NCBI GenBank assembly: GCA_025056655.1
Contig: JANWVL010000164.1
Span: forward strand, 661 to 64,660
DNA length: 64,000 nucleotides
Reading direction: 5' to 3'
From: Candidatus Methylacidiphilales bacterium
GTDB taxonomy: Bacteria; Verrucomicrobiota; Verrucomicrobiia; Methylacidiphilales; JANWVL01
Part shown: piece by piece, positions 1 through 64,000 of the stretch
How positions within the stretch are numbered: the first letter of the stretch is position 1
Layout of the letters: every line of letters starts with the position of its first letter
Translations under genes and position numbers: made by a program
Notes under the pieces: model-generated
The model's database searches: none
What the model saw: the letters and a program-made list of their open reading frames with translations, nothing else
Told to the model about the DNA's origin: nothing

Positions 1-68
1 AAAGCCAAAAGTCACAAGCACGTTTCTACGACAGATTTAATTGAGGTGCTACTTTCATCTTTAACTTT

Positions 69-123
69 CTGCTCCGCCGATAATAAGAAAATAAGAAAAC
101 CGAATTTCGGCGGAGCAGTTTTT
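69..123 (+). terminator. Rho-independent terminator candidate for a gene ending upstream of the window
   Basis: Perfect 12-bp inverted repeat ctgctccgccga (69-80) / tcggcggagcag (107-118) followed directly by ttttt (119-123). The loop is long (26 nt) and A-rich. Confidence 0.55.
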
Positions 124-207
124 ACCGGTTTGTTGATTTGATCGGATGCCACTAACTCTTGAGTATTTTCCAGTCGGCATATTCCTATGGCATGTTGAAT
201 TTGACAC

Positions 208-1227
208 ATGATATCAAAAAGAGGTTTTCACTATGCTCTTTATCTCCTGGCACAGTTGGCCCTAGTGCAGGTAGGATATTCTAGTGATAAACTAAAGGCT
301 TTAGACACCACCCCTGCAAAGTTGCCAGACTTTACTACCTTCGAAAACCAAGCTAAAAAGGCCCTCTACGAAAATAAGATTCAAAGTAACACATTTCCGG
401 ATTACAGCAAGCTACAAAACCAACTTATTCCTTATGTCATATACAGGAATAGGAATACCGAAGGCATTCACGACCAAGACAGTGACCATCATAAAAACTG
501 GTTGTATAAAGATCTAGAAAAACTCAAAGAGGCACGCGCTGAAAGACAGAAACTTAATTCAGAAGACAACATTCAGTCTGACACTCAAATCTACCTAACC
601 AAAAATCCAGATGTCTTTTCCCTGGGCTTAAATTCATCTTCAGAAGGATTACGTTTCTTTGGCTTACCTCCTAGCCAAGAAGCTCATTCAAAACAAGACA
701 ATCTTAAGTTCAGTTCTTTCCCTATTGATCTACCAAATGAATTAAACCAAATCTCCAACCCCGTAACAGGGTTGTCAAAACCTCTTCAGATGGGAATTTA
801 CAATAATAACATCAAAGATGACCTAAGTCAAAATTCTAAGTCGCTTCCGCTATCCAATTCTATATCAAGGCGATCACCAGTTGATGAATTAACCAACAGT
901 CTTATTTCTATTGGTGATATGAATGATACACTACTGACCTACAAGCCACAAATGTCTTTAACACCACAACTGCAGATCCAGAATCCCAGATTTCCTTCCC
1001 CACAACAACACCTGTCTAATCCTAATAATCTACTTATAGATAAAATCGGCACATTAGATACAAATAACCCTAATTCATCACTCTCTCGCAACTACACACC
1101 ACCATCACTCAACAACGATTTCAGGCGACTACTCGATCCACCTCCCTTACGATCCCCCAGAGTCTTAGGCAACCCTAATCTTAATCCCAACAAAATCAAC
1201 GACCCGCTAGAGCGCTTCTACAGATAA
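208..1227 (+). CDS. Hypothetical secreted protein, Asn/Ser/Pro/Leu-rich low complexity
   Basis: 339-aa ORF with a hydrophobic N-terminal signal-like segment (HYALYLLAQLALVQVGYSS). I recognised no conserved motif. It is AT-rich with unbiased codon usage, unlike its neighbours. Confidence 0.5.
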   Translation: MISKRGFHYALYLLAQLALVQVGYSSDKLKALDTTPAKLPDFTTFENQAKKALYENKIQSNTFPDYSKLQNQLIPYVIYRNRNTEGIHDQDSDHHKNWLYKDLEKLKEARAERQKLNSEDNIQSDTQIYLTKNPDVFSLGLNSSSEGLRFFGLPPSQEAHSKQDNLKFSSFPIDLPNELNQISNPVTGLSKPLQMGIYNNNIKDDLSQNSKSLPLSNSISRRSPVDELTNSLISIGDMNDTLLTYKPQMSLTPQLQIQNPRFPSPQQHLSNPNNLLIDKIGTLDTNNPNSSLSRNYTPPSLNNDFRRLLDPPPLRSPRVLGNPNLNPNKINDPLERFYR

Positions 1228-1239
1228 TATTATCCCACC

Positions 1240-1665
1240 CTAGTAATAAGGCCAATATCGGCAATGCCAGTGCGGATGGTAAGGATAATAATCCCAGCGT
1301 CTCAGCCTTTCTTGCTTCAATTCCGCATTCAGTGCCTCCTCAGGGGTCTTTAACAGATAATTGATTATGGTATCACTCACCTTGGCCTCTCTTAGATAAT
1401 CAATATCTGTCATCGTCAAGCGATAAACGCCTCCTGAATAAATCAAGTAACGAATCAATCTATCCTCAGGATACTTCCTCTGCGTCAATTCCACAATCTC
1501 AGGCAACAACAATACCTTTCCACGCCTCATTTTCTCATAAATCGCAGGACTTACCCCCACATCCCGAGCCGTTTGAACATCCTGCTGATATTCCCGATAA
1601 GTCACGCATCCACCTAGCATTGAAAAAACAAACAAAAAACAAACGCTGCGAATAATTTCTTTCAC
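1240..1665 (-). CDS. Hypothetical lipoprotein
   Basis: The N-terminus MKEIIRSVCFLFVFSMLGGC has a signal peptide plus lipobox (L-G-G-C). No family recognised. Confidence 0.55.
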   Translation of the reverse strand: MKEIIRSVCFLFVFSMLGGCVTYREYQQDVQTARDVGVSPAIYEKMRRGKVLLLPEIVELTQRKYPEDRLIRYLIYSGGVYRLTMTDIDYLREAKVSDTIINYLLKTPEEALNAELKQERLRRWDYYPYHPHWHCRYWPYY

Positions 1666-1699
1666 AAGTCATATTATACTCTATTTTCCCACCAAATCA

Positions 1700-4210
1700 A
1701 TGCCCCCAACCCCACACCCTCACGCCCCATCTCCCGCTCCCCCTCCACCACGTCCATCCGACATCCTCCGACAACTCCAGCAATCCCACACCCTTACACA
1801 CGACTCCCTCCAAAAAAAAATCCAACGCGAGCTCTCCTACCTCATCAACCCCTCCACCTCACCAGACTCCCGCCATCCCTCCATTTACCACTTCTCCATC
1901 CATCCCCTACCTTTCATCTTACCAGCAGAAGACTGGCGCACCCTCTCCGAAGCCTTCTCCCAGCGCCTCCGCGCTTGGAATATCGCCCTTACCGATATCT
2001 TTTCCGAACAGTCCCTCATCCGACAACGCATCCTTCCACACCGCCTCATCTACAACGACCCCTCCTACCTACGCCCAATCCTAGGAATCAAACCCATCGG
2101 CGACACCCCCATCCGCATAGCCGCCATCGATTTCGTCCATGATTCCCAAGGCCAATGGCACGTCCTCGAAGAAATCTTCTCCCAACCCTACGGTATCGGC
2201 ATCGCCCTTCATCTAAGACAATCCCTCGGAGAAATCTATACCCGCGAACTCTCCTCACTCCCCATCGAGTCCCCATCCGCCGTCCCAGCACTCATCCAAG
2301 AAAACCTACAAAATTGCGGCCTCTCCTTCTCCCACCGCCCCCGACTCGCACTTCTCACCCTCGGCCCACAATCCCCCTCATACGCTGATCAAGCCATCCT
2401 CGCCCGAATGATAGGCATCCCCCTCATCCAACCCGACGAACTCCTCGTCCTTCAAGGCCAACTCTTCCTCAAAACCATAGACGGCCTCCAACCCATAGAA
2501 ATCCTCCTCCGCTTCATCCCAGCCCAAAATATCGACCCCGTATCCATCCCCTCACAAACCCCACACCAAGGCATCCCCGGCATCACCTCATGCCTCCGCA
2601 AAGGCACTGTCGCCATAGCCAACGCCCCATCCGCCGACCTCCTCCAAAACCGCGCCCTCACCACCTACACCCCACACCTCATCAGACACCTCCTACACCA
2701 ACACCCCATCCTCCCCGACCTCTACCGCGCCCCACTCACCGACATCGACGTCCGCGAACAACTCTTCGACGACTGGCCCTCCTACATCATCAAGCCCACC
2801 CACCCCCACCCCAACACCCCAAGCCTCAACGGCGCCCTCCTATCCCAAGACCAGCGCCGCCACTGGCAGCAAATCATAGAACAAAACCCCTCCAAATGGA
2901 TCATACAAAAAAACCTCCTCCACCACAACCCCCCACACGACCCCATCATCCTCCGCCTCTTCGCCTTAGCCGATCACCACCGCATCACCCTCCTCCCCTG
3001 CGCCCTCACCCGATCCCTCCAACCCCCCCCCACAGACCACACCCACCCCTTCCCCCCCACCCCCATCCGCGACACCTGGATCCTCCAACCCACACCCCAC
3101 ACCCCCACACCCCCGCACCCCGCCCCCCCCACCACACACCACCGCCACCCCATCGAACTCTCCCTCCCCCCTCAAACCCACGAAATCGTCGGAGAACGCC
3201 TCCGCCTCTCCAGCCGCACCGCCGAATCCCTCCTCTGGATCAGCCGCTACCTCACCCGCGCCGCCACCACCACCCAACTCCTCCGCACCCTCCTCCAAAT
3301 CAGAGCCACATCAGACCCACAAACCACCGCACCCAAAACCTGGCAACCCCTCTGGGAAACCCTAGCCGCCGCCACAGGCCACCCCACCACCTACTTCGAA
3401 AAAAACAAACTCACCCACCCCTCCCAACTCTCCCACTACATCCTCCTCTCCCAAGAAAACAACGCCTCCGCCTACCACTCCATACGCCTCGCCCACCAAA
3501 ACACCCTCGCCTCACGCGAATCCATCCCCACCGAACTCTTCACCCTCATCACCGACCTCTACCACCTCCTCCACACCTACAGCACCCAACCCCCCCACTC
3601 CCTCGACCCCATCCTCAACGACCTCTCCCTCCACAACTCCCTCATCCAAACCCACGAACAAATCACCGGCGCCGCCCTCCACCACCTCCTCCGCGACGAC
3701 CCATGGCACTTCTGGAACATCGGCCACCACATCGAACAAGCCATCTTCACCACCATCACCTTCCGCCAACTCATCCTACCCCTCCGCTCCCCCACACAAG
3801 ACCCCTCCCTCATCCACGACACCCTAATCCGCCTCTTCGCCTGCCAATACGCACACCGCAAACACCACCCACACCGCCCCACCCTCCAATCCATAGCCTC
3901 CATCCTCCTCACACTCCCCACATTCCCACGCAGCCTCGCCTTTCACTACCACACCCTCCACCACCACCTCACCACATGCTTCCCCCTCACCACACCCACA
4001 CCGACCACACCCGCCATCCACACCCTACACCACCTCACCACCCTCCACACCCTCCCCCTCCACCAAATGTGCACCCCCAAAAACTCCTCCCTCCCCATCG
4101 CAGACTGGCTCGCCGAAGAGACCCAACACCTCCACCACCTCGCCAACCTCATCACCGACCACCACATCCACCACTACCACACCCACCTCCTCTCCCACAC
4201 CCCCACCTAA
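1700..4210 (+). CDS. Fusion protein: circularly permuted type-2 ATP-grasp domain plus C-terminal alpha-E domain
   Basis: The N-terminal half resembles CP ATP-grasp proteins (GIPLIQPDELLVLQGQLFLKTIDGLQPIEILLRFIPAQNIDP). The C-terminal half carries the alpha-E signature region (SRTAESLLWISRYLTRAATTTQLLRTL). The two are joined by a Pro/Thr/His-rich linker in one 836-aa frame. Confidence 0.75.
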   Translation: MPPTPHPHAPSPAPPPPRPSDILRQLQQSHTLTHDSLQKKIQRELSYLINPSTSPDSRHPSIYHFSIHPLPFILPAEDWRTLSEAFSQRLRAWNIALTDIFSEQSLIRQRILPHRLIYNDPSYLRPILGIKPIGDTPIRIAAIDFVHDSQGQWHVLEEIFSQPYGIGIALHLRQSLGEIYTRELSSLPIESPSAVPALIQENLQNCGLSFSHRPRLALLTLGPQSPSYADQAILARMIGIPLIQPDELLVLQGQLFLKTIDGLQPIEILLRFIPAQNIDPVSIPSQTPHQGIPGITSCLRKGTVAIANAPSADLLQNRALTTYTPHLIRHLLHQHPILPDLYRAPLTDIDVREQLFDDWPSYIIKPTHPHPNTPSLNGALLSQDQRRHWQQIIEQNPSKWIIQKNLLHHNPPHDPIILRLFALADHHRITLLPCALTRSLQPPPTDHTHPFPPTPIRDTWILQPTPHTPTPPHPAPPTTHHRHPIELSLPPQTHEIVGERLRLSSRTAESLLWISRYLTRAATTTQLLRTLLQIRATSDPQTTAPKTWQPLWETLAAATGHPTTYFEKNKLTHPSQLSHYILLSQENNASAYHSIRLAHQNTLASRESIPTELFTLITDLYHLLHTYSTQPPHSLDPILNDLSLHNSLIQTHEQITGAALHHLLRDDPWHFWNIGHHIEQAIFTTITFRQLILPLRSPTQDPSLIHDTLIRLFACQYAHRKHHPHRPTLQSIASILLTLPTFPRSLAFHYHTLHHHLTTCFPLTTPTPTTPAIHTLHHLTTLHTLPLHQMCTPKNSSLPIADWLAEETQHLHHLANLITDHHIHHYHTHLLSHTPT

Positions 4211-4277
4211 CCCCGCGACCCACTTGATTTTTTAACAACACCCCGATAAACCCATCCAACCCACACCCCCACCACCT

Positions 4278-6332
4278 ATGCAACACCCCACCCCCACCAC
4301 AGAACCCCCCACATTCACCACCACCCCCATCGAACACCTCATCGCCAACACCATCCGCATCCTCACCATCGATGCCATCGAAAAAGCCCACTCCGGCCAC
4401 CCAGGCCTCCCCATGGGATGCGCAGACTTCGCCACCATCCTCTGGACCCAATTCCTCCGCCACAACCCCGCCAACCCCCACTGGCCCAACCGCGACCGCT
4501 TCATCCTCTCCGCAGGCCACGGCTCCATGCTACTCTACTCCCTCCTCCACCTCTGCGGCTACCCCCACATCACCCTAGAACAACTCCAAAAATTCCGCCA
4601 ACTCCACTCCCTCACCCCAGGCCACCCAGAAGCCCACGAAACCCCAGGCGTCGAAGTCACCACAGGCCCCCTCGGCCAAGGCACAGGCAACTCCGTCGGC
4701 CTCGCCATCGCCCAAAAACACCTCGCCGCCCTCTTCAACACCCCAGACTTCAACCTCTTCGACCACCGCATCTACACCATCGTCTCCGACGGCGACCTCC
4801 AAGAAGGCATCTCCCACGAAGCCGCCTCCCTCGCAGGCCACCTCGGCCTCGATAACCTCATCTGGTTCTACGACGACAACCGCGTCTCCATCGAAGGCTT
4901 CACCGACCTCGCCTACTCCGACGACGTCCCCACCCGCTTCCGCGCCTACAACTGGCACGTCATCACCATCGACGGCCACAACCACTCCCAAATCCACGCA
5001 GCCCTCCGCGAAGCCCTCACCATCACAGGCCGCCCCACCCTCATCATCGGCAAAACCACCATCGGCAAAGGCTCACCCAAGCTCCAAGGCCAACCCAAAG
5101 CCCACTCCGACGCCCTCGGCCCACAAGAAGTCGCCGCCACCAAACGCGCCCTCGGCTGGCCCGAAGACTCCCAATTCCTCATCCCCTCCCGCGTCACCGC
5201 CTACTTCCAAAAACTCCGCCACGAACTCGCCGCCCAAGAAACCGAATGGAACCGCACCCTACAAGCCTACACCCGCGCCTACCCCCAAAAAGCCGCACTC
5301 CTCAAAAAAATCCAAGAAAAACAAATCCCCACAAACCTCCCCGACCTCCTCCCCCAATTCCAAGCCGGCCAAAACCTCGCCACCCGCAACGCCAGCGGCC
5401 AAATCCTCACCACCCTCTTCGACCACCTCCCCCACCTCATCGGCGGATCCGCAGACCTCGCCCCCTCCACCAAAACCTGGATCAAAACACACGGCTCATT
5501 CCAAAAAAACCACTACCACGGCCGCAACCTCCACTTCGGCATCCGCGAACACACCATGGCCGCCATCCTCAACGGCATCGCCTACCACCGCTCCGGCCTC
5601 ATCCCCTTCGGCGCCACCTTCTTCGCCTTCACCGACTACATGCGCCCCCCCATCCGCCTCGGAGCCCTAAGCAAACTCCACACCATCTACGTCCTCACCC
5701 ACGACTCCATCTTCGTCGGAGAAGACGGCCCCACCCACCAACCCGTCGAACACCTCGCAGCCCTCCGCGCCATCCCGCGCCTCTCACTCATCCGACCCGC
5801 CGACGCCAACGAAACCGCCCAAGCCTGGCTCGTCGCCCTATCCCAACAAGACCGCCCCACCCTCCTCGTCCTCACCCGACAAGACATCCCCACCCTCGAC
5901 CGCTCCAAATGCGCCCCTGCCACAGGCCTCCGCCAAGGCGCCTACATCCTCTGGGAAGCCAATCCCAACGTCCCACCCCAAATCATCCTCATCGGCACAG
6001 GCTCAGAAGTCCACCTCTGCCTACAAGCCGCCGAACACCTCGCAGCAGAAGGCTACGCCCCACGCGTCGTCTCCATGCCCTCATGGGACCTCTTCGAAGC
6101 ACAACCCCAATCCTACAAAGACCACGTCCTCCCCCCATCCATCCCCGCACGCATCGCCGTCGAAGCCGGCATCCGCATGGGCTGGGAACGCTACATCGGC
6201 GAAAAAGGCCTCTTCATCGGCGTCGAACGATTCGGCGCCAGCGCCCCCCACACCCGCCTCCAAGAAGCATACGGGCTCACAGTCCCCCACATCCTCTCCA
6301 AAACCCGCGCCCTCCTACCCCCAACACCCTAA
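4278..6332 (+). CDS. tkt: Transketolase
   Basis: Carries IEKAHSGHPGLPMGCAD (TPP-binding HSGHPG motif) and THDSIFVGEDGPTHQPVEHL. The 684-aa length is typical. Confidence 0.95.
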   Translation: MQHPTPTTEPPTFTTTPIEHLIANTIRILTIDAIEKAHSGHPGLPMGCADFATILWTQFLRHNPANPHWPNRDRFILSAGHGSMLLYSLLHLCGYPHITLEQLQKFRQLHSLTPGHPEAHETPGVEVTTGPLGQGTGNSVGLAIAQKHLAALFNTPDFNLFDHRIYTIVSDGDLQEGISHEAASLAGHLGLDNLIWFYDDNRVSIEGFTDLAYSDDVPTRFRAYNWHVITIDGHNHSQIHAALREALTITGRPTLIIGKTTIGKGSPKLQGQPKAHSDALGPQEVAATKRALGWPEDSQFLIPSRVTAYFQKLRHELAAQETEWNRTLQAYTRAYPQKAALLKKIQEKQIPTNLPDLLPQFQAGQNLATRNASGQILTTLFDHLPHLIGGSADLAPSTKTWIKTHGSFQKNHYHGRNLHFGIREHTMAAILNGIAYHRSGLIPFGATFFAFTDYMRPPIRLGALSKLHTIYVLTHDSIFVGEDGPTHQPVEHLAALRAIPRLSLIRPADANETAQAWLVALSQQDRPTLLVLTRQDIPTLDRSKCAPATGLRQGAYILWEANPNVPPQIILIGTGSEVHLCLQAAEHLAAEGYAPRVVSMPSWDLFEAQPQSYKDHVLPPSIPARIAVEAGIRMGWERYIGEKGLFIGVERFGASAPHTRLQEAYGLTVPHILSKTRALLPPTP

Positions 6333-6434
6333 AAACACCCACACCCACCCACCCCCCCAAAACCCTCCCCCAAACCCCCATCCCACAGCCGTTTTAGAAT
6401 TCACATTCCACACACCTCATCTAGATGAAAAACG

Positions 6435-7220
6435 ATGAAGATCATCCGACACCCGCCCACCATGCAGCGCACAGCCCTGCAATGGCGCAAAGAAGGAAAA
6501 CAAATCGCCCTCGTGCCCACCATGGGCGCCTTACACCCAGGCCACGAAGCACTCATCAAAAAAGCCCGTAAACAAGCCGACATCCTCATCGTCAGCATCT
6601 ACGTCAATCCCACCCAATTCTCCGCAGGAGAAGACCTCCACCGCTACCCCCGCCCCTTCCGCACCGACTGCCAAAAATGCCGCCTCTGGGACGTAGACAT
6701 CGTCTTCGCACCCAAAAATCTCTACGCCCCCGATCACTCCACCTGGGTAGAAGAACTCTCCCTCAGTCAAGGCCGCTGCGGCCCCTTCCGACCAGGACAC
6801 TTCCGAGGCGTCACCACCGTCGTCGCCAAGCTCTTTCTAATCTGCCAACCCCACCTCGCCTTCTTCGGCCAAAAAGACGCCCAACAACTCGAAGTAATCC
6901 AAAGAATGGTGCGAGACCTCCACTTCCCCATAAAAATCATCCCAGTTGAAACCATCCGCGATACAGACGGACTCGCCTTCAGCTCCCGCAACACCTACCT
7001 AAGCCCAACAGAAAGACAAAAAGCACGACAATTTGCCGCCGCACTCCAACAAGCCATACACCATCCCAATCCCATATCCTGGTTCAAAAAAGAAATCTCA
7101 CGCCTAAAAGGTGTCCGCCTAGACTACGCCGAGATCGTCAACAATCGACTATGCGCCGCAGTGCACATCGGCAAAACCCGACTCATTGACAACGTAGCAA
7201 CCACACTCAAAAAAAAGTAA
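6435..7220 (+). CDS. panC: Pantoate--beta-alanine ligase
   Basis: Carries VPTMGALHPGHEALI (canonical VPTMGxLHxGH) and GQKDAQQ. 261 aa. Confidence 0.92.
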   Translation: MKIIRHPPTMQRTALQWRKEGKQIALVPTMGALHPGHEALIKKARKQADILIVSIYVNPTQFSAGEDLHRYPRPFRTDCQKCRLWDVDIVFAPKNLYAPDHSTWVEELSLSQGRCGPFRPGHFRGVTTVVAKLFLICQPHLAFFGQKDAQQLEVIQRMVRDLHFPIKIIPVETIRDTDGLAFSSRNTYLSPTERQKARQFAAALQQAIHHPNPISWFKKEISRLKGVRLDYAEIVNNRLCAAVHIGKTRLIDNVATTLKKK

Positions 7221-7223
7221 ACC

Positions 7224-8243
7224 ATGAGACTGAGACGAGCGCGACTTTTCTCAAGACTCCACACATCCTGCCTCGCGCTCCTCATCCTATGCCCCACAGC
7301 AACCGCCAGCATATGGCAAGTCGTCCGCGTAGGCCCACTAGAATACGTCACACTAAAATCCTTTTGCCGCTTCTACTACTTCCCCTACGGAGAAGGCCCC
7401 CTCTCAGACACCTTCACCGTCCAAAACACCAGCTTCCGCCTCGTCTTTCGCCGAGATAGCCAAATCGTCCGAATCAACGAAGTCAACTACTACCTCTCAA
7501 GCTCCATCATAGATCATCCCGCAGGATGGCTCATCCCCAAAACAGACATCACAAAACTCTTTGACCCCATCTTCCGACCTCAAGCCATCCCCATCCGCAG
7601 ACCCGTGCGAGGCGTCGTAATCGATCCCGGCCACGGCGGCTCCGACCGCGGCGCCACCGGACTAAACGGAGCCTTAGAAAAACACTACACACTAGACACT
7701 TCATTACGACTCGAAAAAATCCTACGCGCCGCCGGCGTTCGCACCGTCATGACGCGCCGCAGCGATGTCTTCGTCGAATTACACGAACGAACCCGATTCG
7801 CACGCAACTTCGCAGGACACATATTCGTAAGCATCCACTACAACTACGGCTTCAACCGCCAAGCCCGCGGAGTCGAGACCTTCGCCATGGCCCCTCGCGG
7901 AGTCGCCTCCACAGCCGTAGGAGAATTCCCCTCTCGCGCCGACCACATAAAACAAATCGGAAACGAAAACGACCCCCTAAATATCCTACTAGCCCACCAA
8001 GTCCATAGACAAATCGTGCGCCTCTTCCCCGGTGACCCCGAAGCCGATCGCGGCGTCAAACGAGCGCGCTTCGTAGTCCTGCGCACAAACTACCTCCCCG
8101 CCATCCTAGTAGAAGGCGGCTTCCTCACCAACCGCATGGATCTACGCCTTGTAGATAACCCCGTCTATCGCCAGCGCCTAGCTGAGGCAATCGCCACCGG
8201 CATACTCAACTACATACGATTAAACCAGCCAACCCAACCCTAA
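7224..8243 (+). CDS. N-acetylmuramoyl-L-alanine amidase (Amidase_3 family) with signal peptide
   Basis: Carries the IDPGHGGSDRGA motif, SIHYN, and a C-terminal VEGGFLTN. The N-terminal hydrophobic leader ends in ATA. Confidence 0.88.
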   Translation: MRLRRARLFSRLHTSCLALLILCPTATASIWQVVRVGPLEYVTLKSFCRFYYFPYGEGPLSDTFTVQNTSFRLVFRRDSQIVRINEVNYYLSSSIIDHPAGWLIPKTDITKLFDPIFRPQAIPIRRPVRGVVIDPGHGGSDRGATGLNGALEKHYTLDTSLRLEKILRAAGVRTVMTRRSDVFVELHERTRFARNFAGHIFVSIHYNYGFNRQARGVETFAMAPRGVASTAVGEFPSRADHIKQIGNENDPLNILLAHQVHRQIVRLFPGDPEADRGVKRARFVVLRTNYLPAILVEGGFLTNRMDLRLVDNPVYRQRLAEAIATGILNYIRLNQPTQP

Positions 8244-8256
8244 ATTAACCCCCAAG

Positions 8257-9369
8257 TTAAAGAGTCTGCAAAAAGCGCACAAGCTGCTCACGATTCGGAC
8301 TATTAGCATGCCGAACGTAAAACCCAGACGCAGCAACCGCCAACTGCAAAGAATGCTGTAACCCCAACCCAAGCAACCGCCCAATAACAAAACCAGCGTT
8401 AAAATGATCCCCCGCACCCGTGCTAATTTTAGGTTTAGCAGTATAAGGCCCCTCAATAAAAGTTTCCCCCTGTGCATCCGCCCCAGCAGCATACTTTACA
8501 GGATGAATCACCACAGTGTGAAGATTAAGCTTCTCCCGAATAGCCGCTGCCAATGCCGCCGTGCCCTTTGGATTAGCCGGCGTCTTCTTAAGACGCAAGA
8601 CTCGCGCCACATGCTGCCCCTCACTCTCGTTCAGACCAAGGATAACATCATTGCTCTCTTGAAACTCCGATATAATTTTCAGCGCCGCCAACAAATCAGC
8701 ATCCAGACGCTTAGCTGGATCAGCCAAATCAAAAAACATCAGCTTCCGTGGCTCATCTTTCACGGGTGGAAATTCACTCAAAAGTTTCTTCCATATCGCC
8801 GACATATGCGGAAGCATGGTCCAGTTCACCATCCCAATGAAATGAGCTTCCTTCCACATCTTCTTAAAAGCCGCCTCACCGACTCGCTTCTTAATATTAT
8901 CCCACGTGACCTCATTAACGTTGCTATGTTGACCAAACAACAATTTCCCATCGTTAAATTCAAACGCCTGAGTCAATGCAGGCTCACCAATCGGAATCAC
9001 CCTTGCACGCTTGCTAAATTCATGAAAAACAGGATGCACAGTATCCTTACCCACAATCCCAATATAATTCACCGGTGCCCCAAGCGTGCTCAATGCAAAC
9101 GCCATCAACGGCCCGTTCCCCCCCATGCGAACTGACTGCTGCACGAGCTCCATGTTGGCGCTCTTACCCGCTGCCGCCACTATTGCAGAACCAAACGACT
9201 TGATCGTTGCATACGGAACGTATTTTGTAGCAGACTGGCGCTGGGCCACGACCTGATAAATCTCATCAACAAAACCATCAAAACCCAACAGACATTGATA
9301 TTTCAAAAGCTGCGCTCGTGAACCAATCAGACGCTCTGCCGTTTGCCGGGCGATACGAGAATCACTCAT
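8257..9369 (-). CDS. Ribokinase/PfkB-superfamily sugar kinase (ADP-dependent-kinase-like)
   Basis: The C-terminal STGAGDHFNAGF matches the PfkB GAGD anion-hole motif, and there is an MGGNGPLMA glycine motif. Substrate unknown. Confidence 0.6.
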   Translation of the reverse strand: MSDSRIARQTAERLIGSRAQLLKYQCLLGFDGFVDEIYQVVAQRQSATKYVPYATIKSFGSAIVAAAGKSANMELVQQSVRMGGNGPLMAFALSTLGAPVNYIGIVGKDTVHPVFHEFSKRARVIPIGEPALTQAFEFNDGKLLFGQHSNVNEVTWDNIKKRVGEAAFKKMWKEAHFIGMVNWTMLPHMSAIWKKLLSEFPPVKDEPRKLMFFDLADPAKRLDADLLAALKIISEFQESNDVILGLNESEGQHVARVLRLKKTPANPKGTAALAAAIREKLNLHTVVIHPVKYAAGADAQGETFIEGPYTAKPKISTGAGDHFNAGFVIGRLLGLGLQHSLQLAVAASGFYVRHANSPNREQLVRFLQTL

Positions 9370-9467
9370 AACCTTCCCATCACTTCTAGCCTACCGCAGC
9401 TCAATTGGCAAGCACAAAAGAAGCCTTACCACAAAGCGATTAACCCGCAACGCCCACCTTTCGCCAC

Positions 9468-10025
9468 TTAATTTCGCCACTTAATGTTGCACCCAAGACT
9501 AGGAAACTGTCGCTCAGAAACTCTCTCCCCAGAAATCAAAGCATCCAGAGCCGCTCTCAAGTCAGATCCCGTCACCGGTATGTTGTTGCCTGGACGACTC
9601 GAGTCAAATTGCCCCCGATAAACCAGCCGAGCGCTAGCATCATAAACAAAAAAATCGGGCGTGCAGGCTGCATCAAACGCCCGCGCAACCTCCTGCGTCG
9701 CATCATGCAGATACGGAAACGTCCACCCAAGACGTATAGCCTGTTCTCGCATCCGATCTGGAGCATCTTGAGGATATGTCGTTTCATCATTCGAGCAGAT
9801 CGCGACAAAATCCACCGCCTTGCCAGCATAATCGCGCGCCAATTCAGAAATGCCTTTTTCGATGTGAATAACATACGGACAATGACAACAAAGGAACATC
9901 ACAACCAGCGGCCGCGTCAGACTACCAGGACCATAAGCACGCCTCGTGCCTGACACAACATCCCTTAACTCAAACTGCGGCAACAACGTGCCCAACGGTG
10001 ACATTTTAGATGGTGTAAGAGCCAT
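9468..10025 (-). CDS. Thioredoxin-fold protein (AhpC/TSA / redoxin-like)
   Basis: Carries FLCCHCPYV (CxxC-type centre) followed by the ICSNDETTYPQD region typical of thioredoxin-family redoxins. 185 aa. Confidence 0.7.
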   Translation of the reverse strand: MALTPSKMSPLGTLLPQFELRDVVSGTRRAYGPGSLTRPLVVMFLCCHCPYVIHIEKGISELARDYAGKAVDFVAICSNDETTYPQDAPDRMREQAIRLGWTFPYLHDATQEVARAFDAACTPDFFVYDASARLVYRGQFDSSRPGNNIPVTGSDLRAALDALISGERVSERQFPSLGCNIKWRN

Positions 10026-10063
10026 GTAAGCTAAAATATTACGTTTTTTTCAGTGCGTAAATT

Positions 10064-10471
10064 TTGAATTCACCCTATCATTCAACAATGATCTCAAAAG
10101 GGTTCGTGGCGATTTCTTCCGAGCCAATTACTGACGAAATCATTCGCTGCTATATACAATCATGGCTTACGCGATTCCATCGAGTCGAGCAAGTTTCGCC
10201 CACTGACACCCATGCTAACGTAACCCTACACCTCAAATCATGCGATGAATACATCCCCCACGACCAGGTCCAGTTCCGTGTATTGCACGGAGATGATTTC
10301 GCCTGGGTTTACATCACTCGCAACCGCCGAGTAATCGAGACAACAGGACTCCCACTCGAGGAATTCTCCCTATGCCTAGAAGTCTTGCTTGAGCTCCCAT
10401 CAATCCAAGAAATCATCAACGATCAAGATGACCGACGCCTAAATGAACTAGAATCGCAAGGCCTCTTGTAA
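10064..10471 (+). CDS. Hypothetical protein
   Basis: 135-aa ORF beginning at TTG, with an in-frame ATG at 10088 (MISKGF). No recognisable motif. It fills the gap between convergent and divergent neighbours. Confidence 0.35.
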   Translation: MNSPYHSTMISKGFVAISSEPITDEIIRCYIQSWLTRFHRVEQVSPTDTHANVTLHLKSCDEYIPHDQVQFRVLHGDDFAWVYITRNRRVIETTGLPLEEFSLCLEVLLELPSIQEIINDQDDRRLNELESQGLL

Positions 10472-10508
10472 AAAGCTGAGCCCTTTGAGAATACCAGCTC
10501 CTTTACCA

Positions 10509-11183
10509 TTACTCCAACCGCATCAAACGCCCAGCTTCAAGATGATAACGCACTTTTCCACGCTGCGCGATATTATGATTGTGCGTCACCACGATCAACG
10601 TCTTCCCAGCGCGCTCGTGTAGCGCTTCAAGCAAATCGATCACCTCTTGCGCAGACTGGCTATCGAGATTGCCAGTCGGTTCATCCGCAACGATGATCGG
10701 TGCATCATTCCTAAACGCTCGAGCAATCGCAACACGTTGCTGTTCGCCCCCTGAAAGCTGCGCCGGATAATGTGTGGCACGCTCGCTCAGACCGACAAGG
10801 CGAAGCAGAGACTCAGCCTCATCGCGTTCGCTCTTTCCAGCAATCATCGCAGGTAGCATCACGTTTTCCCAAGCCGTCAGCTCAGGCAAGAGATGGTAAG
10901 ATTGAAAAACGTAACCAATCATGTGATTACGCCAAGCTGCTAGCTTCTTTGCTCCCATTTTATAAATCGATCGGTCTTCCCACATCACCTGCCCTTCATC
11001 TGGAGGCTCCAGCCCAGACAACACATTGAGTAACGTCGTCTTACCCGACCCCGAAACGCCCTGAATGGTGATGAATTGGCCAAATCGCAAATCCATATTC
11101 ACACGATCCAGCACACGAAGAACTTTACCGCCCGTGCGATAAGTTTTGGTCACATTTTTAAGTTGAATAATTTCCTCGCTCAT
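10509..11183 (-). CDS. lolD: Lipoprotein-releasing system ATP-binding protein (LolD-like ABC ATPase)
   Basis: Walker [13 protein letters not shown] signature LSGGEQQRV and Walker B IIVADEPT. It is adjacent to an FtsX-family permease. Confidence 0.8.
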
Positions 11184-11198
11184 AGTTGTGACTCTCTA

Positions 11199-12701
11199 TT
11201 ATTCATACCGCAACGCTTGCGCAGGCATAAGTCGCGCCGCACTGCGAGCTGGTATATATGCAGCTAAAATACATATAGCCACGGCAATGCCAGCTATGCT
11301 GCCTACCAAAGGCAGACTTTCACCCAAAGGCACTGCAGGTATCTGTGCAATGTTGTAGATCTCTGGCGCAAAGACATCCACGCCCATCAATCGAGCAAGA
11401 CCCTCACGCAATTCATTTCGAAACGACAACGCTACCCATGCCAATCCCACTCCAAGCACGGACCCCACCGTCCCGACAATTCCTCCATACCACAGAAAAA
11501 TAGCCATTATCTGACCCTCACGCGCTCCAAGGGCCTTCAAAATGCCGATTTCTTTACTCTTCTGCACCGTGATCGTGATCAAAGTGCTACACAATCCAAA
11601 CCCCGCCACCAGAATGATAAACAAAAGCACAAATGTCATCGTCACTCGCTCCGTAGCCACCGCTGTAAAAAGCGTGCGGTTTTGATCCATCCACGTCCGC
11701 ACCATATACCGACCATCGGTTTCCTTGATAAGACGATGCTTGAATGCCTCAGCCACCTCAGGCGCATCTTCATTCAACCGCACATGCACCCCATGCACAG
11801 CCGTCTCAAGCGCATAGAGATATTGAGCGTTGGATAATGAAGTCACCATCACATTCAAGTCATAATCATACATCCCAGTTCGAAATATCCCCGTTATTAC
11901 CAGCTCCGTCGGCAAAACCAAATGCTGCTCTGTAGCGGTAGCCATCTCCACCGGCACCACCTGCGGCGCCGATGTCCCCTCGACAGGGGCTTTATCTTTG
12001 CTTTCCTTGTCAGCCTGTTCCTTGTTAGCCACCTTATTACTCGCGCCGTTTTTTTCGGTCTTGCTTTCGTCCCTCCTGGACGTCTCCAATGCGGCCGAAT
12101 TCTCAGCGTCAGAGGAGACAGCCCTAGCCTTCTGTGAGTGTAGGACTGGCAAATTCCTAGGAGCATAGACCAATATCTTGTCGCCAACCGTTGCCCCCTG
12201 CTGTAGCGCCCATTCCTCGCCCACAATCACCGCATTACCTTGAAGCAAAGCTTCACCCTTCACCAACCACTTCGATTCATCCATCGGCAACATGCCGCTT
12301 AACTCCTCCACCTCCACCCCCCGCAAAACAGGCGAACTCAACGCCTGTTGAAACTCCACCAGCACAGGCCCCTGCACAAAACCACTCGCCGACACTACCT
12401 CCTCCTTCACCCGCAGTTGCTGTGCCAACCCCCGCCAATCCTCCAACACCCCACCCATCCCCGACACAGTCACATGAGCGTTGAACCCGACAATCTTACT
12501 CCTAATCTCTCGCTCAAATCCCTCCATCACCGAAAGCACCACAAGCAAAACCATCACCCCAAGCGTCACTCCCAACACAGATAACATCGTAATCACCGAC
12601 ACAAACGTCCGCTGCGGTCTAATGTAACGCCGCGCCAGAAAAAACGAAAAATTCCTGCGCACTGCTTTCTTTGCCATCGCGCCAAATTGCCAAGTTTCCA
12701 C
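11199..12701 (-). CDS. LolC/LolE-like FtsX-family permease with an inserted low-complexity periplasmic segment
   Basis: FLARRYIRPQRTF near the N-terminus, the MacB-like periplasmic domain, and a C-terminal FtsX region (GILKALGA...AARLMPAQALRYE). The likely true start is the ATG at 12677 (MAKKAVRR). Confidence 0.8.
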   Translation of the reverse strand: METWQFGAMAKKAVRRNFSFFLARRYIRPQRTFVSVITMLSVLGVTLGVMVLLVVLSVMEGFEREIRSKIVGFNAHVTVSGMGGVLEDWRGLAQQLRVKEEVVSASGFVQGPVLVEFQQALSSPVLRGVEVEELSGMLPMDESKWLVKGEALLQGNAVIVGEEWALQQGATVGDKILVYAPRNLPVLHSQKARAVSSDAENSAALETSRRDESKTEKNGASNKVANKEQADKESKDKAPVEGTSAPQVVPVEMATATEQHLVLPTELVITGIFRTGMYDYDLNVMVTSLSNAQYLYALETAVHGVHVRLNEDAPEVAEAFKHRLIKETDGRYMVRTWMDQNRTLFTAVATERVTMTFVLLFIILVAGFGLCSTLITITVQKSKEIGILKALGAREGQIMAIFLWYGGIVGTVGSVLGVGLAWVALSFRNELREGLARLMGVDVFAPEIYNIAQIPAVPLGESLPLVGSIAGIAVAICILAAYIPARSAARLMPAQALRYE

Positions 12702-12787
12702 TGAACCTCAACAAAGAAATTCCAGCTTGCATCCGAAGGCCACTTGCTGCAACTTACACTCCCTCTAAAAAATCCATCTACCAAAAT

Positions 12788-13105
12788 ATGTTCGCAATAC
12801 TACAAACCGGCGGAAAACAATACAAAGTCTCCGAAGGCGACATCCTCGATGTCGAGCTCCTCGGCTTAAACACCGGAGACAAAACCACCCTCAACGAAGT
12901 CCTACTCATCGCCGAAGGCGAAAACATCCAAGTCGGACGCCCCTTTCTCCCCAACGCAAAAGTCGAATGCGAAGTGCTCGAAGGCGAGGTCAAAGCCCCT
13001 AAGGTTATCGCCTACAAATTCAAGCGCCGCAAAGGCTATCACCGCACCGTCGGCCACCGCCAAAGATACACGCGGCTTAAAGTCACAAAAATCATTTCCC
13101 AATAG
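12788..13105 (+). CDS. rplU: 50S ribosomal protein L21
   Basis: MFAILQTGGKQYKVSEGD is the canonical L21 N-terminus. I trimmed the ORF-track entry (12671) to the ATG at 12788. Confidence 0.93.
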   Translation: MFAILQTGGKQYKVSEGDILDVELLGLNTGDKTTLNEVLLIAEGENIQVGRPFLPNAKVECEVLEGEVKAPKVIAYKFKRRKGYHRTVGHRQRYTRLKVTKIISQ

Positions 13106-13147
13106 CTCCTCACAAAATCACATAACCCTCAACACGGAGGACACACC

Positions 13148-13411
13148 ATGGCACACAAAAAAGGTCAAGGAAGCACCAAAAACGGCAGAGACAGCGCAAG
13201 CAAACGTCTCGGCGTCAAAATCTATGGCGGCCAAATGGCCACCGCTGGAAACATTATCTACCGCCAGCGCGGCACCGTCTATCATCCAGGCAAAAACGTA
13301 GGCATGGGACGCGACTTCACCCTCTTCGCACTCATCGACGGAATTGTCCAATACGACAAAAACAACCGTCGCATCCACGTCCTCCCCCCTACCCCCACCA
13401 CCGCAAACTAA
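13148..13411 (+). CDS. rpmA: 50S ribosomal protein L27
   Basis: [24 protein letters not shown] is the canonical L27 N-terminus. It directly follows rplU. Confidence 0.95.
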
Positions 13412-13551
13412 CCCCCACACCGCCTGCCTCCCCAATCGGTAACACCCCCCGTTGCCGAATAACACACCACCCACACACCCCTTGATGCCAGCTAGCAGCT
13501 TGCATTAAGGCCCCACTTCCATACCCTTCAATCTCATAACCCCCACATACC

Positions 13552-14664
13552 ATGCCCCCTTTTGTCGACCGCGTCCGCATCCTAGCCAAAGCAGGAGACG
13601 GAGGTCGTGGATGCGTCAGCTTCCGAAGAGAACCCCACATCCCCTACGGCGGACCAGACGGCGGCAAAGGCGGACGAGGCGGCCACGTAATCCTTAAAGT
13701 CAATCCACACCTCAACAACCTCTACCACCTCAAGCTCACTCCACACCACAGAGCCCAAAACGGCCAAGCCGGTGGAAGCGGCAACTGCACAGGTCGAAAC
13801 GGCGCCGACACCATCATCGAAGTCCCCCCTGGCACAGTCGTCAGCCTCCTCGGTCCTCCTCCACGACACGCCCCCGCATCAGAAGAACGCCTCGCGCCTC
13901 TCCCCCCGCCTCGTGCAAAGCTCACAGTCATCGCCGACCTCACTCAGCCCTACGAAGAATTCATCCTCTGCCACGGAGGACGCGGAGGCAGAGGAAACGC
14001 CAGCTACAAAACTCCCACACACCAAGCTCCACGAGAATACGAAGAAGGCCAGCCAGGCGAAGTCGGCCAATTCGTCCTCGAGCTCAAATCCATCGCAGAC
14101 GTAGGCCTAGTCGGTTACCCCAACGCCGGTAAATCCTCCCTCCTCGCTGCCCTCTCACGCGCCCATCCCAAGATTGCCCCCTACCCCTTCAGCACCCTCA
14201 CCCCACAAATCGGCGTCCTGGAAACCCCGGGCACTTCACATCCCATCGTCATTGCAGACATCCCCGGTCTCATCGAAGGAGCCCATCAGGGTGTGGGACT
14301 CGGACACGAATTCCTAAGACACATCGAGCGCTGCCGTATGCTGATTATCCTCATCGATATCGCCGCTACGGAGGGACGCGACCCCGCCCAAGATTATGCC
14401 ACCCTTCGCAAAGAACTAAAACTCTACTCGCCCTCTTTAGCTGAGAAGCCCTTCCTCATAGTTGCTAATAAAATAGACCTTCCAGAAGCTGCCCACAATC
14501 TAACCCTCTTTCGAAAAAAAATTCGTCGTCGCGTCTTCCCCCTCTCCACTCTCACTCGCGAAGGAATTCCCAAGCTCATCGAAGCAATCGTTCAACAACT
14601 CCGCCAAATCGACCAAGCCCCACCTGCCGCTCCCTTGCCCAACCCCACAACTCCCGTAAAATAG
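13552..14664 (+). CDS. obg: GTPase Obg/CgtA
   Basis: Obg-fold glycine-rich N-terminus (FVDRVRILAKAGDGGRGCVSFRRE, GGKGGRGGHV), G1 GYPNAGKSSL and G3 DIPGLIEGA. It sits in the conserved rplU-rpmA-obg order. Confidence 0.93.
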   Translation: MPPFVDRVRILAKAGDGGRGCVSFRREPHIPYGGPDGGKGGRGGHVILKVNPHLNNLYHLKLTPHHRAQNGQAGGSGNCTGRNGADTIIEVPPGTVVSLLGPPPRHAPASEERLAPLPPPRAKLTVIADLTQPYEEFILCHGGRGGRGNASYKTPTHQAPREYEEGQPGEVGQFVLELKSIADVGLVGYPNAGKSSLLAALSRAHPKIAPYPFSTLTPQIGVLETPGTSHPIVIADIPGLIEGAHQGVGLGHEFLRHIERCRMLIILIDIAATEGRDPAQDYATLRKELKLYSPSLAEKPFLIVANKIDLPEAAHNLTLFRKKIRRRVFPLSTLTREGIPKLIEAIVQQLRQIDQAPPAAPLPNPTTPVK

Positions 14665-14668
14665 AACT

Positions 14669-14995
14669 ATGGAAACTCTTCTACACATCACCCCTCAAGC
14701 CGCTCAACAAATTCTCAAACTTACCGAATCCAAACCTAAACTAGGCCTCCGCCTGCACATCGCAAAAGGAGGCTGCTCAGGCCTAGAATACCACATGAAT
14801 CTCACCGAGCCCGCCACCAATGACTACATCATTGAGTCCCACGGCGCTCGAGTCTATCTTGATCCTCAAGCCAAACCCTACCTCCAAGGCGCTACCCTCC
14901 ACTACGAAGATGCCCTTACAGGCGCCGGATTTCGTATCCGCAATCCCAATGCCACCCAGACCTGCGGGTGCGGCGCGTCCTTCACCACCCAATAA
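14669..14995 (+). CDS. HesB/IscA-family iron-sulfur cluster insertion protein
   Basis: 108 aa, with GGCSGLEY and the C-terminal CGCGASF cysteine triad. Confidence 0.88.
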   Translation: METLLHITPQAAQQILKLTESKPKLGLRLHIAKGGCSGLEYHMNLTEPATNDYIIESHGARVYLDPQAKPYLQGATLHYEDALTGAGFRIRNPNATQTCGCGASFTTQ

Positions 14996-15002
14996 ACAAC
15001 CC

Positions 15003-15800
15003 CTACCCCATGTCCCCTCCCCGTGGCAAACTCTGTGCAAACTCCCACCACTCGTCAGGAGCCAGCTCCTCAGCACGACAATCAAGATCGCATGCGAAAA
15101 TCGTCCGCAACTGTTTCCTTCGATACTGAAAAGCCCGCCGCACAACGGCCTGAAACCACTCAAACTCTGGATCCCGCGCCTGTTCCCGTATCCTTTCAAA
15201 ACGCAACACAGCAGAATGAACCTTAGGCCTCGGATAAAAAAGCTGGCATGGCACTCGCCGCACAAATTCAATCCTATAAGCCCTCTGCAAAATCACCGAT
15301 GGAGCCCCATAATTCGGCGTTCCAGGACGTGCTCGGATTCGGTCCGCCAGCTCTTCCTGCACCATAAACACCAAAGTCCGCGGAAGCTCTGCCGCTCTGA
15401 GAACAGAAAAGAGAATCGGCGTTGAAATATTATAAGGCAAGTTTCCGACTATCGCAGCCCAAGACTGCTCCATAGCCCGCGGCAAGTATTCCAAAATATC
15501 GGCCTGAACGAGATGAAAATTCCTGCACTCAACAAACCGGTCCTGCAGATATCGACTCAACCCAAGATCAATCTCCACCGCATGGACTTCCACCCCCCTA
15601 CTCAACAAATGCTCCGTAAGCGCCCCAAGCCCTGGCCCGACCTCTAAAACTCGGCCAAATGGCTGCTTCTGCAAACTCTCAATAATCACATCAGCAATCA
15701 ACCGGCAGACGTTCTCATCATGCAAAAAATTCTGACCAAATCGCTCCAGAGGCCTTAACCCCCGACTCAGGAGTGCCTGCCTGATCTCCCTCAAGTTCAT
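15003..15800 (-). CDS. rsmA: 16S rRNA (adenine1518/1519-N6)-dimethyltransferase
   Basis: Carries FGQNFLHDENV and the SAM motif VLEVGPGLGALT. 265 aa. Confidence 0.9.
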   Translation of the reverse strand: MNLREIRQALLSRGLRPLERFGQNFLHDENVCRLIADVIIESLQKQPFGRVLEVGPGLGALTEHLLSRGVEVHAVEIDLGLSRYLQDRFVECRNFHLVQADILEYLPRAMEQSWAAIVGNLPYNISTPILFSVLRAAELPRTLVFMVQEELADRIRARPGTPNYGAPSVILQRAYRIEFVRRVPCQLFYPRPKVHSAVLRFERIREQARDPEFEWFQAVVRRAFQYRRKQLRTIFACDLDCRAEELAPDEWWEFAQSLPRGGDMG

Positions 15801-15861
15801 TTACCAACCCTTGAAGTTATCTATTTTCTCTCCGCCCAAATCAACCAATAAATGCGAGACC

Positions 15862-16416
15862 CTAGTCTTCCCCATTTTTAATTGCATCCAGTCTATCCTT
15901 AATCTCCGATCGCTCCGAGGCACTCAGATAGTCAATAAAAAGACGCCCCTGTAAATGATCAAACTCATGTTGCACAGCACGGGCTAACAAACCCGTAGCC
16001 TCATAATTCACCACCCTACCCTCAAAATCATATGTTTTAAAACGCACTCGCTTCGACCGGCTTATCATAAGCGAAAGATTAGGAAAACTCAAACACCCTT
16101 CACTCTCTCTAAGCTTAGACTTCGTCAACTCAACCTCTGGATTGATCAAATAAAGCGGCATCTCCCGCTCAATCTCCACCTCTTTCCCCTCTCGCCACAA
16201 ACGACTAGGCCGATCCTCTACACCGCGAACGTCAATAACTGCAAGTTGCAAAGCGTAGCCGACTTGTTGAGCAGCAAGCCCCACCCCATTCACACCCCTC
16301 ATCGTCAACAACATCTCCTGCAACAATCTCCGCCACCCCTCGCTCAAAGGAAACGTCACCGGTTTCCCCACCTCACGCAACACCGGATTCCCATACCTGA
16401 CAATCTTCAGTGCCAT
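15862..16416 (-). CDS. def: Peptide deformylase
   Basis: Has the three deformylase motifs: GVGLAAQQVG, EGCLSFP and HEFDHLQG. Confidence 0.93.
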   Translation of the reverse strand: MALKIVRYGNPVLREVGKPVTFPLSEGWRRLLQEMLLTMRGVNGVGLAAQQVGYALQLAVIDVRGVEDRPSRLWREGKEVEIEREMPLYLINPEVELTKSKLRESEGCLSFPNLSLMISRSKRVRFKTYDFEGRVVNYEATGLLARAVQHEFDHLQGRLFIDYLSASERSEIKDRLDAIKNGED

Positions 16417-16577
16417 ATATCATCACTAGCTTTCATCCCCCTTTTCATCCAGCCACAAAATCATTTCCCACAACGTCAACCCCCCCCCATCGCCCAGCCA
16501 AGAGCATATTTGACCTATTCTCGCTTCAAGATTAGTCTATACTAAAAACATGGCCTAAACTTTCCTCTACCCTCATC

Positions 16578-17561
16578 ATGGAGACTACTGAGACGATTAA
16601 CTTCGAAAATGGTCACGCCCTTCACGAGCTCCTCACAGCCGACCCGCAACACCTAGAAATCTTACAAAAAACTTTCGCCGTCAAAATCATCACACGCGAC
16701 GGTTGGCTCAAAATCCAAGGCACACCGCAAAACACTGCACTCGTCCGCCAAGTCATCCAAGAACTCCAAACGGCAAAAAATCTCGGCATGACCATCCGCC
16801 GCCACGAATTCATTCATGCTATCGAAAATACACGGCAAGCCCTAAACATTCCCCTAGCCTCGCTCCAAGAAAACAAAATTCACACCTCAGCCAAACGCCC
16901 ACCAGTTGTCGCAAAAACACTCAACCAAAAACTCTACCTCGACGCCATCTCTCGTCATGATCTCGTCTTTGGCCTAGGACCCGCCGGCACAGGCAAAACC
17001 TTCCTCGCAGTCGCCTGCGCACTCACTGCCCTAAAAAGCGAATCCGTCAAACGGATCATCCTCACCCGCCCCGCAGTCGAGGCCGGTGAAGCCCTCGGCT
17101 TCTTGCCCGGTGATCTACGTGAAAAAATACTACCGTATCTTCGCCCCTTATATGACGCCATAAACATCCTCCTTGATCCCGAAGAAATCGCCAAAGCCAA
17201 TGAACGCCAAACTATCGAAATCGCTCCCCTAGCTTACATGCGCGGGCGGACCCTCTCCCACGCCTTCGTAATACTCGACGAAGCCCAAAACACCACACCC
17301 GAACAAATGTTCATGCTTCTCACCCGCCTTGGCCCCGGCTCAAAATGTGTCGTAACGGGAGACCCCTCACAATGCGACTTACCCCGATCTCGGCCATCCG
17401 GCCTACAAGAAGCCATCTTAGCCTTAAAAGGCATCCCCGAAATCCCTTTCATCTACTTCCAAGAAACAGACGTCATCCGCCACGAGCTTGTGCAAAAAAT
17501 TATCGTCGCCTACCGTAACCATCGGCAACGGAATGATTCCGCCCAGACAACCCCCTCATGA
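16578..17561 (+). CDS. phoH: PhoH-family ATPase (YbeZ-like)
   Basis: Walker A GPAGTGKTFLAV and Walker B-like FVILDEAQN. Its stop overlaps the next start (ATGA at 17558). Confidence 0.88.
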   Translation: METTETINFENGHALHELLTADPQHLEILQKTFAVKIITRDGWLKIQGTPQNTALVRQVIQELQTAKNLGMTIRRHEFIHAIENTRQALNIPLASLQENKIHTSAKRPPVVAKTLNQKLYLDAISRHDLVFGLGPAGTGKTFLAVACALTALKSESVKRIILTRPAVEAGEALGFLPGDLREKILPYLRPLYDAINILLDPEEIAKANERQTIEIAPLAYMRGRTLSHAFVILDEAQNTTPEQMFMLLTRLGPGSKCVVTGDPSQCDLPRSRPSGLQEAILALKGIPEIPFIYFQETDVIRHELVQKIIVAYRNHRQRNDSAQTTPS

Positions 17562-19147
17562 TTCACTGGTTTCAACGCCGCCTGCTCATTCAAAAAGGCC
17601 TTGCAACTGAGAAGCAGCGCCGCTCCCAAATCCCACGCGTCCTCTTTGAGCGCCTCGATAACTCCCAAAACCTACGCCTACTGATTTGTGCCCTCTTCAC
17701 CCTCTTCATCCTCTATTTTAGTTGGAACGCCACACCCGCACCCCTCCTAACTCTCAGCGAGACCCGCATCCTCACACTACTAGCATTACCGCTCACCTAC
17801 TTACTTTTTCGCATCTTGCTTCCCCCTGTTCATGCTACAAACTCACGGCTCTTTCTCCACCTTAGCGCAATAGCCCTAAATATCTTGGCTCACCAAGCCA
17901 CTCATTACTGGTTCCGCGCCGAGACACAAGACACCCTTCTCTCCGCAGTCTACTACACCACCATCCCCTTTGCTCCCCTTCTCCTCACAGTTCTTTTAGG
18001 GCAACCCGCTGGCATTTTTGCAACCCTCACTACAAGTTATTTCTCCACCCTCCTGATTGAGCCTACACTGAGCTTTCTCGTCCTCAACCTCATCTCTGGA
18101 CTCCTCGTCACGACATTCAGCCACAATATCCGCAAACGCAGCGACATCGTTCGTGCCGGCGCCATCGCAGGAGCCACGACATCAGCCATAGCTTTCATCC
18201 TCGCATTCATGCAGCCCTACAATTCCATCCTTCTCTTCGGACAACCCATCGCCTGTTTCGTCATCGGCATCTTCACCGCGATGGTCGTCAACAGCCTCCT
18301 CCCTCTTATCGAATCCCTCTTCAGAATATCCACCAACATCTCATGGATCGAGCTATGCGACCTCAATCACCCCCTTCTTCGAGAACTTTCCATCCGCGCA
18401 CCCGGCACCTACCAACATTCCCAAATGGTCGCCAACCTCGCTGAATCCGCCGCCCACGCCATCGGAGCAAACGGCACCCTCTGCCGCGTAATGGCCTACT
18501 TTCACGACATCGGAAAAATGACCAAACCCGAATACTTCACCGAAAACGCAGGCTCCGACAATCCGCACAAAGAACTCACACCGACCATGTCCGCACTCAT
18601 CATCATCTCCCACGTAAAAGAAGGCCTAGACCTCGCCATCAAACACAAACTCCAACCAGAAATCCTCGACGCCATCCAACAACACCACGGCGACTCCATC
18701 GTCTATTACTTCTATCGCCGCGCCCTACAACAAGCCGAAGACGCACGCCTTGGCTCGCTAATCATGGACATGCCAGATGAACCCACCGACGAGATCTCAC
18801 AAGAACCTTTCCGATACCCAGGTCCACGCCCACAAACCAAAGAAATCGCCATCGTCTCGCTGGCTGACGCCATCGAGGGAGCTTCCCGATCCCTACAAAA
18901 ACCCACTCCTCAACGGATCGAAGACCTCGTCCAAGATATCATTCGCCAAAAAATCAACCAACAACAACTCACAGACTGCCACCTCACCTTCAACGAACTA
19001 GAAATCATCAAGGACTCCTTCACCACCACCCTAAAATCCATCCTCCACTCCCGCATCGCATACCCAAAGCATGAAAAAAACAATCCCTCACCTCCACATC
19101 CACCGTCATCCCCAAAGTCCACGACTCCCGCTTCGACCTCTTCGTAA
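17558..19147 (+). CDS. HD/HDIG-domain protein with 7TM N-terminal region (PgpH/YqfF-like)
   Basis: Multiple N-terminal TM helices followed by the HD domain (YFHDIGKM, QQHHGDS). It lies between phoH and ybeY, as in many bacteria. Confidence 0.82.
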   Translation: MIHWFQRRLLIQKGLATEKQRRSQIPRVLFERLDNSQNLRLLICALFTLFILYFSWNATPAPLLTLSETRILTLLALPLTYLLFRILLPPVHATNSRLFLHLSAIALNILAHQATHYWFRAETQDTLLSAVYYTTIPFAPLLLTVLLGQPAGIFATLTTSYFSTLLIEPTLSFLVLNLISGLLVTTFSHNIRKRSDIVRAGAIAGATTSAIAFILAFMQPYNSILLFGQPIACFVIGIFTAMVVNSLLPLIESLFRISTNISWIELCDLNHPLLRELSIRAPGTYQHSQMVANLAESAAHAIGANGTLCRVMAYFHDIGKMTKPEYFTENAGSDNPHKELTPTMSALIIISHVKEGLDLAIKHKLQPEILDAIQQHHGDSIVYYFYRRALQQAEDARLGSLIMDMPDEPTDEISQEPFRYPGPRPQTKEIAIVSLADAIEGASRSLQKPTPQRIEDLVQDIIRQKINQQQLTDCHLTFNELEIIKDSFTTTLKSILHSRIAYPKHEKNNPSPPHPPSSPKSTTPASTSS

Positions 19148-19499
19148 TTACTGGCTACGCTCTCTCACCCTCCTTCCTCACACCCGCACAGCCCTCCCCC
19201 CCACTGTCTCCATCCACCTCGTCTCTCTGCAGACAATAACCGCCCTTCACAAACGCTTCCTAAACGACCCCACCCCCACCGACGTCATCACCTTCCACCA
19301 CGGCGAAATCTTCATCTGTCCTGCTGTCGCCATAGAAAATGCTCCACACTACAACACCTCTCCCATCGAAGAGATCGCATTATACGGCCTTCACGGCCTT
19401 CTACACCTATGCGGCTTCACCGATACCACCCCCAGCAAACGCCGCATCATGCACCGCATCCAAAATTCCATCCACAACCAAATCCGTGAGCTCCTATAA
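19071..19499 (+). CDS. ybeY: rRNA maturation endoribonuclease YbeY
   Basis: Carries PTDVITF and the zinc motif HGLHGLLHLCGF (HxxxHxxxxxH-type). The only in-frame ATG gives a 77-nt overlap with the upstream gene. Confidence 0.82.
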   Translation: MKKTIPHLHIHRHPQSPRLPLRPLRNYWLRSLTLLPHTRTALPPTVSIHLVSLQTITALHKRFLNDPTPTDVITFHHGEIFICPAVAIENAPHYNTSPIEEIALYGLHGLLHLCGFTDTTPSKRRIMHRIQNSIHNQIRELL

Positions 19500-19566
19500 A
19501 AATGCCTGCCTTTTTCCTACGCAAAAAACGAATTCATGATAACCTATCCGACAATCTCCCCAAATT

Positions 19567-22545
19567 ATGATCTCGTGGATCCTCAAGAAAATTTTCGGAA
19601 CCAAAAACGAACGCGAAATAAAACGCCTATGGCCCATAGTCCACAAAATCAACGAAATCGAAGCCTCCTACCAACAGCTCCCAGAAGCTGAATTCCTAAA
19701 AAACACCGCACGCTTCAAAGACCGCCTAGCACAAGGAGAAACACTCGACGACCTACTACCAGAAGCTTTTGCAACCGTCAAAAACGCCTGTCGCCGCTTC
19801 ACACAAGCCCGCCGTGTCATCAACGTGCGCGGCCACCCCATCGTCTGGGAAATGATCCCCTACGATGTCCAACTCATCGGAGGTATCGTCCTCCATCAAG
19901 GAAAAATAGCAGAAATGGCCACAGGTGAAGGAAAAACCCTCGTCGCCACTTTACCCGTCTATCTCAACGCTCTCACAGGCAAAGGCGTCCATGTCGTCAC
20001 AGTCAACGATTACCTCGCCGCTCGCGATAGCGAGTGGATGGGCGAGCTCTATCGCTACCTCGGGCTCACCGTAGGCTGCATCCAGCACGATCAACCGCCA
20101 CACGTCCGCAGGCAACAATACGCCTGCGACATCACTTACGGCACAAACAGCGAGTTCGGCTTCGACTACTTAAGAGACAACGGAATGGCACTCCGCAAAG
20201 AAGACAAAGTCCAACGCGGACACATCTATGCCATCATAGATGAAGTCGATAGCATTTTAATCGACGAAGCACGCACCCCTCTCATCATCTCAGGCCCAGT
20301 CACAGTCTCTACCCACCAATACGAAAAATATAAACCCGCTGTAGCTGCACTCGTGCGAGAGCAAGCCAAAGAAGTGGCCGCCCTCAATGAAAAAATCAAA
20401 AATATGATCGAAGCCGGCGCACCCCCCCTCGAATATGGCCGCTTAATGTTTAAGGTAAAACTCGCCATGCCGCGATCCAAACCCTTGCTGAAGCTCCTCG
20501 AAGATCCCGTCCACCGCCGCGCCATGGACGATGCCGAATTATCATTCTACCAAGACACACGCCGCGTCGAGCTTTTTAAGCTCAAAGACGAATTGCTCTT
20601 CTCCATCGATGAGCGCAACAACGAAGTCGACCTCTCAGAACGCGGCCGTCAATTTCTCAGCCCCAACAACCCCGAAGCCTTTACATTACCCGATTTATTG
20701 ACCCGTTTCCATGAAATCGATCAGTCCCCCCTCTCTCAACATGAGAAAGACCAAGAAAAACAAAAACTCCAACGACTCTACGACGAGACCAATGAGCGCA
20801 TCCATCACATCTCTCAACTCCTCCGCGCCTACTGCCTCTTCGAAAAAGACGTCCACTACGTCGTCCAAGATAACAAAGTCATTATCGTCGATGAATTCAC
20901 TGGCCGCCTCATGCCAGGCCGCCGGTGGAGCGATGGCTTACATCAAGCCGTAGAAGCCAAAGAAGGCGTTGAGATCGATCGCGAGACGCAGACCTTAGCC
21001 ACGATCACCATTCAAAATTATTTCCGCCTATACGAAAAACTTGCAGGCATGACCGGCACAGCGGAAACCGAAGCCAACGAATTCCACGACATCTACAAAC
21101 TCGATGTCGTCGTCATTCCCACTCACAAACCCTGCATCCGCATCGATAAAAATGATGCCATCTTCAAAACTCGCCGCGCCAAATACAACGCCACCATTGA
21201 AGAAATTAAAAAAGCCCACCAAAAAGGCCAACCTGTGCTGGTCGGAACAGTCTCCGTCGAAGCTTCCGAAATCATCTCAAGAATGCTGAAACGCGAAGGA
21301 ATCCCCCACGCAGTCCTCAACGCCAAATATCACCAACAAGAAGCCGAAATCATCGCTCGTGCAGGCCAAAAAGGCGCTGTCACAATCGCAACCAACATGG
21401 CGGGCCGTGGCACAGATATCAAACTCGGCCCAGGTGTCGCCGAGCTAGGCGGCCTTTACGTCATCGGCACCGAGCGCCATGAAGCACGCCGCATCGATCG
21501 CCAACTCCGTGGCCGCTGCGCTCGTCAAGGCGATCCCGGAATGTCGCGCTTCTACATTTCATTCGAAGATGACTTAATGCGAAACTTCGGCGACTCACGC
21601 CGCATCAGCAACCTCATGACTCGTCTCGGAATGAAAGACGATGAGGAACTCGAGCACCCTTGGCTGAACCGAGCCGTAGAGACAGCGCAAAAACGCGTTG
21701 AGCAGCGCAACTACATGATCCGAAAACACACATTGCAATATGACGACGTGATGAATATGCAACGCACCGTCGTCTATGGATACCGAGATGAAGTCCTCGA
21801 GACCGAAAACCCCCGCGAGCTTGTGTTTGAAGTCATCCAAGAAGTCATCCAGTCCCAAGTGCAATCGCGGCTTACGGCGACCCATCACGACATCGAAGGC
21901 CTGATTCATTGGGCAAACAATACGTTTCCCCTTGGCCTTTCCCTTAAGGATATAGACGCCAACGCCTCCCCCGAGAAAATCGCGCAGTTCCTCCTCGAAA
22001 AAGTCAAAGCTGCTTATGAACTCAAAGTCAAATTTGAACAACCTGAGGCGATCACTTCACTTGAGCGAATGATGATTCTTTCGGCAATTGATCGGCTATG
22101 GCAGGAACACCTCTACGCCATGGACGGCCTTCGCCAATCCATCAACTTGCGCGCCTACGGTCAAAAAGATCCCCTGATCGAATACAAAAATGAAGCCTAC
22201 TCGATGTTTGAAGACCTCATGATGCGGATCAAAAATGAAATCGTTCACAACGTCTTTCGATCCGCAACAAGCCTAGAAGCCTTTGAGCGCTTCTTCACCG
22301 CGCTCCCCCAGCGCCTTATCCACGAATCAGCACCATCAGCAACCAACCCAACCGAAAGCCATAGTGTGACGGAGACAAAAGGTGAATCCTCCTCCACCAC
22401 TGATAAACAGCCTCACAAGCCCATCATCCCCATCCGACGCATGGGGCCAAAATTGGGACGAAACGACCCTTGCCCACTCGATCCCAGCAAAAAATTCAAA
22501 AACTGCTGTGGGGCCTTAGGTGAAAAGACCTGTATCAAAGTCTGA
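19567..22545 (+). CDS. secA: Preprotein translocase ATPase SecA
   Basis: 992 aa with EMATGEGKTLVA (Walker A), IDEVDSILIDEARTPLIISG and NMAGRGTDIKLG, plus a C-terminal Cys-rich tail. Confidence 0.97.
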   Translation: MISWILKKIFGTKNEREIKRLWPIVHKINEIEASYQQLPEAEFLKNTARFKDRLAQGETLDDLLPEAFATVKNACRRFTQARRVINVRGHPIVWEMIPYDVQLIGGIVLHQGKIAEMATGEGKTLVATLPVYLNALTGKGVHVVTVNDYLAARDSEWMGELYRYLGLTVGCIQHDQPPHVRRQQYACDITYGTNSEFGFDYLRDNGMALRKEDKVQRGHIYAIIDEVDSILIDEARTPLIISGPVTVSTHQYEKYKPAVAALVREQAKEVAALNEKIKNMIEAGAPPLEYGRLMFKVKLAMPRSKPLLKLLEDPVHRRAMDDAELSFYQDTRRVELFKLKDELLFSIDERNNEVDLSERGRQFLSPNNPEAFTLPDLLTRFHEIDQSPLSQHEKDQEKQKLQRLYDETNERIHHISQLLRAYCLFEKDVHYVVQDNKVIIVDEFTGRLMPGRRWSDGLHQAVEAKEGVEIDRETQTLATITIQNYFRLYEKLAGMTGTAETEANEFHDIYKLDVVVIPTHKPCIRIDKNDAIFKTRRAKYNATIEEIKKAHQKGQPVLVGTVSVEASEIISRMLKREGIPHAVLNAKYHQQEAEIIARAGQKGAVTIATNMAGRGTDIKLGPGVAELGGLYVIGTERHEARRIDRQLRGRCARQGDPGMSRFYISFEDDLMRNFGDSRRISNLMTRLGMKDDEELEHPWLNRAVETAQKRVEQRNYMIRKHTLQYDDVMNMQRTVVYGYRDEVLETENPRELVFEVIQEVIQSQVQSRLTATHHDIEGLIHWANNTFPLGLSLKDIDANASPEKIAQFLLEKVKAAYELKVKFEQPEAITSLERMMILSAIDRLWQEHLYAMDGLRQSINLRAYGQKDPLIEYKNEAYSMFEDLMMRIKNEIVHNVFRSATSLEAFERFFTALPQRLIHESAPSATNPTESHSVTETKGESSSTTDKQPHKPIIPIRRMGPKLGRNDPCPLDPSKKFKNCCGALGEKTCIKV

Positions 22546-22565
22546 ACTAGACCCTGTTGCTGCTG

Positions 22566-23792
22566 ATGAAGGTTGAAGTCATCAATACAGGCAGTGAACT
22601 GCTTTTAGGCCACACAATTAATACGCATCTAGCTACTCTTGCAGAAGCTCTTTTTCCGCTAGGGCTCAGGATCCAGAGGCAAACCACAGTCCCAGACGGC
22701 AATGCAATTCGTGATGCGGTCGCTCAATCGCTAGAGCGTTCTTCCTACATCATTATCACAGGCGGATTAGGCCCAACCTCAGACGACCTCACGCGCGAAA
22801 TCGTCGCAGACTTACTCGCAGCTCCTTTGGAATTTTCCGATGCCGTCTGGAGGCAGATAGAGGCTTTCTTTAGTCGCCGTAATCGCCAGCCTACGGAAAA
22901 TAACCGCCGTCAAGCATACGTTCCCCAAGGCGCTGAGCCGCTTCCAAACCCACACGGAACTGCTCCAGGCCTTTGGTTCGATACAAAATGGAAAGGTGAA
23001 GAGAGAACGTTGATTTTGTTACCGGGCCCACCGCGTGAGCTCAACCCCATGCTCTACGACCATGTGATTCCAAGGCTAAGAAGCCGCCTACAACTTCCGC
23101 AGCCGATTCAAGCAATTTGGAGCCTCGTCGGCCTTGGCGAGTCCGTCGTAGCAGAGGCTGTAGAAGATTTTCTCAAAAATCTCTCAGGTGTGGAGTATGG
23201 TTATTGTGCACGGAATGGCCAAGTGGACATTCGTCTTGTCGCCAAAGAAAATAAGCCGATTGAAAAGGCAGCAGCATTTTTTAGTGAAAAATTCGGAGAA
23301 CGCGTTTTCCGAAGCGACGGAAAACCTTTAGAGTTTTGGATTGTTCAGATGGCAAGAGAGCGCGGCTTGACGTTGGCACTAGCTGAATCTTGCACGGGCG
23401 GCTTGATTGCTCATCGGTTGACGAATGTCCCCGGTGCCTCAGAAATTTTACGGGGCGGATGGGTCGCTTACACAGTCGAGATGAAATTGGAGATGTTGAA
23501 GGTGCCAGCTCGATACATCGAGACATACGGTGTCGTATCGTCAGAGGTCGCGAGCTCAATGGCCTCTAAAGCCCGAGAAATAGCCGATACAGACTGGGCT
23601 GTGGCGACCACGGGTTACGCTGGTCCTTCGGGAGGAACGGATCGTGATCCTGTGGGAACTTGCTACGTCGCTTGGTCCAACAGGAGAGGCACAACTGAAG
23701 TGGAACGTCTCTTTTTTCCAATGGATCGTGAAAGTTTCAAATTGAGAGTTGCGCAGTGTGCTCTGGATGGGCTTAGGATGAGGATAGGATGA
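22566..23792 (+). CDS. cinA: CinA-family competence/damage-inducible protein (MoCF-binding domain plus nicotinamide-nucleotide amidase domain)
   Basis: Carries MKVEVINTGSELLLG, GGLGPTSDDLT and a C-terminal ESCTGG PncC-type motif. I trimmed the TTG start in the ORF track to the ATG at 22566. Confidence 0.88.
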   Translation: MKVEVINTGSELLLGHTINTHLATLAEALFPLGLRIQRQTTVPDGNAIRDAVAQSLERSSYIIITGGLGPTSDDLTREIVADLLAAPLEFSDAVWRQIEAFFSRRNRQPTENNRRQAYVPQGAEPLPNPHGTAPGLWFDTKWKGEERTLILLPGPPRELNPMLYDHVIPRLRSRLQLPQPIQAIWSLVGLGESVVAEAVEDFLKNLSGVEYGYCARNGQVDIRLVAKENKPIEKAAAFFSEKFGERVFRSDGKPLEFWIVQMARERGLTLALAESCTGGLIAHRLTNVPGASEILRGGWVAYTVEMKLEMLKVPARYIETYGVVSSEVASSMASKAREIADTDWAVATTGYAGPSGGTDRDPVGTCYVAWSNRRGTTEVERLFFPMDRESFKLRVAQCALDGLRMRIG

Positions 23793-23834
23793 GCTTCTTA
23801 ATCAAGGTCTCAGAAGGCTGGCCTTACACCACAA

Positions 23835-24668
23835 TCATGATTTAGAAGCAGCCTTGAGGCATATCTGGGGCGCAAGGAGCGCAAATAAGATAGCGATATG
23901 GGTAAGGACAATCGTCGCTCCTGTGGAAGTATCGAGGGCTGCAGAGAGCACGACCCCGGCGGCGCCTCCAATAAGGCCAATCAGAGCAGCCATGAGAAGC
24001 ATGTGACGGAAGCTCCGCGCGATGAATCGTGCAGAGGTTGCCGGTATGACGATGATCGCAGTGAGAAGAAGTGCCCCGAGCATTTTGAGGCACACCGTGA
24101 TCATCGCTGCAATCATTACGGCAAAGAGAAAATTTAACCGTGTGACGTTCAACTGGCGCGCTCGGGCCATGTCAGGTTGCACAATGAGCATGAGAAATCG
24201 TTCGCTGTAGTAAGCAACAAAAATAAGGATCGCAATCAGTAAGCCCGCTTGGATGAGGAGATCGGCCGGTGTGTTGGCATAGATGTCGCCGAAGAGCATG
24301 CCTTCGAGAAGGCGCGCTTTGCCTTGGTATTGAATCAGAATGATGCCTAGCGCGACGCTTCCTGTGAGGGAGAAGGCGATGATGGTGTCGGGACGAAGTT
24401 GCGTGTGAGTGAAAAGATATGCCATGCAGATAGCCATCAATAGGCTATAGAAGAGCACTACTAGAAGCGTCGGGAAAGTTGTGGAGAGGGCGTCTTGTAT
24501 TAAAAGGCCTAGAGCTAGGCCCGTTATTGTGGAATGCGCGATGGCATCGCTGAAAAATGACATGCCGCGCAGAGTGATAAAAACTCCCATGAGTGCGCAT
24601 GCGGGGCCGAGAATTACCATGGATAGAAGCGCAAGCCGCATGAAATCGTGTTCAAAAATCTCAAGCAT
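23835..24668 (-). CDS. znuB: Metal (Zn/Mn) ABC transporter permease, ABC-3 family
   Basis: 277 aa and polytopic, with FMRLALL and SFFSDAIAHS motifs typical of ZnuB/TroD. It overlaps the ATPase gene by 8 nt. Confidence 0.75.
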   Translation of the reverse strand: MLEIFEHDFMRLALLSMVILGPACALMGVFITLRGMSFFSDAIAHSTITGLALGLLIQDALSTTFPTLLVVLFYSLLMAICMAYLFTHTQLRPDTIIAFSLTGSVALGIILIQYQGKARLLEGMLFGDIYANTPADLLIQAGLLIAILIFVAYYSERFLMLIVQPDMARARQLNVTRLNFLFAVMIAAMITVCLKMLGALLLTAIIVIPATSARFIARSFRHMLLMAALIGLIGGAAGVVLSAALDTSTGATIVLTHIAILFALLAPQICLKAASKS

Positions 24669-25419
24669 GGCAACAAGGGTGAGTAGAAGGAGGCGGCGCG
24701 CTCCAGCCGTAAAGGGAGGAGAGAATGTGTTCTCTCAACATTTCCGATGCGTCACCTAAGGCAAAGTGAGAACGATTTAGGCAGAGGATTTTTTTGGCAA
24801 TTCGGCTGATCCAGTGAAGGTCGTGGCTTACGACGATGAGACTGAGCCCGCTATCGAGAATTTCACGTTTGAGGATATCTTCGAGTGCCGTTTCTTTTGC
24901 GGGGTCAACTCCGGTGGTAGGTTCATCTAAAATGAGCAGATCTGGATTTTGAATGAAGCTTGCTGCGAGCATCACGCGTTGAAGTTCACCCCCTGAGAGC
25001 CGATCGAGGCGCTTGTGAGCGATCGGGTGGAGGAGAAAACGTCGGAGGATATCTTCGATGTGTGAAGAGGTAGTAGAGCAGTGGAAGGGGCTGAACGTCC
25101 CGCTGCAGACTTGAAGCCATTCAAAGACTGTGACAGGGATGTGTCGGTCATCGAGAAGACGTTGAGGAAGATAACCGAGGCGCGGCGAACCTTGGATTTC
25201 GACATGGCCACTCGTGGGTTTAATAAGACCAAGAATGACATGCAGGAGGGTTGTTTTCCCTCCGCCGTTTGGGCCGATAATTGCTAGGATGTCGCCTTGT
25301 TGGATGGTGAGGTTGATCTTTTGGAGGACTGTCTCTTGAGCCCAACCAGCAGTGACGTCGGTGAGTCGAATCTGCCAAGGAGTAGGTGTAATTTTTGTCG
25401 AAGAGAGCTCTACTGCCAT
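24661..25419 (-). CDS. znuC: Metal ABC transporter ATP-binding protein
   Basis: Walker A GPNGGGKTT, signature LSGGELQRV and Walker B LLILDEPT. It overlaps both neighbours, which is an operon arrangement. Confidence 0.78.
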   Translation of the reverse strand: MAVELSSTKITPTPWQIRLTDVTAGWAQETVLQKINLTIQQGDILAIIGPNGGGKTTLLHVILGLIKPTSGHVEIQGSPRLGYLPQRLLDDRHIPVTVFEWLQVCSGTFSPFHCSTTSSHIEDILRRFLLHPIAHKRLDRLSGGELQRVMLAASFIQNPDLLILDEPTTGVDPAKETALEDILKREILDSGLSLIVVSHDLHWISRIAKKILCLNRSHFALGDASEMLREHILSSLYGWSAPPPSTHPCCHA

Positions 25420-26339
25420 GCTTTTTTGAGAACTCGAAGGTTGTTTTCCATTGCATCGATGTATGCGTCGGGATGAGGTTTACCCGTTTCAATGGTGTCG
25501 AGAGAGGCTATCCGTGTGCGTGTTTCTCTTGAGAGAGTTTCTAAGAGCTTCGGGGGATAACCTACTTCAGTAAAGATGACCTGAACTTGATTTTGACGAA
25601 TGATTTCAATCAGTCTTGCTACACGCTTCGGCGATGGGGACTGATGCGGGAGCTGCTCTACAAATCCAAGATAACGGATGTGATAGCGCTTGGCGAAGTA
25701 AAGAAATGAATTGTGAAAAGTGAGCAGGGTCTTTTTTTTGAGGGGCGCAAGTGCATTTTGGAAATCCTTATGTAATTTTTCTAATTGTGCAAAGTAAGTA
25801 GCAGCGCGTGTTTGATAGTAAGATTTGTTGTCAGGATCTTTTTCGATGAGCGCTTTGAGGATGTTTTCAGCTTGTTGTTTCGCAAGCAGTGGATCTAGCC
25901 AGACATGTGGATTGGGGCCGTGATGGTGGTGATGACGTGCAGCTCCGCCGTCATCTGCATGAGAATGCGTGCACCCTTCTAGGGCAAGATCATGATCGTC
26001 GAGTGTCTGAATGCCACGGCTGGTGTCTATGATGGAGATCGTTTTTTTTGCTGAGCGTGTGTAGTCTTCGATCCAGGGTTCTAGCTGTATGCCGTTGATG
26101 AAAATCAGATCAGCGTTGTGAAGCTTTCGTAGGTCGCTGGGTTTTGGATGATAATCGTGCAGACCCACATTGGGAGGAACGAGTTGATGAACAGTTGCTC
26201 GGTCGCCGCAAATACTGAGTGTGTGAGCGGTGAGAGGCAGGATAGTGGTGATGATTTGTAGACGCGCTGTGGCATAAGATTGTGACGACAACAGGAGAAT
26301 TCCTATAAGACTAGGCCAAATCGCTAGCTCTGGTTTCAT
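25410..26339 (-). CDS. znuA: Periplasmic metal-binding protein, ZnuA-like, with His-rich loop
   Basis: Cluster-9 SBP pattern (HDYHPKPSD, PHVWLDP) with a His/Asp-rich loop HSHADDGGAARHHHHHGPNPH. The start is set at MKPELAIW (26339), which gives a signal peptide. Confidence 0.75.
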   Translation of the reverse strand: MKPELAIWPSLIGILLLSSQSYATARLQIITTILPLTAHTLSICGDRATVHQLVPPNVGLHDYHPKPSDLRKLHNADLIFINGIQLEPWIEDYTRSAKKTISIIDTSRGIQTLDDHDLALEGCTHSHADDGGAARHHHHHGPNPHVWLDPLLAKQQAENILKALIEKDPDNKSYYQTRAATYFAQLEKLHKDFQNALAPLKKKTLLTFHNSFLYFAKRYHIRYLGFVEQLPHQSPSPKRVARLIEIIRQNQVQVIFTEVGYPPKLLETLSRETRTRIASLDTIETGKPHPDAYIDAMENNLRVLKKAWQ

Positions 26340-26390
26340 GAGGGACGAGAATATGTGATGGCTGAAATAAATGCAAATGATTTGCATTTA

Positions 26391-27167
26391 TCATCGGATG
26401 ATGCCGCGTCGCGAGTTTCGAACGAAGTTAACAAGATGCTGAATTTCCTTTGTGGAAGGCAATGTGGCAGAAATTTTTTCGAGGGCTTGGGTTGTATTCA
26501 GAGTGCGGTCGTATAAGATTTTATAGGCGTCCCGAATGACTCTAATGGTCTCATCAGCAAATCCACGACGCTGCAGTCCAACTGTATTCACGGCACGAAC
26601 ATCAGCGGGGTTACCGTCGGCAATGAAATAGGGGGGCACATCCTGGACGATCTTTGTGCAACCTCCAATCATGCTATGCGAGCCGATACGACAGAATTGG
26701 TGAACTGCAGAAAGTCCACCTATAACGACGTAATCTTCAACGATGACGTGTCCGGCTAAGGTGCCGTTATTGGACATGATGATGTGATCACCGAGTTGGC
26801 AATCGTGGGCGATGTGAACGTAGGCTAAAAAGAGGTTGTGATTTCCAATGAGCGTGCGGGCATGTGGAGCGGTGCCGCGGTTGACTGTGCAGAATTCACG
26901 AAATGTGTTGTAGTCGCCGATCTCAAGAAAGGTGGGCTCTTCTTGGTATTTGAGGTCTTGAGTTACTTGTCCTATCGAAACGAAGGGAAAGAAGTGATTA
27001 TGTTTGCCGATTTTGGTTTTGCCGACGATCGAGGCATGGTGATCGATTCGCGTGCCGGATGCGATCTGGACTTCTTTTCCAATGTAAGCGTAAGCCCCTA
27101 CCGTGACGTTCTCGTCTAAGTATGCTCCAGGTTCTACAATAGCTGTGGGATGAATAATGGTCGGCAT
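26391..27167 (-). CDS. lpxA: Acyl-ACP--UDP-N-acetylglucosamine O-acyltransferase
   Basis: IHPTAIVEPGA followed by hexapeptide repeats and a helical C-terminal domain. 258 aa, adjacent to lpxC-fabZ. Confidence 0.88.
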   Translation of the reverse strand: MPTIIHPTAIVEPGAYLDENVTVGAYAYIGKEVQIASGTRIDHHASIVGKTKIGKHNHFFPFVSIGQVTQDLKYQEEPTFLEIGDYNTFREFCTVNRGTAPHARTLIGNHNLFLAYVHIAHDCQLGDHIIMSNNGTLAGHVIVEDYVVIGGLSAVHQFCRIGSHSMIGGCTKIVQDVPPYFIADGNPADVRAVNTVGLQRRGFADETIRVIRDAYKILYDRTLNTTQALEKISATLPSTKEIQHLVNFVRNSRRGIIR

Positions 27168-27179
27168 GTAAAATTAAAA

Positions 27180-28490
27180 CTACACCAGGGCAAACATTAG
27201 CTCAGCCTCGGAGACAATTTCGCCGTTAACTGTGCATACGGCTTTAGCTTTTGCAATTTTCCCGCGTGCCTTGAGCAGCTCAACATCGATGAGCAAGGTA
27301 TCGCCTGGCATCACAGGCTTTCGGAATTTGACAGCATCAGCGCTCATAAAGTAGCCCAAACGCCCGGCATTGCCCGTCTGGCGAAGCATGAGGATGCTTG
27401 CGACTTGTGCCATCGCTTCGAGTTGGAGGACACCTGGCATGATCGGATGCCCTGGAAAATGGCCTTGGAAAAAAGGCTCGTTAATTGTTACGGACTTTTG
27501 GCCCGTAGCCTTGTTAGGGCCTTCGAATTTTAAAATACGATCCACCAGCAGGAAGGGATAACGATGAGGCAAAATCTTCATGACTTCGTTGACGTCAAGC
27601 GCGCCCTCGCCCGTGGGGATATTTTCAACTGGCATCAGTTGCGCGAGATAATTTTTGTAATGCTTGTAGATGGCTTTCGTCAGCTCGACATTCAGCGCAT
27701 GGCTTGGTTTTGCCGTGTGAATATGGGCTTTGATGCGTAACGGAAAAAGCGCTAGATCTCCGATCACATCAAAAATTTTATGCCGAACAAATTCGTCTTC
27801 ATAACGCAGAGGCTCGCTGGAAAGGATGGTTTCATCTTTGATCACTACGGCGTTTTCTAAGCTGCCGCCTTTGATTAGTCCTTTTTCGAGAAGAGGCTGG
27901 ACTTCTTCATAGAAAACAAAGGTGCGAGCTCGTGCAATCTCTTGTGGGAACTTTGTTTCATCCTCTTTCCAGTGTAGAAACTGTGTGAATCGACCAGTGT
28001 GATTGGCGTTGGTGCACGATATTTGGAAGTGATCCGATGGCCAAGCGATTGAGTAAGCGCCGTTTTTGCCCCACACAGCGATCGGCTCTCGTAGCTCGAA
28101 ATAGACACGTGGCGCTTCCTGTTGTTGCAGACCAATTTTGTGGATCAACTCAACAAACTCACGCCCGCTGCCGTCTAGGATCGGCGCTTCGTTGGCGTTC
28201 AATTCAATAATCGCATTATCCACACCGCATCCGCGCAGCGAAGCTAGGACGTGTTCAACTGTGTGAATTTTAACGTTGCCCTCACCCAGCGTAGTAGCGC
28301 GCTCCATTTGCTTCACATTATCAATGTGAGCATGAACCGTCGGCTCATCGGGTAAATCTTTTCGTTGAAATACATAGCCCGTATGCGGAGCGGCCGGCTT
28401 TAAGGTCAATGTAACCTTGTTCCCTGTGTGGAGTGATATTCCAGATATCGAGCCAGAGCCAGCCAAGGTGTGCTGAAATTGAGGTGACAT
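27180..28490 (-). CDS. Bifunctional UDP-3-O-acyl-GlcNAc deacetylase / 3-hydroxyacyl-ACP dehydratase (LpxC-FabZ fusion)
   Basis: The N-terminal LpxC part has [17 protein letters not shown] and TVEHVLASL. The C-terminal FabZ part has [13 protein letters not shown] and [15 protein letters not shown]. Confidence 0.92.
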
Positions 28491-28536
28491 ATCGCAAGTG
28501 TTAGCTTACGCGCCTATTTTATGGCAAGACGACGAT

Positions 28537-29049
28537 TTACAGCGGAACAATTTCTGCGCGATACCTGCCGCCCTCCATCAAATGCAGAAGCGCGACTGAA
28601 GGAGGAGCACCTCGGTTACAGCGTCCCACTGCTCCCGGGTTTAGGTATTTCGGACGTCCTGTCTCTTCGAGATGCGGGACATGGGTGTGTCCATACAATA
28701 CCCAGTCGTAGGCCACTAGTGGACGATCAGGTATAATGTGTGCCAGAAAAAATGTCTCTCTGCCTCGCCTCAACTCGCAGTTCTGCGGCAATGATAAATC
28801 CCAGTCATTATTTCCCCTCACAGCCAACACTCGATCACATATCCCTCGCAAAGCATCCAAAATCCAAGATTCACACACATCCCCGAGGTGCCAGATTTCT
28901 TCGACGTTTGTAAAAATCTCCTCAACTTTTGGCGGTAAAATGTTGTGCGTATCGGCCATCACGCCGATCCGCTCAGGCGTATTTGTTTGGCCGATCTCGT
29001 GGGCTTCGGCTTGACGAACTCCGCTCGCATCATGCATAAAGTTTTTCAT
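28537..29049 (-). CDS. Metallophosphoesterase, YfcE/MJ0936-like
   Basis: Carries GVMADTHN, HLGD, GNND and GHTH phosphoesterase motifs. The start is set at MKNF (29049). The ORF-track start at 29082 is an alternative. Confidence 0.75.
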   Translation of the reverse strand: MKNFMHDASGVRQAEAHEIGQTNTPERIGVMADTHNILPPKVEEIFTNVEEIWHLGDVCESWILDALRGICDRVLAVRGNNDWDLSLPQNCELRRGRETFFLAHIIPDRPLVAYDWVLYGHTHVPHLEETGRPKYLNPGAVGRCNRGAPPSVALLHLMEGGRYRAEIVPL

Positions 29050-29070
29050 GGGAAAGCAACATAACGTTAT

Positions 29071-29113
29071 TATCAAACGCAAACGCAGGAAAAACTATAT
29101 CAAACGCAAACGC
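29071..29113. repeat. Two exact copies of a 16-nt direct repeat in a divergent intergenic region (possible operator)
   Basis: tatcaaacgcaaacgc occurs at 29071-29086 and again at 29098-29113, 27 nt start to start. It lies between the divergent genes ending at 29049 and starting at 29150. Confidence 0.6.
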
Positions 29114-29149
29114 GAGCAGTTCAAGCTCCGCTTCCAAAAAAACTAACTC

Positions 29150-29602
29150 ATGCCATGGCTATTGATTGACGGGCATAATGTTATTTTTCATCACCCTACT
29201 CTTACACAGGACTATAAACGCCGGCCAACCACTGCAATTGATTATTTGATTTCTCAAGCTCAACATATCAGCGATACTCGAGATTGGAGGACCGTCCTTT
29301 TCTTTGACGGCAACTTCAAAAGCCGAGGTATTAGCTGCTCCAGAAGCTGCAAATTGGAAATTATATTCGCAGACTCTTACCTGACCGCCGATGCCCTCAT
29401 CGAAAAGCTCTGTCAAAAAATACCTCCATCGCAAGATATCTTTGTCGTCACAGCAGACGTTGCCCTAACCCAGAGTATCGCCTCCTCTCGTGTCCACGTT
29501 TTCACGCCCGATTGGTTTTTTCAAGAATGTAAAGCTGCGCGAGAAACCCTCCAGGACTCCCTTCGCCGCATCAATCGAAAAGCACGTTGGGAAAGGCATT
29601 AA
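29150..29602 (+). CDS. NYN/PIN-like domain protein, YacP (Rae1)-like
   Basis: MPWLLIDGHNVIF at the N-terminus and VVTADVALTQ near the C-terminus resemble the YacP family. 150 aa. Confidence 0.65.
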   Translation: MPWLLIDGHNVIFHHPTLTQDYKRRPTTAIDYLISQAQHISDTRDWRTVLFFDGNFKSRGISCSRSCKLEIIFADSYLTADALIEKLCQKIPPSQDIFVVTADVALTQSIASSRVHVFTPDWFFQECKAARETLQDSLRRINRKARWERH

Positions 29603-29735
29603 CTCTACTGCTTTTGCAAAATGCTTCTACTGAAAGAACCCGATATCACTTAATCCAAAAAAATTAGAAAAAAGTTTGCCATTTAATCCCTCATCCCTAA
29701 ATCTATGCTTACTCTACGAACTGCCCCCAGACCCT

Positions 29736-30485
29736 ATGGAATCTATAGCTAAAATTGGCATCATATTAGCGTTAATCGGTGGTATCTTCTCTGGCATCTT
29801 CGCATTCCTCTTCAAAACCGGTCGCTACGATACCACTAAGGCCGACCTAAGCGTCACTAAAACTAATCTCGAACAAACCACAAACAAACTTAACCAAACC
29901 GAATCCGAACTTTCGGCAACGAAACAAAATCTCGAAGCTACCACAACACAACTTTCCGAGGCGAGAAGTAAAGCTGAAAGTCTAACTCAGTCTCTCAATG
30001 AAGCCACAGAAAAACTCAGCAGCCTCGAGAAAGAGCTCGTCCAAACCAAAGAAAAAATGGCCCTAGCAGAGGCTAAGCTTGCCGAAGTAAATCGAACCTT
30101 AGGTGAAAAATCAGAAGAAGCCCGCGCCGCAACTGAAAAACTTGAAGCCCTACAAGCAGAACGCAAAATCATCGATGAACAACTGGCTGCTGCACAAAAA
30201 GAAATCAACCGCTTGAACGACCTCATTCGTCGCAAGCCAGACAAAAAGCTGCCCCCAGGCATATCCGGTCGTATCGTCAATGTAAATAAAAATTGGGGCT
30301 TTGTCGTGCTCAACATCGGCGACAAAGACGGTCTCATCCCTGGAGGGGAATTGATCGTATACCGTGGAAAAGAGTATATTGGTAAACTACGCGTCACCTC
30401 CACAGAAGCCAAAACAGCCGTCGCTGACATAATCCCAGACGCGACCAGAGGAGAAATCCAAATCGGCGATGAAGTCTTTAATTAA
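29736..30485 (+). CDS. Membrane-anchored coiled-coil protein, hypothetical
   Basis: MESIAKIGIILALIGGIFSGIFAFLF is a TM anchor, followed by about 130 aa of heptad-like Glu/Lys/Leu/Thr-rich sequence and a small beta-rich C-terminal domain (GRIVNVNKNWGFVVLNIG). The ORF-track TTG start at 29676 is an alternative. Confidence 0.55.
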   Translation: MESIAKIGIILALIGGIFSGIFAFLFKTGRYDTTKADLSVTKTNLEQTTNKLNQTESELSATKQNLEATTTQLSEARSKAESLTQSLNEATEKLSSLEKELVQTKEKMALAEAKLAEVNRTLGEKSEEARAATEKLEALQAERKIIDEQLAAAQKEINRLNDLIRRKPDKKLPPGISGRIVNVNKNWGFVVLNIGDKDGLIPGGELIVYRGKEYIGKLRVTSTEAKTAVADIIPDATRGEIQIGDEVFN

Positions 30486-30663
30486 GTCCATCATCCTCAT
30501 CCCCATCATTTCCAGCTTCATCGGCTGCGCCACGACAGAAAAAAACACTGAAAACAAACGTGTATCCACCGTCCCATGGAATAAACCCCAACGTTGGGAA
30601 GGCTATGGTCAAATGGGAGCTGTAGCCGATGCCATGGGAGCAGGACGTCCGGGTGGCTACTGA
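30469..30663 (+). CDS. Small lipoprotein, hypothetical
   Basis: MKSLIKSIILIPIISSFIGC is a signal peptide plus lipobox. 64 aa, overlapping the upstream stop by 17 nt. Confidence 0.45.
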   Translation: MKSLIKSIILIPIISSFIGCATTEKNTENKRVSTVPWNKPQRWEGYGQMGAVADAMGAGRPGGY

Positions 30664-30715
30664 CTAATCTGCTTCTACCATCTGCACTCTTTTTTGATCT
30701 AAGCTTCTCACAGAC

Positions 30716-31828
30716 ATGGTCGTTCCCTTTTTCGACCTCAAAGCGCAATACGCAGCGCTTGAGAAAGAAATCCTTTCTGCCATCGCAGATTTTCTCCCTA
30801 AACAACAGCTCATCTTAGGAGAGACCGTAGAAAACTTTGAAAGACACCTTTCTCGATATTGCCATACACCTCATGCAATCGGTGTATCATCAGGCACAGA
30901 TGCTCTCGCGCTCGCCCTTGAATCCTTAGAAATTCAAGCAGGCGATGAAGTGATCGTGCCCGCGTTTACTTACTTCGCTACTGCTAGCGTTGTCGTGCGA
31001 CGTGGAGCAAAACCCGTTTTCTGCGACATCGATCCCCTCACCTACAATCTCAATCCACATCTGCTAGAAAGCCTCTTGACCTCTCGCACCAAGGCTATCA
31101 TCCCAGTGCATCTTTTTGGCCATGCCGCTCCGATGCCAGAAATCTTGGCTTGGGCGATGCGTCACAACGTCGAAGTCATCGAGGATGCTGCTCAAGCAAT
31201 CGGGGCTGAGATTCATGGAGCCCGAGTAGGAAGTTTCGGTCGCATGGCGGCCTTTAGTTTTTATCCGACTAAAAATTTGGGCGCCTTTGGCGACGCCGGC
31301 GCACTTACTGCACATCGCGATGAAGACGCGATACGCCTGCGAATGCTTCGCGCGCAAGGCTCAAAAGAACGTTACGTCCACGAAGGCATCGGTGGCGCAT
31401 TCCGACTCGATGCCCTACAAGCTCTAATTCTCAGCATCAAACTACCTCATCTCGAAAGCTGGCACGAAGCCCGCCAACAACACGCCCGCTACTACCTCCA
31501 TCACTTATCGGATATCGAAGGCTTATCGCTTCCAGTCACGCTTGACGGTTACCGCCACACCTATAACCAATTCGTGATCCGCACTAAGCAACGAGACGCC
31601 CTACGCGCTCATCTGCAAAACATGGGAATTTACACTGAGATCTACTACCCACGCGCTCTGCCAGATCAGCCAATTTTCGTTCAACTCGGTTATCACAAAT
31701 GCTCCTGCCCTGAAGCTCGCGCCGCCGCACGCGAAGTCTTGGCCCTTCCAATCTATCCCGAGCTAACCGAAGAAGCCTTGCAAAAGGTCGTTCATGCTAT
31801 CCGACTATTTTTCAACAAAAACGGATAG
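30716..31828 (+). CDS. DegT/DnrJ/EryC1/StrS-family PLP-dependent sugar aminotransferase
   Basis: The N-terminus VPFFDLKAQY, then SSGTDAL, and FYPTKNLGAFGDAG containing the PLP lysine. 370 aa. Confidence 0.88.
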   Translation: MVVPFFDLKAQYAALEKEILSAIADFLPKQQLILGETVENFERHLSRYCHTPHAIGVSSGTDALALALESLEIQAGDEVIVPAFTYFATASVVVRRGAKPVFCDIDPLTYNLNPHLLESLLTSRTKAIIPVHLFGHAAPMPEILAWAMRHNVEVIEDAAQAIGAEIHGARVGSFGRMAAFSFYPTKNLGAFGDAGALTAHRDEDAIRLRMLRAQGSKERYVHEGIGGAFRLDALQALILSIKLPHLESWHEARQQHARYYLHHLSDIEGLSLPVTLDGYRHTYNQFVIRTKQRDALRAHLQNMGIYTEIYYPRALPDQPIFVQLGYHKCSCPEARAAAREVLALPIYPELTEEALQKVVHAIRLFFNKNG

Positions 31829-32105
31829 CCCGATTCCAGAGCCACCAACTCCATATCCTTGCCTTCACAAGGCCCCTTTGTCGCCTTTTTTGCGTAAAAA
31901 GATACTGTTTGCACGAATTAGTAAATAGTTCTTGCTTTTTTTAAATTTTTTAATACAAAAACGTATAAGCGGACGCTCGCGTTCCTTTACTGGAACCATC
32001 CTCCTCCTCCTTGGCGGGCGTCCGCCCTTACTTTTTCGAGTCCTCTCACAGCCTTTTCACCAAGCCCCTCTTGCACCCCTCAGGAAAAGCAAGAATAATA
32101 CCCCA

Positions 32106-33203
32106 ATGACCGATCTGGAAGCCTACGTCGCACTCAATCAAGTGCCTCGGCTCGGCCCCATCACTGCCCGTCGCTTAATTGAAACACTGGGCTCACCGGC
32201 AGCAATATTCCAAGCCTCGACGAATGAATTGACCGCAGTCCGCGGCATTGGTCACGAAATTGCTCAAGCGATCAAAAACTCAAATCCCATCGAATTGGCC
32301 GAAAAGGAGCTCTCACGAGCCAACCAGCGACAAATCCAAATCCTAGTCCCATCCGATGCCGCCTATCCAGAGGCTTTGCGCGAGCTCGAGGATGCACCAC
32401 TCGTTCTCTACATCCGCGGCACAGTCCCCCAAAAATGGCCGCGTAGCCTAGCCATTGTCGGTTCGCGTTCGATTTCACATTACGGTGAACAAACAGCAAA
32501 AAAGCTCGCCTACCAACTCGCCTACGCCGGCGTGCCGATTGTCTCTGGCCTAGCGCGCGGAATCGACTCCTACGCCCATCAAGGCGCGCTGGCTGCTCAG
32601 GGGACGACATGGGCAGTCCTAGGATGCGGCCTTTCTCATATTTACCCGCCAGAAAATACTCCATTAGCGGATAAAATCATCGAAAGCGGTGGATGTTTGA
32701 TCAGTGAGTTTCCTCTGGATACCCAGCCCGACCGTCAGACCTTTCCCATGCGCAACCGCATCATCAGCGGCCTGAGCTTTGGCGTCCTAGTAATCGAGGC
32801 CGGCAAAGACAGCGGCGCCTTGATCACCACACGTTTTGCACTCGAGCAAGGCCGCCAAGTCTTTGCAGTCCCCGGGCGGATTGATTCTCCCCACTCCAAA
32901 GGCTGCCACCAGCTTATCAAAGAAGGCGCCAAGCTCGTCGAGGATGCACAAGATATATTACAAGAGCTCCAATACCTCTTCCCACCCATTCCTGAGCCGC
33001 AAAGCAGTCGCCCCATTCCTGCCTCACTGTCGGAAACTGAACGTCTAATTTTCGACGCGATCGGCACAGAAGAAATCCCCATAGACCATCTTATCGCCAC
33101 CACAGGTCTGCCCGCTCAACAAGTCTCCTCCACGCTGCTCCGACTCGAAATGAAGAAACTTATCCGTCAACTTCCAGGCAAATTTTTTGTTCGGACGGCA
33201 TGA
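32106..33203 (+). CDS. dprA: DNA-processing protein DprA (Smf)
   Basis: Carries SGLARGIDSYAHQGAL and a Rossmann-like core, with a C-terminal winged-helix-like tail. The start is trimmed to the ATG at 32106 (MTDLEAY), giving a typical 365 aa. Confidence 0.88.
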   Translation: MTDLEAYVALNQVPRLGPITARRLIETLGSPAAIFQASTNELTAVRGIGHEIAQAIKNSNPIELAEKELSRANQRQIQILVPSDAAYPEALRELEDAPLVLYIRGTVPQKWPRSLAIVGSRSISHYGEQTAKKLAYQLAYAGVPIVSGLARGIDSYAHQGALAAQGTTWAVLGCGLSHIYPPENTPLADKIIESGGCLISEFPLDTQPDRQTFPMRNRIISGLSFGVLVIEAGKDSGALITTRFALEQGRQVFAVPGRIDSPHSKGCHQLIKEGAKLVEDAQDILQELQYLFPPIPEPQSSRPIPASLSETERLIFDAIGTEEIPIDHLIATTGLPAQQVSSTLLRLEMKKLIRQLPGKFFVRTA

Positions 33204-33221
33204 TTTCCAAGAAAGTCTGCG

Positions 33222-35927
33222 ATGTCCTTTCAAGTCACCTACTCCGGCTCAATTCATCTCCCCGATCACCAATACTGGCTCGATCCGCGCCACCCGGTGC
33301 CGTTAGCTTTTATTTCTCATGCTCATTTTGACCATTTCTCAGCGCATCAACATGCCCACGCCTCTCAACCCACTGCTCATCTTATCAGTTGTCGCACCGA
33401 TTTATCGACGACGATCGATGCCTGGCCTTGGGCTACACCGCAAACCATCAACACCGGCTTGCAAGCCACTCTATACCCGGCAGGTCACGTCTTAGGCTCA
33501 GCAATGATTGAGCTAAACGACGGCCATCAATCCCTTCTCTATACCGGAGATTTCAAGCTGCGCGACTCACTCACAGCAGAAAAAGCGGCTCCCCCTCGAG
33601 CTGATATTTTGATCATGGAGACGACCTATGGACTGCCGCACTACGTCATGCCTCCTACAGAAAAGACAGTCCGACAGATCCTAGATTTTTGTCGTGCTAC
33701 TTTGGAGGATGATGAAACGCCTGTTCTTCTCGCCTATTCACTTGGAAAAACCCAGGAACTACTAGCCCGTCTTACGCCTCATCTCGATGTCCCTTTTTAC
33801 TTACATCCGCAAGCATACAAAATCGCTCAAGCCTATGAACAGCTCGGCTATGCACTTGGATCCTATGCCGAGATTCCACACAGCTACAAAAAACGCGGCG
33901 AAGCGGTGATCCTCGCTCCACCGCAGATGAATGGGACCGCATGGATGAAGAACATCCCCGCGCGGCGCGTCGCCTTAATTAGCGGCTGGGCACTCGATCC
34001 CGGCGCAATCTACCGCTACCGCTGCGACGCGGCTTTTCCGTTGTCCGACCATGCAGACTACAACGAGCTTCTCGAATTAGTCCGCATGGTGAAACCGCGC
34101 CGCGTTTACACCGTGCATGGCTTTGCAGTCGAATTTGCAGAGACCCTACGTCAACTCGGCATCGAAGCATGGGCGCTCGGTCAGGAAAACCAGCTCGATT
34201 TCTTTGAACAATACCAGTCCAAGCGGCGTCCCAACTTCAAATCATTATCCCTCCCTTCACGAAAAAAAATAATCGCACGGGAGCCAGATCCCGAGACGTT
34301 TTTGGCCTTTGCTCAAGCCGCAGAAGAGATCGCTGAGCTATCCAGCAAAAAATCTAAGGTGCGAGTCTTAGCTCAATATTTAGCCAAATTATCTTCCACA
34401 ACTCTGCCTCTGGCAGCTCTGTATTTCTCGGGCCGCGTCTATCCCACGGCATCTTCGCGCACGTTGAACTTTTCTTGGTCGCTAATGAAGCGTGCTGTGC
34501 TTGAAGTCGCCGAATGCACAGAGAGCGATTTCAAAGAGATCTACCGCAGCGCTGGAGATAGCGCTACGACGACTGAATGTCTGCTTGAAGGCAAAACGAA
34601 ATCTGAGCCTTGGCCGCTTACACAAGTCGCCCAGTGGTTTGAGCTGATCAGCAACACATCTGGTTCCCTACAGAAAGTCCATATCGCGGCCAACACCCTT
34701 CGCTGTATCACCCCGCTTGAGGCTAAATACCTCTCCAAGCTCGTCACTGGAGATTTGCGCCTTGGCTTAAAGGAGGGACTTGTCGAGGAAGGCATAGCTG
34801 CGGCTTTTTCTCAACCGCTACGCTTGGTGCGGGAGGCGCTGCTTCTATGCGGCGACATCGGCCGTGTGGCGTTGGCTGCCCAAAACAATTCTTTGCCGGA
34901 AGTCACTTTGCAAGTTTTCAATCCGATCCCATTTATGCTTGCGACGCCTCTTCCGACAGCAGCATCGATCATCCAGCATATGGGGCAGGAATTGTGGGCT
35001 GAATACAAATATGACGGCATTCGTTGCCAAATCCACAAGCAAGGCGCTCGTGTCGAGCTCTATTCGCGCGAGCTTCGCTGCATCACAGACACCTTCCCAG
35101 AGATAGCCATTGATGCGGCTTCTCTGCCATTTGATTTCATCGCTGATGGCGAAGTTTTGGGGTGGCAACAGGGTCGTCCGCTTCCGTTTACTCAGCTTCA
35201 ACGGCGACTGGGGCGACAGGAGCACGACTTATTTCTCGGCAGCGAAATTCCTGTAGCCTTGATCCTTTACGACTGTCTCTACTGGGAGGGTGAGTCTCTC
35301 CTTCATCGAGAGTTGAGAGAACGCAAAGCTTTCTTATCTCGGCTTGCTGAAAATCCGCGTCCCACCATTCTTGTCGCTCAAGAGAAGATCCTCCGTGGCG
35401 AGGCCGCACTAGAAGCCTTCTTTCAACAAGCGCGTCTGGAGGGACACGAAGGCTTGATGATTAAAAATCCTCGCAGCCTATACACGATAGGGCAACGCGG
35501 TCAGTTTTGGATCAAATACAAGCAACCGTTTAATACTCTCGACGTTGTCGTGGTGGCCGTGCAATACGGTCACGGGAAACGCCGGGGCATGCTTTCGGAT
35601 TATACGTTTGCGGTGCGCGATGACGACGGGCAGTTGCACGTCATCGGCAAGGCCTATTCAGGCCTGACCAACCGTGAAATCGAGGCGTTAACTCAGCACT
35701 TTCTCGCGACGACGATTCGGGAAGAGGAGGGGCGGTTGATTGTGAAGCCGACGGTGGTCCTGGAAGTTGCTTTTAACGCCATCACACCGAGTTCACGTTA
35801 TCCTTGTGGCCTGGCCTTGCGTTTTCCGCGTATCGTGACGATTCGACACGACAAGACGCCGGAGGAAATTGATACGCTTAGTTTTTGTCGCAGCCTTGCC
35901 TATAAGGCTAGCGGATCGGAATCGTGA
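33222..35927 (+). CDS. Fusion protein: MBL-fold (beta-CASP-like) ligase-associated exonuclease domain plus ATP-dependent DNA ligase
   Basis: The N-terminal part has the metallo-beta-lactamase motif ISHAHFDH and later SDHADYNEL. The C-terminal part has adenylation motif I EYKYDGIRCQIH (KxDG), EGLMIK and FWIKYK ligase motifs, and an OB-fold tail. It is a single 901-aa frame. Confidence 0.85.
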   Translation: MSFQVTYSGSIHLPDHQYWLDPRHPVPLAFISHAHFDHFSAHQHAHASQPTAHLISCRTDLSTTIDAWPWATPQTINTGLQATLYPAGHVLGSAMIELNDGHQSLLYTGDFKLRDSLTAEKAAPPRADILIMETTYGLPHYVMPPTEKTVRQILDFCRATLEDDETPVLLAYSLGKTQELLARLTPHLDVPFYLHPQAYKIAQAYEQLGYALGSYAEIPHSYKKRGEAVILAPPQMNGTAWMKNIPARRVALISGWALDPGAIYRYRCDAAFPLSDHADYNELLELVRMVKPRRVYTVHGFAVEFAETLRQLGIEAWALGQENQLDFFEQYQSKRRPNFKSLSLPSRKKIIAREPDPETFLAFAQAAEEIAELSSKKSKVRVLAQYLAKLSSTTLPLAALYFSGRVYPTASSRTLNFSWSLMKRAVLEVAECTESDFKEIYRSAGDSATTTECLLEGKTKSEPWPLTQVAQWFELISNTSGSLQKVHIAANTLRCITPLEAKYLSKLVTGDLRLGLKEGLVEEGIAAAFSQPLRLVREALLLCGDIGRVALAAQNNSLPEVTLQVFNPIPFMLATPLPTAASIIQHMGQELWAEYKYDGIRCQIHKQGARVELYSRELRCITDTFPEIAIDAASLPFDFIADGEVLGWQQGRPLPFTQLQRRLGRQEHDLFLGSEIPVALILYDCLYWEGESLLHRELRERKAFLSRLAENPRPTILVAQEKILRGEAALEAFFQQARLEGHEGLMIKNPRSLYTIGQRGQFWIKYKQPFNTLDVVVVAVQYGHGKRRGMLSDYTFAVRDDDGQLHVIGKAYSGLTNREIEALTQHFLATTIREEEGRLIVKPTVVLEVAFNAITPSSRYPCGLALRFPRIVTIRHDKTPEEIDTLSFCRSLAYKASGSES

Positions 35928-36948
35928 CCCCTATAGAAATTCCGCCGCGCACTCGCCGGTGGGGGTAAGAGAATGGGCAAGTGTAATGGGGGGAAAGAGG
36001 GTAAGGATACGCGTAGATCGTTTTGCAGGTTGGCCAGTGGTAGATCGGCTCAAAGCAAAATAAGGGCGGTGGAGCAATGACTCGATCTACGATTATCGTT
36101 GTCGAATGACTGGGCGTTGTCGAGTGACTTAGGCGTGATAGTCGGGATGCAAAGGTGGCCGGTGGTGCAGGGCGCCAAGGGGCTTCCGAGAGTTGCGATT
36201 TTTTCTCAACTGCAGGGACGGCTGCAGGTTCTTCGGTTGGAGCAGGAGTGGCTTTGGGGAGGGCTTGTGCTTGGGCGGCTGCTAGTTGGGCTTCTGTTTC
36301 GCGGAGCTTTTTCTCGAGAGCGAGTTGCTCGGCGCGGGCTTTTTCTTCGGCGAGGCGTTGGGCTTCGGTTTCTTTTTCTTGAAGTGATGCATGGTGGCGT
36401 TGGGCTTCGGCGAGGAGGGTATCTAGGCGTTTGAGTTCTGCTCGTTGTTGGGAGATTTCTTCTTGGAGAGATGTATAGCTGTCAGGGTAGGGCTGAGGGG
36501 TTTTCTTTTGTGAACTTTGTGTGGGGGCGTAGAGAGTGTCAACTTTTGATATGAGTTTCTCAGCTTCTTGGAGTGCGGTTTCGGTGCGGTTGTAGAGTTG
36601 CTGGAGGAAGGCTAGGTCTATGGATCGGCTTTGTGTGGCGGCGAGGTAGGTGGCATGGCGAGTGATGAGCTCGTCGGAGAAGGCGCGGGCGCGATCGGTG
36701 TGGCTGCGGGCTTGGGCCAGAAGGGTTTCTGTCTCGATGCGGCGTTGGGCTTCTTCCCAGATTCGTTGTCGTTCTTGGCGTTCGTGGTGGGTGTAGAGGC
36801 CGAGGCCAAGTATTGCTGTTGTGATGAGGGTGAGGAGGGTATAGAAGAGGGGTCGATTGAGCGCGAGGTGGATGGTGGTGTGGGTGGCTGGGTGATTGGT
36901 TGAGTGATTGGAGGGAGGGGGCTCGGAGTTAGAAGGCTGGCTGTTCAC
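35908..36948 (-). CDS. Hypothetical membrane-anchored coiled-coil protein
   Basis: One TM segment (LFYTLLTLITTAILGLGLY), then a long Glu/Ala/Gln/Arg-rich coiled-coil region and a Cys/Tyr/Pro-rich C-terminus. Its 3' end overlaps the ligase gene by 20 nt (convergent). Confidence 0.5.
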   Translation of the reverse strand: MNSQPSNSEPPPSNHSTNHPATHTTIHLALNRPLFYTLLTLITTAILGLGLYTHHERQERQRIWEEAQRRIETETLLAQARSHTDRARAFSDELITRHATYLAATQSRSIDLAFLQQLYNRTETALQEAEKLISKVDTLYAPTQSSQKKTPQPYPDSYTSLQEEISQQRAELKRLDTLLAEAQRHHASLQEKETEAQRLAEEKARAEQLALEKKLRETEAQLAAAQAQALPKATPAPTEEPAAVPAVEKKSQLSEAPWRPAPPATFASRLSRLSHSTTPSHSTTIIVDRVIAPPPLFCFEPIYHWPTCKTIYAYPYPLSPHYTCPFSYPHRRVRGGISIGVTIPIR

Positions 36949-37010
36949 GAATTAAAAATGTCGCATACAAACATTGTTTGTCAAGCAATTGGATTTTGTA
37001 AATCGTTGAT

Positions 37011-37068
37011 AAAAAGAAGGAAAAGGGAGGAAAGAAGAGGGGAAGGAAAGAGAAAGAAGGGGGTGGGA
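37011..37068. repeat. Homopurine/homopyrimidine tract
   Basis: 37011-37063 is 53 consecutive purines on the + strand (aaaaagaaggaaaagggaggaaagaagaggggaaggaaagagaaagaaggggg). One T at 37064 is followed by gggа-type purines up to the frr stop codon at 37069. Confidence 0.9.
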
Positions 37069-37629
37069 TCAAACTTTCATCAGCTCTGTTTCTTTGGATG
37101 CGACCATTTGATCGATTTTTTCGATGTAGGTGTCGGTGAGTTTTTGGATTTCTTTTTCGGCGAGTTTGACGTCGTCTTGGGTGAGGGTGCCGGCTTTTTG
37201 TGCGGCTTTGACTTGTTCGAGGGCGTGGCGGCGGGTGTTGCGGATGGCGACGCGGCCGTCTTCGGCGATGCGTTTGATGGTTTTGACTAATTCTTGGCGG
37301 CGCTCTTGTGAGAGGGGCGGGATGGGGAGGCGGATGAGTTTTCCGTCGATTACGGGTGTGATGCCGATTTTGGATTCTTCGATGGCTTTGCGGATGGGGT
37401 CGACGTTGCTGGCGTCCCAGGGTTGGATGAGGATGAGGCGTGGATCGGGGGTGGTGATGGCGGCTAGCTCTTTGAGCTTCATGTGGGTGCCGTAGGCGTC
37501 GACGGGGATGTTGTTGACGAGGTCGGCGGAGGCTTTTCCGCTGCGGACTGAGGCGAATTCGTCGTGGGTGACGGCGACTGTTTTTTCCATGTGCTCTTCG
37601 GCGTGGAGGAGGATTTCGTCGAGGGACAT
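37069..37629 (-). CDS. frr: Ribosome recycling factor
   Basis: 186 aa. MSLDEILLHAEEHMEKTVAVTHDEFASVRSGKAS and IRLPIPPLSQERRQELVK are typical Frr segments. Confidence 0.93.
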   Translation of the reverse strand: MSLDEILLHAEEHMEKTVAVTHDEFASVRSGKASADLVNNIPVDAYGTHMKLKELAAITTPDPRLILIQPWDASNVDPIRKAIEESKIGITPVIDGKLIRLPIPPLSQERRQELVKTIKRIAEDGRVAIRNTRRHALEQVKAAQKAGTLTQDDVKLAEKEIQKLTDTYIEKIDQMVASKETELMKV

Positions 37630-37705
37630 AGGCGGGCAAGATTTTTACAGCCCGTTTCCTAGCGGCGCGGGGACGTAGCGACAAGGCAAAAGCGCGGGGT
37701 GGGGA

Positions 37706-38434
37706 CTAGCGGCCTTGCTCGAGGCGTGTGGCGAGAAATTCGGGGAGTCCGGCTTTGCGGATTTTGCGTTGTGCGAGGGCGATGTCGTAGGGGACGCGGC
37801 GGAATTCGACGGTGTTTTGCTCGGGGCGGTAGATGACGTAGCAGGCGCGTGGGTCTTTATCGCGAGGTTGGCCGACGGAGCCTACGTTGACGAGCCATTG
37901 GCCTGAGGAGGTGAGGACGTGCTTGGGGTCGCGGTAGATGGTGAGATGGGAGGTGCGCAGTTCGCAGACCATTGGGATGTGGGTGTGGCCGTGGAAGCAG
38001 CCGACGAGTTTTTGTTCTTTGAAATGTGCCATGGTTTCGGCCATGGTGTCGACGTAGTTCCATTTTTCTGGCTCGTGGAGGGAGGCATGGACGAGGATGA
38101 AGTCGTTCATTTGTCCGACGAGGGGGAGCTTGGCGAGGAATTGACGTTGTTCGCGGGAGAGTTGGCCGCGGGAGTATTCGAGGGCGAGGCGGACGGTTTC
38201 GCGGTGGTTGTCGAGGCGGTGATCGCCGGCGACTTCGGCGTCGTGATTGCCGAGGATCATGGGGCATTCGAGGTTGCCGATGAGATCGAGGCATTCGACG
38301 GGATTGGCGCCGTAGCCGACGACATCTCCGAGGAAGAGGTGCATATCGACCCCTTGTGATTCCATGTCCTTGAGGACAGCTTGGAGCGCCTCTAAATTGG
38401 CATGGACGTCGCTGAAGATGGCTATTTTATTCAT
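37706..38434 (-). CDS. Metallophosphoesterase (calcineurin-like, ApaH/PrpE-type)
   Basis: Carries IAIFSDVHAN, LGDVVGYG, GNHD and GHTH motifs. 242 aa. Confidence 0.8.
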   Translation of the reverse strand: MNKIAIFSDVHANLEALQAVLKDMESQGVDMHLFLGDVVGYGANPVECLDLIGNLECPMILGNHDAEVAGDHRLDNHRETVRLALEYSRGQLSREQRQFLAKLPLVGQMNDFILVHASLHEPEKWNYVDTMAETMAHFKEQKLVGCFHGHTHIPMVCELRTSHLTIYRDPKHVLTSSGQWLVNVGSVGQPRDKDPRACYVIYRPEQNTVEFRRVPYDIALAQRKIRKAGLPEFLATRLEQGR

Positions 38435-38564
38435 AGAGACTATGGGGTCGATATTGTAGGCGGGAAAGGATAGATAAGAATTTGCTGCATGAATAGTAAA
38501 TAAACGGGGGTGGGCCTTGCTGCGCGCGAGGCAGCTCGAGGGATGAAAGTAGGAGAGATAGGCG

Positions 38565-38987
38565 TCACTTGTGGATGATGGTGATCAGGCCGGCAATCAT
38601 TAAGAAAGCGCCGAGGAGGGTTCTGAGAGTAATCGGTTCTTTCAAAATCAGAAAAGCCATGAGAATGGCGACGACCATGCTGCCTTTGTCGATGAGGGCG
38701 ATGATCGAGACTTCGCCGTCTTTGAGCGCTTTGTAGTAAAAAATCCAAGAGAGAGAGGTGGTGAGCCCTGAGAGACCGAGCCAGAGGAAATGGTGGGCGG
38801 TGAGGGCAGCGAGTTGGCTTGCGGGCACGGAGAACGCTGTAAAGCCCATGATGAGGAGAAAGACAAAACTTGTGCGCACGGCGAGGCCGAGCTCGCCGGA
38901 GATGTCTTTTAGGCCGATTTTGGCGATCACAGAGGTGAAGCCTGCGAAGGTCATTGAGATTAAGGCGTAGAGTATCCATGTTTTCAT
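38565..38987 (-). CDS. Small EamA-domain (DMT superfamily) membrane protein
   Basis: MKTWILYALISMTFAGFTSVIAKIGL followed by about four TM helices. I removed the ORF-track N-terminal extension to 39188 as a stop-poor artefact. Confidence 0.7.
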   Translation of the reverse strand: MKTWILYALISMTFAGFTSVIAKIGLKDISGELGLAVRTSFVFLLIMGFTAFSVPASQLAALTAHHFLWLGLSGLTTSLSWIFYYKALKDGEVSIIALIDKGSMVVAILMAFLILKEPITLRTLLGAFLMIAGLITIIHK

Positions 38988-39092
38988 AGCGAAAAAGCAG
39001 ATTGAGTGTAGCTGTAGGGAGAGGGGAGCGGAAGGGATTTGGGAGATTTGTTTCCTTGATAAGCTGGCGTGTGTGCGGTATGGGAAGAGCGG

Positions 39093-40070
39093 ATGATACG
39101 GTCGTTTGTGATGAGCGAGGGGAAGGTGGTGGGGCAAGATTTGGATGTGGATGCGTTGCGAATTGTGAGGGCTGATAAGGGTTTGCACATCTGGGTGGAT
39201 TTGTTTCAGCCCTCAGAGAGCGAGGTGCGTGAGATTTTGGAGTTGCTTTTTGGGTTTCACCCGCTGGCGATAGAGGATTGTGTGGCGCCCAATCATTTGC
39301 CTAAGGTAGAGGACTACGAGGATTACTTGTTTTTGGTGATTCACGCGGTGGATTTTTCGAGGAAAGATAAGTTTACGACGACTGAACTTGATTTGTTTTT
39401 AGGCAAGGAATTTTTAGTGACGCACCATACTGCGCCGATGCGCTCGATCGCTTCTGCGATGGAAAGGCTACAGAAAAATGCAGGTCAAGCCGCGCGAGGT
39501 GTGGATCGGTTGATGCATTCGATATTGGATAGCGTTGTGGAACACTACAATCCAGTATTGGCCGAGATCACGGCAGAGATTAACGAGCTAGAGGAACAAA
39601 TTTTTAGTGAGTCCAAAAAACCTGATGTGCGTCTTCTCCAAGAATTTCGAAAAGTCAAAGCGGAGACTAACGAGCTACGTCAGATTCTGCGTCCTCAGCA
39701 AGAGGTCATTGCGAGGCTGGCAGCAGGGGAGTTTAAGCTGATTCGGCCAGTTGTTTTGCCGTATTTTCGAGATATTCGGGATATGTTAGCCCGAATCGAT
39801 ATGGTGGCAGGGAATTTGCAAGATCAACTTTATTTGGCGATGGATGTTTATTTGAATCGCGTGCAGGCTCACACAAATGAGATCATCAAAGTCTTGGCCG
39901 TGTTGACGGCTGTGACGACGCCCGTGATGGTGATTGGCACGTGGTATGGGATGAATTTCGAGGGGATGCTGGAGCTTAAGCCAGCGATTAGTTACTGGAT
40001 TATAATTGCCTTGACGATAATTTCGACGGTGGTGTTAATGTGGTGGATGAAGAAAAAGGATTACATTTAG
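39093..40070 (+). CDS. corA: Magnesium/cobalt transporter CorA
   Basis: Carries the YGMNF signature (GTWYGMNFEGM) before the last TM helix, plus FHPLAIEDC in the N-terminal domain. The start is ambiguous among GTG 39069, ATG 39093 and ATG 39111. Confidence 0.88.
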   Translation: MIRSFVMSEGKVVGQDLDVDALRIVRADKGLHIWVDLFQPSESEVREILELLFGFHPLAIEDCVAPNHLPKVEDYEDYLFLVIHAVDFSRKDKFTTTELDLFLGKEFLVTHHTAPMRSIASAMERLQKNAGQAARGVDRLMHSILDSVVEHYNPVLAEITAEINELEEQIFSESKKPDVRLLQEFRKVKAETNELRQILRPQQEVIARLAAGEFKLIRPVVLPYFRDIRDMLARIDMVAGNLQDQLYLAMDVYLNRVQAHTNEIIKVLAVLTAVTTPVMVIGTWYGMNFEGMLELKPAISYWIIIALTIISTVVLMWWMKKKDYI

Positions 40071-40071
40071 T

Positions 40072-40656
40072 ATGGGTTGGGCAAATAAGATTTATTACCT
40101 TGCCGTCATTATAGTCTGGGTGGCTGTAAATTTAAGCTGGGCAGAGCAACTCAACCTCGACGTCGAGGTGGAACGCAAACGCAAATCCGATCAAGATCAG
40201 TCTGACACTGCAGATTTTGACGACCGCCAGCAGTATATCCGTCTAGGTTTCAAGATAAAAAACAATGAGTTCGATGACCATAAAGGCATCAAAGCAAAAG
40301 TCTGGATCATTGGCGAAGCCTACGACAGTAATATTGTGGAGGAGAAAAACACTTTTGTCGTCCTTTCTAAGCATGAGTTTGACCTCGATCTGAAGGGCGG
40401 CGAGGAGACAGCTTTTGCTACAGACGGATACACCGTAAAATACGACTCTACACTAAGCGCACGCTACGGCGCGACGTATTATTGTTATGCACTTGAGCTT
40501 GTTAACGCCCAAAACCAGGTTGTCTTCCGTAAGACGGATAAGCCGAGTTTTATACAAGAGGAGGATTTCGAAAAACTTGACTCGCTGGGGATTCGTAAGG
40601 CTTTTGATAAAAAGTTGCGCCCACTGAAGGGCGTTAAGATTCTTTTTCCTGAGTAA
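40072..40656 (+). CDS. Hypothetical secreted or membrane-anchored protein
   Basis: 194 aa with an N-terminal hydrophobic segment (IYYLAVIIVWVAVNLSWA). The start lies 1 nt after the corA stop. No motif recognised. Confidence 0.45.
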   Translation: MGWANKIYYLAVIIVWVAVNLSWAEQLNLDVEVERKRKSDQDQSDTADFDDRQQYIRLGFKIKNNEFDDHKGIKAKVWIIGEAYDSNIVEEKNTFVVLSKHEFDLDLKGGEETAFATDGYTVKYDSTLSARYGATYYCYALELVNAQNQVVFRKTDKPSFIQEEDFEKLDSLGIRKAFDKKLRPLKGVKILFPE

Positions 40657-40677
40657 TGCTCGGCAGGCTCTCCTGCT

Positions 40678-41700
40678 ATGCTCGTCCTTGGAGTTGAGAC
40701 ATCGTGTGATGAGACAGGGCTAGCTCTTGTAGAGGGGAACGAGGGGGAGATTAAAGTCATCGGATCGATTCTCAGCTCTCAGGTAGCGAAGCACCGCGCT
40801 TATGGAGGGGTCGTGCCAGAGCTGGCGGTGCGTGCTCATCTTGATGTCTTGCCTTCGATGACAGCACAGTTCATGGTGGAGAATCATGTATCTTGGGATG
40901 ATCTCGATGCTGTTGCGGTTACGCGCGGTCCTGGACTGGTTGCCTCTTTACTTGTAGGATTGAATTTCGCACGAGGGCTTGCTCTTGCTACAGGTCTTCC
41001 TCTTTTCGGGATCAACCACCTTGAAGGGCATCTCTACTCGGCTTTTCTGGCAGAGGGGCAGTGGCCTGTATTTCCGTTCATCGGACTGATCGTGAGTGGG
41101 GGGCATACTCTCATCGTTTTAGCGGAAAAAGAAGACAGGCTTGTTCGACTTGGCGGGACACTGGATGATGCAGCTGGGGAGTGCCTCGACAAAATCGCGC
41201 GTTTACTTGGCCTGCCCTACCCTGGTGGGCCGGAGATTGAGCGCCGTGCCGTTGGGGGGGATGCTTTTCGTTTTTATTTTCCTCGTAGTTTTGAAAAGGC
41301 TGATACGTTTGATTTTAGTTTTAGCGGATTGAAGACGGCCGTGCGTTACTTCTTGGAAAAACAAAATCCCGATATCTTGCGCGATGCTCAATTTATTGCG
41401 GATGTTTGCGCTTCTGTGCAGGAGGCTGTGATGGAGATCTTGGCTAAAAAAGCTGTCCTGGCTGCACAACGTCATGACGTTCGACGGATTGCTGTGGGGG
41501 GTGGCGTAGCCTGCAATGGCCGATTGCAAGCTCTCCTCAGCCAGCTTTGTCAAGAGGAAGGAATAGTCTTGCATGTTACTCCCCCGGCGTTGTGCACGGA
41601 TAATGCGATCATGATAGCTGGCGTTGGGTTGATGAAAATTCGCTATCAGGTTGCGCCGGATTTGTTTTGTGAAGCCGAGCCTGGGTGGAGCTTGCAGTGA
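40678..41700 (+). CDS. tsaD: tRNA N6-adenosine threonylcarbamoyltransferase
   Basis: Carries MLVLGVETSCDETG, NHLEGHL and SGGHT. 340 aa. Confidence 0.93.
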   Translation: MLVLGVETSCDETGLALVEGNEGEIKVIGSILSSQVAKHRAYGGVVPELAVRAHLDVLPSMTAQFMVENHVSWDDLDAVAVTRGPGLVASLLVGLNFARGLALATGLPLFGINHLEGHLYSAFLAEGQWPVFPFIGLIVSGGHTLIVLAEKEDRLVRLGGTLDDAAGECLDKIARLLGLPYPGGPEIERRAVGGDAFRFYFPRSFEKADTFDFSFSGLKTAVRYFLEKQNPDILRDAQFIADVCASVQEAVMEILAKKAVLAAQRHDVRRIAVGGGVACNGRLQALLSQLCQEEGIVLHVTPPALCTDNAIMIAGVGLMKIRYQVAPDLFCEAEPGWSLQ

Positions 41701-41817
41701 TTTATCAGAGTTGATTAGGGAATGGGAATTTGTTTAGGGTGTTGCATGTAGTTTTTGACAAACCCAGGTGACTCCCTAAGGTAGCGGAAGCATAATCCTA
41801 CATCGCACTTTTATTTT

Positions 41818-42828
41818 ATGGTTCCTTTATCTCAAGCTTGGACGGTAGCAACATACGTTATTAAGCAGAAACTTCGTGGGAATAGGTATTATCCGCTGGT
41901 TTTGATGCTGGAGCCACTTTTTCGATGCAATCTAGCATGTGCGGGGTGCGGCAAAATCCAATATCCTGAGCATATTTTGAATAGACGCCTTACTCCTGAG
42001 CAGTGTTGGGCTGCGGCGGAGGAATGTGGGGCTCCAATGGTCTCGATTCCAGGGGGTGAGCCTCTGATCCATCCTGAGATTGATCAGATTGTTAAGGGAT
42101 TGGTTGAGCGCAAAAAATACGTTTATCTTTGCACTAATGCGCTTCTGCTTAAACGCAAACTGGATCTTTTCACACCGAGCCCTTATCTCACCTTTTCTGT
42201 GCACATGGATGGCCTGAAGGAGGAACATGACGAGGCCGTGTGCCGCGACGGCGTTTATGAAACGGCTGTGGAGGCCATTAAGGAGGCGGTGAAGCGTGGG
42301 TTTCGTGTGACGACAAACACGACGCTTTTTGAGGGAGCAAAGCCTGAGCGCGTTCGCGCTTTCTTTGATGAAATGATGCGGCTTGGGGTGGAGGGGATGA
42401 TGCTTTCGCCCGGTTATTCCTATGAGAAGGCACCGGATCAAGAGCATTTCTTACCTCGAGAGAAGACAAAGAAGCTTTTTGCCGATATTTTGCGCAATAG
42501 GAAAAAGACGTGGCGCTATAATCTTTCGCCTCTGTTTCTTGAATTCTTACAAGGGAAACTCGATTTTGACTGCACGCCGTGGGGTTCGCCTTGTTACAAT
42601 ATATTTGGCTGGCAACGGCCGTGTTATCTTCTTCAGGACGGTTACTGTAAAACTTTCAAAGAATTGATCGAGACTACTGATTGGTCGCAATACGGCCACA
42701 AAAGCAAGAATCCTAAATGCTCCAACTGCATGGTGCATTGTGGTTTTGAACCTTCAGCCGTAGATTACACGTTTAGCTCGCTTAAGGGGTTTGTGCGGAC
42801 GGTGAAGGCGACGCTCGCTCACAATTAA
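41818..42828 (+). CDS. hpnH: Adenosyl-hopene transferase (radical SAM, hopanoid side-chain biosynthesis)
   Basis: The N-terminus YVIKQKLRGNRYYPLVLMLEPLFRCNLACAGCGKIQYP has the CxxxCxxC cluster and closely matches the HpnH family pattern as I remember it. 336 aa. Confidence 0.8.
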   Translation: MVPLSQAWTVATYVIKQKLRGNRYYPLVLMLEPLFRCNLACAGCGKIQYPEHILNRRLTPEQCWAAAEECGAPMVSIPGGEPLIHPEIDQIVKGLVERKKYVYLCTNALLLKRKLDLFTPSPYLTFSVHMDGLKEEHDEAVCRDGVYETAVEAIKEAVKRGFRVTTNTTLFEGAKPERVRAFFDEMMRLGVEGMMLSPGYSYEKAPDQEHFLPREKTKKLFADILRNRKKTWRYNLSPLFLEFLQGKLDFDCTPWGSPCYNIFGWQRPCYLLQDGYCKTFKELIETTDWSQYGHKSKNPKCSNCMVHCGFEPSAVDYTFSSLKGFVRTVKATLAHN

Positions 42829-44231
42829 ATGTGGATAGCCGCGCCTTTGGCTGCTAGTGCGGCTTCGGCGACCATTTCGCTGAGTGTGGGATGGGGGTGG
42901 ATGGTGGTGTGGATTTCATCGAGTGTGGCTTCGAGCTGTATGGCGAGGGAAAGCTCAGCGATTAATTCGGTCGCTTCTGCACCGATAATGTGGGCGCCGA
43001 GGATTTCTCCGTGGGGCTCGCCGGCAATGAGTTTCACGAAGCCTTCGGGTTCACCGGAGGCGACGGCACGGCCTGAGGCGCGGTAGGGGAACTTTGCTAC
43101 TTTGAATCGCAGGCCTTTTTCTTTGGCTTGTTTTTCGGTGAGGCCGATGGAAGCGATTTGCGGTTGACAGTAGGTGCAGGCGGGGGTGGTGGTGATTTTG
43201 TGCGGTTTTTTGCCTGGGATGAAGAGGCCTTCGACGGCTTCGATGGCTTCATGGGAGGCGACGTGAGCGAGCCAAGGTGGGCCGATGATGTCGCCTGCGG
43301 CATAAATAGTGGGGATAGAGGTCTGATAGCGGTCGTTGGTTTTGATGTAGCCTTTGGCGTCGAGTTCGATGCGGACAGAGGGAGCGAGGAGGCCGTCGAG
43401 ATTGGGGATCACACCGATTGCAAGGAGCAGTTTTTCGGCGGAGAGGTTTTGAGGAGTGGGGGCGGAGAGTGTGACATTGACTCCTTGATCAGTGGGCTGG
43501 ATGTTTTCTGTTTTGGCTTGGGTGATGACAGTGATGCCTTGCTTGGTGAATTCTTTTTCGAGGAGTGCGGCGACTTCGTGGTCTTCTTGTGGGACGAGTT
43601 GTGGCATTGCCTCGATGAGGGTGACTTTTGTGCCGAGGGCATTGTAGAAGTAGGCAAACTCGACACCGATGGCTCCTGCGCCAATGATGATGAGGGATCG
43701 AGGGAGGGCGGAGGGCAGCATGGCTTCTTTGCTGGTCCAGACGTTTGGGGCGTCTGCTGGGAGGCCAGGGAAGGGTCGCGGTTTGCAACCTGTGGCGATC
43801 AAGATGTAGCGGGTCTGGAGAATCGTCGGCGCTCCGCCTTGCTGGGGGGTGATGGTGACTTGTGTGGGGCTGGTGATTTGGGCGTGGCCGGCGATGTGGT
43901 GGACTTTTTTGGATTGGAAGAGGTATTCGATGCCTTTGGCCATGGTGTCGGCGACGGAGCGGCTGCGCTGGATGATGGATGGAAGGTCGATTTGTACGGT
44001 GCCGTTGATTTTGATGCCGAAGTCTTCGGCGTGGCGGATGTGGTCGAGGAGGTCGGCTGTTTTGAGAAGGGCTTTGGTGGGGATACAGCCCCAGTTGAGG
44101 CAAGTGCCGCCGGGTCGTTCTTTTTCGATGCAGGCGACGGTTTTGCCGAGTTGGGCAGCGCGGATGGCAGCGACGTAGCCGGCGGGGCCGCCGCCGATGA
44201 CGACGAGATCGAAGGTGGATGGTTGGCTCAT
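42825..44231 (-). CDS. lpdA: Dihydrolipoyl dehydrogenase
   Basis: Has FAD motif VIGGGPAGYVAAIRAAQLG, redox disulfide GTCLNWGCIPTK, NAD motif IIGAGAIGVEF and the C-terminal HPHPTLSE interface motif. Confidence 0.93.
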   Translation of the reverse strand: MSQPSTFDLVVIGGGPAGYVAAIRAAQLGKTVACIEKERPGGTCLNWGCIPTKALLKTADLLDHIRHAEDFGIKINGTVQIDLPSIIQRSRSVADTMAKGIEYLFQSKKVHHIAGHAQITSPTQVTITPQQGGAPTILQTRYILIATGCKPRPFPGLPADAPNVWTSKEAMLPSALPRSLIIIGAGAIGVEFAYFYNALGTKVTLIEAMPQLVPQEDHEVAALLEKEFTKQGITVITQAKTENIQPTDQGVNVTLSAPTPQNLSAEKLLLAIGVIPNLDGLLAPSVRIELDAKGYIKTNDRYQTSIPTIYAAGDIIGPPWLAHVASHEAIEAVEGLFIPGKKPHKITTTPACTYCQPQIASIGLTEKQAKEKGLRFKVAKFPYRASGRAVASGEPEGFVKLIAGEPHGEILGAHIIGAEATELIAELSLAIQLEATLDEIHTTIHPHPTLSEMVAEAALAAKGAAIHI

Positions 44232-44255
44232 GGGGGGGTGCTTTGAGTGGAGAGG

Positions 44256-44930
44256 TTAGGAAGTTTGTGGGTCGTGGGAATAATATTTTTTTCCGATTTC
44301 GATGCGGGGTCGGCCGTTGGCGAGTCGCCAGCGGTTGGTGTCGCGGAGGGAGTAGATGCAGCCGCAGTATTCTTGTTGGTAGAAGCGCTCGGTTTTGGCG
44401 AGCTCGATCATGCGTTGGGAGCCGCCTTGTTTGCGCCAGTTGTAGGTCCAGTAGGTGATACCGGGGTAACGGGCAGCCGCACGGAGGCCGGATTGGTTAA
44501 TCTGATCGATGTCTTTCCAGCGTGAGATGCCGAGGCAGGAGGTGATGATGGGGAAACCGTTTTCGTAGGCATAGAGGGCGGTGCGCTCGAAGCGCATGTC
44601 GAAGCAGACGGTGCAGCGGGCGCCGCGCTCGGGTTCCCATTCGAGGCCGCGGGTGCGGGCGAACCAGTTGTCGGTGTCGTAGTCGGCATCGACGAAGGGG
44701 ATGTTGTGTTTTTGGGCGAAGCGGATGTTTTCTTGTTTTCGGATTTCGTATTCTTGGCGTGGGTGGATGTTGGGGTTGTAGAAGAAAATGGTGAAGGGGA
44801 TGTGTGAGAGGCGGAGGGTTTCTATGACGTCGCCTGAGCAGGGGGCGCAGCAGGAGTGGAGTAGGAGTGGGCCTTGGGAGCCGTTTGGAAGGGTGAGGGT
44901 GGGACGGGGTGGGAGTGGTGGGGTGGGCAT
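44256..44930 (-). CDS. queH: Epoxyqueuosine reductase QueH (DUF208)
   Basis: Carries [12 protein letters not shown] and the downstream Cys pattern ([12 protein letters not shown]). The start is set at the ATG at 44930, because the ORF-track extension to 45278 overlaps amt. Confidence 0.8.
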
Positions 44931-44935
44931 GGGGT

Positions 44936-46456
44936 TTAGTGTCGAGAGCTTCGTGTGAATTCGGGATAGGGGTCTTCGCCTAGGTCGGCCTGGTCGAGTC
45001 CTTGGTGCTCGGATTCGACTGGGACGCGTAGGGTGAGTGTGGATTTTAGGATGAGCCAGAGGATGGTGGCGGCCGTAAGACCGAAGATGAGGATGAGGAG
45101 GAGGCCTTTGAATTGTTGGAGGAGTTGGAGGGATGGGGGTAGGCCTGTGTCGGCGGCGATTGTTTTTCGGGCGATGTCGGATTGGAAGAAGAGGCCGGTG
45201 AGGAGGAGGCTGAGGAGGGAGTTGGAGCCGTGTGTGGAGAGGGTGTAGGTGGGGTCGTCTATTTTGAGGCGTTGCCAAAACCAGATGCTGAGAATGGTGA
45301 TGAGGCCGGAGATGAGACCGACGAAGAAGGCGGCATGAGGGGCGACGTAGGTGAGGGGGGCACTGATGGTGATAGCTCCGCCGAGGGCGCCGAGGAGGGT
45401 GTAGCGGAGACTGGGTTTTCCAATCCAGAAGGAGCTGAGGAGGGAGGCGGATAAGGTGGCTGCGCTGATGCTGAGGGCGGAGTTGAGTCCAGCTAGGGCG
45501 ATGATTTCTGGGGCTAGGATGTGGGTGGCTTTGCCGAGCCCGATCGCGGTGAGGCCGATGATGGTGAGGGCAATGCCGAGGGAGAAAAGGGGGAGGTTGT
45601 GTTGAGGGATGAGATATGGGCTCCGATCAGTGTAGTGACCGATGCGGGCGCCAACTATGATGAGGGCTGGTAGCGCGCAGACTGTGGGAAGTAGGTGGAG
45701 TAGGGAGGCTCCTGCGGCGTCGCGGAAGTTGCCCCAAAAGCTGGTGAATCCAGCTTCGGGGGGGTCGAGCATGAGGAGTCCTCCTCCCCAGACCCAGTGT
45801 CCTACGGTGGGGTAGATCAGGGTTGCGTAGAGGAAGGCGAAGAGGCCTGCTGCGGGGTAGCGGAGGCGTTCTGAGAGGGGCGCAAAGATGATTTGTGCTG
45901 AGAATGCTGCTAGGAGGGCGTGGAAGAGGAATTTGAGGAAAAGTGGAGCGGGGATGGTGGCTGCGGCATCGTAGACGCCGTCGTAGGGTGTGGGGTTGTG
46001 GGGATTGGCGGGGGCGTAGTTGGCGTTGCCGCCTCGCTCGATGAGGAGGGCGGGGGAGTTGTCTGTGCCGAGGAGAAACCAGAGGCCGCTTGTGCCAGTC
46101 CATGGTGTGCCATCGCTGAACATGACTCCCCAGCCGAGGGTCCAATAGCCGAGGATGGCGGCGGCGATGACGATGGATTGTTCGAAGAAGGGGTGGATGG
46201 CGTTTTTGAGTCGCATGAGGCCGCTGCGGATGAGGATGAGGCCGAGGGAGGCAAGGGCGACACCGAGTGAGGAGAGGATGAGCCATGAGGTGTTGGCACT
46301 GACGATGAGGGTGGAGAGGGTGGTGTCTGGGGCTGAGGTTTCGGCAGCATTTAGTGGGGTGATGGGGAGTGTAAATGTGAGGCTGAGGTATAGGAGCGAG
46401 GTTATGCTGCGGTGAGACATGGGGGATAGAATGGGTGGAGGAGTGGCTTTTTGCAA
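44936..46456 (-). CDS. amt: Ammonium transporter (Amt family)
   Basis: About 11 TM helices, a signal-like N-terminus, and segments resembling Amt motifs ([41 protein letters not shown]). The alternative start at 46420 (MSHRS) is equally plausible. Confidence 0.78.
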
Positions 46457-46740
46457 CGATTTTTCGGGTGGGGGAAGGATGGTGGGAGGGTGGTGGGGAT
46501 GATGATGGAGGTGGGGGAATTACAATGTCAATACGGGATATGGGATGTGGGTTTGTGGGGAGGTTTTTTTATTTTGAGTTGAGTGGTTTGGTGAAAAGTG
46601 AATTTTTGGTAGTAAAAATTGTGAATTTTGGGTTTTGGGGATTGAGTTTTGTGGCTTTTAGGTGGCTTTAGGGGGGATGTTTTGGAAAAATCTTGTGTGG
46701 TTTGGTGGTGTCTAAAATAAAAGGTTGAATTTTTTTCTGG

Positions 46741-48078
46741 ATGTGTTATTACTGGAGTATGAATTGGGTCTTGGTCCAGCCTTTTCTTTTGGGATTGGTT
46801 GGGGTGGGATTGTTTTTAGGGGTGGAGTTGCGAGGAGAGGAGGATCTTGATCCGCTGGCTGTGCCAAGGGGTGGGGTGGTGATTGGCGGGGAGGCGGAGT
46901 TAAAGACTTTTGAAGGTCGGCATTTGATTCGAGCTGGGACGGAGCGTGTGGCTATTCGTTATGATGGGGGGTTTAATATTGGTGTGAAGGGGACTGTGGA
47001 TGTGGAAGGCTTGCCTGGTGGCGCGGCGTTGATTCAGGATGCGAACGATAGGATGGAGGTGTCGCGGTTGTATGGTCAGCTTAATGCGAATGTGGATGTG
47101 ATGGTGTTGAATCCGAATGGGGTTGTGATTGGGAGGGATTTTAAGGCTGATACACGGAGTTTGATGGTAGGGGCGTTGCAGGGAGTGGCTGATGAATTCA
47201 TGAAACAGGATCGTATTGTGTTGAGTGGGGTGAGTGATGGGGCTAAGGTGGTAAATCATGGGGCGGTGTTGGGGAAGGATGTTGTCCTGCTGGCTCCACG
47301 GGTGGAGGATGTTGTTTCGGAGGCTGTGCGAGCGGAAGGGGAGCGGTTTGTGGTTCAGTTGAATCCTGAAAATGGTGGAGGTGCGGCTATTCGGATACGG
47401 TTACCGGATTCGTCGGGTGGGGTGTTGAAGACGAATCCTGATCAGATTTATGCGCGGGCTATGAATACGGAGAGTCTGGGTGAGGAGCGGGTGCGGGTTC
47501 TTCGTAATGGACAAGTTGTGGTGCGGAATGTGCCTGGTGGGAGAGCTTCTTCATCACGGGGGTCGAACCCGCCTTTGATAACGGTAAATCAAGTTTCACA
47601 GGTGCCCAGGGGCCTTGTGGATATAGGGGGAGAAAAGCTGCCTGCTTTGGATGTGACGGACATTCGCAGGGCTGAGCCAGTCGTGGTGGGGGGGGCTGTT
47701 GTTTCGAACCCGAGGCCAGCCGTGATGGGGAGAACTTTACCAGGACGGGTGGAGGAGATAGTGCTTGAAGCAAGTAGGGTGCTACCTCAGGAGGTAACTT
47801 TTAAGGAATTTCCAAGGCTTGATCGGCAGCAGGAGGGTAGGCGGTTTGAGAGACGCAGGGCTAAGATTAGGATAAAGGACAGCGAGATGGATTCGAATGA
47901 TGATCGTGGCTATGTGAATGTAGTTCCGCTGCCTCCGAGTGTCGTCTTGGTGGAGTCTGTGAGGGAGCCGAATGCTCCTAAGATTCAGATTACTAATACG
48001 GAGATTGCTTTGGATAGGGAAGCGGAAGATACGGGGGAAGTCGTGGTGTTGCCGAGTGTGAGAGGGGCTGGGCGTTAG
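46741..48078 (+). CDS. Secreted protein with a filamentous-haemagglutinin N-terminal (TPS) domain
   Basis: A signal-like N-terminus is followed by VPRGGVVIGGEAEL...RVAIRYDGGFNIGVKGTVDV...SRLYGQLNANVDVMVLNPNGVVIGRDFKADT. This matches my memory of the Haemagg_act consensus (NPNGI core). It is only 445 aa. Confidence 0.65.
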   Translation: MCYYWSMNWVLVQPFLLGLVGVGLFLGVELRGEEDLDPLAVPRGGVVIGGEAELKTFEGRHLIRAGTERVAIRYDGGFNIGVKGTVDVEGLPGGAALIQDANDRMEVSRLYGQLNANVDVMVLNPNGVVIGRDFKADTRSLMVGALQGVADEFMKQDRIVLSGVSDGAKVVNHGAVLGKDVVLLAPRVEDVVSEAVRAEGERFVVQLNPENGGGAAIRIRLPDSSGGVLKTNPDQIYARAMNTESLGEERVRVLRNGQVVVRNVPGGRASSSRGSNPPLITVNQVSQVPRGLVDIGGEKLPALDVTDIRRAEPVVVGGAVVSNPRPAVMGRTLPGRVEEIVLEASRVLPQEVTFKEFPRLDRQQEGRRFERRRAKIRIKDSEMDSNDDRGYVNVVPLPPSVVLVESVREPNAPKIQITNTEIALDREAEDTGEVVVLPSVRGAGR

Positions 48079-48115
48079 GCTTTGGGCTGGCCTGGGGTGG
48101 GGGCGCGTGGTTTTG

Positions 48116-48550
48116 TCAACTGGGGATCTCGAGCTTAGGAGCAAAATGGGGATTGCATGGGGATAGGGATTGGGGTGCGTGGTGGATCTTGTTTAGGTAA
48201 TTCTCGATGTGATTGAGGAGTTGGGCTGTGGAACAACCTAGGTAGGGGTCAGGGTATGGGGATATGTTTTTTTTGGACAGGGTGAGGAGGTTGGCCGCAG
48301 GTATGAGGCGATTTTTTGAGAGATGGACAAAGGCGCCGGCAAATTGGATTAGGCCTTGGTAAAATTTGGCTTGGGGGGTGGCACGAGATTGTAGCCAGAG
48401 TTCTTCTAGAACATCGTGTGCTTCGTAGAAGAGGCTTTGGTTGAAACAGGCGAAGTAACCGAGGTAGTGCGGAGGCCATACAGGATGGTGGGAGTAGGGG
48501 GCGATTAGTTGGGCAATGCGGGAAGATTTATGTGTGAGAGCCATGGGCAT
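48116..48550 (-). CDS. DUF309-domain protein
   Basis: FNQSLFYEAHDVLEELW matches the DUF309 signature (FN..yfEaHe.lE..W). 144 aa. Confidence 0.7.
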   Translation of the reverse strand: MPMALTHKSSRIAQLIAPYSHHPVWPPHYLGYFACFNQSLFYEAHDVLEELWLQSRATPQAKFYQGLIQFAGAFVHLSKNRLIPAANLLTLSKKNISPYPDPYLGCSTAQLLNHIENYLNKIHHAPQSLSPCNPHFAPKLEIPS

Positions 48551-48561
48551 AGGACGGGTGG

Positions 48562-48828
48562 TTAGTGAGAAGGGATTTTGATGCCTTTTTTCTCGAGGAA
48601 GGGGATGAGTTGTTGGATGTCGAAATCAGCCAGGACAGTGTCATCAATCCATAGGAGTGTAGGGGCTTTCGTTTGGCCTGAAATGTCGATCATGCGCTGG
48701 AAAGCGATCGGATCGTGACGAACCTCTATGCGGCGGTAAGGAATTTTGTGATGGCGAAGAAATCCTTCTGCCTGTATGCACCATGGACAGCCCTCTTTGA
48801 CGAAGAGAATTGGAAGTGAGTCGGACAT
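48562..48828 (-). CDS. Glutaredoxin-like small thioredoxin-fold protein
   Basis: MSDSLPILFVKEGCPWCIQAEGFLRHHKIPYRRIEV contains a CPWC active site, and 88 aa is a typical size. The ORF-track start at 48918 would add a hydrophobic leader but overlaps the divergent gene start at 48878. Confidence 0.7.
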   Translation of the reverse strand: MSDSLPILFVKEGCPWCIQAEGFLRHHKIPYRRIEVRHDPIAFQRMIDISGQTKAPTLLWIDDTVLADFDIQQLIPFLEKKGIKIPSH

Positions 48829-48877
48829 AAATTTTGGGTTGCTATTAGGTAGACAAGGCTGTATTAGAATCAGCGTT

Positions 48878-49312
48878 ATGAAAAACAAACTCAAACTTTT
48901 TGTCATCGGATGCTTCACTCTCTTTGTAATGGGCGGAATTTCCCCAATTGAGGCAGCAGAAAAAAAGGAAGAAAAAGCTAAAAAGTCTCAAGAAGTATGT
49001 CCAGTGAGCGACTGCAAAAACAAGACAGACTGCAAAGATAAAAAACACAAAAGAGAAGCAAGAAGAAAAGCGGACTTAGAGAAATACGACGTAAACAAGG
49101 ATGGTAAATTGGACAAAGCCGAGAGAGAGGCACGCAAGGCTGATAGAAAAGCTGCAGCAGAAAAACGAAAGGCTGAAAGAGAAGCACGCAAGGCCGAAAG
49201 AAAAGCTGAAGCAGAAAAGCGAAAGGCTGAGAGAGAGGCCAAGAAGGAAGCTGAGAAGGCAGAAAAACTGTCTAAAAAGGCAGAAAAGAAGGCCGATGGA
49301 ACTAAGAATTAA
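48878..49312 (+). CDS. Secreted Lys/Glu/Ala-rich protein with one canonical EF-hand loop
   Basis: Has the signal peptide MKNKLKLFVIGCFTLFVMGGISPIEA. DVNKDGKLDKAE fits the 12-residue EF-hand loop D-x-N-x-D-G-x-L-D-x-x-E. The C-terminal half is made of AEREARKAERKAEAEKRK repeats. Confidence 0.65.
   Translation: MKNKLKLFVIGCFTLFVMGGISPIEAAEKKEEKAKKSQEVCPVSDCKNKTDCKDKKHKREARRKADLEKYDVNKDGKLDKAEREARKADRKAAAEKRKAEREARKAERKAEAEKRKAEREAKKEAEKAEKLSKKAEKKADGTKN
49121..49270 (+). repeat. Tandem 54-nt (18-codon) repeats inside the EF-hand protein gene, about 2.7 copies
   Basis: Unit 1 (49121-49174) and unit 2 (49175-49228) align with a few substitutions (gagagagaggcacgcaaggctgatagaaaagctgcagcagaaaaacgaaaggct versus gaaagagaagcacgcaaggccgaaagaaaagctgaagcagaaaagcgaaaggct). 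A partial third unit follows. Confidence 0.8.
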
Positions 49313-49345
49313 TGCGAAAAGCAGATAAGTTATAGATTTTAAGAG

Positions 49346-49382
49346 AAAAAGCCCTTGGTTGAGCCCAGGGGCTTTTTGTTTT
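49346..49382 (+). terminator. Rho-independent terminator candidate
   Basis: The stem gcccttgg (49351-49358) pairs with ccaggggc (49065-type, at 49065+300 = 49365-49372) with one G-U pair and a 6-nt loop. It is followed by tttttgtttt and preceded by aaaaa. Confidence 0.7.
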
Positions 49383-49473
49383 CACGCTATCAATATTTTT
49401 GCCTGAATTTTTCGGTGAGGAGGAGGTGATTTTATCATTTGAAATAGGAATATTTTCGCTAAAGGGAGCGCCC

Positions 49474-50826
49474 ATGACCACACGCGTTCGTTTTGCTCCA
49501 TCACCAACTGGGTATCTGCATATCGGAGGCGCACGCACTGCTTTGTTTAATTGGCTCTATGCTAAACACACCGGTGGAAAGTTTATTTTGAGAATTGAAG
49601 ACACGGACGTCGCTCGCAACACTCCTGAGGCATTACAGGCCATATTTGGAGGATTAAAATGGCTCGGTCTGGATTGGGATGAAGGTCCGATGCCAGATGG
49701 CAGCACGCGCGGAAACTACGGTCCTTATTTCCAAAGTCAACGCATACACATCTACCGGTCTTATGTTGAAAGGCTTCTTTCTATCGGCAAAGCTTACACC
49801 ACGACAGGTGGAGCAATTAAGTTTAGAATGAAGCGTGAACCTATAGTCATTCGTGACTTAGTCGTCGGCAATGTAACGCGCGCTTTGACGGATCGTGAGC
49901 AACTCGACCCGGACTTTGTGATTGTGCGGTCGGATGGGCAGCCAGTTTTTCATCTGGTGAATGTCGTGGATGATCTTGAAATGAAGATCACACACGTCAT
50001 TCGGGGTGAAGATCATTTAACTAACACTGCTAAGCATATTGCCTTATTTGAGGCGCTCAATGCTGAGCCGCCGGCATACGCCCACATTCCACTGATTCTG
50101 AATGCAAACGGTTCCAAAATGAGCAAGCGAGACGAAGGCGCATCTCTCGATGAGTATATCGAGGAAGGCTATCTTCCACAGGCTATGCGAAATTTCTTAT
50201 GCCTCTTGGGATGGTCATCCAAAGACAATCGTGAGATTTTATCTCTTGAAGAAATCATATCGAAATTTGATCTCCCTCAGATCCATCGCCACAACTCGCG
50301 GTTCGATCGAGAAAAATGCTTTTGGTTAAATGGTGAATACATGCGTCTTCTGCCGATTGATGAGCTTTCTCAGTGGGCTAAACCTATCCTCGATCGCGCA
50401 CATATTCCTTATCAAGCGTATCCTGAGACATATTTCCAAAAGGCTTTAGCCACTGTGCGTGAAAAAATAAAGATCGGCAAGGAATTGCCCCAATGGATGG
50501 CTTTTTATTTTACCGACGAATTTCCTTGGGATGAAGGAGCAAAAGAGATTCTCGCCAGCAATGAATCCCAGGAGGCACTACGCCTGCTCTACGAGACTTT
50601 AACCGCTGCATCTAAATGGAGCCACGATCACTTACAGAATGAGATCAGAAATTTAACCAATAGCTCACAGAAAAAAATTGCGTTCTTCGTTCACCCGCTT
50701 CGAGTGTGTCTCACAGGCCGACGCGTCGGCCCTAGCCTATACGCTCTAATGGAAGTCCTCGGAAAAGAACAAACGCTAAAGCGCATTAAAAAGGCTCTCT
50801 GTAATCCCTCCTTTGAGCAACCATAA
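49474..50826 (+). CDS. gltX: Glutamate--tRNA ligase
   Basis: Carries RFAPSPTGYLHIGG (HIGH) and GSKMSKRD (KMSKS). The start is trimmed to the ATG at 49474. Confidence 0.93.
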   Translation: MTTRVRFAPSPTGYLHIGGARTALFNWLYAKHTGGKFILRIEDTDVARNTPEALQAIFGGLKWLGLDWDEGPMPDGSTRGNYGPYFQSQRIHIYRSYVERLLSIGKAYTTTGGAIKFRMKREPIVIRDLVVGNVTRALTDREQLDPDFVIVRSDGQPVFHLVNVVDDLEMKITHVIRGEDHLTNTAKHIALFEALNAEPPAYAHIPLILNANGSKMSKRDEGASLDEYIEEGYLPQAMRNFLCLLGWSSKDNREILSLEEIISKFDLPQIHRHNSRFDREKCFWLNGEYMRLLPIDELSQWAKPILDRAHIPYQAYPETYFQKALATVREKIKIGKELPQWMAFYFTDEFPWDEGAKEILASNESQEALRLLYETLTAASKWSHDHLQNEIRNLTNSSQKKIAFFVHPLRVCLTGRRVGPSLYALMEVLGKEQTLKRIKKALCNPSFEQP

Positions 50827-50866
50827 AAAACTTTAACTTCCCACGCCTTGGTCTATTGTATAGGAT

Positions 50867-51868
50867 ATGATAGTTGTCGAGGAGGAACCAGCCATTAGAG
50901 AGCATAGCCCCAGTGCCCCAGGCATTATCCCTAATGCCAAGCCAACTTCAAAACACACATTAGCGCTATCTACCAACTGGAGTGCTGCACGTCACTTCGA
51001 TGGCGAAGCTATGTTGCTTGAAATTCGCGATTTAGGGTTTGAGTATGTCGAGCTAGGGCACACAATCCGTTATAGCTTATGGCCCGGAATTAAGAAAGCG
51101 ATCGAAAATGGGGTCGTAAAGGTCACATCCCTTCACAACTTTTGTCCCTTACCAATAAGCGATGTGCCCGTTTCCTGTAACACTTTCGAATATACCCATC
51201 CCCGTCGTGTAGTTCGTGAAGCTGCCGTTTTTTACACCAAGAAGACTATTGAAGCAGCGGCTGAGGTCGGAGCTCGCGCTGTAGTTCTCCATGCAGGCTC
51301 AAGTTCACTCCGTGGATTTACCAGAAAACTCGAAAAACTCTTTCTTAATGGTAAGCTTTACTCCTCAGAATATTGTCGCATCAAATTGAATGCGGTGATC
51401 CAACGCCGCCGCGAATCACCCCAGCTTTGGGCGCGCGTGAAAGAATGCCTACTCACTTGTCTAGAACATGCAGAAAAATACAACATTCTTCTCGGAATTG
51501 AGACGCGCTCTCACTTTGAAGAGTTCCCTACCGAAGAGGAATTTACCATGATCTTTGAAGAAATCGATTCTCCCTACTTAGGCTACTGGCACGATTTCGG
51601 ACATCTTGCCGGCAAGGAACACCTTGGTTTCGTCGATCAAAAACAGTTTCTCCGAAAGCATGCACACCGCCTTATTGGTGCCCACTTTCAAGATTGTCGC
51701 CCTCCCGGCATCGATCATTTACCCCTTGGAAAAGGCACAAACAACTTTCAAGAAATTCTCTCTTTCTTTCCTAAAGACTATATTTCCGTCTTAGAATTGA
51801 CATCGCGCTCCACAGCGGATGATATTGTAGCCAGCCGCCGTCTATGGGCTACATTCGCAAACACCTGA
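50867..51868 (+). CDS. Xylose-isomerase-like TIM-barrel protein (sugar phosphate isomerase/epimerase family)
   Basis: Has the pattern GFEYVELG ... VVLHAG ... GIETR ... WHDFGH typical of the AP_endonuc_2 / TIM-barrel family. The start is uncertain because of possible internal ATGs. Confidence 0.7.
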   Translation: MIVVEEEPAIREHSPSAPGIIPNAKPTSKHTLALSTNWSAARHFDGEAMLLEIRDLGFEYVELGHTIRYSLWPGIKKAIENGVVKVTSLHNFCPLPISDVPVSCNTFEYTHPRRVVREAAVFYTKKTIEAAAEVGARAVVLHAGSSSLRGFTRKLEKLFLNGKLYSSEYCRIKLNAVIQRRRESPQLWARVKECLLTCLEHAEKYNILLGIETRSHFEEFPTEEEFTMIFEEIDSPYLGYWHDFGHLAGKEHLGFVDQKQFLRKHAHRLIGAHFQDCRPPGIDHLPLGKGTNNFQEILSFFPKDYISVLELTSRSTADDIVASRRLWATFANT

Positions 51869-52851
51869 GCTTTTTTCTCCGCGCTCTCATTTCTCTCACG
51901 ATCCTCATAGTTATCGGCCTCCGAGTCAACTGGCCTGAACTCGGGCGAACATTTCAGACGATGGATTGGACATGGGTCGGCGCTGCTTTTCTTACCTTTG
52001 GAGTTGTCATCCTCTTTGCCGTTCTTCGTTGGGACGTCCTCTTACGCGTTCATGGAATCCACTTACCTTGGAGAAAAACAGCAGAAATCTGGATGATCGG
52101 CCACTTCTTTAATGCCTTTTTACTTGGGACCACGGGAGGCGACGTTGCTAAGATCTACTACTGTGCCCAGGCTTTGCCTGAACATCGTTCTGCTGCCGCA
52201 CTTTCTATCATTTTCGACCGGCTCTTAGGTCTCTTTGTGTTACTCAGCATCGCTGTTGTGCTTGGCTTGTGGCACTACCCAATCTTGGATGGGGACCCTG
52301 TCACCCACAAGGCTCTACTAGCTATCTTTTTGAGCTTCATAGCAATGCTCTGTGGTTTAGCTGTTTTTTTAATTCCTCCGGCTTGGAGCTTTTTTTTTCA
52401 AATAGTGAATCGATTTGCTCCTAATCACCTACAAAAAACAGTAAACAACATCCATGAAGCTTTCATCCGCTACACCCAGTCCTGGGGCGCAAACTTTATG
52501 GCAATCATTATTTCAATTATCCTCCATCTCCTTACATTCATTATGAGCTTTTTTCTTCTTCGTGCTCTCCATCTGCACGATGTTCCATTTTGGCCTTTTG
52601 TCTCTTGTTTACCGATTATAGGCTTTCTCGTAGCAATACCCGTCAGTATTTCCGGCCTAGGCATGCGTGAAGGGCTTTTCGTCTCATTTTTGGGATTGCT
52701 TTCGATTGATAAAGAAATCGCTTTAGCCTTCTCTCTTGCAGGATTTGGAGTCACTTTACTTTGGAGTTTGATCGGTGGACTCATCTACCTCCAATACAAA
52801 AAACCCGAAGACTCCTTCTCAAAAATCGAGCACGCCACCGATACAGTCTAG
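51844..52851 (+). CDS. Flippase-like polytopic membrane protein (UPF0104 / lysyl-PG-synthase TM-region family)
   Basis: About 8 TM helices, with GHFFNAFLLGTTGGDVAKIYY matching my memory of the family motif (P...GG.GE/D). It overlaps the upstream gene by 25 nt. Confidence 0.65.
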   Translation: MGYIRKHLSFFLRALISLTILIVIGLRVNWPELGRTFQTMDWTWVGAAFLTFGVVILFAVLRWDVLLRVHGIHLPWRKTAEIWMIGHFFNAFLLGTTGGDVAKIYYCAQALPEHRSAAALSIIFDRLLGLFVLLSIAVVLGLWHYPILDGDPVTHKALLAIFLSFIAMLCGLAVFLIPPAWSFFFQIVNRFAPNHLQKTVNNIHEAFIRYTQSWGANFMAIIISIILHLLTFIMSFFLLRALHLHDVPFWPFVSCLPIIGFLVAIPVSISGLGMREGLFVSFLGLLSIDKEIALAFSLAGFGVTLLWSLIGGLIYLQYKKPEDSFSKIEHATDTV

Positions 52852-52854
52852 AAC

Positions 52855-54195
52855 ATGGATTCCGCTCATTACGCGACGGCTAAAGATATCGTCGCCAAAC
52901 TTACCCAGGCCGGATTCGTTGCCTACTTTGCAGGCGGCTGGGTCCGTGATTACCTGAGAGGGTCTCCACATGATGACATCGACATCGCCACATCTGCTAC
53001 TCCCGAGGAAATCATCCAACTTTTTCCTAAAACAACAGGCCTTGAAGGCAAATGTTTCGGTGTTGTCCGCGTTTTACAAAATCACCACGCATATGAAGTT
53101 GCCACCTTTCGATCCGATGGCGACTACCACGATGGACGACATCCCAGCTCGGTTCGTTTTGCCTCACCTCAAGAAGATGCCCAGCGACGTGATTTCACAA
53201 TAAACGGTCTCTTTTTTGACCCCGAAAAAAATCAAGTCATCGATTTCGTTAACGGAACGGCTGATCTCAAAAACAAACTCATTCGAGCCATCGGAGACCC
53301 CCTTGCCCGTTTCAGAGAAGACAAGCTTCGACTGCTACGCGCTGTTCGCTTTGCCACCACACTAGGTTTCCAAATTGAACCCTCCACCTGGCAAGCCATA
53401 TGCCACCTAGCCCCAGAAATCACCAGAATCAGCCCCGAACGCATTCGTGACGAACTCAACAAAATCCTCACCTCGGAGTCTCCAGTTCGCGGCCTTGACC
53501 TACTAGACTCAAGCGGCCTCCTCAAAGCCATATTACCAGAAATAGAGGCTCTGAAGGGTGTTCAACAACCGCCTCAATTCCATCCCGAAGGTGATGTCTA
53601 CGTTCACACTCGGTTAATGCTATCCCATCTCTCTCGCCCATCCCTCACCCTCGCCCTGAGCACCTTATTCCACGATGTCGGAAAAAAAGCAACATACAGT
53701 CTCGACCCCGTCGGCCGCATCCGCTTCAGCGGTCACGAACACGTCGGAGCGCGCATCACTGAGCGCGTCCTGAGACGCCTACGCTACAGCAACGAAATCA
53801 TCGAGACCGTCACCGCCTGCGTCCAAAATCACATGACCTTCAAAGACGCTCCACAGATGCGTTTGAGTAAACTAAAACGCCTCCTGGCTCGCCCAACCTT
53901 TGATGAGGAGCTCGATCTGCATCGCATAGACTGCCTCTCTAGTCACGGCGACCTATCCATCTATGAATTTCTAGTTCAACGCCGCCAAGCTCTCTCACAA
54001 GAAGAAATCAGCCCCCCGCGACTTATTACCGGCCACGATTTGATTCGTCTCGGCCTCTCTCCCGGCCCTCAAATAGGTCGCCTCCTCGAAGAAATCCGAG
54101 AAGCTCAACTCGAAGGTCAGCTCTCAACCCCAGAGCAAGCCCTCGATTATGCTCGCAATCGCCTCCGTTCACTTTCAAACCCTACTTCACCGTAA
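52855..54195 (+). CDS. cca: CCA-adding tRNA nucleotidyltransferase with HD domain
   Basis: Carries YFAGGWVRDYLRG, DIDIAT and RDFTINGLF (polymerase-beta head), plus the HD domain LFHDVGK. Confidence 0.88.
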   Translation: MDSAHYATAKDIVAKLTQAGFVAYFAGGWVRDYLRGSPHDDIDIATSATPEEIIQLFPKTTGLEGKCFGVVRVLQNHHAYEVATFRSDGDYHDGRHPSSVRFASPQEDAQRRDFTINGLFFDPEKNQVIDFVNGTADLKNKLIRAIGDPLARFREDKLRLLRAVRFATTLGFQIEPSTWQAICHLAPEITRISPERIRDELNKILTSESPVRGLDLLDSSGLLKAILPEIEALKGVQQPPQFHPEGDVYVHTRLMLSHLSRPSLTLALSTLFHDVGKKATYSLDPVGRIRFSGHEHVGARITERVLRRLRYSNEIIETVTACVQNHMTFKDAPQMRLSKLKRLLARPTFDEELDLHRIDCLSSHGDLSIYEFLVQRRQALSQEEISPPRLITGHDLIRLGLSPGPQIGRLLEEIREAQLEGQLSTPEQALDYARNRLRSLSNPTSP

Positions 54196-54212
54196 ACCCG
54201 AGCCGTTTGATT

Positions 54213-54241
54213 TTGACAACCTTTTCTTTCTAAGAGATATT
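54213..54241 (+). promoter_or_regulatory. Sigma-70-like promoter candidate
   Basis: ttgaca (54213-54218), a 17-nt spacer, then gatatt (54236-54241). aaaggag lies 4 nt before the ATG at 54255. This is a pattern match only. Confidence 0.3.
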
Positions 54242-54254
54242 AGCCCTAAAGGAG

Positions 54255-54644
54255 ATGCAGACGCCCTTACCCCCACGTGTTCAGGTCTCTCTCGCCCCTT
54301 GGGTTAAGATGGCCATAGCGATCTTATTAATCTTAATTGGCGTCGCTTTTACCTCCACCCTCACAACAATACAAAGCCTACAAAACGAAGTAGCTATCCT
54401 CCAAAAACACCGCGATAGCCTCACCCGCCGCAACCAATTTCTCGAAGACTCCATCAACACTATCTCCGCTGACCATCGTGACTTATTAGAAAAGATAAAA
54501 AAACTCCAAGCCCAGGCCGATCTTGCTACTCAACTCCAAAACCAAATCCGCGACCTCGAAGCACAGCTCCAAGCTTACCGCTCTTCACCCCCACAGACCG
54601 CCCTACTCTCCCCTACCGATGAGCTTCTCCAACAAAACAAATAA
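54255..54644 (+). CDS. Hypothetical membrane-anchored coiled-coil protein (FtsB/DivIC-like architecture)
   Basis: 129 aa with one TM (MAIAILLILIGVAF) followed by a leucine-zipper-like coiled coil. The architecture fits, but no specific motif does. Confidence 0.45.
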   Translation: MQTPLPPRVQVSLAPWVKMAIAILLILIGVAFTSTLTTIQSLQNEVAILQKHRDSLTRRNQFLEDSINTISADHRDLLEKIKKLQAQADLATQLQNQIRDLEAQLQAYRSSPPQTALLSPTDELLQQNK

Positions 54645-54678
54645 CTTCAACCACAATCACAAGCCTTCGCCCCACGCA

Positions 54679-55179
54679 TCAACCCACTCTCTCCCATCTT
54701 GTAAACGGATAACGTGCAAGATAACTATTCGCATACCTCCTATCTCGCGTCACCTCTTGCCCTACCCAATCTGGAAGCACAATTCTCTCCCCCTCCTCTC
54801 TTAATTCTACCTCTGCCAATACCAATCCTCGATTTTCCCCTTCGAATTCATCTACTTCCCATATACGCACTTGGCCTACCTCCTCTTGCACTGGCACCGT
54901 GTAACGCCGTTTCTCAATCCTTCCATGACGTGCCAGTCGCTCAAGCAGCTCCTGCGCCTCATCTAGAGGCACCTCGTATTCATACTCAGGTCGAGACAAC
55001 TTGCCCTCTAAAGGTCGGCCTTTTATAGTAATCCAGCCTCGTCTAGCCATTACCCGCACCCGCACCGTTAAATGCTCCTCTAGACATAAATAGCCTTGCG
55101 CCACCCACTGCACGCTGGTCGCCTCCTCACGCCACCTTTCGTTTACAACTAAAAACTTTCGCTCTATCTCTACCCCCAT
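54679..55179 (-). CDS. CYTH-domain protein (triphosphate tunnel metalloenzyme)
   Basis: The N-terminal EIERKFLV (ExExK) signature. 166 aa. Confidence 0.8.
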   Translation of the reverse strand: MGVEIERKFLVVNERWREEATSVQWVAQGYLCLEEHLTVRVRVMARRGWITIKGRPLEGKLSRPEYEYEVPLDEAQELLERLARHGRIEKRRYTVPVQEEVGQVRIWEVDEFEGENRGLVLAEVELREEGERIVLPDWVGQEVTRDRRYANSYLARYPFTRWERVG

Positions 55180-55188
55180 AATTCCTGT

Positions 55189-56703
55189 CTACTTCTCCAT
55201 TCTCACACCGTCCTCCTTCCTCGGAAACAAAGGCTCGGCGGGAGATATTACACGACCTTTCAGAACCTCTGTTTGGCGGATCCGACCAAAAGAAAAATCC
55301 TCAGGCTCACCCAAGAACCCCATCACTTTTCGCGACGTTGTCGGCATCACAGGCTCTAAAAGCAAACCAATTCTTCTGATCGCTTCGCACAGCGTCACCA
55401 ACACCCGATCGAGCTCCTCCAAGCGCTGCTCTTTTGCCAGACGCCAAGGTGCTCGCTCCTCGACATAACGATTAGCCCTTTGTATCCTGCTCCACACTGC
55501 CTCAAGAGCTGCATGAACTTGACCGTTTTCCATGCAGCGAAGGTAGATTTCACAACATTCATCATCTACCAACTCCATTTCTTCTGCCGACTGCGGCACG
55601 CAACCCCCTCGATATCGATGCACCATCGAAAGCGTCCGCTGCACCAGATTACCCCAATCGTTGGCCAAATCAAAACTATATCGGTCGGCAAAACGTTCAT
55701 CGCTAAAATCTGCGTCCTGCCCTGTAACCATCTCGCGCATCACAAAATATCGAAAAGCATCCGCTCCCCAATGCTCAATATAAGGCACCGGGTCAACGAC
55801 ATTCCCAATAGACTTGCTCATCTTCGCTCCTCGGTTCATCCACCAACCATGCACCAACAACCGCCGAGGCCACTCCAAACCAAGCGCTATCAACATAGCC
55901 GGCCAATAAATCCCATGCGCCGGAATTAAAATGTCTTTCCCTATAAGCTGAATGTCAGCAGGCCAGCGGCTCGTGCCATCAGCATTAAAAGCAAACGAAA
56001 TGTAATTTAACAACGCATCAAACCAGACATAAGTGACGTATTGCTCATCGAAAGGCAACGGAATCCCCCATTCAACACGACTCTTGGGACGCGAGATACA
56101 AAGTGGCTCAAGCGGCTCTTCAAGCAACGTCAACAATTCTTTTCGGCGAAACGTCGGCTCAATCCAGTTTTCCTCTCTTACAATACGCTCTCGGATCCGC
56201 TCTCGATACGGCTCCATTACAAAAAAATAGTTGGGCTCACGCATCTCCACGACTTCCCCGTAGATCTCAGGCCAGCTCCCATCCGCATTTCGGTCTTTTT
56301 CTGTAACAAACTGCTCCTGCCGCACACTGTAAAAGCCTACATGGTCTTTGAAGACGATTTTTCCTTCGTCATAGAGTCGCTGGAGACATCCTCGGACGTA
56401 GGATTGATGAGCCTCTAGAGTTGTGCGAGCAAACCGATCATATCGAATGTCCAGCCGCTTCCACAGGGCAATAAAATGTGCAGTCATTTCATCACAGAAA
56501 GCCTGGGGCGCCTTATTCGCAGCACGCGCTGACTGTTGGACTTTTTGTCCGTGCTCATCCACACCGGTCAGGAAAAGAACGTCTCGTCCCTGGTTGCGCT
56601 GGAAACGGGCAAGGACGTCAGCAAGAATTTTTTCGTAGGCATGCCCGAGATGAGGTTTTCCATTCACGTAGTCAATCGCCGTAGTGATGAAAAACCGCTT
56701 CAT
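55189..56703 (-). CDS. metG: Methionine--tRNA ligase
   Basis: Carries TAIDYVNGKPHLGHAYE (HIGH-type) and GAKMSKSIGN (KMSKS). The start is trimmed to the ATG at 56703 (MKRFFITT). Confidence 0.93.
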   Translation of the reverse strand: MKRFFITTAIDYVNGKPHLGHAYEKILADVLARFQRNQGRDVLFLTGVDEHGQKVQQSARAANKAPQAFCDEMTAHFIALWKRLDIRYDRFARTTLEAHQSYVRGCLQRLYDEGKIVFKDHVGFYSVRQEQFVTEKDRNADGSWPEIYGEVVEMREPNYFFVMEPYRERIRERIVREENWIEPTFRRKELLTLLEEPLEPLCISRPKSRVEWGIPLPFDEQYVTYVWFDALLNYISFAFNADGTSRWPADIQLIGKDILIPAHGIYWPAMLIALGLEWPRRLLVHGWWMNRGAKMSKSIGNVVDPVPYIEHWGADAFRYFVMREMVTGQDADFSDERFADRYSFDLANDWGNLVQRTLSMVHRYRGGCVPQSAEEMELVDDECCEIYLRCMENGQVHAALEAVWSRIQRANRYVEERAPWRLAKEQRLEELDRVLVTLCEAIRRIGLLLEPVMPTTSRKVMGFLGEPEDFSFGRIRQTEVLKGRVISPAEPLFPRKEDGVRMEK

Positions 56704-56789
56704 AGATGCGATAAACAGTTTTCCCCTTAGCCCTATACTCAACCAGATACAAGCCTCAATCGCTTATCGCGAGGTCAGAAAGTCAACGA

Positions 56790-57947
56790 TTAGCCTTTGT
56801 GAGCAGTGAGACCTTTCATAACATAACCTGCAGGCCATTCACGCCCGTAGATCAAGAATTTGAAAGCGCGCCCGAGGTGTTCCGGATGGATTAAGGCCTG
56901 AAAGCCACGGAGTATTTTAGGCTCAATGGGATTTGTATGGGTAAACGAGCTAAAAAAGTCTGGCCAGAGACCTACAAGGAAATGGCGTTGATCACAGAAA
57001 CCAATCTCTTGCAAACCACATCTCTGCGACTCATGTCGCAGAAGGCTCCAGTTCACATGAGCAGTGATATCTTGAAGGCCTGGATTTTGAAGAGGATTTG
57101 CGAGTTGACGGTGTTTTGAATAGCATCGCAAAGTGCCCAAGCTCCGAATCGGGTCGTAGTATTCTTCAGCGCTGAGGCCATAGTCTACTGTAATAATAGC
57201 CCCACGCTTCAGAACGCGCGCAGCTTCTCTTATCCAGTTCCGCGCCTCAAGATGGAGCTCCGTAGTGTATCCTTCGATCGGAGGTATCTTCCACAATTCA
57301 ATCTCCTGTCTCACATCGTCATCAATGGGCCCCTCAACTTCGTAGAAGTCACCGCCTGATTCACTAGCACCGACATAGATTTCCCGCCATTTATTTTCAA
57401 CAAACCGAATCAATCGAACAGGAAGGCTATCTATAACTTCATTAGTAAAAATAATCCCGGTAAGACTCAACGGATCAAGGTCCGATAGGCTTTTTATCCA
57501 ACTCAAACGAGCTCCCTTCGTAATGAAAGGCTGCATGGTTTTCTTTTGAATACGCAGACACGGAGTAAGAGGCTCGATGAAAATATAATGCGCCATGGAT
57601 TGAAGAGGCGAGGAGATACGCCGCCACTCAGTATACACATCGGCAGCAAATTGGCCATCATGAGCTCCAGCTTCACAAATAACAAAGTCCGCAGGACGAT
57701 CGAGTTTCTCCCATATCTCTTGAAACTGGTTGGCCATAAGTTGCCCCCAGACACTGCCGACTGAGACGCTCGTGTAAAAATCCCCTTTGCGGCCTATTGT
57801 GAGATTGGCACGATTGTAGTAACCCCCATGTTCACTATAAAGACAATGGCTCATGTAACAATCAAACCGCATCGGACCATGCCGTGCGATTTGTTCCCGC
57901 AAAATATCCGCGAGTGTGCGTGTGCTTAGACCTTGCGACGAGGGCAT
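56790..57947 (-). CDS. SAM-dependent methyltransferase, MidA/NDUFAF7-like (DUF185)
   Basis: 385 aa. The N-terminus IARHGPMRFDCYMSHCLY...GGYY, GDFYTSVSV and ICEAGAHDG resemble the DUF185 family. Confidence 0.65.
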   Translation of the reverse strand: MPSSQGLSTRTLADILREQIARHGPMRFDCYMSHCLYSEHGGYYNRANLTIGRKGDFYTSVSVGSVWGQLMANQFQEIWEKLDRPADFVICEAGAHDGQFAADVYTEWRRISSPLQSMAHYIFIEPLTPCLRIQKKTMQPFITKGARLSWIKSLSDLDPLSLTGIIFTNEVIDSLPVRLIRFVENKWREIYVGASESGGDFYEVEGPIDDDVRQEIELWKIPPIEGYTTELHLEARNWIREAARVLKRGAIITVDYGLSAEEYYDPIRSLGTLRCYSKHRQLANPLQNPGLQDITAHVNWSLLRHESQRCGLQEIGFCDQRHFLVGLWPDFFSSFTHTNPIEPKILRGFQALIHPEHLGRAFKFLIYGREWPAGYVMKGLTAHKG

Positions 57948-58609
57948 ATTTGCAAAGTTTGAGAGAGCTTAACGATTTGCCGTTCCTCAAGAATCCCTCG
58001 CCACACAACACTGGGATAAATTAAGCTTTCACGCCCAATGATGCTGCCGGGATTTAAGACTGCTTGGCAGCCAATTTCTGCTCTATCTCCGATGAGAGCA
58101 CCAAGCTTTCTAAGCCCGGTCGGATATGCCTTTCCAAGATGATGCAGGACGATTTCATCCCCGGTAAGTTTAAGGTTTGACAAGATGACACCAGCGCCGA
58201 GATGAACACCATTACCTAGAATTGAGTCACCAACATAAGAAAAATGAGGCACCTGACAATCATTCATGAGAATGCAATTTTTAAACTCGCATGAATTCCC
58301 TAGAATGCAATTCTCGCCTATGATCACGTTTTCTCTGAGATAAGCCCCAGTTCGTATCCGAGTGCAGTGCCCAATAATAGCAGGCCCTAAAATTACTGCT
58401 CCTGGCTCTACTACCACCCCTTCTCCGAAAGTTACCTGTTCCCCTATGTATGCTTCTCCAAGTATTGTAGGAGGATGAGAACTAAAAGTAGATCTTTCCA
58501 GATAAGATTTGATTTTAGGAATCGCTTCCCACACATACCGGCAATCACTAAATATTTCGCGGTGCGCAAATTCCTGCAGATCAAATAGCGCACTCGCACT
58601 CAAATCCAT
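57926..58609 (-). CDS. Left-handed beta-helix (hexapeptide repeat) transferase, GlmU C-terminal-like
   Basis: Repeated [LIV]-G-x-x-x-x hexapeptides run throughout (IGEQVTFGEGVVVEPGAVILGPAIIG ...). Its 3' end overlaps the downstream gene start by 22 nt. Confidence 0.65.
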   Translation of the reverse strand: MDLSASALFDLQEFAHREIFSDCRYVWEAIPKIKSYLERSTFSSHPPTILGEAYIGEQVTFGEGVVVEPGAVILGPAIIGHCTRIRTGAYLRENVIIGENCILGNSCEFKNCILMNDCQVPHFSYVGDSILGNGVHLGAGVILSNLKLTGDEIVLHHLGKAYPTGLRKLGALIGDRAEIGCQAVLNPGSIIGRESLIYPSVVWRGILEERQIVKLSQTLQICPRRKV

Positions 58610-58694
58610 ATAAGTTTTCTAGTTTTTACACTCTATGTGTCAAACAAAGTATATCCCTACTTTGCCCAAATAGACCCCGCTGCTACGCCTGGAA

Positions 58695-59981
58695 CTATTC
58701 AGGCATTAAAGGAAGTTCTAAATAAATTGTTGTGCCGACTTCAAGTTGGCTTTCCGCCCAAATACGACCGCCATGAAGTTCAATTATTTGCTTCACAATA
58801 GACAGCCCCAACCCCATACCCCCTCGATCTCGACTCCGCGATTTATCTACGCGATAAAAACGGTCAAATATATAGGGTAAATCTTGTGCTGGAATCCCCA
58901 TCCCTTGATCACTCACTGTAATGCGTATTACATGATCACGATGTTCAGCCCGGACAGTTATCCGGGTGTGAGGTTCTGAATATTTCGAAGCATTTTCTAG
59001 CAAGTTATGCATGACTTGTTCCATACGGGCAGGATCTGCCTCGAGTAGAGGCAGTTCCCTAGGGCAGATCAACTCGATTTCCTGTTGAGACTCTTTTAAT
59101 ATCAGCCTCCAATCATTTACTATCCGCTCGAGTAACTCCGGAACCTTTATCACTAAAGGCTCCAGTCCCACCCGTCCTGTCTCTAGCCGTGCTAGGTCCA
59201 CAAGCTCATCTACCAGCGACGTAAGCCGAGAAACATGCTTATTCATAATGCTCAAAATTCGGTGTAACTCGCTAATATCTACCCTCCTTTGTGCTAGCAA
59301 AATCTCAAGATAACCACGAAAGACAGACAAAGGCGTTCGCAACTCATGAGAGACATTAGTCACAAACTCTCGTCTCACATTTTCCACTCGTTTGAATTCA
59401 GTAATGTCATGAAATAATAGAATAGCCCCTCGTCGAGCATGTGCCTCCCTAGTTGAAGGATGAATAATCGGCGTCACACTCGCCTCCACCACTCGTTCTT
59501 GCGATTGATCTGTGGTCACCGAAATTTCGCATTGCTGACGTTTCCCACTATCAATCGCTTTTCGCAAAATAATCTCAAGATCAGCATTTCGAAATACCTC
59601 TAGCACACTACGACCAATCAAAACCTCTTTGATTCCAAAAAGTCTCCCAACGGCAAGATTAGCTTCCTGAATGACGTGGTTCTCATCCACAATCGCCACC
59701 CCCTCGGCCATGTTTTCAAGCAGAGCTTTCAGATCGTATGCCTCCTTTTGGACTTGATCCTCTAGCTGCTCCAGCCGCGCGGCAAGCCCCTCGATAAACC
59801 CTGCCCAACGCCTCGATGCCTTAGAGTTTCCGAAAAAATACTTCTTATGCCTGATTCCTCGAGAAAGCTCATCCAGCGCCTTCCCTACTCGAACCATAGA
59901 TCGCACCCGCGCATAAAGCCATATTGTCACTGCAACGCAGATACAAAAAACAAAAATTAAAACCAACTCCCAAAGACTCAT
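58695..59981 (-). CDS. Sensor histidine kinase (TM anchor, PAS, HisKA, HATPase_c), PhoR-like
   Basis: Has the H-box SHELRTPL, N-box HNLLENASKY, DQGMGIP and GGMGLGLSIV. Confidence 0.88.
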   Translation of the reverse strand: MSLWELVLIFVFCICVAVTIWLYARVRSMVRVGKALDELSRGIRHKKYFFGNSKASRRWAGFIEGLAARLEQLEDQVQKEAYDLKALLENMAEGVAIVDENHVIQEANLAVGRLFGIKEVLIGRSVLEVFRNADLEIILRKAIDSGKRQQCEISVTTDQSQERVVEASVTPIIHPSTREAHARRGAILLFHDITEFKRVENVRREFVTNVSHELRTPLSVFRGYLEILLAQRRVDISELHRILSIMNKHVSRLTSLVDELVDLARLETGRVGLEPLVIKVPELLERIVNDWRLILKESQQEIELICPRELPLLEADPARMEQVMHNLLENASKYSEPHTRITVRAEHRDHVIRITVSDQGMGIPAQDLPYIFDRFYRVDKSRSRDRGGMGLGLSIVKQIIELHGGRIWAESQLEVGTTIYLELPLMPE

Positions 59982-60024
59982 AAAAAACCCTTATACCAAA
60001 TCTCAAAAACCCAATCCCCTGATC

Positions 60025-60064
60025 AACAGAAAAGCCCCAAGGCCTACCTCCAAGGCCTTGGGGC
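60025..60064 (-). terminator. Rho-independent terminator candidate downstream of the IMPase gene
   Basis: An 11-bp perfect stem, gccccaaggcc (60034-60044) / ggccttggggc (60054-60064), with a 9-nt loop. On the minus strand it is followed by ttttctgtt. Confidence 0.7.
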
Positions 60065-60153
60065 AAACAAACCTAAGGAAAACTGCCCTCATAAGAATAT
60101 GACGATTAAGTTCCAAAAGTGTTCAAAAATTCATTCACCCGGGCCCTTTTTTA

Positions 60154-60933
60154 TCAACGATACCTAAAATCCAAATGCCCTGAGTCCGCCAAGATTTGAA
60201 TCTTCCCATTTGCACGCTCTATCCATTCCACCCTGCCACCTGCTTCTTGGACAAGCAAAATCCCCGCCGCTACATCCCACCACGACACCTCCTGCTCCAT
60301 ATAAGCATCTAACCGGCCCGCCGCTACATACGCCAAATCTAAAGCAGCTGCCCCCATCGCCCTAAGCTTCTTCACCCGTAACCCATAATACTCATACAAC
60401 TTCAACGTATGCGATATAGTCTCTACCCTCCTCGCAAAACCAATAGATATCGCAGCCTCAGAAAGATCCCCTCGTTCACTTACCCTTATCCGTTCCCCAT
60501 TTAAATAAGCTCCCTTTCCCAATCTAGCCGTAAAAAGCTCATCCCGAATTGGATCATAGATTACCCCACACACAACCCTACGACTGACTTGCGCCGCAAC
60601 CGAAACACAAAAATGCGGTATCCGATACGAAAAATTCACCGTCCCATCCAACGGATCCACAATCCATTTCACCCCCACCCCATCGTCATCCTTCACACGG
60701 TTCCCCTCACTTTCCTCACCCACTATTTGAGCCCCTGGAAAATAATCCAAAATCACTTTCTCAATCGCAGCTTGAGCCTCCACATCGGTTTCTAACTTTA
60801 TATCGTGCGCCGACTCAGCCCTTACCCTTAAAGGCAAACGAAAATCTCGTCGAATAACCACAGACGCCGCCTTCACAGCCTCAATCGCACAATCCAACAC
60901 TTCCTCATCCGCCATAAAAATCTGCTCGCCCAT
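60154..60933 (-). CDS. Inositol monophosphatase family protein (SuhB-like)
   Basis: Carries WIVDPLDGTVNF, the GEE metal motif (IVGEESE) and WDVAAG. 259 aa. Confidence 0.85.
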   Translation of the reverse strand: MGEQIFMADEEVLDCAIEAVKAASVVIRRDFRLPLRVRAESAHDIKLETDVEAQAAIEKVILDYFPGAQIVGEESEGNRVKDDDGVGVKWIVDPLDGTVNFSYRIPHFCVSVAAQVSRRVVCGVIYDPIRDELFTARLGKGAYLNGERIRVSERGDLSEAAISIGFARRVETISHTLKLYEYYGLRVKKLRAMGAAALDLAYVAAGRLDAYMEQEVSWWDVAAGILLVQEAGGRVEWIERANGKIQILADSGHLDFRYR

Positions 60934-60975
60934 TTGCTACAACCAACTTCAATGCAATACAAATCCAATCCTCAA

Positions 60976-62943
60976 CTAAAACCGCTCCGGCAACATCCCC
61001 CAATACACAATCGAAGCCACCACAAACATCACACACAACCCCACTTTCACCGCGATCCGCCAACCCGTCCTCCCACGCGTCGCCGCCTCTGCTATCACCA
61101 TCGCCATCGGCACCAACACAGGCAATATATACCGAAACTCATTCGCACATCCGTAATGCACCTTCATCCTAAAATAAATCATCGAAGCAAAATACAACAC
61201 AATTAACGTATACACAGGCACCTTCTCCCACCAATCCGCCTCCACATAGCGCACCAACCCATAAACCACCATCCCCAAAAGCAGCACAAAATTAAAATTC
61301 AACCACCACGCCCAATCATCATGCCTCCGCCCACCTACACCATATTCCCCAAAAAGACTAGTCTTAAAAAGATAGTTCCAAAAATGCTTCTTCCCCTCCT
61401 CATTGTAAGGATTGGTGTAAATGATACTCATAAACGAAAACGGATCGAAAACTAAAAAACTCCGTAGATTCGTCTCCACCCACATCCCAGGGTTCAACGC
61501 CCCAGCGTTCGGCACCAAAGCCTGGGCCATACTAAAATTCGGATCCTTGAAGTTTATCGCTTTCAAATTCCGCGCCAAATACAAACCCACAAATAACGCC
61601 GTCACCCCCAATAGCACCCCCAGACACCGCAGATACCGCCCCCACTGCATCCTCCGCAGCCCCTTCCAGACACACTCCGCTCCCCTCACCCCATCTCGTA
61701 TCCTCAACAAAGCTGCCTCCCGATACACCATTCCCACACATACAATACACAACATCATCCCAAGCCACCCCACCAACACAAGCCCATTACTCTTCGCATA
61801 AAACGCAGCCGCTGCACAGAGCGCACTCCACACCCACTCCCCCCGCCACACCCCCCCCAACGGCCACCCCTCCTCCCTCATCCTTCGCCACCAACGAAAC
61901 CCCAAAAAAATACCCCAAGCCGACAAAGCATACAACAACGCATCATTCCCAAGCCTAATCGAATGCATAATTCCCCCCGGCCAAAAACAAAACACCGCCG
62001 CCGCCAAAGCCTGCAAACCCGGCCTCTGCACCAACTGAAATATCGCCAACACCCCCCCCGCCAGATACAACCCAAAAAGCACCACCGCCAACACCTGCAA
62101 CGCCTGATACGGATTCGGAGCCCCACACACCTCCGAGCACCACCACACCGCCGCCCCCAACAAATAATAAAACGGCGCATGATAAAACACAAACCCCTCA
62201 TCCACCTTCGGCAGCCGTCCCCTCTCCACAATCGCCATCACATACGCACTATGCACCCCAGGCCCATACCCCTCATCATACGTCCTCTCATGCGGCTTCG
62301 TATATCGCAAGTAAGCCAACACCAACATCAACGCCCCCATCACCAATCCCGCCCCCCAAAGCGGCGCTCCAAACCGCCTAAACAACGCCACCATAAACAT
62401 CGCCGCACTCCCCACAGCCCCCACCCACAAAATCAAAAAAACCGGATCCCAAAAATTAATCCTCAGCCACACACCCGGCGCATCCTTAATCTCATTCTCC
62501 AAGAAAAACTCAAACGGCACCACACCACCCTTCACCCCACGCCCATCCAACACATACCGCTTAAAGAAAAACTGATCATAAAACGGATCCACAATCTGAT
62601 AATGCGTAAACTGCACCTCCCGCCCCGCCACCACCCCCTTAAAATTCGGCCGCGTATGCCTCAACTCAATCCCCATCGTCTTCTGCGCCCACCACCCCTT
62701 CACCCGCATCTCCCCCACCAACCGTGAGCGGCCATTCCAAAACGGCTCCCGCTTCTCCAGCGGCACCACCCATGGCCGCTTCATCTCAAACTCCTCCCCC
62801 GTCCGCTCCGACACAAGCTTAAGCTTCTCCATCCGAGGTGCCGTCACCATCATCGCCCATAAAAAAAACACCAACACACCCGCCCAGCACCACATATTCA
62901 CCACCGCTGCCCTCAACCAAAACTTCACCAAAGTCCAAACCAT
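60976..62943 (-). CDS. Large polytopic membrane protein, possible GT-C fold glycosyltransferase (PMT_2/ArnT-like)
   Basis: 655 aa with more than 10 predicted TM helices. YDEGYGPGVHSAYV...FYHAPFYYLLGA resembles the DE loop plus PPLYY-type motif of family 39/83 glycosyltransferases. It is strongly Trp/Gly/Val-rich. Confidence 0.5.
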   Translation of the reverse strand: MVWTLVKFWLRAAVVNMWCWAGVLVFFLWAMMVTAPRMEKLKLVSERTGEEFEMKRPWVVPLEKREPFWNGRSRLVGEMRVKGWWAQKTMGIELRHTRPNFKGVVAGREVQFTHYQIVDPFYDQFFFKRYVLDGRGVKGGVVPFEFFLENEIKDAPGVWLRINFWDPVFLILWVGAVGSAAMFMVALFRRFGAPLWGAGLVMGALMLVLAYLRYTKPHERTYDEGYGPGVHSAYVMAIVERGRLPKVDEGFVFYHAPFYYLLGAAVWWCSEVCGAPNPYQALQVLAVVLFGLYLAGGVLAIFQLVQRPGLQALAAAVFCFWPGGIMHSIRLGNDALLYALSAWGIFLGFRWWRRMREEGWPLGGVWRGEWVWSALCAAAAFYAKSNGLVLVGWLGMMLCIVCVGMVYREAALLRIRDGVRGAECVWKGLRRMQWGRYLRCLGVLLGVTALFVGLYLARNLKAINFKDPNFSMAQALVPNAGALNPGMWVETNLRSFLVFDPFSFMSIIYTNPYNEEGKKHFWNYLFKTSLFGEYGVGGRRHDDWAWWLNFNFVLLLGMVVYGLVRYVEADWWEKVPVYTLIVLYFASMIYFRMKVHYGCANEFRYILPVLVPMAMVIAEAATRGRTGWRIAVKVGLCVMFVVASIVYWGMLPERF

Positions 62944-63068
62944 GCACGGCTTATAAACACACCCCCTCCCCTTTCAAGTTCTCACACATAAAATAAAAAC
63001 CCCGCATTGCACTTCCCCCATCCTTCCTCTACAACTCCACCTTCAACCACACACCCCTCCACCCCGCT

Positions 63069-64000
63069 ATGCCACAATCCGAAATCATGGACAAACTCGT
63101 CGCCCTCTGCAAACGGCGCGGCTTCATCTTCCAATCCTCAGAAATCTACGGCGGCCTCAACGGCGCCTGGGACTACGGCCCCCTCGGCGCTCAACTCAAA
63201 AAAAACATCAAAGACCACTGGTGGCGCACCATGACACAACTCCGCGACGACATCGTCGGCATGGACGGCGCCATCCTCATGAACCGCGCCGTCTGGCGCG
63301 CCTCCGGCCACGAAGACACCTTCAACGACCCACTCGTCGATTGCAAAACCTGCAAAGGCCGCTTCCGCGCCGACCAACTCACCTCCACCCCCTGCCCGCA
63401 AAAACCCTCCAAAACCGTCGGCCAAACCGACGCCTGCTCCCTCACCGAACCCCGCAGCTTCAACCTCATGTTCAAAACCTACGTCGGCCCCGTCGAAGAC
63501 GACTCCAACCTCACCTACCTCCGCCCCGAAACCGCACAAGCCATCTTCGTCCAATTCAAAAACGTCCTCGACACCTCACGCCTCAAACTCCCCTTCGGCA
63601 TCGCCCAAATCGGCAAAGCCTTCCGCAACGAAATCAACCCGCGCAACTTCACCTTCCGCTCCAGAGAATTCGAACAAATGGAACTCGAATTCTTCGTAAA
63701 ACCAGGCACCGGCCTCCAATGGACAGACCACTGGCTCGAAGAACGCCTCAAATGGTATGAAACCATCGGCATCCCCCGCCACAAAATCCACATCCTCGAC
63801 GTCCCAGAAGATCAGCGCGCCTTCTACTCCCGCAAAACCTACGACCTCCAATACGAATTCCCCTTCGGCATCCAAGAGCTCGAAGGCATCGCCTACCGCA
63901 CCGACTACGACCTCTCTCGCCACCAAGAAGCATCCGGCAAACCCCTCGAATACTTCGACGAAGAGACCAAACAAAAATACATCCCCCACGTCGTCGAGCC
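63069..64000 (+). CDS. glyQS: Glycine--tRNA ligase (alpha2 type), 5' portion, running off the window end
   Basis: Translating from the ATG at 63069 gives MPQSEIMDKLVALCKRRGFIFQSSEIYGGLNGAWDYGPLGAQLKKNIKDHWW..., the canonical GlyQS N-terminus. The frame stays open to 64000, so it is absent from the ORF track. Confidence 0.9.
   Translation, partial: MPQSEIMDKLVALCKRRGFIFQSSEIYGGLNGAWDYGPLGAQLKKNIKDHWWRTMTQLRDDIVGMDGAILMNRAVWRASGHEDTFNDPLVDCKTCKGRFRADQLTSTPCPQKPSKTVGQTDACSLTEPRSFNLMFKTYVGPVEDDSNLTYLRPETAQAIFVQFKNVLDTSRLKLPFGIAQIGKAFRNEINPRNFTFRSREFEQMELEFFVKPGTGLQWTDHWLEERLKWYETIGIPRHKIHILDVPEDQRAFYSRKTYDLQYEFPFGIQELEGIAYRTDYDLSRHQEASGKPLEYFDEETKQKYIPHVVE

Follow-up and report, generated by a model that had tools for sequence, protein, structure and literature searches.

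The question raised by this locus is what makes the + strand of a bacterial chromosome extremely A+C-rich over some kilobases and G+T-rich over others. We analyzed a stretch of 64,000 nucleotides (hereafter, the window) within contig JAVQYG010000002.1 (GCA_033577315.1), a Methylacidiphilales MAG; the data covered 76.6 kb of this genome and short pieces from three relatives. The bias was expressed as M-K, i.e., (A+C)-(G+T), and as M-K3, the same index at third codon positions, both for the + strand. Per kb and over all sites, M-K was +0.14 to +0.29 at 1-2 kb, +0.30 to +0.56 at 2-8 kb (G down to 8.9%, C up to 54.4%), +0.11 to +0.26 at 8-13 kb, +0.21 to +0.33 at 13-22 kb, -0.05 to -0.17 at 23-28 kb, +0.01 to +0.16 at 28-34 kb, -0.04 at 35-36 kb, -0.15 to -0.39 at 36-49 kb outside a dip at 39-43 kb (-0.08 to -0.20), about zero at 49-53 kb, +0.06 to +0.23 at 53-60 kb, and +0.31 to +0.46 at 60-64 kb. 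These windowed skews recovered each segment of the preliminary description close to where it had been placed by eye. The segment at 1-1.7 kb, reported as unbiased, was indeed present, but the values at 1-2 kb indicate that it is weakly biased.

The asymmetry was confirmed as a genuine observation, and its strength at silent sites went beyond what could be seen by eye. M-K3 reached extremes of +0.96 and -0.87: it was +0.88 to +0.96 at 2.4-6.4 kb (C3 about 0.8, G3 0.01-0.05, T3 0-0.02), -0.87 at 37.2 kb, -0.85 at 44.8 kb and +0.91 at 62.4 kb. At silent sites, one strand was almost totally A/C and its partner G/T, with the polarity swapped every 5-25 kb, and the G+T-rich peaks were the complement of the A+C-rich ones. 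The GC skew fell to -0.72 in 1-kb windows (C 54%, G 9%), and GC and AT skews were anticorrelated, corresponding to an amino versus keto bias. Runs of A or C at every third base, 50 positions long, occurred 223 times in the window and never in 100 dinucleotide-preserving shuffles, and chance is thus excluded as their source. The amplitude, which had been called extreme, is far beyond ordinary third-position skews; in a relative with 73% identity, |M-K3| did not exceed 0.20.

The window begins in a transition zone (1..1699; GC low, 0.39-0.47) that leads from a G+T-rich upstream flank (M-K3 -0.34 to -0.63) to A+C-rich sequence, and contains a weakly skewed ORFan with no Pfam match (208-1227; M-K3 +0.03 to +0.17) and a small minus-strand ORF (1240-1665). 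In the extreme A+C-rich domain at 1700..8243, all genes are on the plus strand and have C-rich coding strands (by Pfam, circularly permuted ATP-grasp/alpha-E, transketolase, panC, amidase_3); M-K3 climbs from +0.60 to +0.96 and is +0.74 to +0.82 past 6.4 kb. The genes at 8257..12701 are on the minus strand (by Pfam, pfkB-like kinase, AhpC/TSA, ABC ATPase, FtsX permease) and keep the A+C bias of the + strand, which makes their own coding strands rich in G+T; at 11.2 kb the amplitude is as low as +0.29. At the junction at 8243, M-K3 was +0.68 on one side and +0.70 on the other, i.e., there was no step. The strong A+C-rich domain at 12702..22545 (M-K3 +0.37 to +0.73) has genes of both orientations, rplU, rpmA, obg, Fe-S assembly, ksgA (minus), def (minus), phoH, a 7TM-HD protein and secA, and the bias decays within secA, from +0.60 in its left third to +0.29 in its right third (p=4e-5). 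At 22557..29082, a weak G+T-rich domain (znuB, znuC, znuA, lpxA, lpxC-fabZ and a metallophosphoesterase gene, all minus) lies between two zero crossings, the first in cinA and the second in lpxC-fabZ. It is followed by a weak to moderate A+C-rich domain on the plus strand (29150..35927; NYN/YacP, a coiled-coil protein, DegT aminotransferase, dprA and an MBL-fused ATP-dependent DNA ligase), where M-K3 is +0.19 to +0.43 and then drops from +0.12 to -0.24; the bias reaches zero and reverses inside the ligase gene (trend p=1.4e-3).

The strong G+T-rich domain at 35908..48078 spans three gene-orientation changes and carries, by Pfam, a 346-aa ORF, frr, and metallophosphoesterase and EamA protein genes (all minus), corA, a 194-aa ORF, tsaD and a radical SAM protein gene (all plus), lpdA, queH and amt (all minus), and a TPS-like protein gene (plus). 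M-K3 is -0.40 to -0.87, with a dip to values of -0.07 to -0.43 at 40.0-42.8 kb. A transition and then a low-to-moderate A+C-rich domain occupy 48079..59981, with DUF309 (minus), glutaredoxin (minus), a K/E-rich ORF, gltX, an AP_endonuc_2-fold protein, an LPG-synthase TM protein and the CCA-adding enzyme, followed on the minus strand by CYTH, metG, Methyltransf_28, a hexapeptide transferase and a PAS-HisKA kinase. Here, M-K3 is about zero at 49-52.8 kb, +0.20 to +0.55 at 52.8-56 kb and +0.05 to +0.31 at 56-58.8 kb, and climbs to +0.39 by 60 kb. The last domain, 60154..64000, is extremely A+C-rich (M-K3 +0.53 to +0.91) over a divergent gene pair: suhB and a 655-aa membrane protein gene, both minus with G+T-rich coding strands, and glyQS on the plus strand (63069 to 64469, ending just beyond the window; M-K3 +0.78). 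In the gene after glyQS, at 64.45 kb, M-K3 is down to +0.09.

The polarity of the bias changed in the window at about 23.3, 28.5, 34.5-35.5 and 48-50 kb, i.e., the four sign changes that had been counted before. The flanking contig added changes at about -0.7 and 64.4 kb, giving at least six switches in 76.6 kb, and a fall to near zero at about 69.3 kb (+0.09 in a partial carbamoyltransferase gene). Along the chromosome, the bias changes continuously in strength and polarity: zero crossings start within genes, six long genes show significant internal trends (p from 8e-3 to 2e-7), and plateaus at intermediate values (about 0.2-0.6) are long and common. The oscillation described as smooth is thus graded within genes, but some gene boundaries also carried sharp steps (about 1.7, 35.9, 40.0, 42.8, 48.1 and 64.45 kb). 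No DnaA-box cluster or AT-rich unwinding element was detected at any switch. Inverted or direct repeats of at least 40 nt were absent apart from one 40-nt low-complexity pair, and none flanked the switches.

The bias is shown to be mutational, as it affects spacers and all three codon positions and drags protein composition along. Spacers carried the regional bias (M-K +0.55 at 4211-4277 and +0.61 at 6333-6434), coding-strand bias at positions 1+2 tracked that at position 3 (r=0.75), and so did an amino-acid index (r=0.68). Transketolase, for example, contained 5.7% His and 3.2% Val, versus about 3% and about 6% in normal relatives. When third positions of this gene were aligned with a relative, C in the window was opposite T 122 times and the reverse occurred once; C was opposite G 41 times versus none, and A opposite G 22 times versus one. 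On the A+C-rich strand, this alignment shows substitutions running mainly T>C, followed by G>C, G>A and A>C; read from the G+T-rich strand, they are A>G, C>G, C>T and T>G. With changes in this direction, GC content climbs with bias strength, and the data followed GC3 = 0.43 + 0.30|M-K3| (r=0.76). This fit and the complementary peaks indicate one process of variable strength.

The earlier proposal that the bias goes with the region and not with the coding strand was borne out. The orientation term was +0.015 ± 0.028 (21 flip junctions), versus a mean regional |R| of 0.40, and the third-position bias shifted no more at orientation-flip junctions (0.18, n=21) than at same-orientation junctions (0.14, n=46). 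Sign changes were not tied to orientation changes either: 14 of the 21 flip junctions had none, and crossings began inside genes. The correlation between bias and orientation was r=0.32, and smoothing lowered it instead of improving it. The bias is therefore indifferent to the direction of the genes crossed, and sense transcription is not its cause, although the coding strand was A+C-rich in 36 of the 55 clearly skewed genes (36 vs 19, p=0.03).

Comparison with relatives indicated that the pattern is inherited. In the relative L125, 4-fold sites were saturated with respect to the window (identity 0.24-0.52, expected 0.24-0.42), and both kept the polarity switch within the conserved znuB-to-DegT block, with larger amplitude in L125 (-0.48 / +0.62). 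L130, at 59% protein identity, from which saturation was assumed and not measured as in L125, matched the window in its unusual sign and in the decay of the bias from the membrane protein gene through suhB to the kinase. L003, a closer relative, shared the sign at ATP-grasp and transketolase. Relatives at 67-73% identity had uniform, ordinary skew. The polarity map thus looks like a local equilibrium and is inherited, and the bias is restricted to one clade as a derived trait.

Several explanations had to be weighed against this background. An artefact, whether chimeric assembly, strand-specific DNA damage, chemical library conversion or binning error, has a negligible likelihood. The sequence is a MAG, and the Logan contigs stop at 3135 and 63636, within the most extreme regions; however, two such contigs from SRR15826902 cover 3135-63636 at 99.91-99.99% identity, which makes chimeric assembly very unlikely. 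Their only break, at 33390, does not fall at a transition, SRR15826901 and SRR25904939 contigs match too, and these independent assemblies agree over all four transitions. Moreover, every ORF is intact, with homology to known families, the bias differs between codon positions, and the same phenomenon occurs in three different relatives from other samples. Transcription-coupled asymmetry with read-through, i.e., damage or repair tied to the transcribed or non-transcribed strand and spreading from a few very active operons to adjacent genes, would fit the excess of A+C-rich coding strands, the abrupt steps at 42.8 and 64.45 kb, where genes end convergently, and the location of every sign change within 1-2 kb of an orientation switch. 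This proximity is nonetheless expected by chance, given about 26 orientation switches in 76.6 kb (gene-map count); the orientation term, the modest correlation and the flip steps, no larger than elsewhere, also argue against it, and the minus-strand operon at 59-63 kb is most contrary to the rule beside its own promoter. We regard this explanation as improbable.

Many recent rearrangements under strong replication skew, one of the causes put forward earlier, would produce, in a lineage with an extremely strong ordinary origin-to-terminus skew, a mosaic of segments inverted at different times and relaxing to the sign of their present orientation. In its favour, the regional term is the dominant one and gene direction plays no part, which is also true of classical replication skew, and several level changes are sharp and at gene boundaries. 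In addition, the 6.4 kb step coincides with a synteny break relative to L003 (tkt-panC vs tkt-cobW), and adh_short and tkt, adjacent and co-oriented in a normal relative, are here on opposite strands flanking a sign change. Against this, opposite signs persist in one intact syntenic block in the window and L125 despite saturation, which should have erased any memory of ancestral composition; the gradient is conserved in L130, and significant gradients run inside secA, ligase and ATP-grasp genes, essential genes among them, where breakpoints are impossible. With at least six switches needed in 76.6 kb and virtually no repeats, this scenario is disfavoured and appears unlikely. Somewhat less likely still is a sequence-intrinsic, self-reinforcing polarity, in which the G-rich strand would be kept exposed or spared by structure or repair bias, e.g., by stable R-loops (G-rich sense or antisense RNA), G-quadruplexes, or nick-directed long-patch repair keyed to an asymmetric motif, and skew domains would be heritable states travelling with the DNA. 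Stability past silent-site saturation, independence from the origin-to-terminus axis and the coupling of GC content to skew strength agree with it, as do the modest excess of C-rich coding strands, expected if sense R-loops were selected against, and the membrane-protein operon, whose G-rich coding strand is most biased 5' and decays downstream in two lineages. However, it predicts bimodality with thin walls, whereas intermediate plateaus are common; amplitude is equal for G-rich-sense and C-rich-sense genes, and the divergent, probably largely untranscribed spacer at 46457-46740 is fully skewed (C 4%, M-K -0.52).

The explanation that we favour, tentatively and at rather less than even confidence, is a position-specific, strand-specific mutation pressure at local equilibrium, like that of mitochondrial DNA, in a genuine chromosome segment of an uncultured Methylacidiphilales (Verrucomicrobiota). 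This pressure would have driven neutral sites almost to fixation, for A/C on one strand and hence G/T on its complement. Ordinary bacterial replication skew between origin and terminus does not account for this stable, inherited pattern, and an unusual replication or repair mode, also suggested previously, is the favoured class of explanation. The position-dependent factor is probably which strand is more often single-stranded, and hence deaminated at A and C, or alternatively which is more often re-synthesised at low fidelity; this link is drawn solely from the mitochondrial analogy, which counts against the explanation. We infer that polarity would be set by local, transcription-independent DNA transactions and not by one origin-to-terminus axis. 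Candidates are DNA synthesis with many start and end points (through recombination-dependent or multi-site initiation) and strand-directed repair of long patches. To our knowledge, replicons of 10-25 kb are unprecedented in bacteria, and this, like the lack of origin-like elements at the switches and the occurrence of sharp steps in both directions, weighs against the preferred reading; the steps at gene boundaries, including 6.4 kb at a synteny break, fit a rearrangement history as well. Pure deamination would not yield so many transversions towards C (G>C, A>C), although multi-step paths at near-saturated sites could account for the excess.

We found no published precedent for this pattern, and each known system shares part of it. 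In classical bacterial chirochores, the leading strand has more G than C, and the skew switches once at the origin and once at the terminus. Like these, the bias is regional, blind to gene direction, mutational, and seen in spacers and silent sites. Unlike them, it is several-fold larger (third-position |M-K| up to 0.96, versus at most 0.20 in the 73%-identity relative), switches many times in 76.6 kb with within-gene gradients and no DnaA-box cluster at the switches, keeps a switch inside a syntenic block past silent-site saturation, and has most genes on the C-rich strand rather than the G-rich one. In eukaryotic replication skew N-domains, only origins jump sharply, all with one polarity. 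N-domains and multi-origin fork-polarity profiles resemble the window in their continuous skew, intermediate values, many sign changes and independence from gene direction, but the window exceeds them in amplitude by orders of magnitude and its sharp steps run both ways, so the profile is not a simple multi-origin fork-polarity map. We know of no multi-origin replication in bacteria.

Comparable local amplitudes have been reported elsewhere. Microgenomates Ch65 has a genome-wide, one-directional skew, with C 29.8% and G 15.0% on one strand (PMC7143001), about -0.33 as computed here from these published percentages, and the Galdieria sulphuraria mitogenome has a GC skew of 0.74 (PMC4316638), versus -0.72 per 1 kb in the window. 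The authors of both inferred unusual (unidirectional) replication (PMC7143001, PMC4316638). As in these replicons, antisense-oriented genes share the regional bias; theirs, however, has one sign over the whole replicon and here it alternates. An AT skew is lacking in Ch65, and Galdieria combines richness in G and in A on one strand, i.e., purine versus pyrimidine, in contrast to the amino versus keto bias found here. We are not aware of strand-displacement replication in the bacterial group to which the window belongs. In vertebrate mitochondrial DNA, gradients in the heavy/light-strand asymmetry are attributed to time spent single-stranded (PMC3269015, PMC4182315). The window differs in being part of a bacterial chromosome and not a 16-kb organelle, in showing at least six polarity reversals in 76.6 kb versus one gradient per genome, and in that GC content climbs with bias and transversions to G on the G+T-rich strand are also frequent. 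Nevertheless, the mitochondrial-like A+C versus G+T character in the preliminary description was correct: as in vertebrate mitochondria, the asymmetry is strongest at silent sites, third positions on the A+C-rich strand hold almost no G, A>G dominates on the G+T-rich strand, and the amplitude is graded along the molecule, with genes of either strand sharing the regional bias.

We followed the strand bias over 76.6 kb of contiguous sequence (-5724 to 70,933), with the flanks of the window taken from the 175,625-bp contig JAVQYG010000002.1 of GCA_033577315.1, a MAG labelled Methylacidiphilales / Verrucomicrobiae bacterium; one protein of that contig is identical to the window's transketolase (4278-6332), and window position 1 corresponds to approximately its position 14,823. 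In 1-kb windows, the GC skew of the + strand lay between -0.72 and +0.57 and its AT skew between +0.34 and -0.28, and between 3 and 4 kb this strand contained 54% C, 24% A, 13% T, and 9% G. The bias was far stronger at third codon positions than at all sites. There, the difference (A+C)-(G+T) on the + strand, hereafter M-K3, was +0.88 to +0.96 across 2.4-6.4 kb, with further peaks of -0.87 at 37.2 kb, -0.85 at 44.8 kb, and +0.91 at 62.4 kb, and 50 consecutive A or C at every third base were found 223 times in the window and never in shuffled sequences. The extreme amplitude claimed in the preliminary description was borne out, as third-position values ran from -0.87 to +0.96, compared with -0.20 to +0.08, and one sign over 21 kb, in L135, a relative with ordinary skew. 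Every compositional segment proposed there was present in 1-kb windows, except that 1-1.7 kb, described as unbiased, was weakly A+C-rich, and that 22-23 kb, assigned to a G+T-rich segment, was still A+C-rich.

The four or so sign changes noted within the window were located at about 23.3, 28.5, 34.5-35.5, and 48-50 kb. Two more, at about -0.7 and 64.4 kb, lay outside it, which makes six over the 76.6 kb, and at about 69.3 kb the bias again came close to zero. The + strand bias stepped sharply upward at about 1.5, 27.1, 40.0, and 48.5 kb and sharply downward at about 21.5, 35.9, 42.8, and 64.4 kb; the profile had several maxima, steps both ways, and common intermediate plateaus. Trends within genes were significant in six long genes, among them secA (M-K3 falling from +0.60 to +0.29, p = 4e-5), an ATP-grasp gene (rising from +0.72 to +0.95, p = 2e-7), and a ligase gene, and M-K3 crossed zero inside three genes, i.e., cinA, lpxC-fabZ, and the same ligase gene. 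The latter (33,222-35,927), which adjoins dprA, encodes an ATP-dependent DNA ligase that comprises N, adenylation, and C domains and carries a metallo-beta-lactamase/RMMBL nuclease-like domain as an N-terminal fusion, and a metagenome scan with this protein found no close relatives. The skew field is also broken up by three ORFan-like genes of low GC and little or no skew: 208-1227, for an Asn/Ser/Pro-rich protein of 339 aa with no Pfam match; 40,072-40,656, for a secreted-looking protein of 194 aa; and 48,776-49,312, for a Lys/Glu/Ala-rich protein. These genes may have been inserted too recently to have reached equilibrium.

Strand compositional asymmetry is the standard guide to bacterial origins and termini and a standard warning of mis-assembly, and such origin-finding and quality-control tests would call this genome mis-assembled, although the assembly appears correct. 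An assembly artefact had been put forward as one possible cause. All the ORFs of the window were intact and belonged to ordinary core families (transketolase, PanC, SecA, Obg, LpxC-FabZ, LpxA, ZnuABC, RRF, CorA, TsaD, LpdA, QueH, Amt, GltX, MetG, and GlyQS). Two Logan contigs, assembled independently from the SRA run SRR15826902, spanned 3135-63,636 with 99.91-99.99% identity, the single break between them being at 33,390, away from any transition, and short contigs from SRR15826901 and SRR25904939 also matched the window. Since the independent contigs cross all four transitions at >99.9% identity, a chimeric join at these places is very unlikely, and the chance that an artefact generated the pattern is close to nil. 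The Logan contigs end at 3135, 33,390, and 63,636, and two of these three ends fall where C-richness is most extreme, a hint that very skewed DNA may lose coverage or drop out of assemblies; extreme local composition may likewise break composition-based binning and sequencing coverage.

Transcription, with read-through, is another candidate source of the bias. There was a weak tendency in this direction, as the coding strand was A+C-rich in 36 genes, G+T-rich in 19, and neutral in nine (p = 0.03), and skew correlated with gene orientation with r = 0.32; a smoothed orientation track performed no better. However, the 19 genes of opposite sign reached up to full amplitude, and in a junction test at the 21 places where gene orientation flips, the orientation term T was +0.015 ± 0.028, against a mean absolute regional term |R| of 0.40. 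The mean jump in M-K3 was 0.18 at orientation flips and 0.14 at same-orientation junctions. The claim that the bias follows the region and not the coding strand therefore held, coupling to sense transcription was rejected on both the junction test and the orientation correlation, and we consider transcription with read-through an improbable cause. Codon-usage selection was rejected because the intergenic spacers share the bias of their surroundings, with (A+C)-(G+T) values of +0.55 in spacer 4211-4277, +0.61 in spacer 6333-6434, and -0.52, with only 4% C, in the divergent spacer 46,457-46,740.

At the peaks, the G+T-rich strand had 0-4% A and 2-7% C at third positions, and the G+T-rich peaks were the base-for-base complement of the A+C-rich ones. 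GC3 climbed with bias strength (GC3 = 0.43 + 0.30|M-K3|, r = 0.76). The direction of change was read from third-position differences between the window and an 85% identical orthologue from L003, a relative with the same bias, and these were almost one-way: C in the window and T in L003 at 122 sites with one reverse case, C and G at 41:0, and A and G at 22:1. Expressed for the G+T-rich strand, A>G dominated (122:1), followed by C>G (41:0), C>T (22:1), and net T>G, the sites being near saturation and the changes not polarised by an outgroup. The complementary peaks and the link between GC3 and bias strength suggest a single process that varies in strength and polarity.

The bias extended to the encoded proteins. 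On the coding strand, bias at positions 1 and 2 correlated with that at position 3 (r = 0.75), as did amino-acid composition (r = 0.68), and in the transketolase His is doubled and Val halved relative to normal homologues. Orthologous core proteins driven to Pro/His/Thr/Gln or Gly/Val/Trp/Phe by gene position only amount to a natural experiment. At 60,976-62,943, a 655-aa multi-pass membrane protein is rich in Gly/Val/Trp/Phe and has no Pfam domain, and a search of 5.8 billion proteins detected a single homologue, at 59% identity. The gene at 46,741-48,078 had been labelled a TPS protein; it does match the Pfam TPS secretion domain, but the score, 23.1 bits, falls short of the cutoff of 33.5, and its Gly/Val/Arg/Glu-rich product is as expected from the local G+T-rich coding strand. 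Long shadow ORFs of 179-545 aa, mostly Pro/Arg/His-rich and one Gly/Asp-rich, overlap real genes in the most skewed regions, either in another frame or antisense to them (2590-4227, 5246-6397, 36,929-37,684, 43,128-44,246, 45,627-46,286, 61,963-62,727, and 63,221-63,760). Stop codons are nearly absent from T-poor or A-poor strands, which makes ORF length an unreliable guide in this sequence and a possible source of gene-calling errors.

Conventionally, the pattern would be explained by strong ori-ter skew in a genome that recent inversions have turned into a mosaic, and rearrangement had indeed been suggested. The dominant regional term agrees with this, as do several sharp level changes at gene boundaries, a small step at 6.4 kb that coincides with a synteny break relative to L003, and the genes adh_short and tkt, which are same-strand neighbours in a normal relative and here lie on opposite strands with a sign change between them. 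Nonetheless, the gradients in six long genes, including secA, the ATP-grasp gene, and the ligase gene, and the zero crossings inside cinA, lpxC-fabZ, and the ligase gene argue against such a mosaic, and no repeats of at least 40 nt able to mediate inversion were found, for which reason invertible segments and IS-mediated flips were rejected too. A further argument comes from the comparison with L125, a locus in GCA_053502375.1 whose LpxC-FabZ is 87% identical to that of the window, and where the order znuB-znuC-znuA-lpxA-lpxC/fabZ-metallophosphoesterase / NYN-coiled coil-DegT is kept. From znuB to DegT, in the window orientation, M-K3 was -0.40, -0.48, -0.10, -0.07, +0.35, +0.62, +0.62, +0.58, and +0.23 in L125 and about -0.15, -0.2, -0.15, -0.2, 0, 0, +0.2, +0.4, and +0.2 in the window, while the 4-fold sites of the two were saturated (identity 0.24-0.40, with 0.24-0.38 expected, in eight genes with at least 44 sites each). 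The same sign change thus outlasted saturation in an intact block, and was therefore maintained in both lineages, the ancestral silent-site memory presumably being gone. A gradient was also conserved in the more distant L130 (JGI 3300043543, 59% protein identity), for which silent-site saturation relative to the window was assumed because the proteins are less alike. The genes for the membrane protein, suhB, and the kinase follow one another as in the window, and in both the coding strand has an unusual G+T-rich bias that decays in this order (-0.57, -0.49, +0.14 in L130; -0.83, -0.55, -0.29 in the window). Three syntenic blocks would agree in sign and shape by chance about 1-in-30 to 1-in-60, which is suggestive, not overwhelming. 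Recent inversions are unlikely to account for the pattern as a whole.

As for what sets the polarity, the switches showed no oriC-like features: DnaA-box-like sites numbered 13, with 15.4 expected, and did not cluster at any switch or elsewhere, and no AT-rich window was found at any switch. The window gave no tRNA or Rfam matches, so there were no RNA-gene landmarks. A 315-aa gene of the uracil-DNA glycosylase superfamily (PF03167) is located directly upstream of the first polarity switch (-1636 to -689). Multi-origin fork polarity of the N-domain type has sharp single-polarity jumps at origins with gradual reversal between them, and the profile here, with sharp steps both ways, does not match it. 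The shapes expected from double-strand-break resection, nick-initiated unidirectional re-synthesis, and discrete lagging-strand priming, compared by eye, each fit some domains and fail others. The common intermediate plateaus argue against a simple bistable self-reinforcing feedback, and we regard intrinsic feedback in general as a rather unlikely origin. This leaves a strand-specific mutation pressure that depends on position and not on transcription and that is at local equilibrium. We tentatively favour it, at somewhat less than even confidence, in combination with local control of the strand that is exposed or re-synthesised, because the signature resembles the single-strand damage gradient of vertebrate mitochondrial DNA; such control would act through multi-site or recombination-dependent DNA synthesis or through long-patch strand-directed repair. 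The confidence left over after this reading and its four rivals (artefact, transcription, inversions, and feedback) belongs to causes not considered.

The ordinary skew of relatives at 67-73% identity, which besides L135 include L004 (GC skew about -0.1) and L126 (skew -0.13 to +0.27, 67% GC), indicates that the trait is derived in a small clade, as judged from the sequences compared, comprising the window MAG, the L003/L125 organism(s), and L130. Beyond it, among the matches listed by a scan of species-representative genomes for a C/M third-position pattern, most were repeats in high-GC genomes, a few were real regional cases, and the window's own MAG was absent. An 8-kb stretch in a Phycisphaerales MAG (L105, JASBRY010000009.1) had a GC3 skew of 0.66-0.77 with genes on both strands alike, and the bias dropped sharply to about 0 at tuf. 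Similar 8-kb stretches were found in unrelated MAGs of Verrucomicrobiales (CANHIJ010000007.1, L093), Opitutales (CAZJCL010000080.1, L052), and Acidobacteriaceae (JBMFWD010000022.1, L036); in L105 and L036, a third-position GC skew of about 0.55-0.77 was common to genes on both strands. Comparable regional bias may therefore exist elsewhere. A bolder proposal, which we hold to be less likely than not, is that in a free-living verrucomicrobial clade, and possibly in bacteria scattered elsewhere, the strand polarity of DNA synthesis or single-strand exposure would be set locally, in domains of 5-25 kb that are replicated, recombined, or repaired each in a fixed direction, by many initiation and termination zones or by strand-directed long-patch repair. 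If true, such a chromosome would carry mitochondria-like gradients strong enough to rewrite protein composition, with a polarity map inherited across species, and local control of DNA synthesis or repair would be a chromosome-maintenance mode not described in bacteria.

Compared with known systems, the pattern shares with classical ori-ter skew that it follows the region and not the direction of transcription (T = 0.015 ± 0.028, mean |R| 0.40). The modest, replichore-uniform amplitude of that skew contrasts with the third-position values between -0.87 and +0.96 and the within-gene gradients seen here, and six sign changes fell within 76.6 kb with no DnaA-box cluster. With vertebrate mitochondrial DNA it shares an A+C versus G+T asymmetry with A and C depleted on one strand and a maximal effect at silent sites. 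Of the substitutions typical of that DNA, A>G dominated here and C>T was present, with C>G and net T>G frequent as well; the amplitude profile has several maxima and steps both ways. In contrast to transcription-associated mutational asymmetry, its sign does not follow gene or operon direction. Relics of recent inversions would match some sharp steps at gene boundaries, and less readily the crossings in cinA, lpxC-fabZ, and the ligase gene, the secA gradient, and the lack of repeats. Their flipped sign would also be expected to decay as silent sites turn over, yet here the sign change persists in lineages saturated at such sites. No comparable reports, nor the accessions, were found in the literature searched. 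Two described extremes have a single sign across the replicon: the Galdieria sulphuraria mitogenome, with a record GC skew of 0.74 (PMC4316638), and Microgenomates Ch65, with 29.8% C and 15.0% G (PMC7143001). Local amplitude in the window is at the level of the former and exceeds the latter, the most lopsided bacterial genome that we found described. The bias belongs to strand compositional asymmetry, a known kind of feature, and it could form a category of its own should the polarity map prove to stem from a new way of replicating or repairing DNA.

Follow-up and report, generated by a model that had tools for sequence, protein, structure and literature searches.

The window, by which we mean the whole 64,000-nt stretch of DNA analyzed here, contains a transketolase gene (tkt) at positions 4278-6332 of the + strand, with 684 codons plus a TAA stop. 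Its product is full-length: the Pfam domains Transketolase_N, Transket_pyr, and Transketolase_C were all found, residues 17-680 matched PDB entry 8cip (E=1.5e-230), and both the GHPG and the GEDGPTHQ motifs are kept. An earlier note, made by eye from the sequence, had described codon usage in this gene as reduced to nearly one codon per amino acid, and the full codon table bears this out, with third positions comprising 521 C, 138 A, 21 G, and 4 T and an effective number of codons (Nc) of 22.8. The four-fold sites are C at a frequency of.86, A at.13, G at.01, and T at.00. The count by eye of only three G/T-ending codons in the first 270 or so, besides ATG and TGG, was exact (GAT at codon 32, GAT at codon 192, and AAG at codon 268), and the entire gene holds seven such non-obligatory codons (GAT twice, AAG, AAT, GGG, CCG, and CCT).

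We compared this usage with three baselines. Against the 45% of G/T-ending codons in the other 52 genes of the window, the 25 of 684 found in tkt correspond to a binomial P of 6e-135. When the tkt protein was resampled with the window-average synonymous usage, Nc was 55.0 ± 1.8, with a minimum of 49.2. In other bacteria, 59 tkt genes had G/T-ending fractions of 0.32 to 0.58, the lowest Nc being 28.6, compared with 0.037 and 22.8 here. Pattern scans of genome and metagenome contigs with tkt yielded only distant tkt genes (at most 55% and at most 62% identity), which served as a baseline only; close relatives were obtained by protein searches.

The genes and spacers around tkt share its composition. 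Upstream lies a gene for a circularly permuted ATP-grasp/alpha-E protein (1700-4210, + strand; Nc 26.1, GC4 skew -0.99), in which His, Pro, and Thr make up 30% of the protein and codon positions 1 and 2 are skewed too (-0.47 and -0.52). Downstream, panC and an Amidase_3 gene (6435-8243, + strand) form the shoulder of the peak, with Nc values of 33.3 and 35.0 and GC4 skews of -0.89 and -0.87, respectively. Nc values for tkt and these neighbors all fall below the level of about 40 above which the earlier note would have called them ordinary. The spacers flanking tkt (4211-4277 upstream and 6333-6434 downstream) each have a GC skew of -0.78, and the four-fold sites of tkt are more extreme (-0.99).

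When calculated in 1-kb steps, the skew follows a smooth wave along the window. The 10 kb to the left of the window carry an additional skew domain, and across the resulting 74 kb the skew changes sign at least five times, with graded amplitude between. Both GC content (0.43-0.63) and skew are sharply variable along the window. In domain A (1-23800), the + strand is C/A-rich and genes lie on both strands; the GC3 skew is -0.95 at 3-5 kb, -0.43 at 10 kb, -0.81 at 13 kb, and about -0.7 until 21 kb, and its decay falls inside secA. The - strand genes of this domain (Khk, peroxiredoxin, ABC, FtsX, ksgA, and def) use G/T-ending codons, and ketohexokinase (8257-9369, - strand), ksgA (15003-15800, - strand), and def (15862-16416, - strand) are genuine opposite-strand mirrors within the domain of tkt. 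Domain B (23800-28500) has a moderately G-rich + strand, with skew up to +0.57, and contains znuBCA, lpxA, and lpxC-fabZ, all on the - strand. In domain C (28500-35915), the + strand is moderately C-rich, and the skew of -0.70 at 30 kb fades to about 0 in a ligase gene (33222-35927).

Domain D (35915-48650) has a strongly G/T-rich + strand, with GC4 skews of +0.70 to +0.94 and a dip at 40-42 kb. Its - strand genes, namely frr, a Metallophos gene (37706-38434), lpdA (42825-44231), queH, amt (44936-46456), and a DUF309 gene, use C-ending codons, while corA, tsaD, a radical SAM gene, and the open reading frame at 46741-48078, all on the + strand, use G/T-ending ones; the spacer at 46457-46740 has a GC skew of +0.83. 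In domains E and F (48650-64000), the + strand is C-rich, with peaks of -0.89 at 54.4 kb and -0.94 at 62 kb; between them, at 56-58.6 kb, the skew comes close to 0, and the edge of this trough falls inside metG.

The earlier note had also proposed a mirror image of this usage in genes read from the opposite strand, citing the reading frame at 46741-48078. Mirror usage does exist elsewhere in the window, but this example lies on the same + strand as tkt; it has a GC3 skew of +0.80, an Nc of 39.2, and a near-threshold match to the filamentous-haemagglutinin N-terminal domain, and its composition is mirrored because the + strand is G-rich in the surrounding domain. The strongest true mirror gene in the window encodes a 655-aa membrane protein without a family match (60976-62943, - strand), whose sense strand is G/T-rich (GC3 skew +0.89, Nc 30.0). 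This gene and glyS, the 5' part of which occupies 63069-64000 on the + strand before running off the window, are a divergent pair, yet both lie within one skew domain. glyS is a second housekeeping gene with a tkt-like collapse (Nc 23.3; third positions A68, C216, G21, and T5). The IMPase gene uses G/T-ending codons, as does 60976-62943, whereas tkt and glyS use C/A-ending ones.

The asymmetry belongs to the DNA strand and to position; it does not follow the gene or the gene's orientation. In a regression on per-gene + strand skew, 76% of the variance was explained by domain sign and about 0% by orientation alone. G goes with T and C with A (r = -0.57, GC4 versus AT4 skew), and G+T and A+C strands are distinguished at four-fold sites and in spacers independently of gene orientation. 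Core genes cover the full range of skew, from gltX (-0.1) through metG (-0.35), secA (-0.6), and obg (-0.8) to tkt (-0.92). The earlier note had suggested testing whether Nc tracks local strand skew rather than expression class, and this test was positive: Nc and |GC3 skew| were correlated at a Spearman rho of -0.88 over 52 genes. Expression class appears not to be tracked: the ribosomal protein gene rplU has an Nc of 39 versus 26 in the CP-ATP-grasp gene. Skew also changes within genes, with significant gradients in secA (p = 6e-4), the ligase gene (5e-4), and metG (8e-4). Several domains have a sharp onset at a gene start and decay downstream (rightwards at 1.0-1.7 kb, leftwards at 48.6 kb), and graded ramps extend both ways from several centers. 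All five robust sign flips coincide with switches of gene orientation, of the polarity that keeps both flanking sense strands C-rich. Overall, the sense strand is C-rich in about 42 genes and G-rich in about 20, that is, C-rich in about two thirds.

The asymmetry is also directional, still acts in the lineage, and remodels proteins. In tkt, 125 lineage-specific replacements fall at columns with at least 70% conservation across 118 orthologues, compared with 8-9 in two control orthologues; the earlier description of the bias as largely synonymous is thus not supported. When polarized, these replacements comprised 16 G>A, 14 A>C, 11 G>C, and 6 T>C changes, with each reverse change occurring 2-4 times. 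In a comparison with an 85%-identical relative restricted to identical amino acids, we counted T>C at 105 versus 1, G>C at 35 versus 0, and G>A at 19 versus 0. On the branch leading only to the window, C was gained 19 times and lost 3 times, G was gained twice and lost 11 times, and T was gained 3 times and lost 11 times, whereas the relative's own branch showed no such trend. Amino-acid content moves with the strand, His, Pro, and Thr against Val, Gly, and Glu; between genes with C-rich and G-rich sense strands, His amounted to 5.0 versus 1.4%, Pro to 8.2 versus 4.3%, Thr to 7.3 versus 3.2%, and Val to 3.8 versus 10.9%.

Orthologues of the window genes are syntenic with those of relatives, and the skew landscape differs between relatives of shared gene order. 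In GCA_053502375.1, a collinear block of seven genes (gltX, AP_endo, LPG, cca, divIC, CYTH on the - strand, and metG on the - strand) has the same order and orientation as in the window. From gltX to metG, the + strand GC4 skew is +0.38, +0.54, +0.52, +0.05, -0.66, -0.81, and -0.92 in GCA_053502375.1, compared with -0.19, -0.63, -0.57, -0.72, -0.89, -0.65, and -0.38 in the window; the sign is thus reversed in three genes and the genes rank in a different order, and in GCA_053502375.1 the sign flips inside a co-oriented gene array. In another relative (L082), synteny breaks directly after tkt, where the skew passes from -0.61 to -0.04. ybeY and gltX are about 30 kb apart in the window, unlike in GCA_053502375.1, and the skew is continuous over the ybeY|secA synteny breakpoint. 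Graded versions of the skew occur in diverged natural relatives, and relatives with ordinary genomes have a mild sense-strand preference for C3 over G3. In a distant relative (L084), tkt has an Nc of 26.1 with unskewed spacers; because the spacers are unskewed, this island may be a different, codon-level effect, and it was left out as support.

The uniformity of tkt looks designed, and the earlier note had read it as what a recoded gene would show; G>A changes alone would also resemble bisulfite conversion. An engineered gene, a chemically converted library, or an assembly error nevertheless has a negligible probability. An independent assembly (Logan SRR15826902) differs from window positions 3135-9332 by 1 mismatch in 6198 nt, and the same sequence is also present in an NCBI metagenome-assembled genome, GCA_033577315.1, from Verrucomicrobiota near Methylacidiphilales. 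Reading frames and catalytic motifs are intact, T>C is not produced by conversion, and the concentration of bias at synonymous sites is beyond what sequencing errors could target. The expectation of design is further contradicted by the biased intergenic DNA, the smooth grading over neighbors, and the graded natural relatives, and tkt itself follows no strict codon scheme, C- and A-ending codons being mixed with seven exceptions. Translational selection, by which a highly expressed tkt would use the codons best matching the tRNA pool, is very improbable and is already at odds with both the spacers and the mirror genes. Highly expressed genes commonly favor C-ending codons, and the low Nc of tkt beside unskewed spacers in L084 would suit such selection. 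However, mirror codon sets occur in Pfam-supported genes of the other strand, intergenic DNA shares the bias (with skews of -0.78 and +0.83), amino-acid replacements run in the same direction, rplU is less biased than tkt or the ATP-grasp gene, and the grading runs smoothly over neighbors of unrelated function. No tRNA genes were found in the window, L169, GCA_053502375.1, or L082. A mosaic of strong- and weak-skew segments from different donors is likewise improbable. The sharply variable GC content and skew would fit horizontal transfer, as would some weak-skew genes that are plausibly accessory (the ligase fusion, a methyltransferase, and a hexapeptide transferase), but core genes span the whole range of skew, orthologues are syntenic with relatives, gradients run inside genes, and we know of no donor with such a composition. 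Low skew was rejected as a marker of foreign genes, as gltX and metG are also low.

Unusually strong replication strand bias, with inversions and translocations carrying old skew into a mosaic, would make 23.8-28.5 and 35.9-48.6 kb inverted segments. The pairing of G with T is the usual bacterial polarity, every robust flip lies at a switch of gene orientation, and in both putative blocks genes converge at the left edge and diverge at the right, the arrangement predicted for inversion out of a mostly + background. The lineage does rearrange, as seen in the break after tkt in L082 and in the separation of ybeY from gltX. This mosaic looked good until the comparison with GCA_053502375.1, where the collinear, co-oriented gltX-metG block has a different landscape with three opposite signs. 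It also conflicts with the gradual change of skew inside single genes and with the unbroken skew at the ybeY|secA breakpoint, and taking the G-rich strand as leading would place about two thirds of genes head-on to replication, including secA, obg, rplU, tkt, and glyS; we consider it fairly unlikely. A two-component model with a uniform strand term and an orientation term was rejected because its strand term would have to take opposite signs in different domains. Neither dnaA nor dnaN nor dif was found in the window or its 10-kb extension. Transcription is an unlikely driver as well. Differences in mutation or repair between template and non-template strands, with strong units, including their read-through, imposing polarity on a domain, would agree with flips at divergent and convergent pairs that keep the sense strands C-rich on both sides, with the prevalence of C-rich sense strands, with the abrupt onset of several domains at gene starts and their downstream decay, and with the mild C3 preference in relatives. 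Gene orientation as a model was nonetheless rejected on its regression R2 of about 0 and on the divergent pair of 60976-62943 and glyS within one domain. The sense strands of gltX, AP_endo, and LPG are G-rich in GCA_053502375.1 but C-rich here. For most genes here, the opposite sign would be expected from the known bacterial transcription bias, reportedly C>T on the non-template strand according to Francino and Ochman. As a whole explanation, each of a simple mosaic of replication and inversion, gene orientation, gene transfer, and expression fails.

Several known systems resemble the pattern in part. McInerney in 1998 and Lafay in 1999 reportedly described strand-specific codon usage arising from replication bias. 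Such usage is found in Borrelia burgdorferi, Chlamydia, Lawsonia intracellularis, and Ehrlichia canis (PMC2671203, PMC2089121, PMC3023944, PMC5291525). As in those genomes, codon usage here is set mainly by the strand that carries the gene, G+T strands stand against A+C strands, and four-fold sites and amino acids are affected. Under replication bias, however, one sign is maintained along a whole replichore and reverses only at the origin or terminus, whereas here 74 kb contain at least five sign changes, and the skew varies within genes. Collinear blocks would also be expected to keep their relative skew unless inverted, and the gltX-metG block does not. In genomes with replication bias, third-position GC skew is a few tenths at most, compared with |GC4 skew| values of up to 0.99 in the window.

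The sense strand of vertebrate mtDNA is rich in A+C, with G nearly absent from free sites. The mitogenome of Galdieria sulphuraria has a genome-wide GC skew of 0.74, which was interpreted as the result of damage to a strand that stays single for long (PMC4316638). Its amplitude is comparable to that in the window, four-fold sites are above average, antisense genes keep the strand composition, amino-acid usage is distorted, and the substitution rate is raised. Mitochondrial genomes, however, are small and unidirectionally replicated with one polarity, whereas the DNA here belongs to a bacterial chromosome, on a contig of 175 kb, and its domains alternate; moreover, G goes with A in Galdieria and with T here. 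GC skew associated with R-loops was reportedly described by Ginno et al. in 2012. In eukaryotic CpG-island promoters and immunoglobulin switch regions, the displaced G-rich strand is single-stranded and deamination-prone, and R-loop formation and GC skew favor each other (PMC4245955, PMC10030826). These zones share a kilobase-scale asymmetry of G versus C between strands with the window. The G-rich strand there is the non-template strand of the dominant transcript, unlike in the window, where the annotated genes are C-rich on the sense strand in about two thirds of cases. The skew N-domains of mammals, said by Touchon, Huvet, and Arneodo to be gradients of fork direction between origins, similarly combine gradual slopes with sharper jumps, independently of individual genes. 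They nevertheless extend over hundreds of kb to Mb, have amplitudes of a few percent, and need many replication origins, and we know of no bacteria with origins every 10-20 kb.

The codon collapse of tkt is probably the readout, in a coding sequence, of an extreme kilobase-scale strand asymmetry under local strand-specific mutation, rather than an adaptation of codons. A local mutation pressure of T>C, G>C, G>A, and A>C on the C-rich strand is well supported. In each domain, one strand would be pushed to C (and A) and its partner to G (and T), so that all free sites, namely four-fold sites, spacers, and tolerant amino-acid positions, would converge to the same bases. Genes that have the C/A strand as sense (tkt, glyS, the ATP-grasp gene, amt, and lpdA) would then come to use almost only C/A-ending codons, and genes on the other strand the mirror set. 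The most probable form of the driver is damage, by deamination or base loss, to a strand that is recurrently single-stranded, followed by bypass or repair that would tend to put C opposite the lesion. The polarity of G with T and C with A matches known asymmetries of single-strand damage (PMC5291525, PMC4316638).

How the strand would become exposed is a guess. The exposed strand may be chosen locally, and the choice could persist or reinforce itself; candidates are R-loops or another exposure linked to transcription or replication and favored by existing skew, and locally set exposure would yield domains of either sign with graded edges. Deamination alone gives transitions only and cannot produce 86% C, and the G>C and A>C transversions need C-inserting bypass as an extra assumption. 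The flips at orientation switches and the two-thirds share of C-rich sense strands hint at a link to transcription or at a history of inversion. There is no obvious loss of uracil repair, since a UDG-family gene was found immediately to the left of the window. At synonymous sites, selection on the structure of mRNA or DNA may also contribute. A search for oriented repeated 10- and 12-mers of an uptake-signal or Chi-like kind found only C-rich words driven by composition. A more far-reaching idea, which we put forward tentatively, is that the chromosome is organized in kilobase-scale domains of near-saturated, opposite strand composition. Such domains might arise by self-reinforcing strand-specific hypermutation (for example, R-loop or other single-strand exposure, promoted by the skew that it generates, with C-inserting lesion bypass) or by non-canonical replication with many local zones of initiation or strand displacement, and they might drift independently of gene order, remodeling proteins as they pass.

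No published description of this pattern emerged from literature searches on the accessions or on "extreme GC skew" among bacteria and Verrucomicrobiota, and the asymmetry is much stronger and acts much more locally than the bacterial strand biases that we found described. Searchable papers held no report of R-loop-type zones of such amplitude in bacteria, and nothing similar was reported for Candidatus Xiphinematobacter or Ca. Didemnitutus. The genome paper of Methylacidiphilum infernorum reports a normal GC-skew origin; therefore, the pattern is not a general trait of the order. A paper on "GC skew peaks" in GTA concerns skews of only about 0.03, and one on gene-strand bias is unrelated to the pattern.

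Decades of debate over whether genomic strand asymmetry stems from replication, transcription, repair, or selection have drawn on signals of a few percent. Because the signal here is near-saturated, local, and sign-changing, and differs between relatives of the same gene order, the competing causes predict sharply different outcomes in one genome. The window also shows the reach of mutation pressure alone, with Nc values of about 23 in essential genes and three- to four-fold changes in His and Val while function is kept. On such genomes, inference of expression or horizontal transfer from codon usage, detection of origins or inversions from GC skew, and composition-based binning would misbehave. 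Stop codons are nearly absent from the C/A-rich strand, and gene callers therefore yield false open reading frames: the greedy calls at 36929-37684, 38440-38979, and 63221-63760 were in the wrong frame because of this depletion, and frr, an EamA-like gene, and glyS took their place.

The transketolase gene tkt occupies exactly one plus-strand open reading frame (ORF) at 4278-6332 (684 codons, TAA stop). Its product is a full-length transketolase that contains the Pfam domains Transketolase_N, Transket_pyr and Transketolase_C as well as the GHPG and GEDGPTHQ motifs, and it matches PDB 8cip over residues 17-680 (E=1.5e-230). An earlier note had reported that codon usage in this gene collapses to nearly one codon per amino acid, and the codon table bore this out. 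Third codon positions comprised C521 A138 G21 T4, with the obligatory ATG and TGG making up 18 of the 25 G/T-ending codons, and the three exceptions that the note had listed for the first 270 codons (GAT, GAT and AAG) were indeed the only ones there. The effective number of codons (Nc) was 22.8 in tkt, 26.1 in the upstream gene, and 33.3 and 35.0 in the two downstream genes. Given that 45% of codons in the window's other 52 genes end in G or T, the binomial P for tkt was 6e-135, and resampling the tkt protein at window-average usage yielded an Nc of 55.0 +/- 1.8. When 59 tkt genes of other bacteria were compared, a fraction of 0.32 to 0.58 of their codons ended in G or T and the minimum Nc was 28.6; the values here are 0.037 and 22.8. 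Positions 3135-9332 agreed with an independent assembly of run SRR15826902 except for 1 mismatch in 6198 nt, confirming that the collapse is real and not an artefact.

The collapse is a property of the DNA strand, not of codons. GC skew in 2-kb windows ranged from -0.65 to +0.50 across the window. At four-fold sites, tkt contains C.86, A.13, G.01 and T.00, and the non-coding spacers flanking it on both sides have a GC skew of -0.78; a spacer in an oppositely skewed region (46457-46740) reaches +0.83. Minus-strand genes within the tkt region (ketohexokinase, peroxiredoxin, ABC ATPase, FtsX permease, KsgA and deformylase) use G/T-ending codons, as do genes elsewhere in the window (CorA, TsaD, a radical-SAM enzyme, CYTH, MetRS, a histidine kinase and inositol monophosphatase). 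The mirror usage described in the earlier note thus exists in real genes, but its example at 46741-48078 lies on the same strand as tkt and not on the opposite one. The plus-strand skew runs unbroken through genes of both orientations, and domain sign explained 76% of the variance in per-gene skew, orientation alone none. Nc followed the absolute GC skew at third positions, a test proposed in that note (Spearman rho = -0.88, 52 genes), and bias was weaker in the ribosomal-protein gene rplU (Nc 39) than in a circularly permuted ATP-grasp gene (Nc 26). The glyS gene, truncated at the window's right boundary, is collapsed like tkt (Nc 23.3; A68 C216 G21 T5), and the gene at 60976-62943, transcribed divergently from it, shows mirror codon usage. 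The likeness to a designed, recoded gene is rejected.

We profiled plus-strand skew at third positions in 1-kb bins. The skew was -0.95 at 3-5 kb, -0.43 at 10 kb, -0.81 at 13 kb and about -0.7 to 21 kb, followed by +0.54 at 26 kb, -0.53 at 30 kb and about 0 at 35 kb. From 36 to 47 kb it stayed between +0.66 and +0.87, apart from a dip at 40-42 kb, and then passed through -0.69 at 54 kb and about 0 at 56-58 kb to -0.94 at 62 kb. Inside the G-rich domain at 35915-48650, a 194-aa ORF with no family match (40072-40656, plus strand) has a skew of -0.37, opposite to both neighbours, and may be a mis-call or a recent insertion. Sequence reaching 10 kb leftward from the window (L169) contains a further domain, where the skew climbs from -0.11 to +0.92 across five genes before flipping abruptly to -0.30 at a divergent gene pair. 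A gene of the uracil-DNA glycosylase (UDG) superfamily (L169:8157-9104), located about 1.6 kb before the window begins, sits right at the abrupt border of a strongly G-rich domain. The organism is therefore probably capable of uracil excision, which bears on any deamination model.

Gradients also occur within single genes, from -0.51 to +0.02 along metG (regression p 8e-4), from -0.73 to -0.36 along secA (p 6e-4), and through -0.31, -0.18, +0.01 and +0.06 in successive quarters of a ligase gene (p 5e-4). The latter (33222-35927, plus strand) encodes an ATP-dependent DNA ligase with a fused N-terminal beta-CASP/RMMBL metallo-hydrolase domain; given this weakening of the skew along its length, its two halves may differ in origin. 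GC and AT skew were only partially coupled (r = -0.57). T was nearly eliminated only in the strongest zones: the plus-strand AT skew at four-fold sites was +0.6 to +0.96 at 2000-8000, where T is almost gone, and -0.07 to -0.31 (T-rich) at 50000-55200, with G depleted and T abundant over 50-55 kb. At least two substitution processes of differing reach seem to be involved. The absolute skew increased with local GC at four-fold sites (r = 0.69), and the net effect is therefore C enrichment on one strand.

To establish the direction of change, we compared tkt with its closest orthologue (locus L082, 85% identity). At third positions of identical amino acids, T>C outnumbered its reverse by 105 to 1, G>C by 35 to 0 and G>A by 19 to 0, and the exchange between A and C was symmetric. 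When amino-acid replacements were polarised by the consensus of 118 orthologues, tkt showed 125 replacements specific to its lineage at conserved columns, whereas two control orthologues had 8 and 9. The underlying single-base changes were G>A (16), A>C (14), G>C (11) and T>C (6), with each reverse seen 2-4 times. Gains and losses on the window-only branch were 19/3 for C, 2/11 for G and 3/11 for T; the relative's own branch showed no such trend. Throughout the window, genes with a C-rich sense strand encode 5.0% His, 8.2% Pro, 7.3% Thr and 3.8% Val, compared with 1.4%, 4.3%, 3.2% and 10.9% in genes with a G-rich sense strand. The bias is therefore not "largely synonymous", as had been supposed. 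These data show a strand-specific, position-dependent and still-active substitution bias with a lineage-specific landscape, in which T, G and, to a lesser degree, A are converted to C on one strand, and G also to A.

The closest named homologues belong to Methylacidiphilales and other Verrucomicrobiota (57-67% identity). In the relative GCA_053502375.1 (locus L167), whose gltX is 74% identical and whose other orthologues mostly share 57-82% identity, the genes gltX, AP_endo, LPG, cca, divIC, CYTH (minus strand) and metG (minus strand) have the same order and orientations. From gltX to metG, plus-strand GC skew at four-fold sites was +0.38, +0.54, +0.52, +0.05, -0.66, -0.81 and -0.92 in the relative and -0.19, -0.63, -0.57, -0.72, -0.89, -0.65 and -0.38 in the window. 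Synonymous differences between the two run in opposite directions in AP_endo/LPG/cca and in metG, and in the relative the sign flips within a co-oriented gene array. At L167:6548-10001, ybeY is followed by peroxiredoxin, a GT4 glycosyltransferase and gltX; in the window, ybeY and gltX are separated by ~30 kb (19500-49400, secA through the ORF at 48776), and the skew is unbroken across the ybeY/secA junction. A Methylacidiphilales MAG (GCA_035948935.1, DASZIP010000022.1) has a 6-kb island in an otherwise ordinary locus (L084:10001-15969), with tkt (Nc 26.1), ABM, SurA (minus strand) and an aminotransferase. Its plus-strand four-fold sites are 74-88% C, its spacers are unskewed and the SurA skew fades along the gene; the island may represent the window's strand skew in a weaker version or in some other form. 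No tRNA or tmRNA genes were found in the ~98 kb of the window, L169, L167 and L082, which represent the lineage and its two closest relatives.

The mirror genes, the skewed spacers and the amino-acid replacements exclude translational selection as the cause. Horizontal transfer is unlikely, because the full range of skew is found among core genes, the orthologues are syntenic with those of relatives, and skew gradients lie inside single genes. Simple transcription polarity fails as well: orientation accounts for no variance, a single domain covers the divergent promoter region between glyS and its neighbour, and the same genes have opposite polarity in a relative. Replication bias combined with inversions looked attractive: G goes with T, the polarity usual in bacteria (PMC5291525); each of the five robust sign flips coincides with a switch in gene orientation, both putative inverted blocks having a convergent left and a divergent right edge; and rearrangements do occur. 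However, the collinear gltX-metG block carries different skews in the relative. A uniform pressure should keep the rank order of genes in such a block, and this order is not kept; together with the sign flip inside the relative's co-oriented array, this means that inversions cannot be the general explanation, although they may contribute.

We infer that the cause is mutational and most plausibly lies in damage to the strand that is repeatedly left single-stranded. If C and A were deaminated on the exposed strand, G>A and T>C would follow on its partner; base loss or uracil excision, with subsequent C-inserting bypass, would contribute G>C, T>C and A>C as well. Domains that are graded, of both signs and drifting point to an exposure that is locally determined and possibly self-reinforcing; one candidate, offered as a guess, is R-loops, which G-rich RNA favours. 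Domain edges are loosely associated with gene-orientation switches, and genes with a C-rich sense strand are in excess by roughly 2:1; selection against G-rich transcripts, or inversions as a contributing factor, could lie behind either pattern. The organism also has homologues of CinA (22557-23792) and DprA (31932-33203), which are linked to competence and DNA processing, and might therefore be able to take up single-stranded DNA.

The most similar cases known are strand-specific codon usage in Borrelia, Chlamydia, Lawsonia and Ehrlichia (PMC2671203, PMC2089121, PMC3023944) and mitochondrial strand asymmetry, for which the Galdieria mitogenome has the record genome-wide GC skew of 0.74 (PMC4316638). 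As in these bacteria and in mitochondria, strand-biased mutation in the window shapes both codons and proteins. Mitochondrial asymmetry resembles it in amplitude, but the window is not an organelle, and the constant sign over a replichore that defines replication bias is absent. Among Creative Commons-licensed PubMed Central papers and bioRxiv preprints, we found none that describes a bacterial chromosome with near-saturated skew alternating in sign at the kilobase scale. The weight of the finding lies in its amplitude, its local structure and the divergence between collinear relatives.

The skew also affects gene calling. In the three plus-strand frames of 1700-6332 there are only 3, 15 and 5 stops in 4.6 kb, compared with 20-88 in a weak-skew stretch. 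Because stop codons are nearly absent, long false ORFs open in alternative frames, such as 2590-4227 (545 aa), 5246-6397 (383 aa) and, in the stretch 42825-44246, which is affected likewise, 43128-44246, antisense to lpdA. The gene caller used for the Logan record annotated five short minus-strand ORFs in place of the 3' part of the ATP-grasp gene. The epoxyqueuosine reductase gene QueH (44256-44900, minus strand) fills an apparent 704-nt spacer; its mechanical ORF extends to 45278, with a false N-terminus rich in Pro, Arg and His that overlaps amt. Other small genes mis-framed or missed by the longest-ORF rule are rpmA (L27; 13106-13551), an IscA/HesB-like gene (14665-15002) and ybeY (19125-19487) on the plus strand, and frr (~37100-37700) and an EamA-like transporter gene (~38435-39068) on the minus strand. 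An LpxC-FabZ fusion (27180-28490, minus strand) adjoins lpxA and the znuABC operon.
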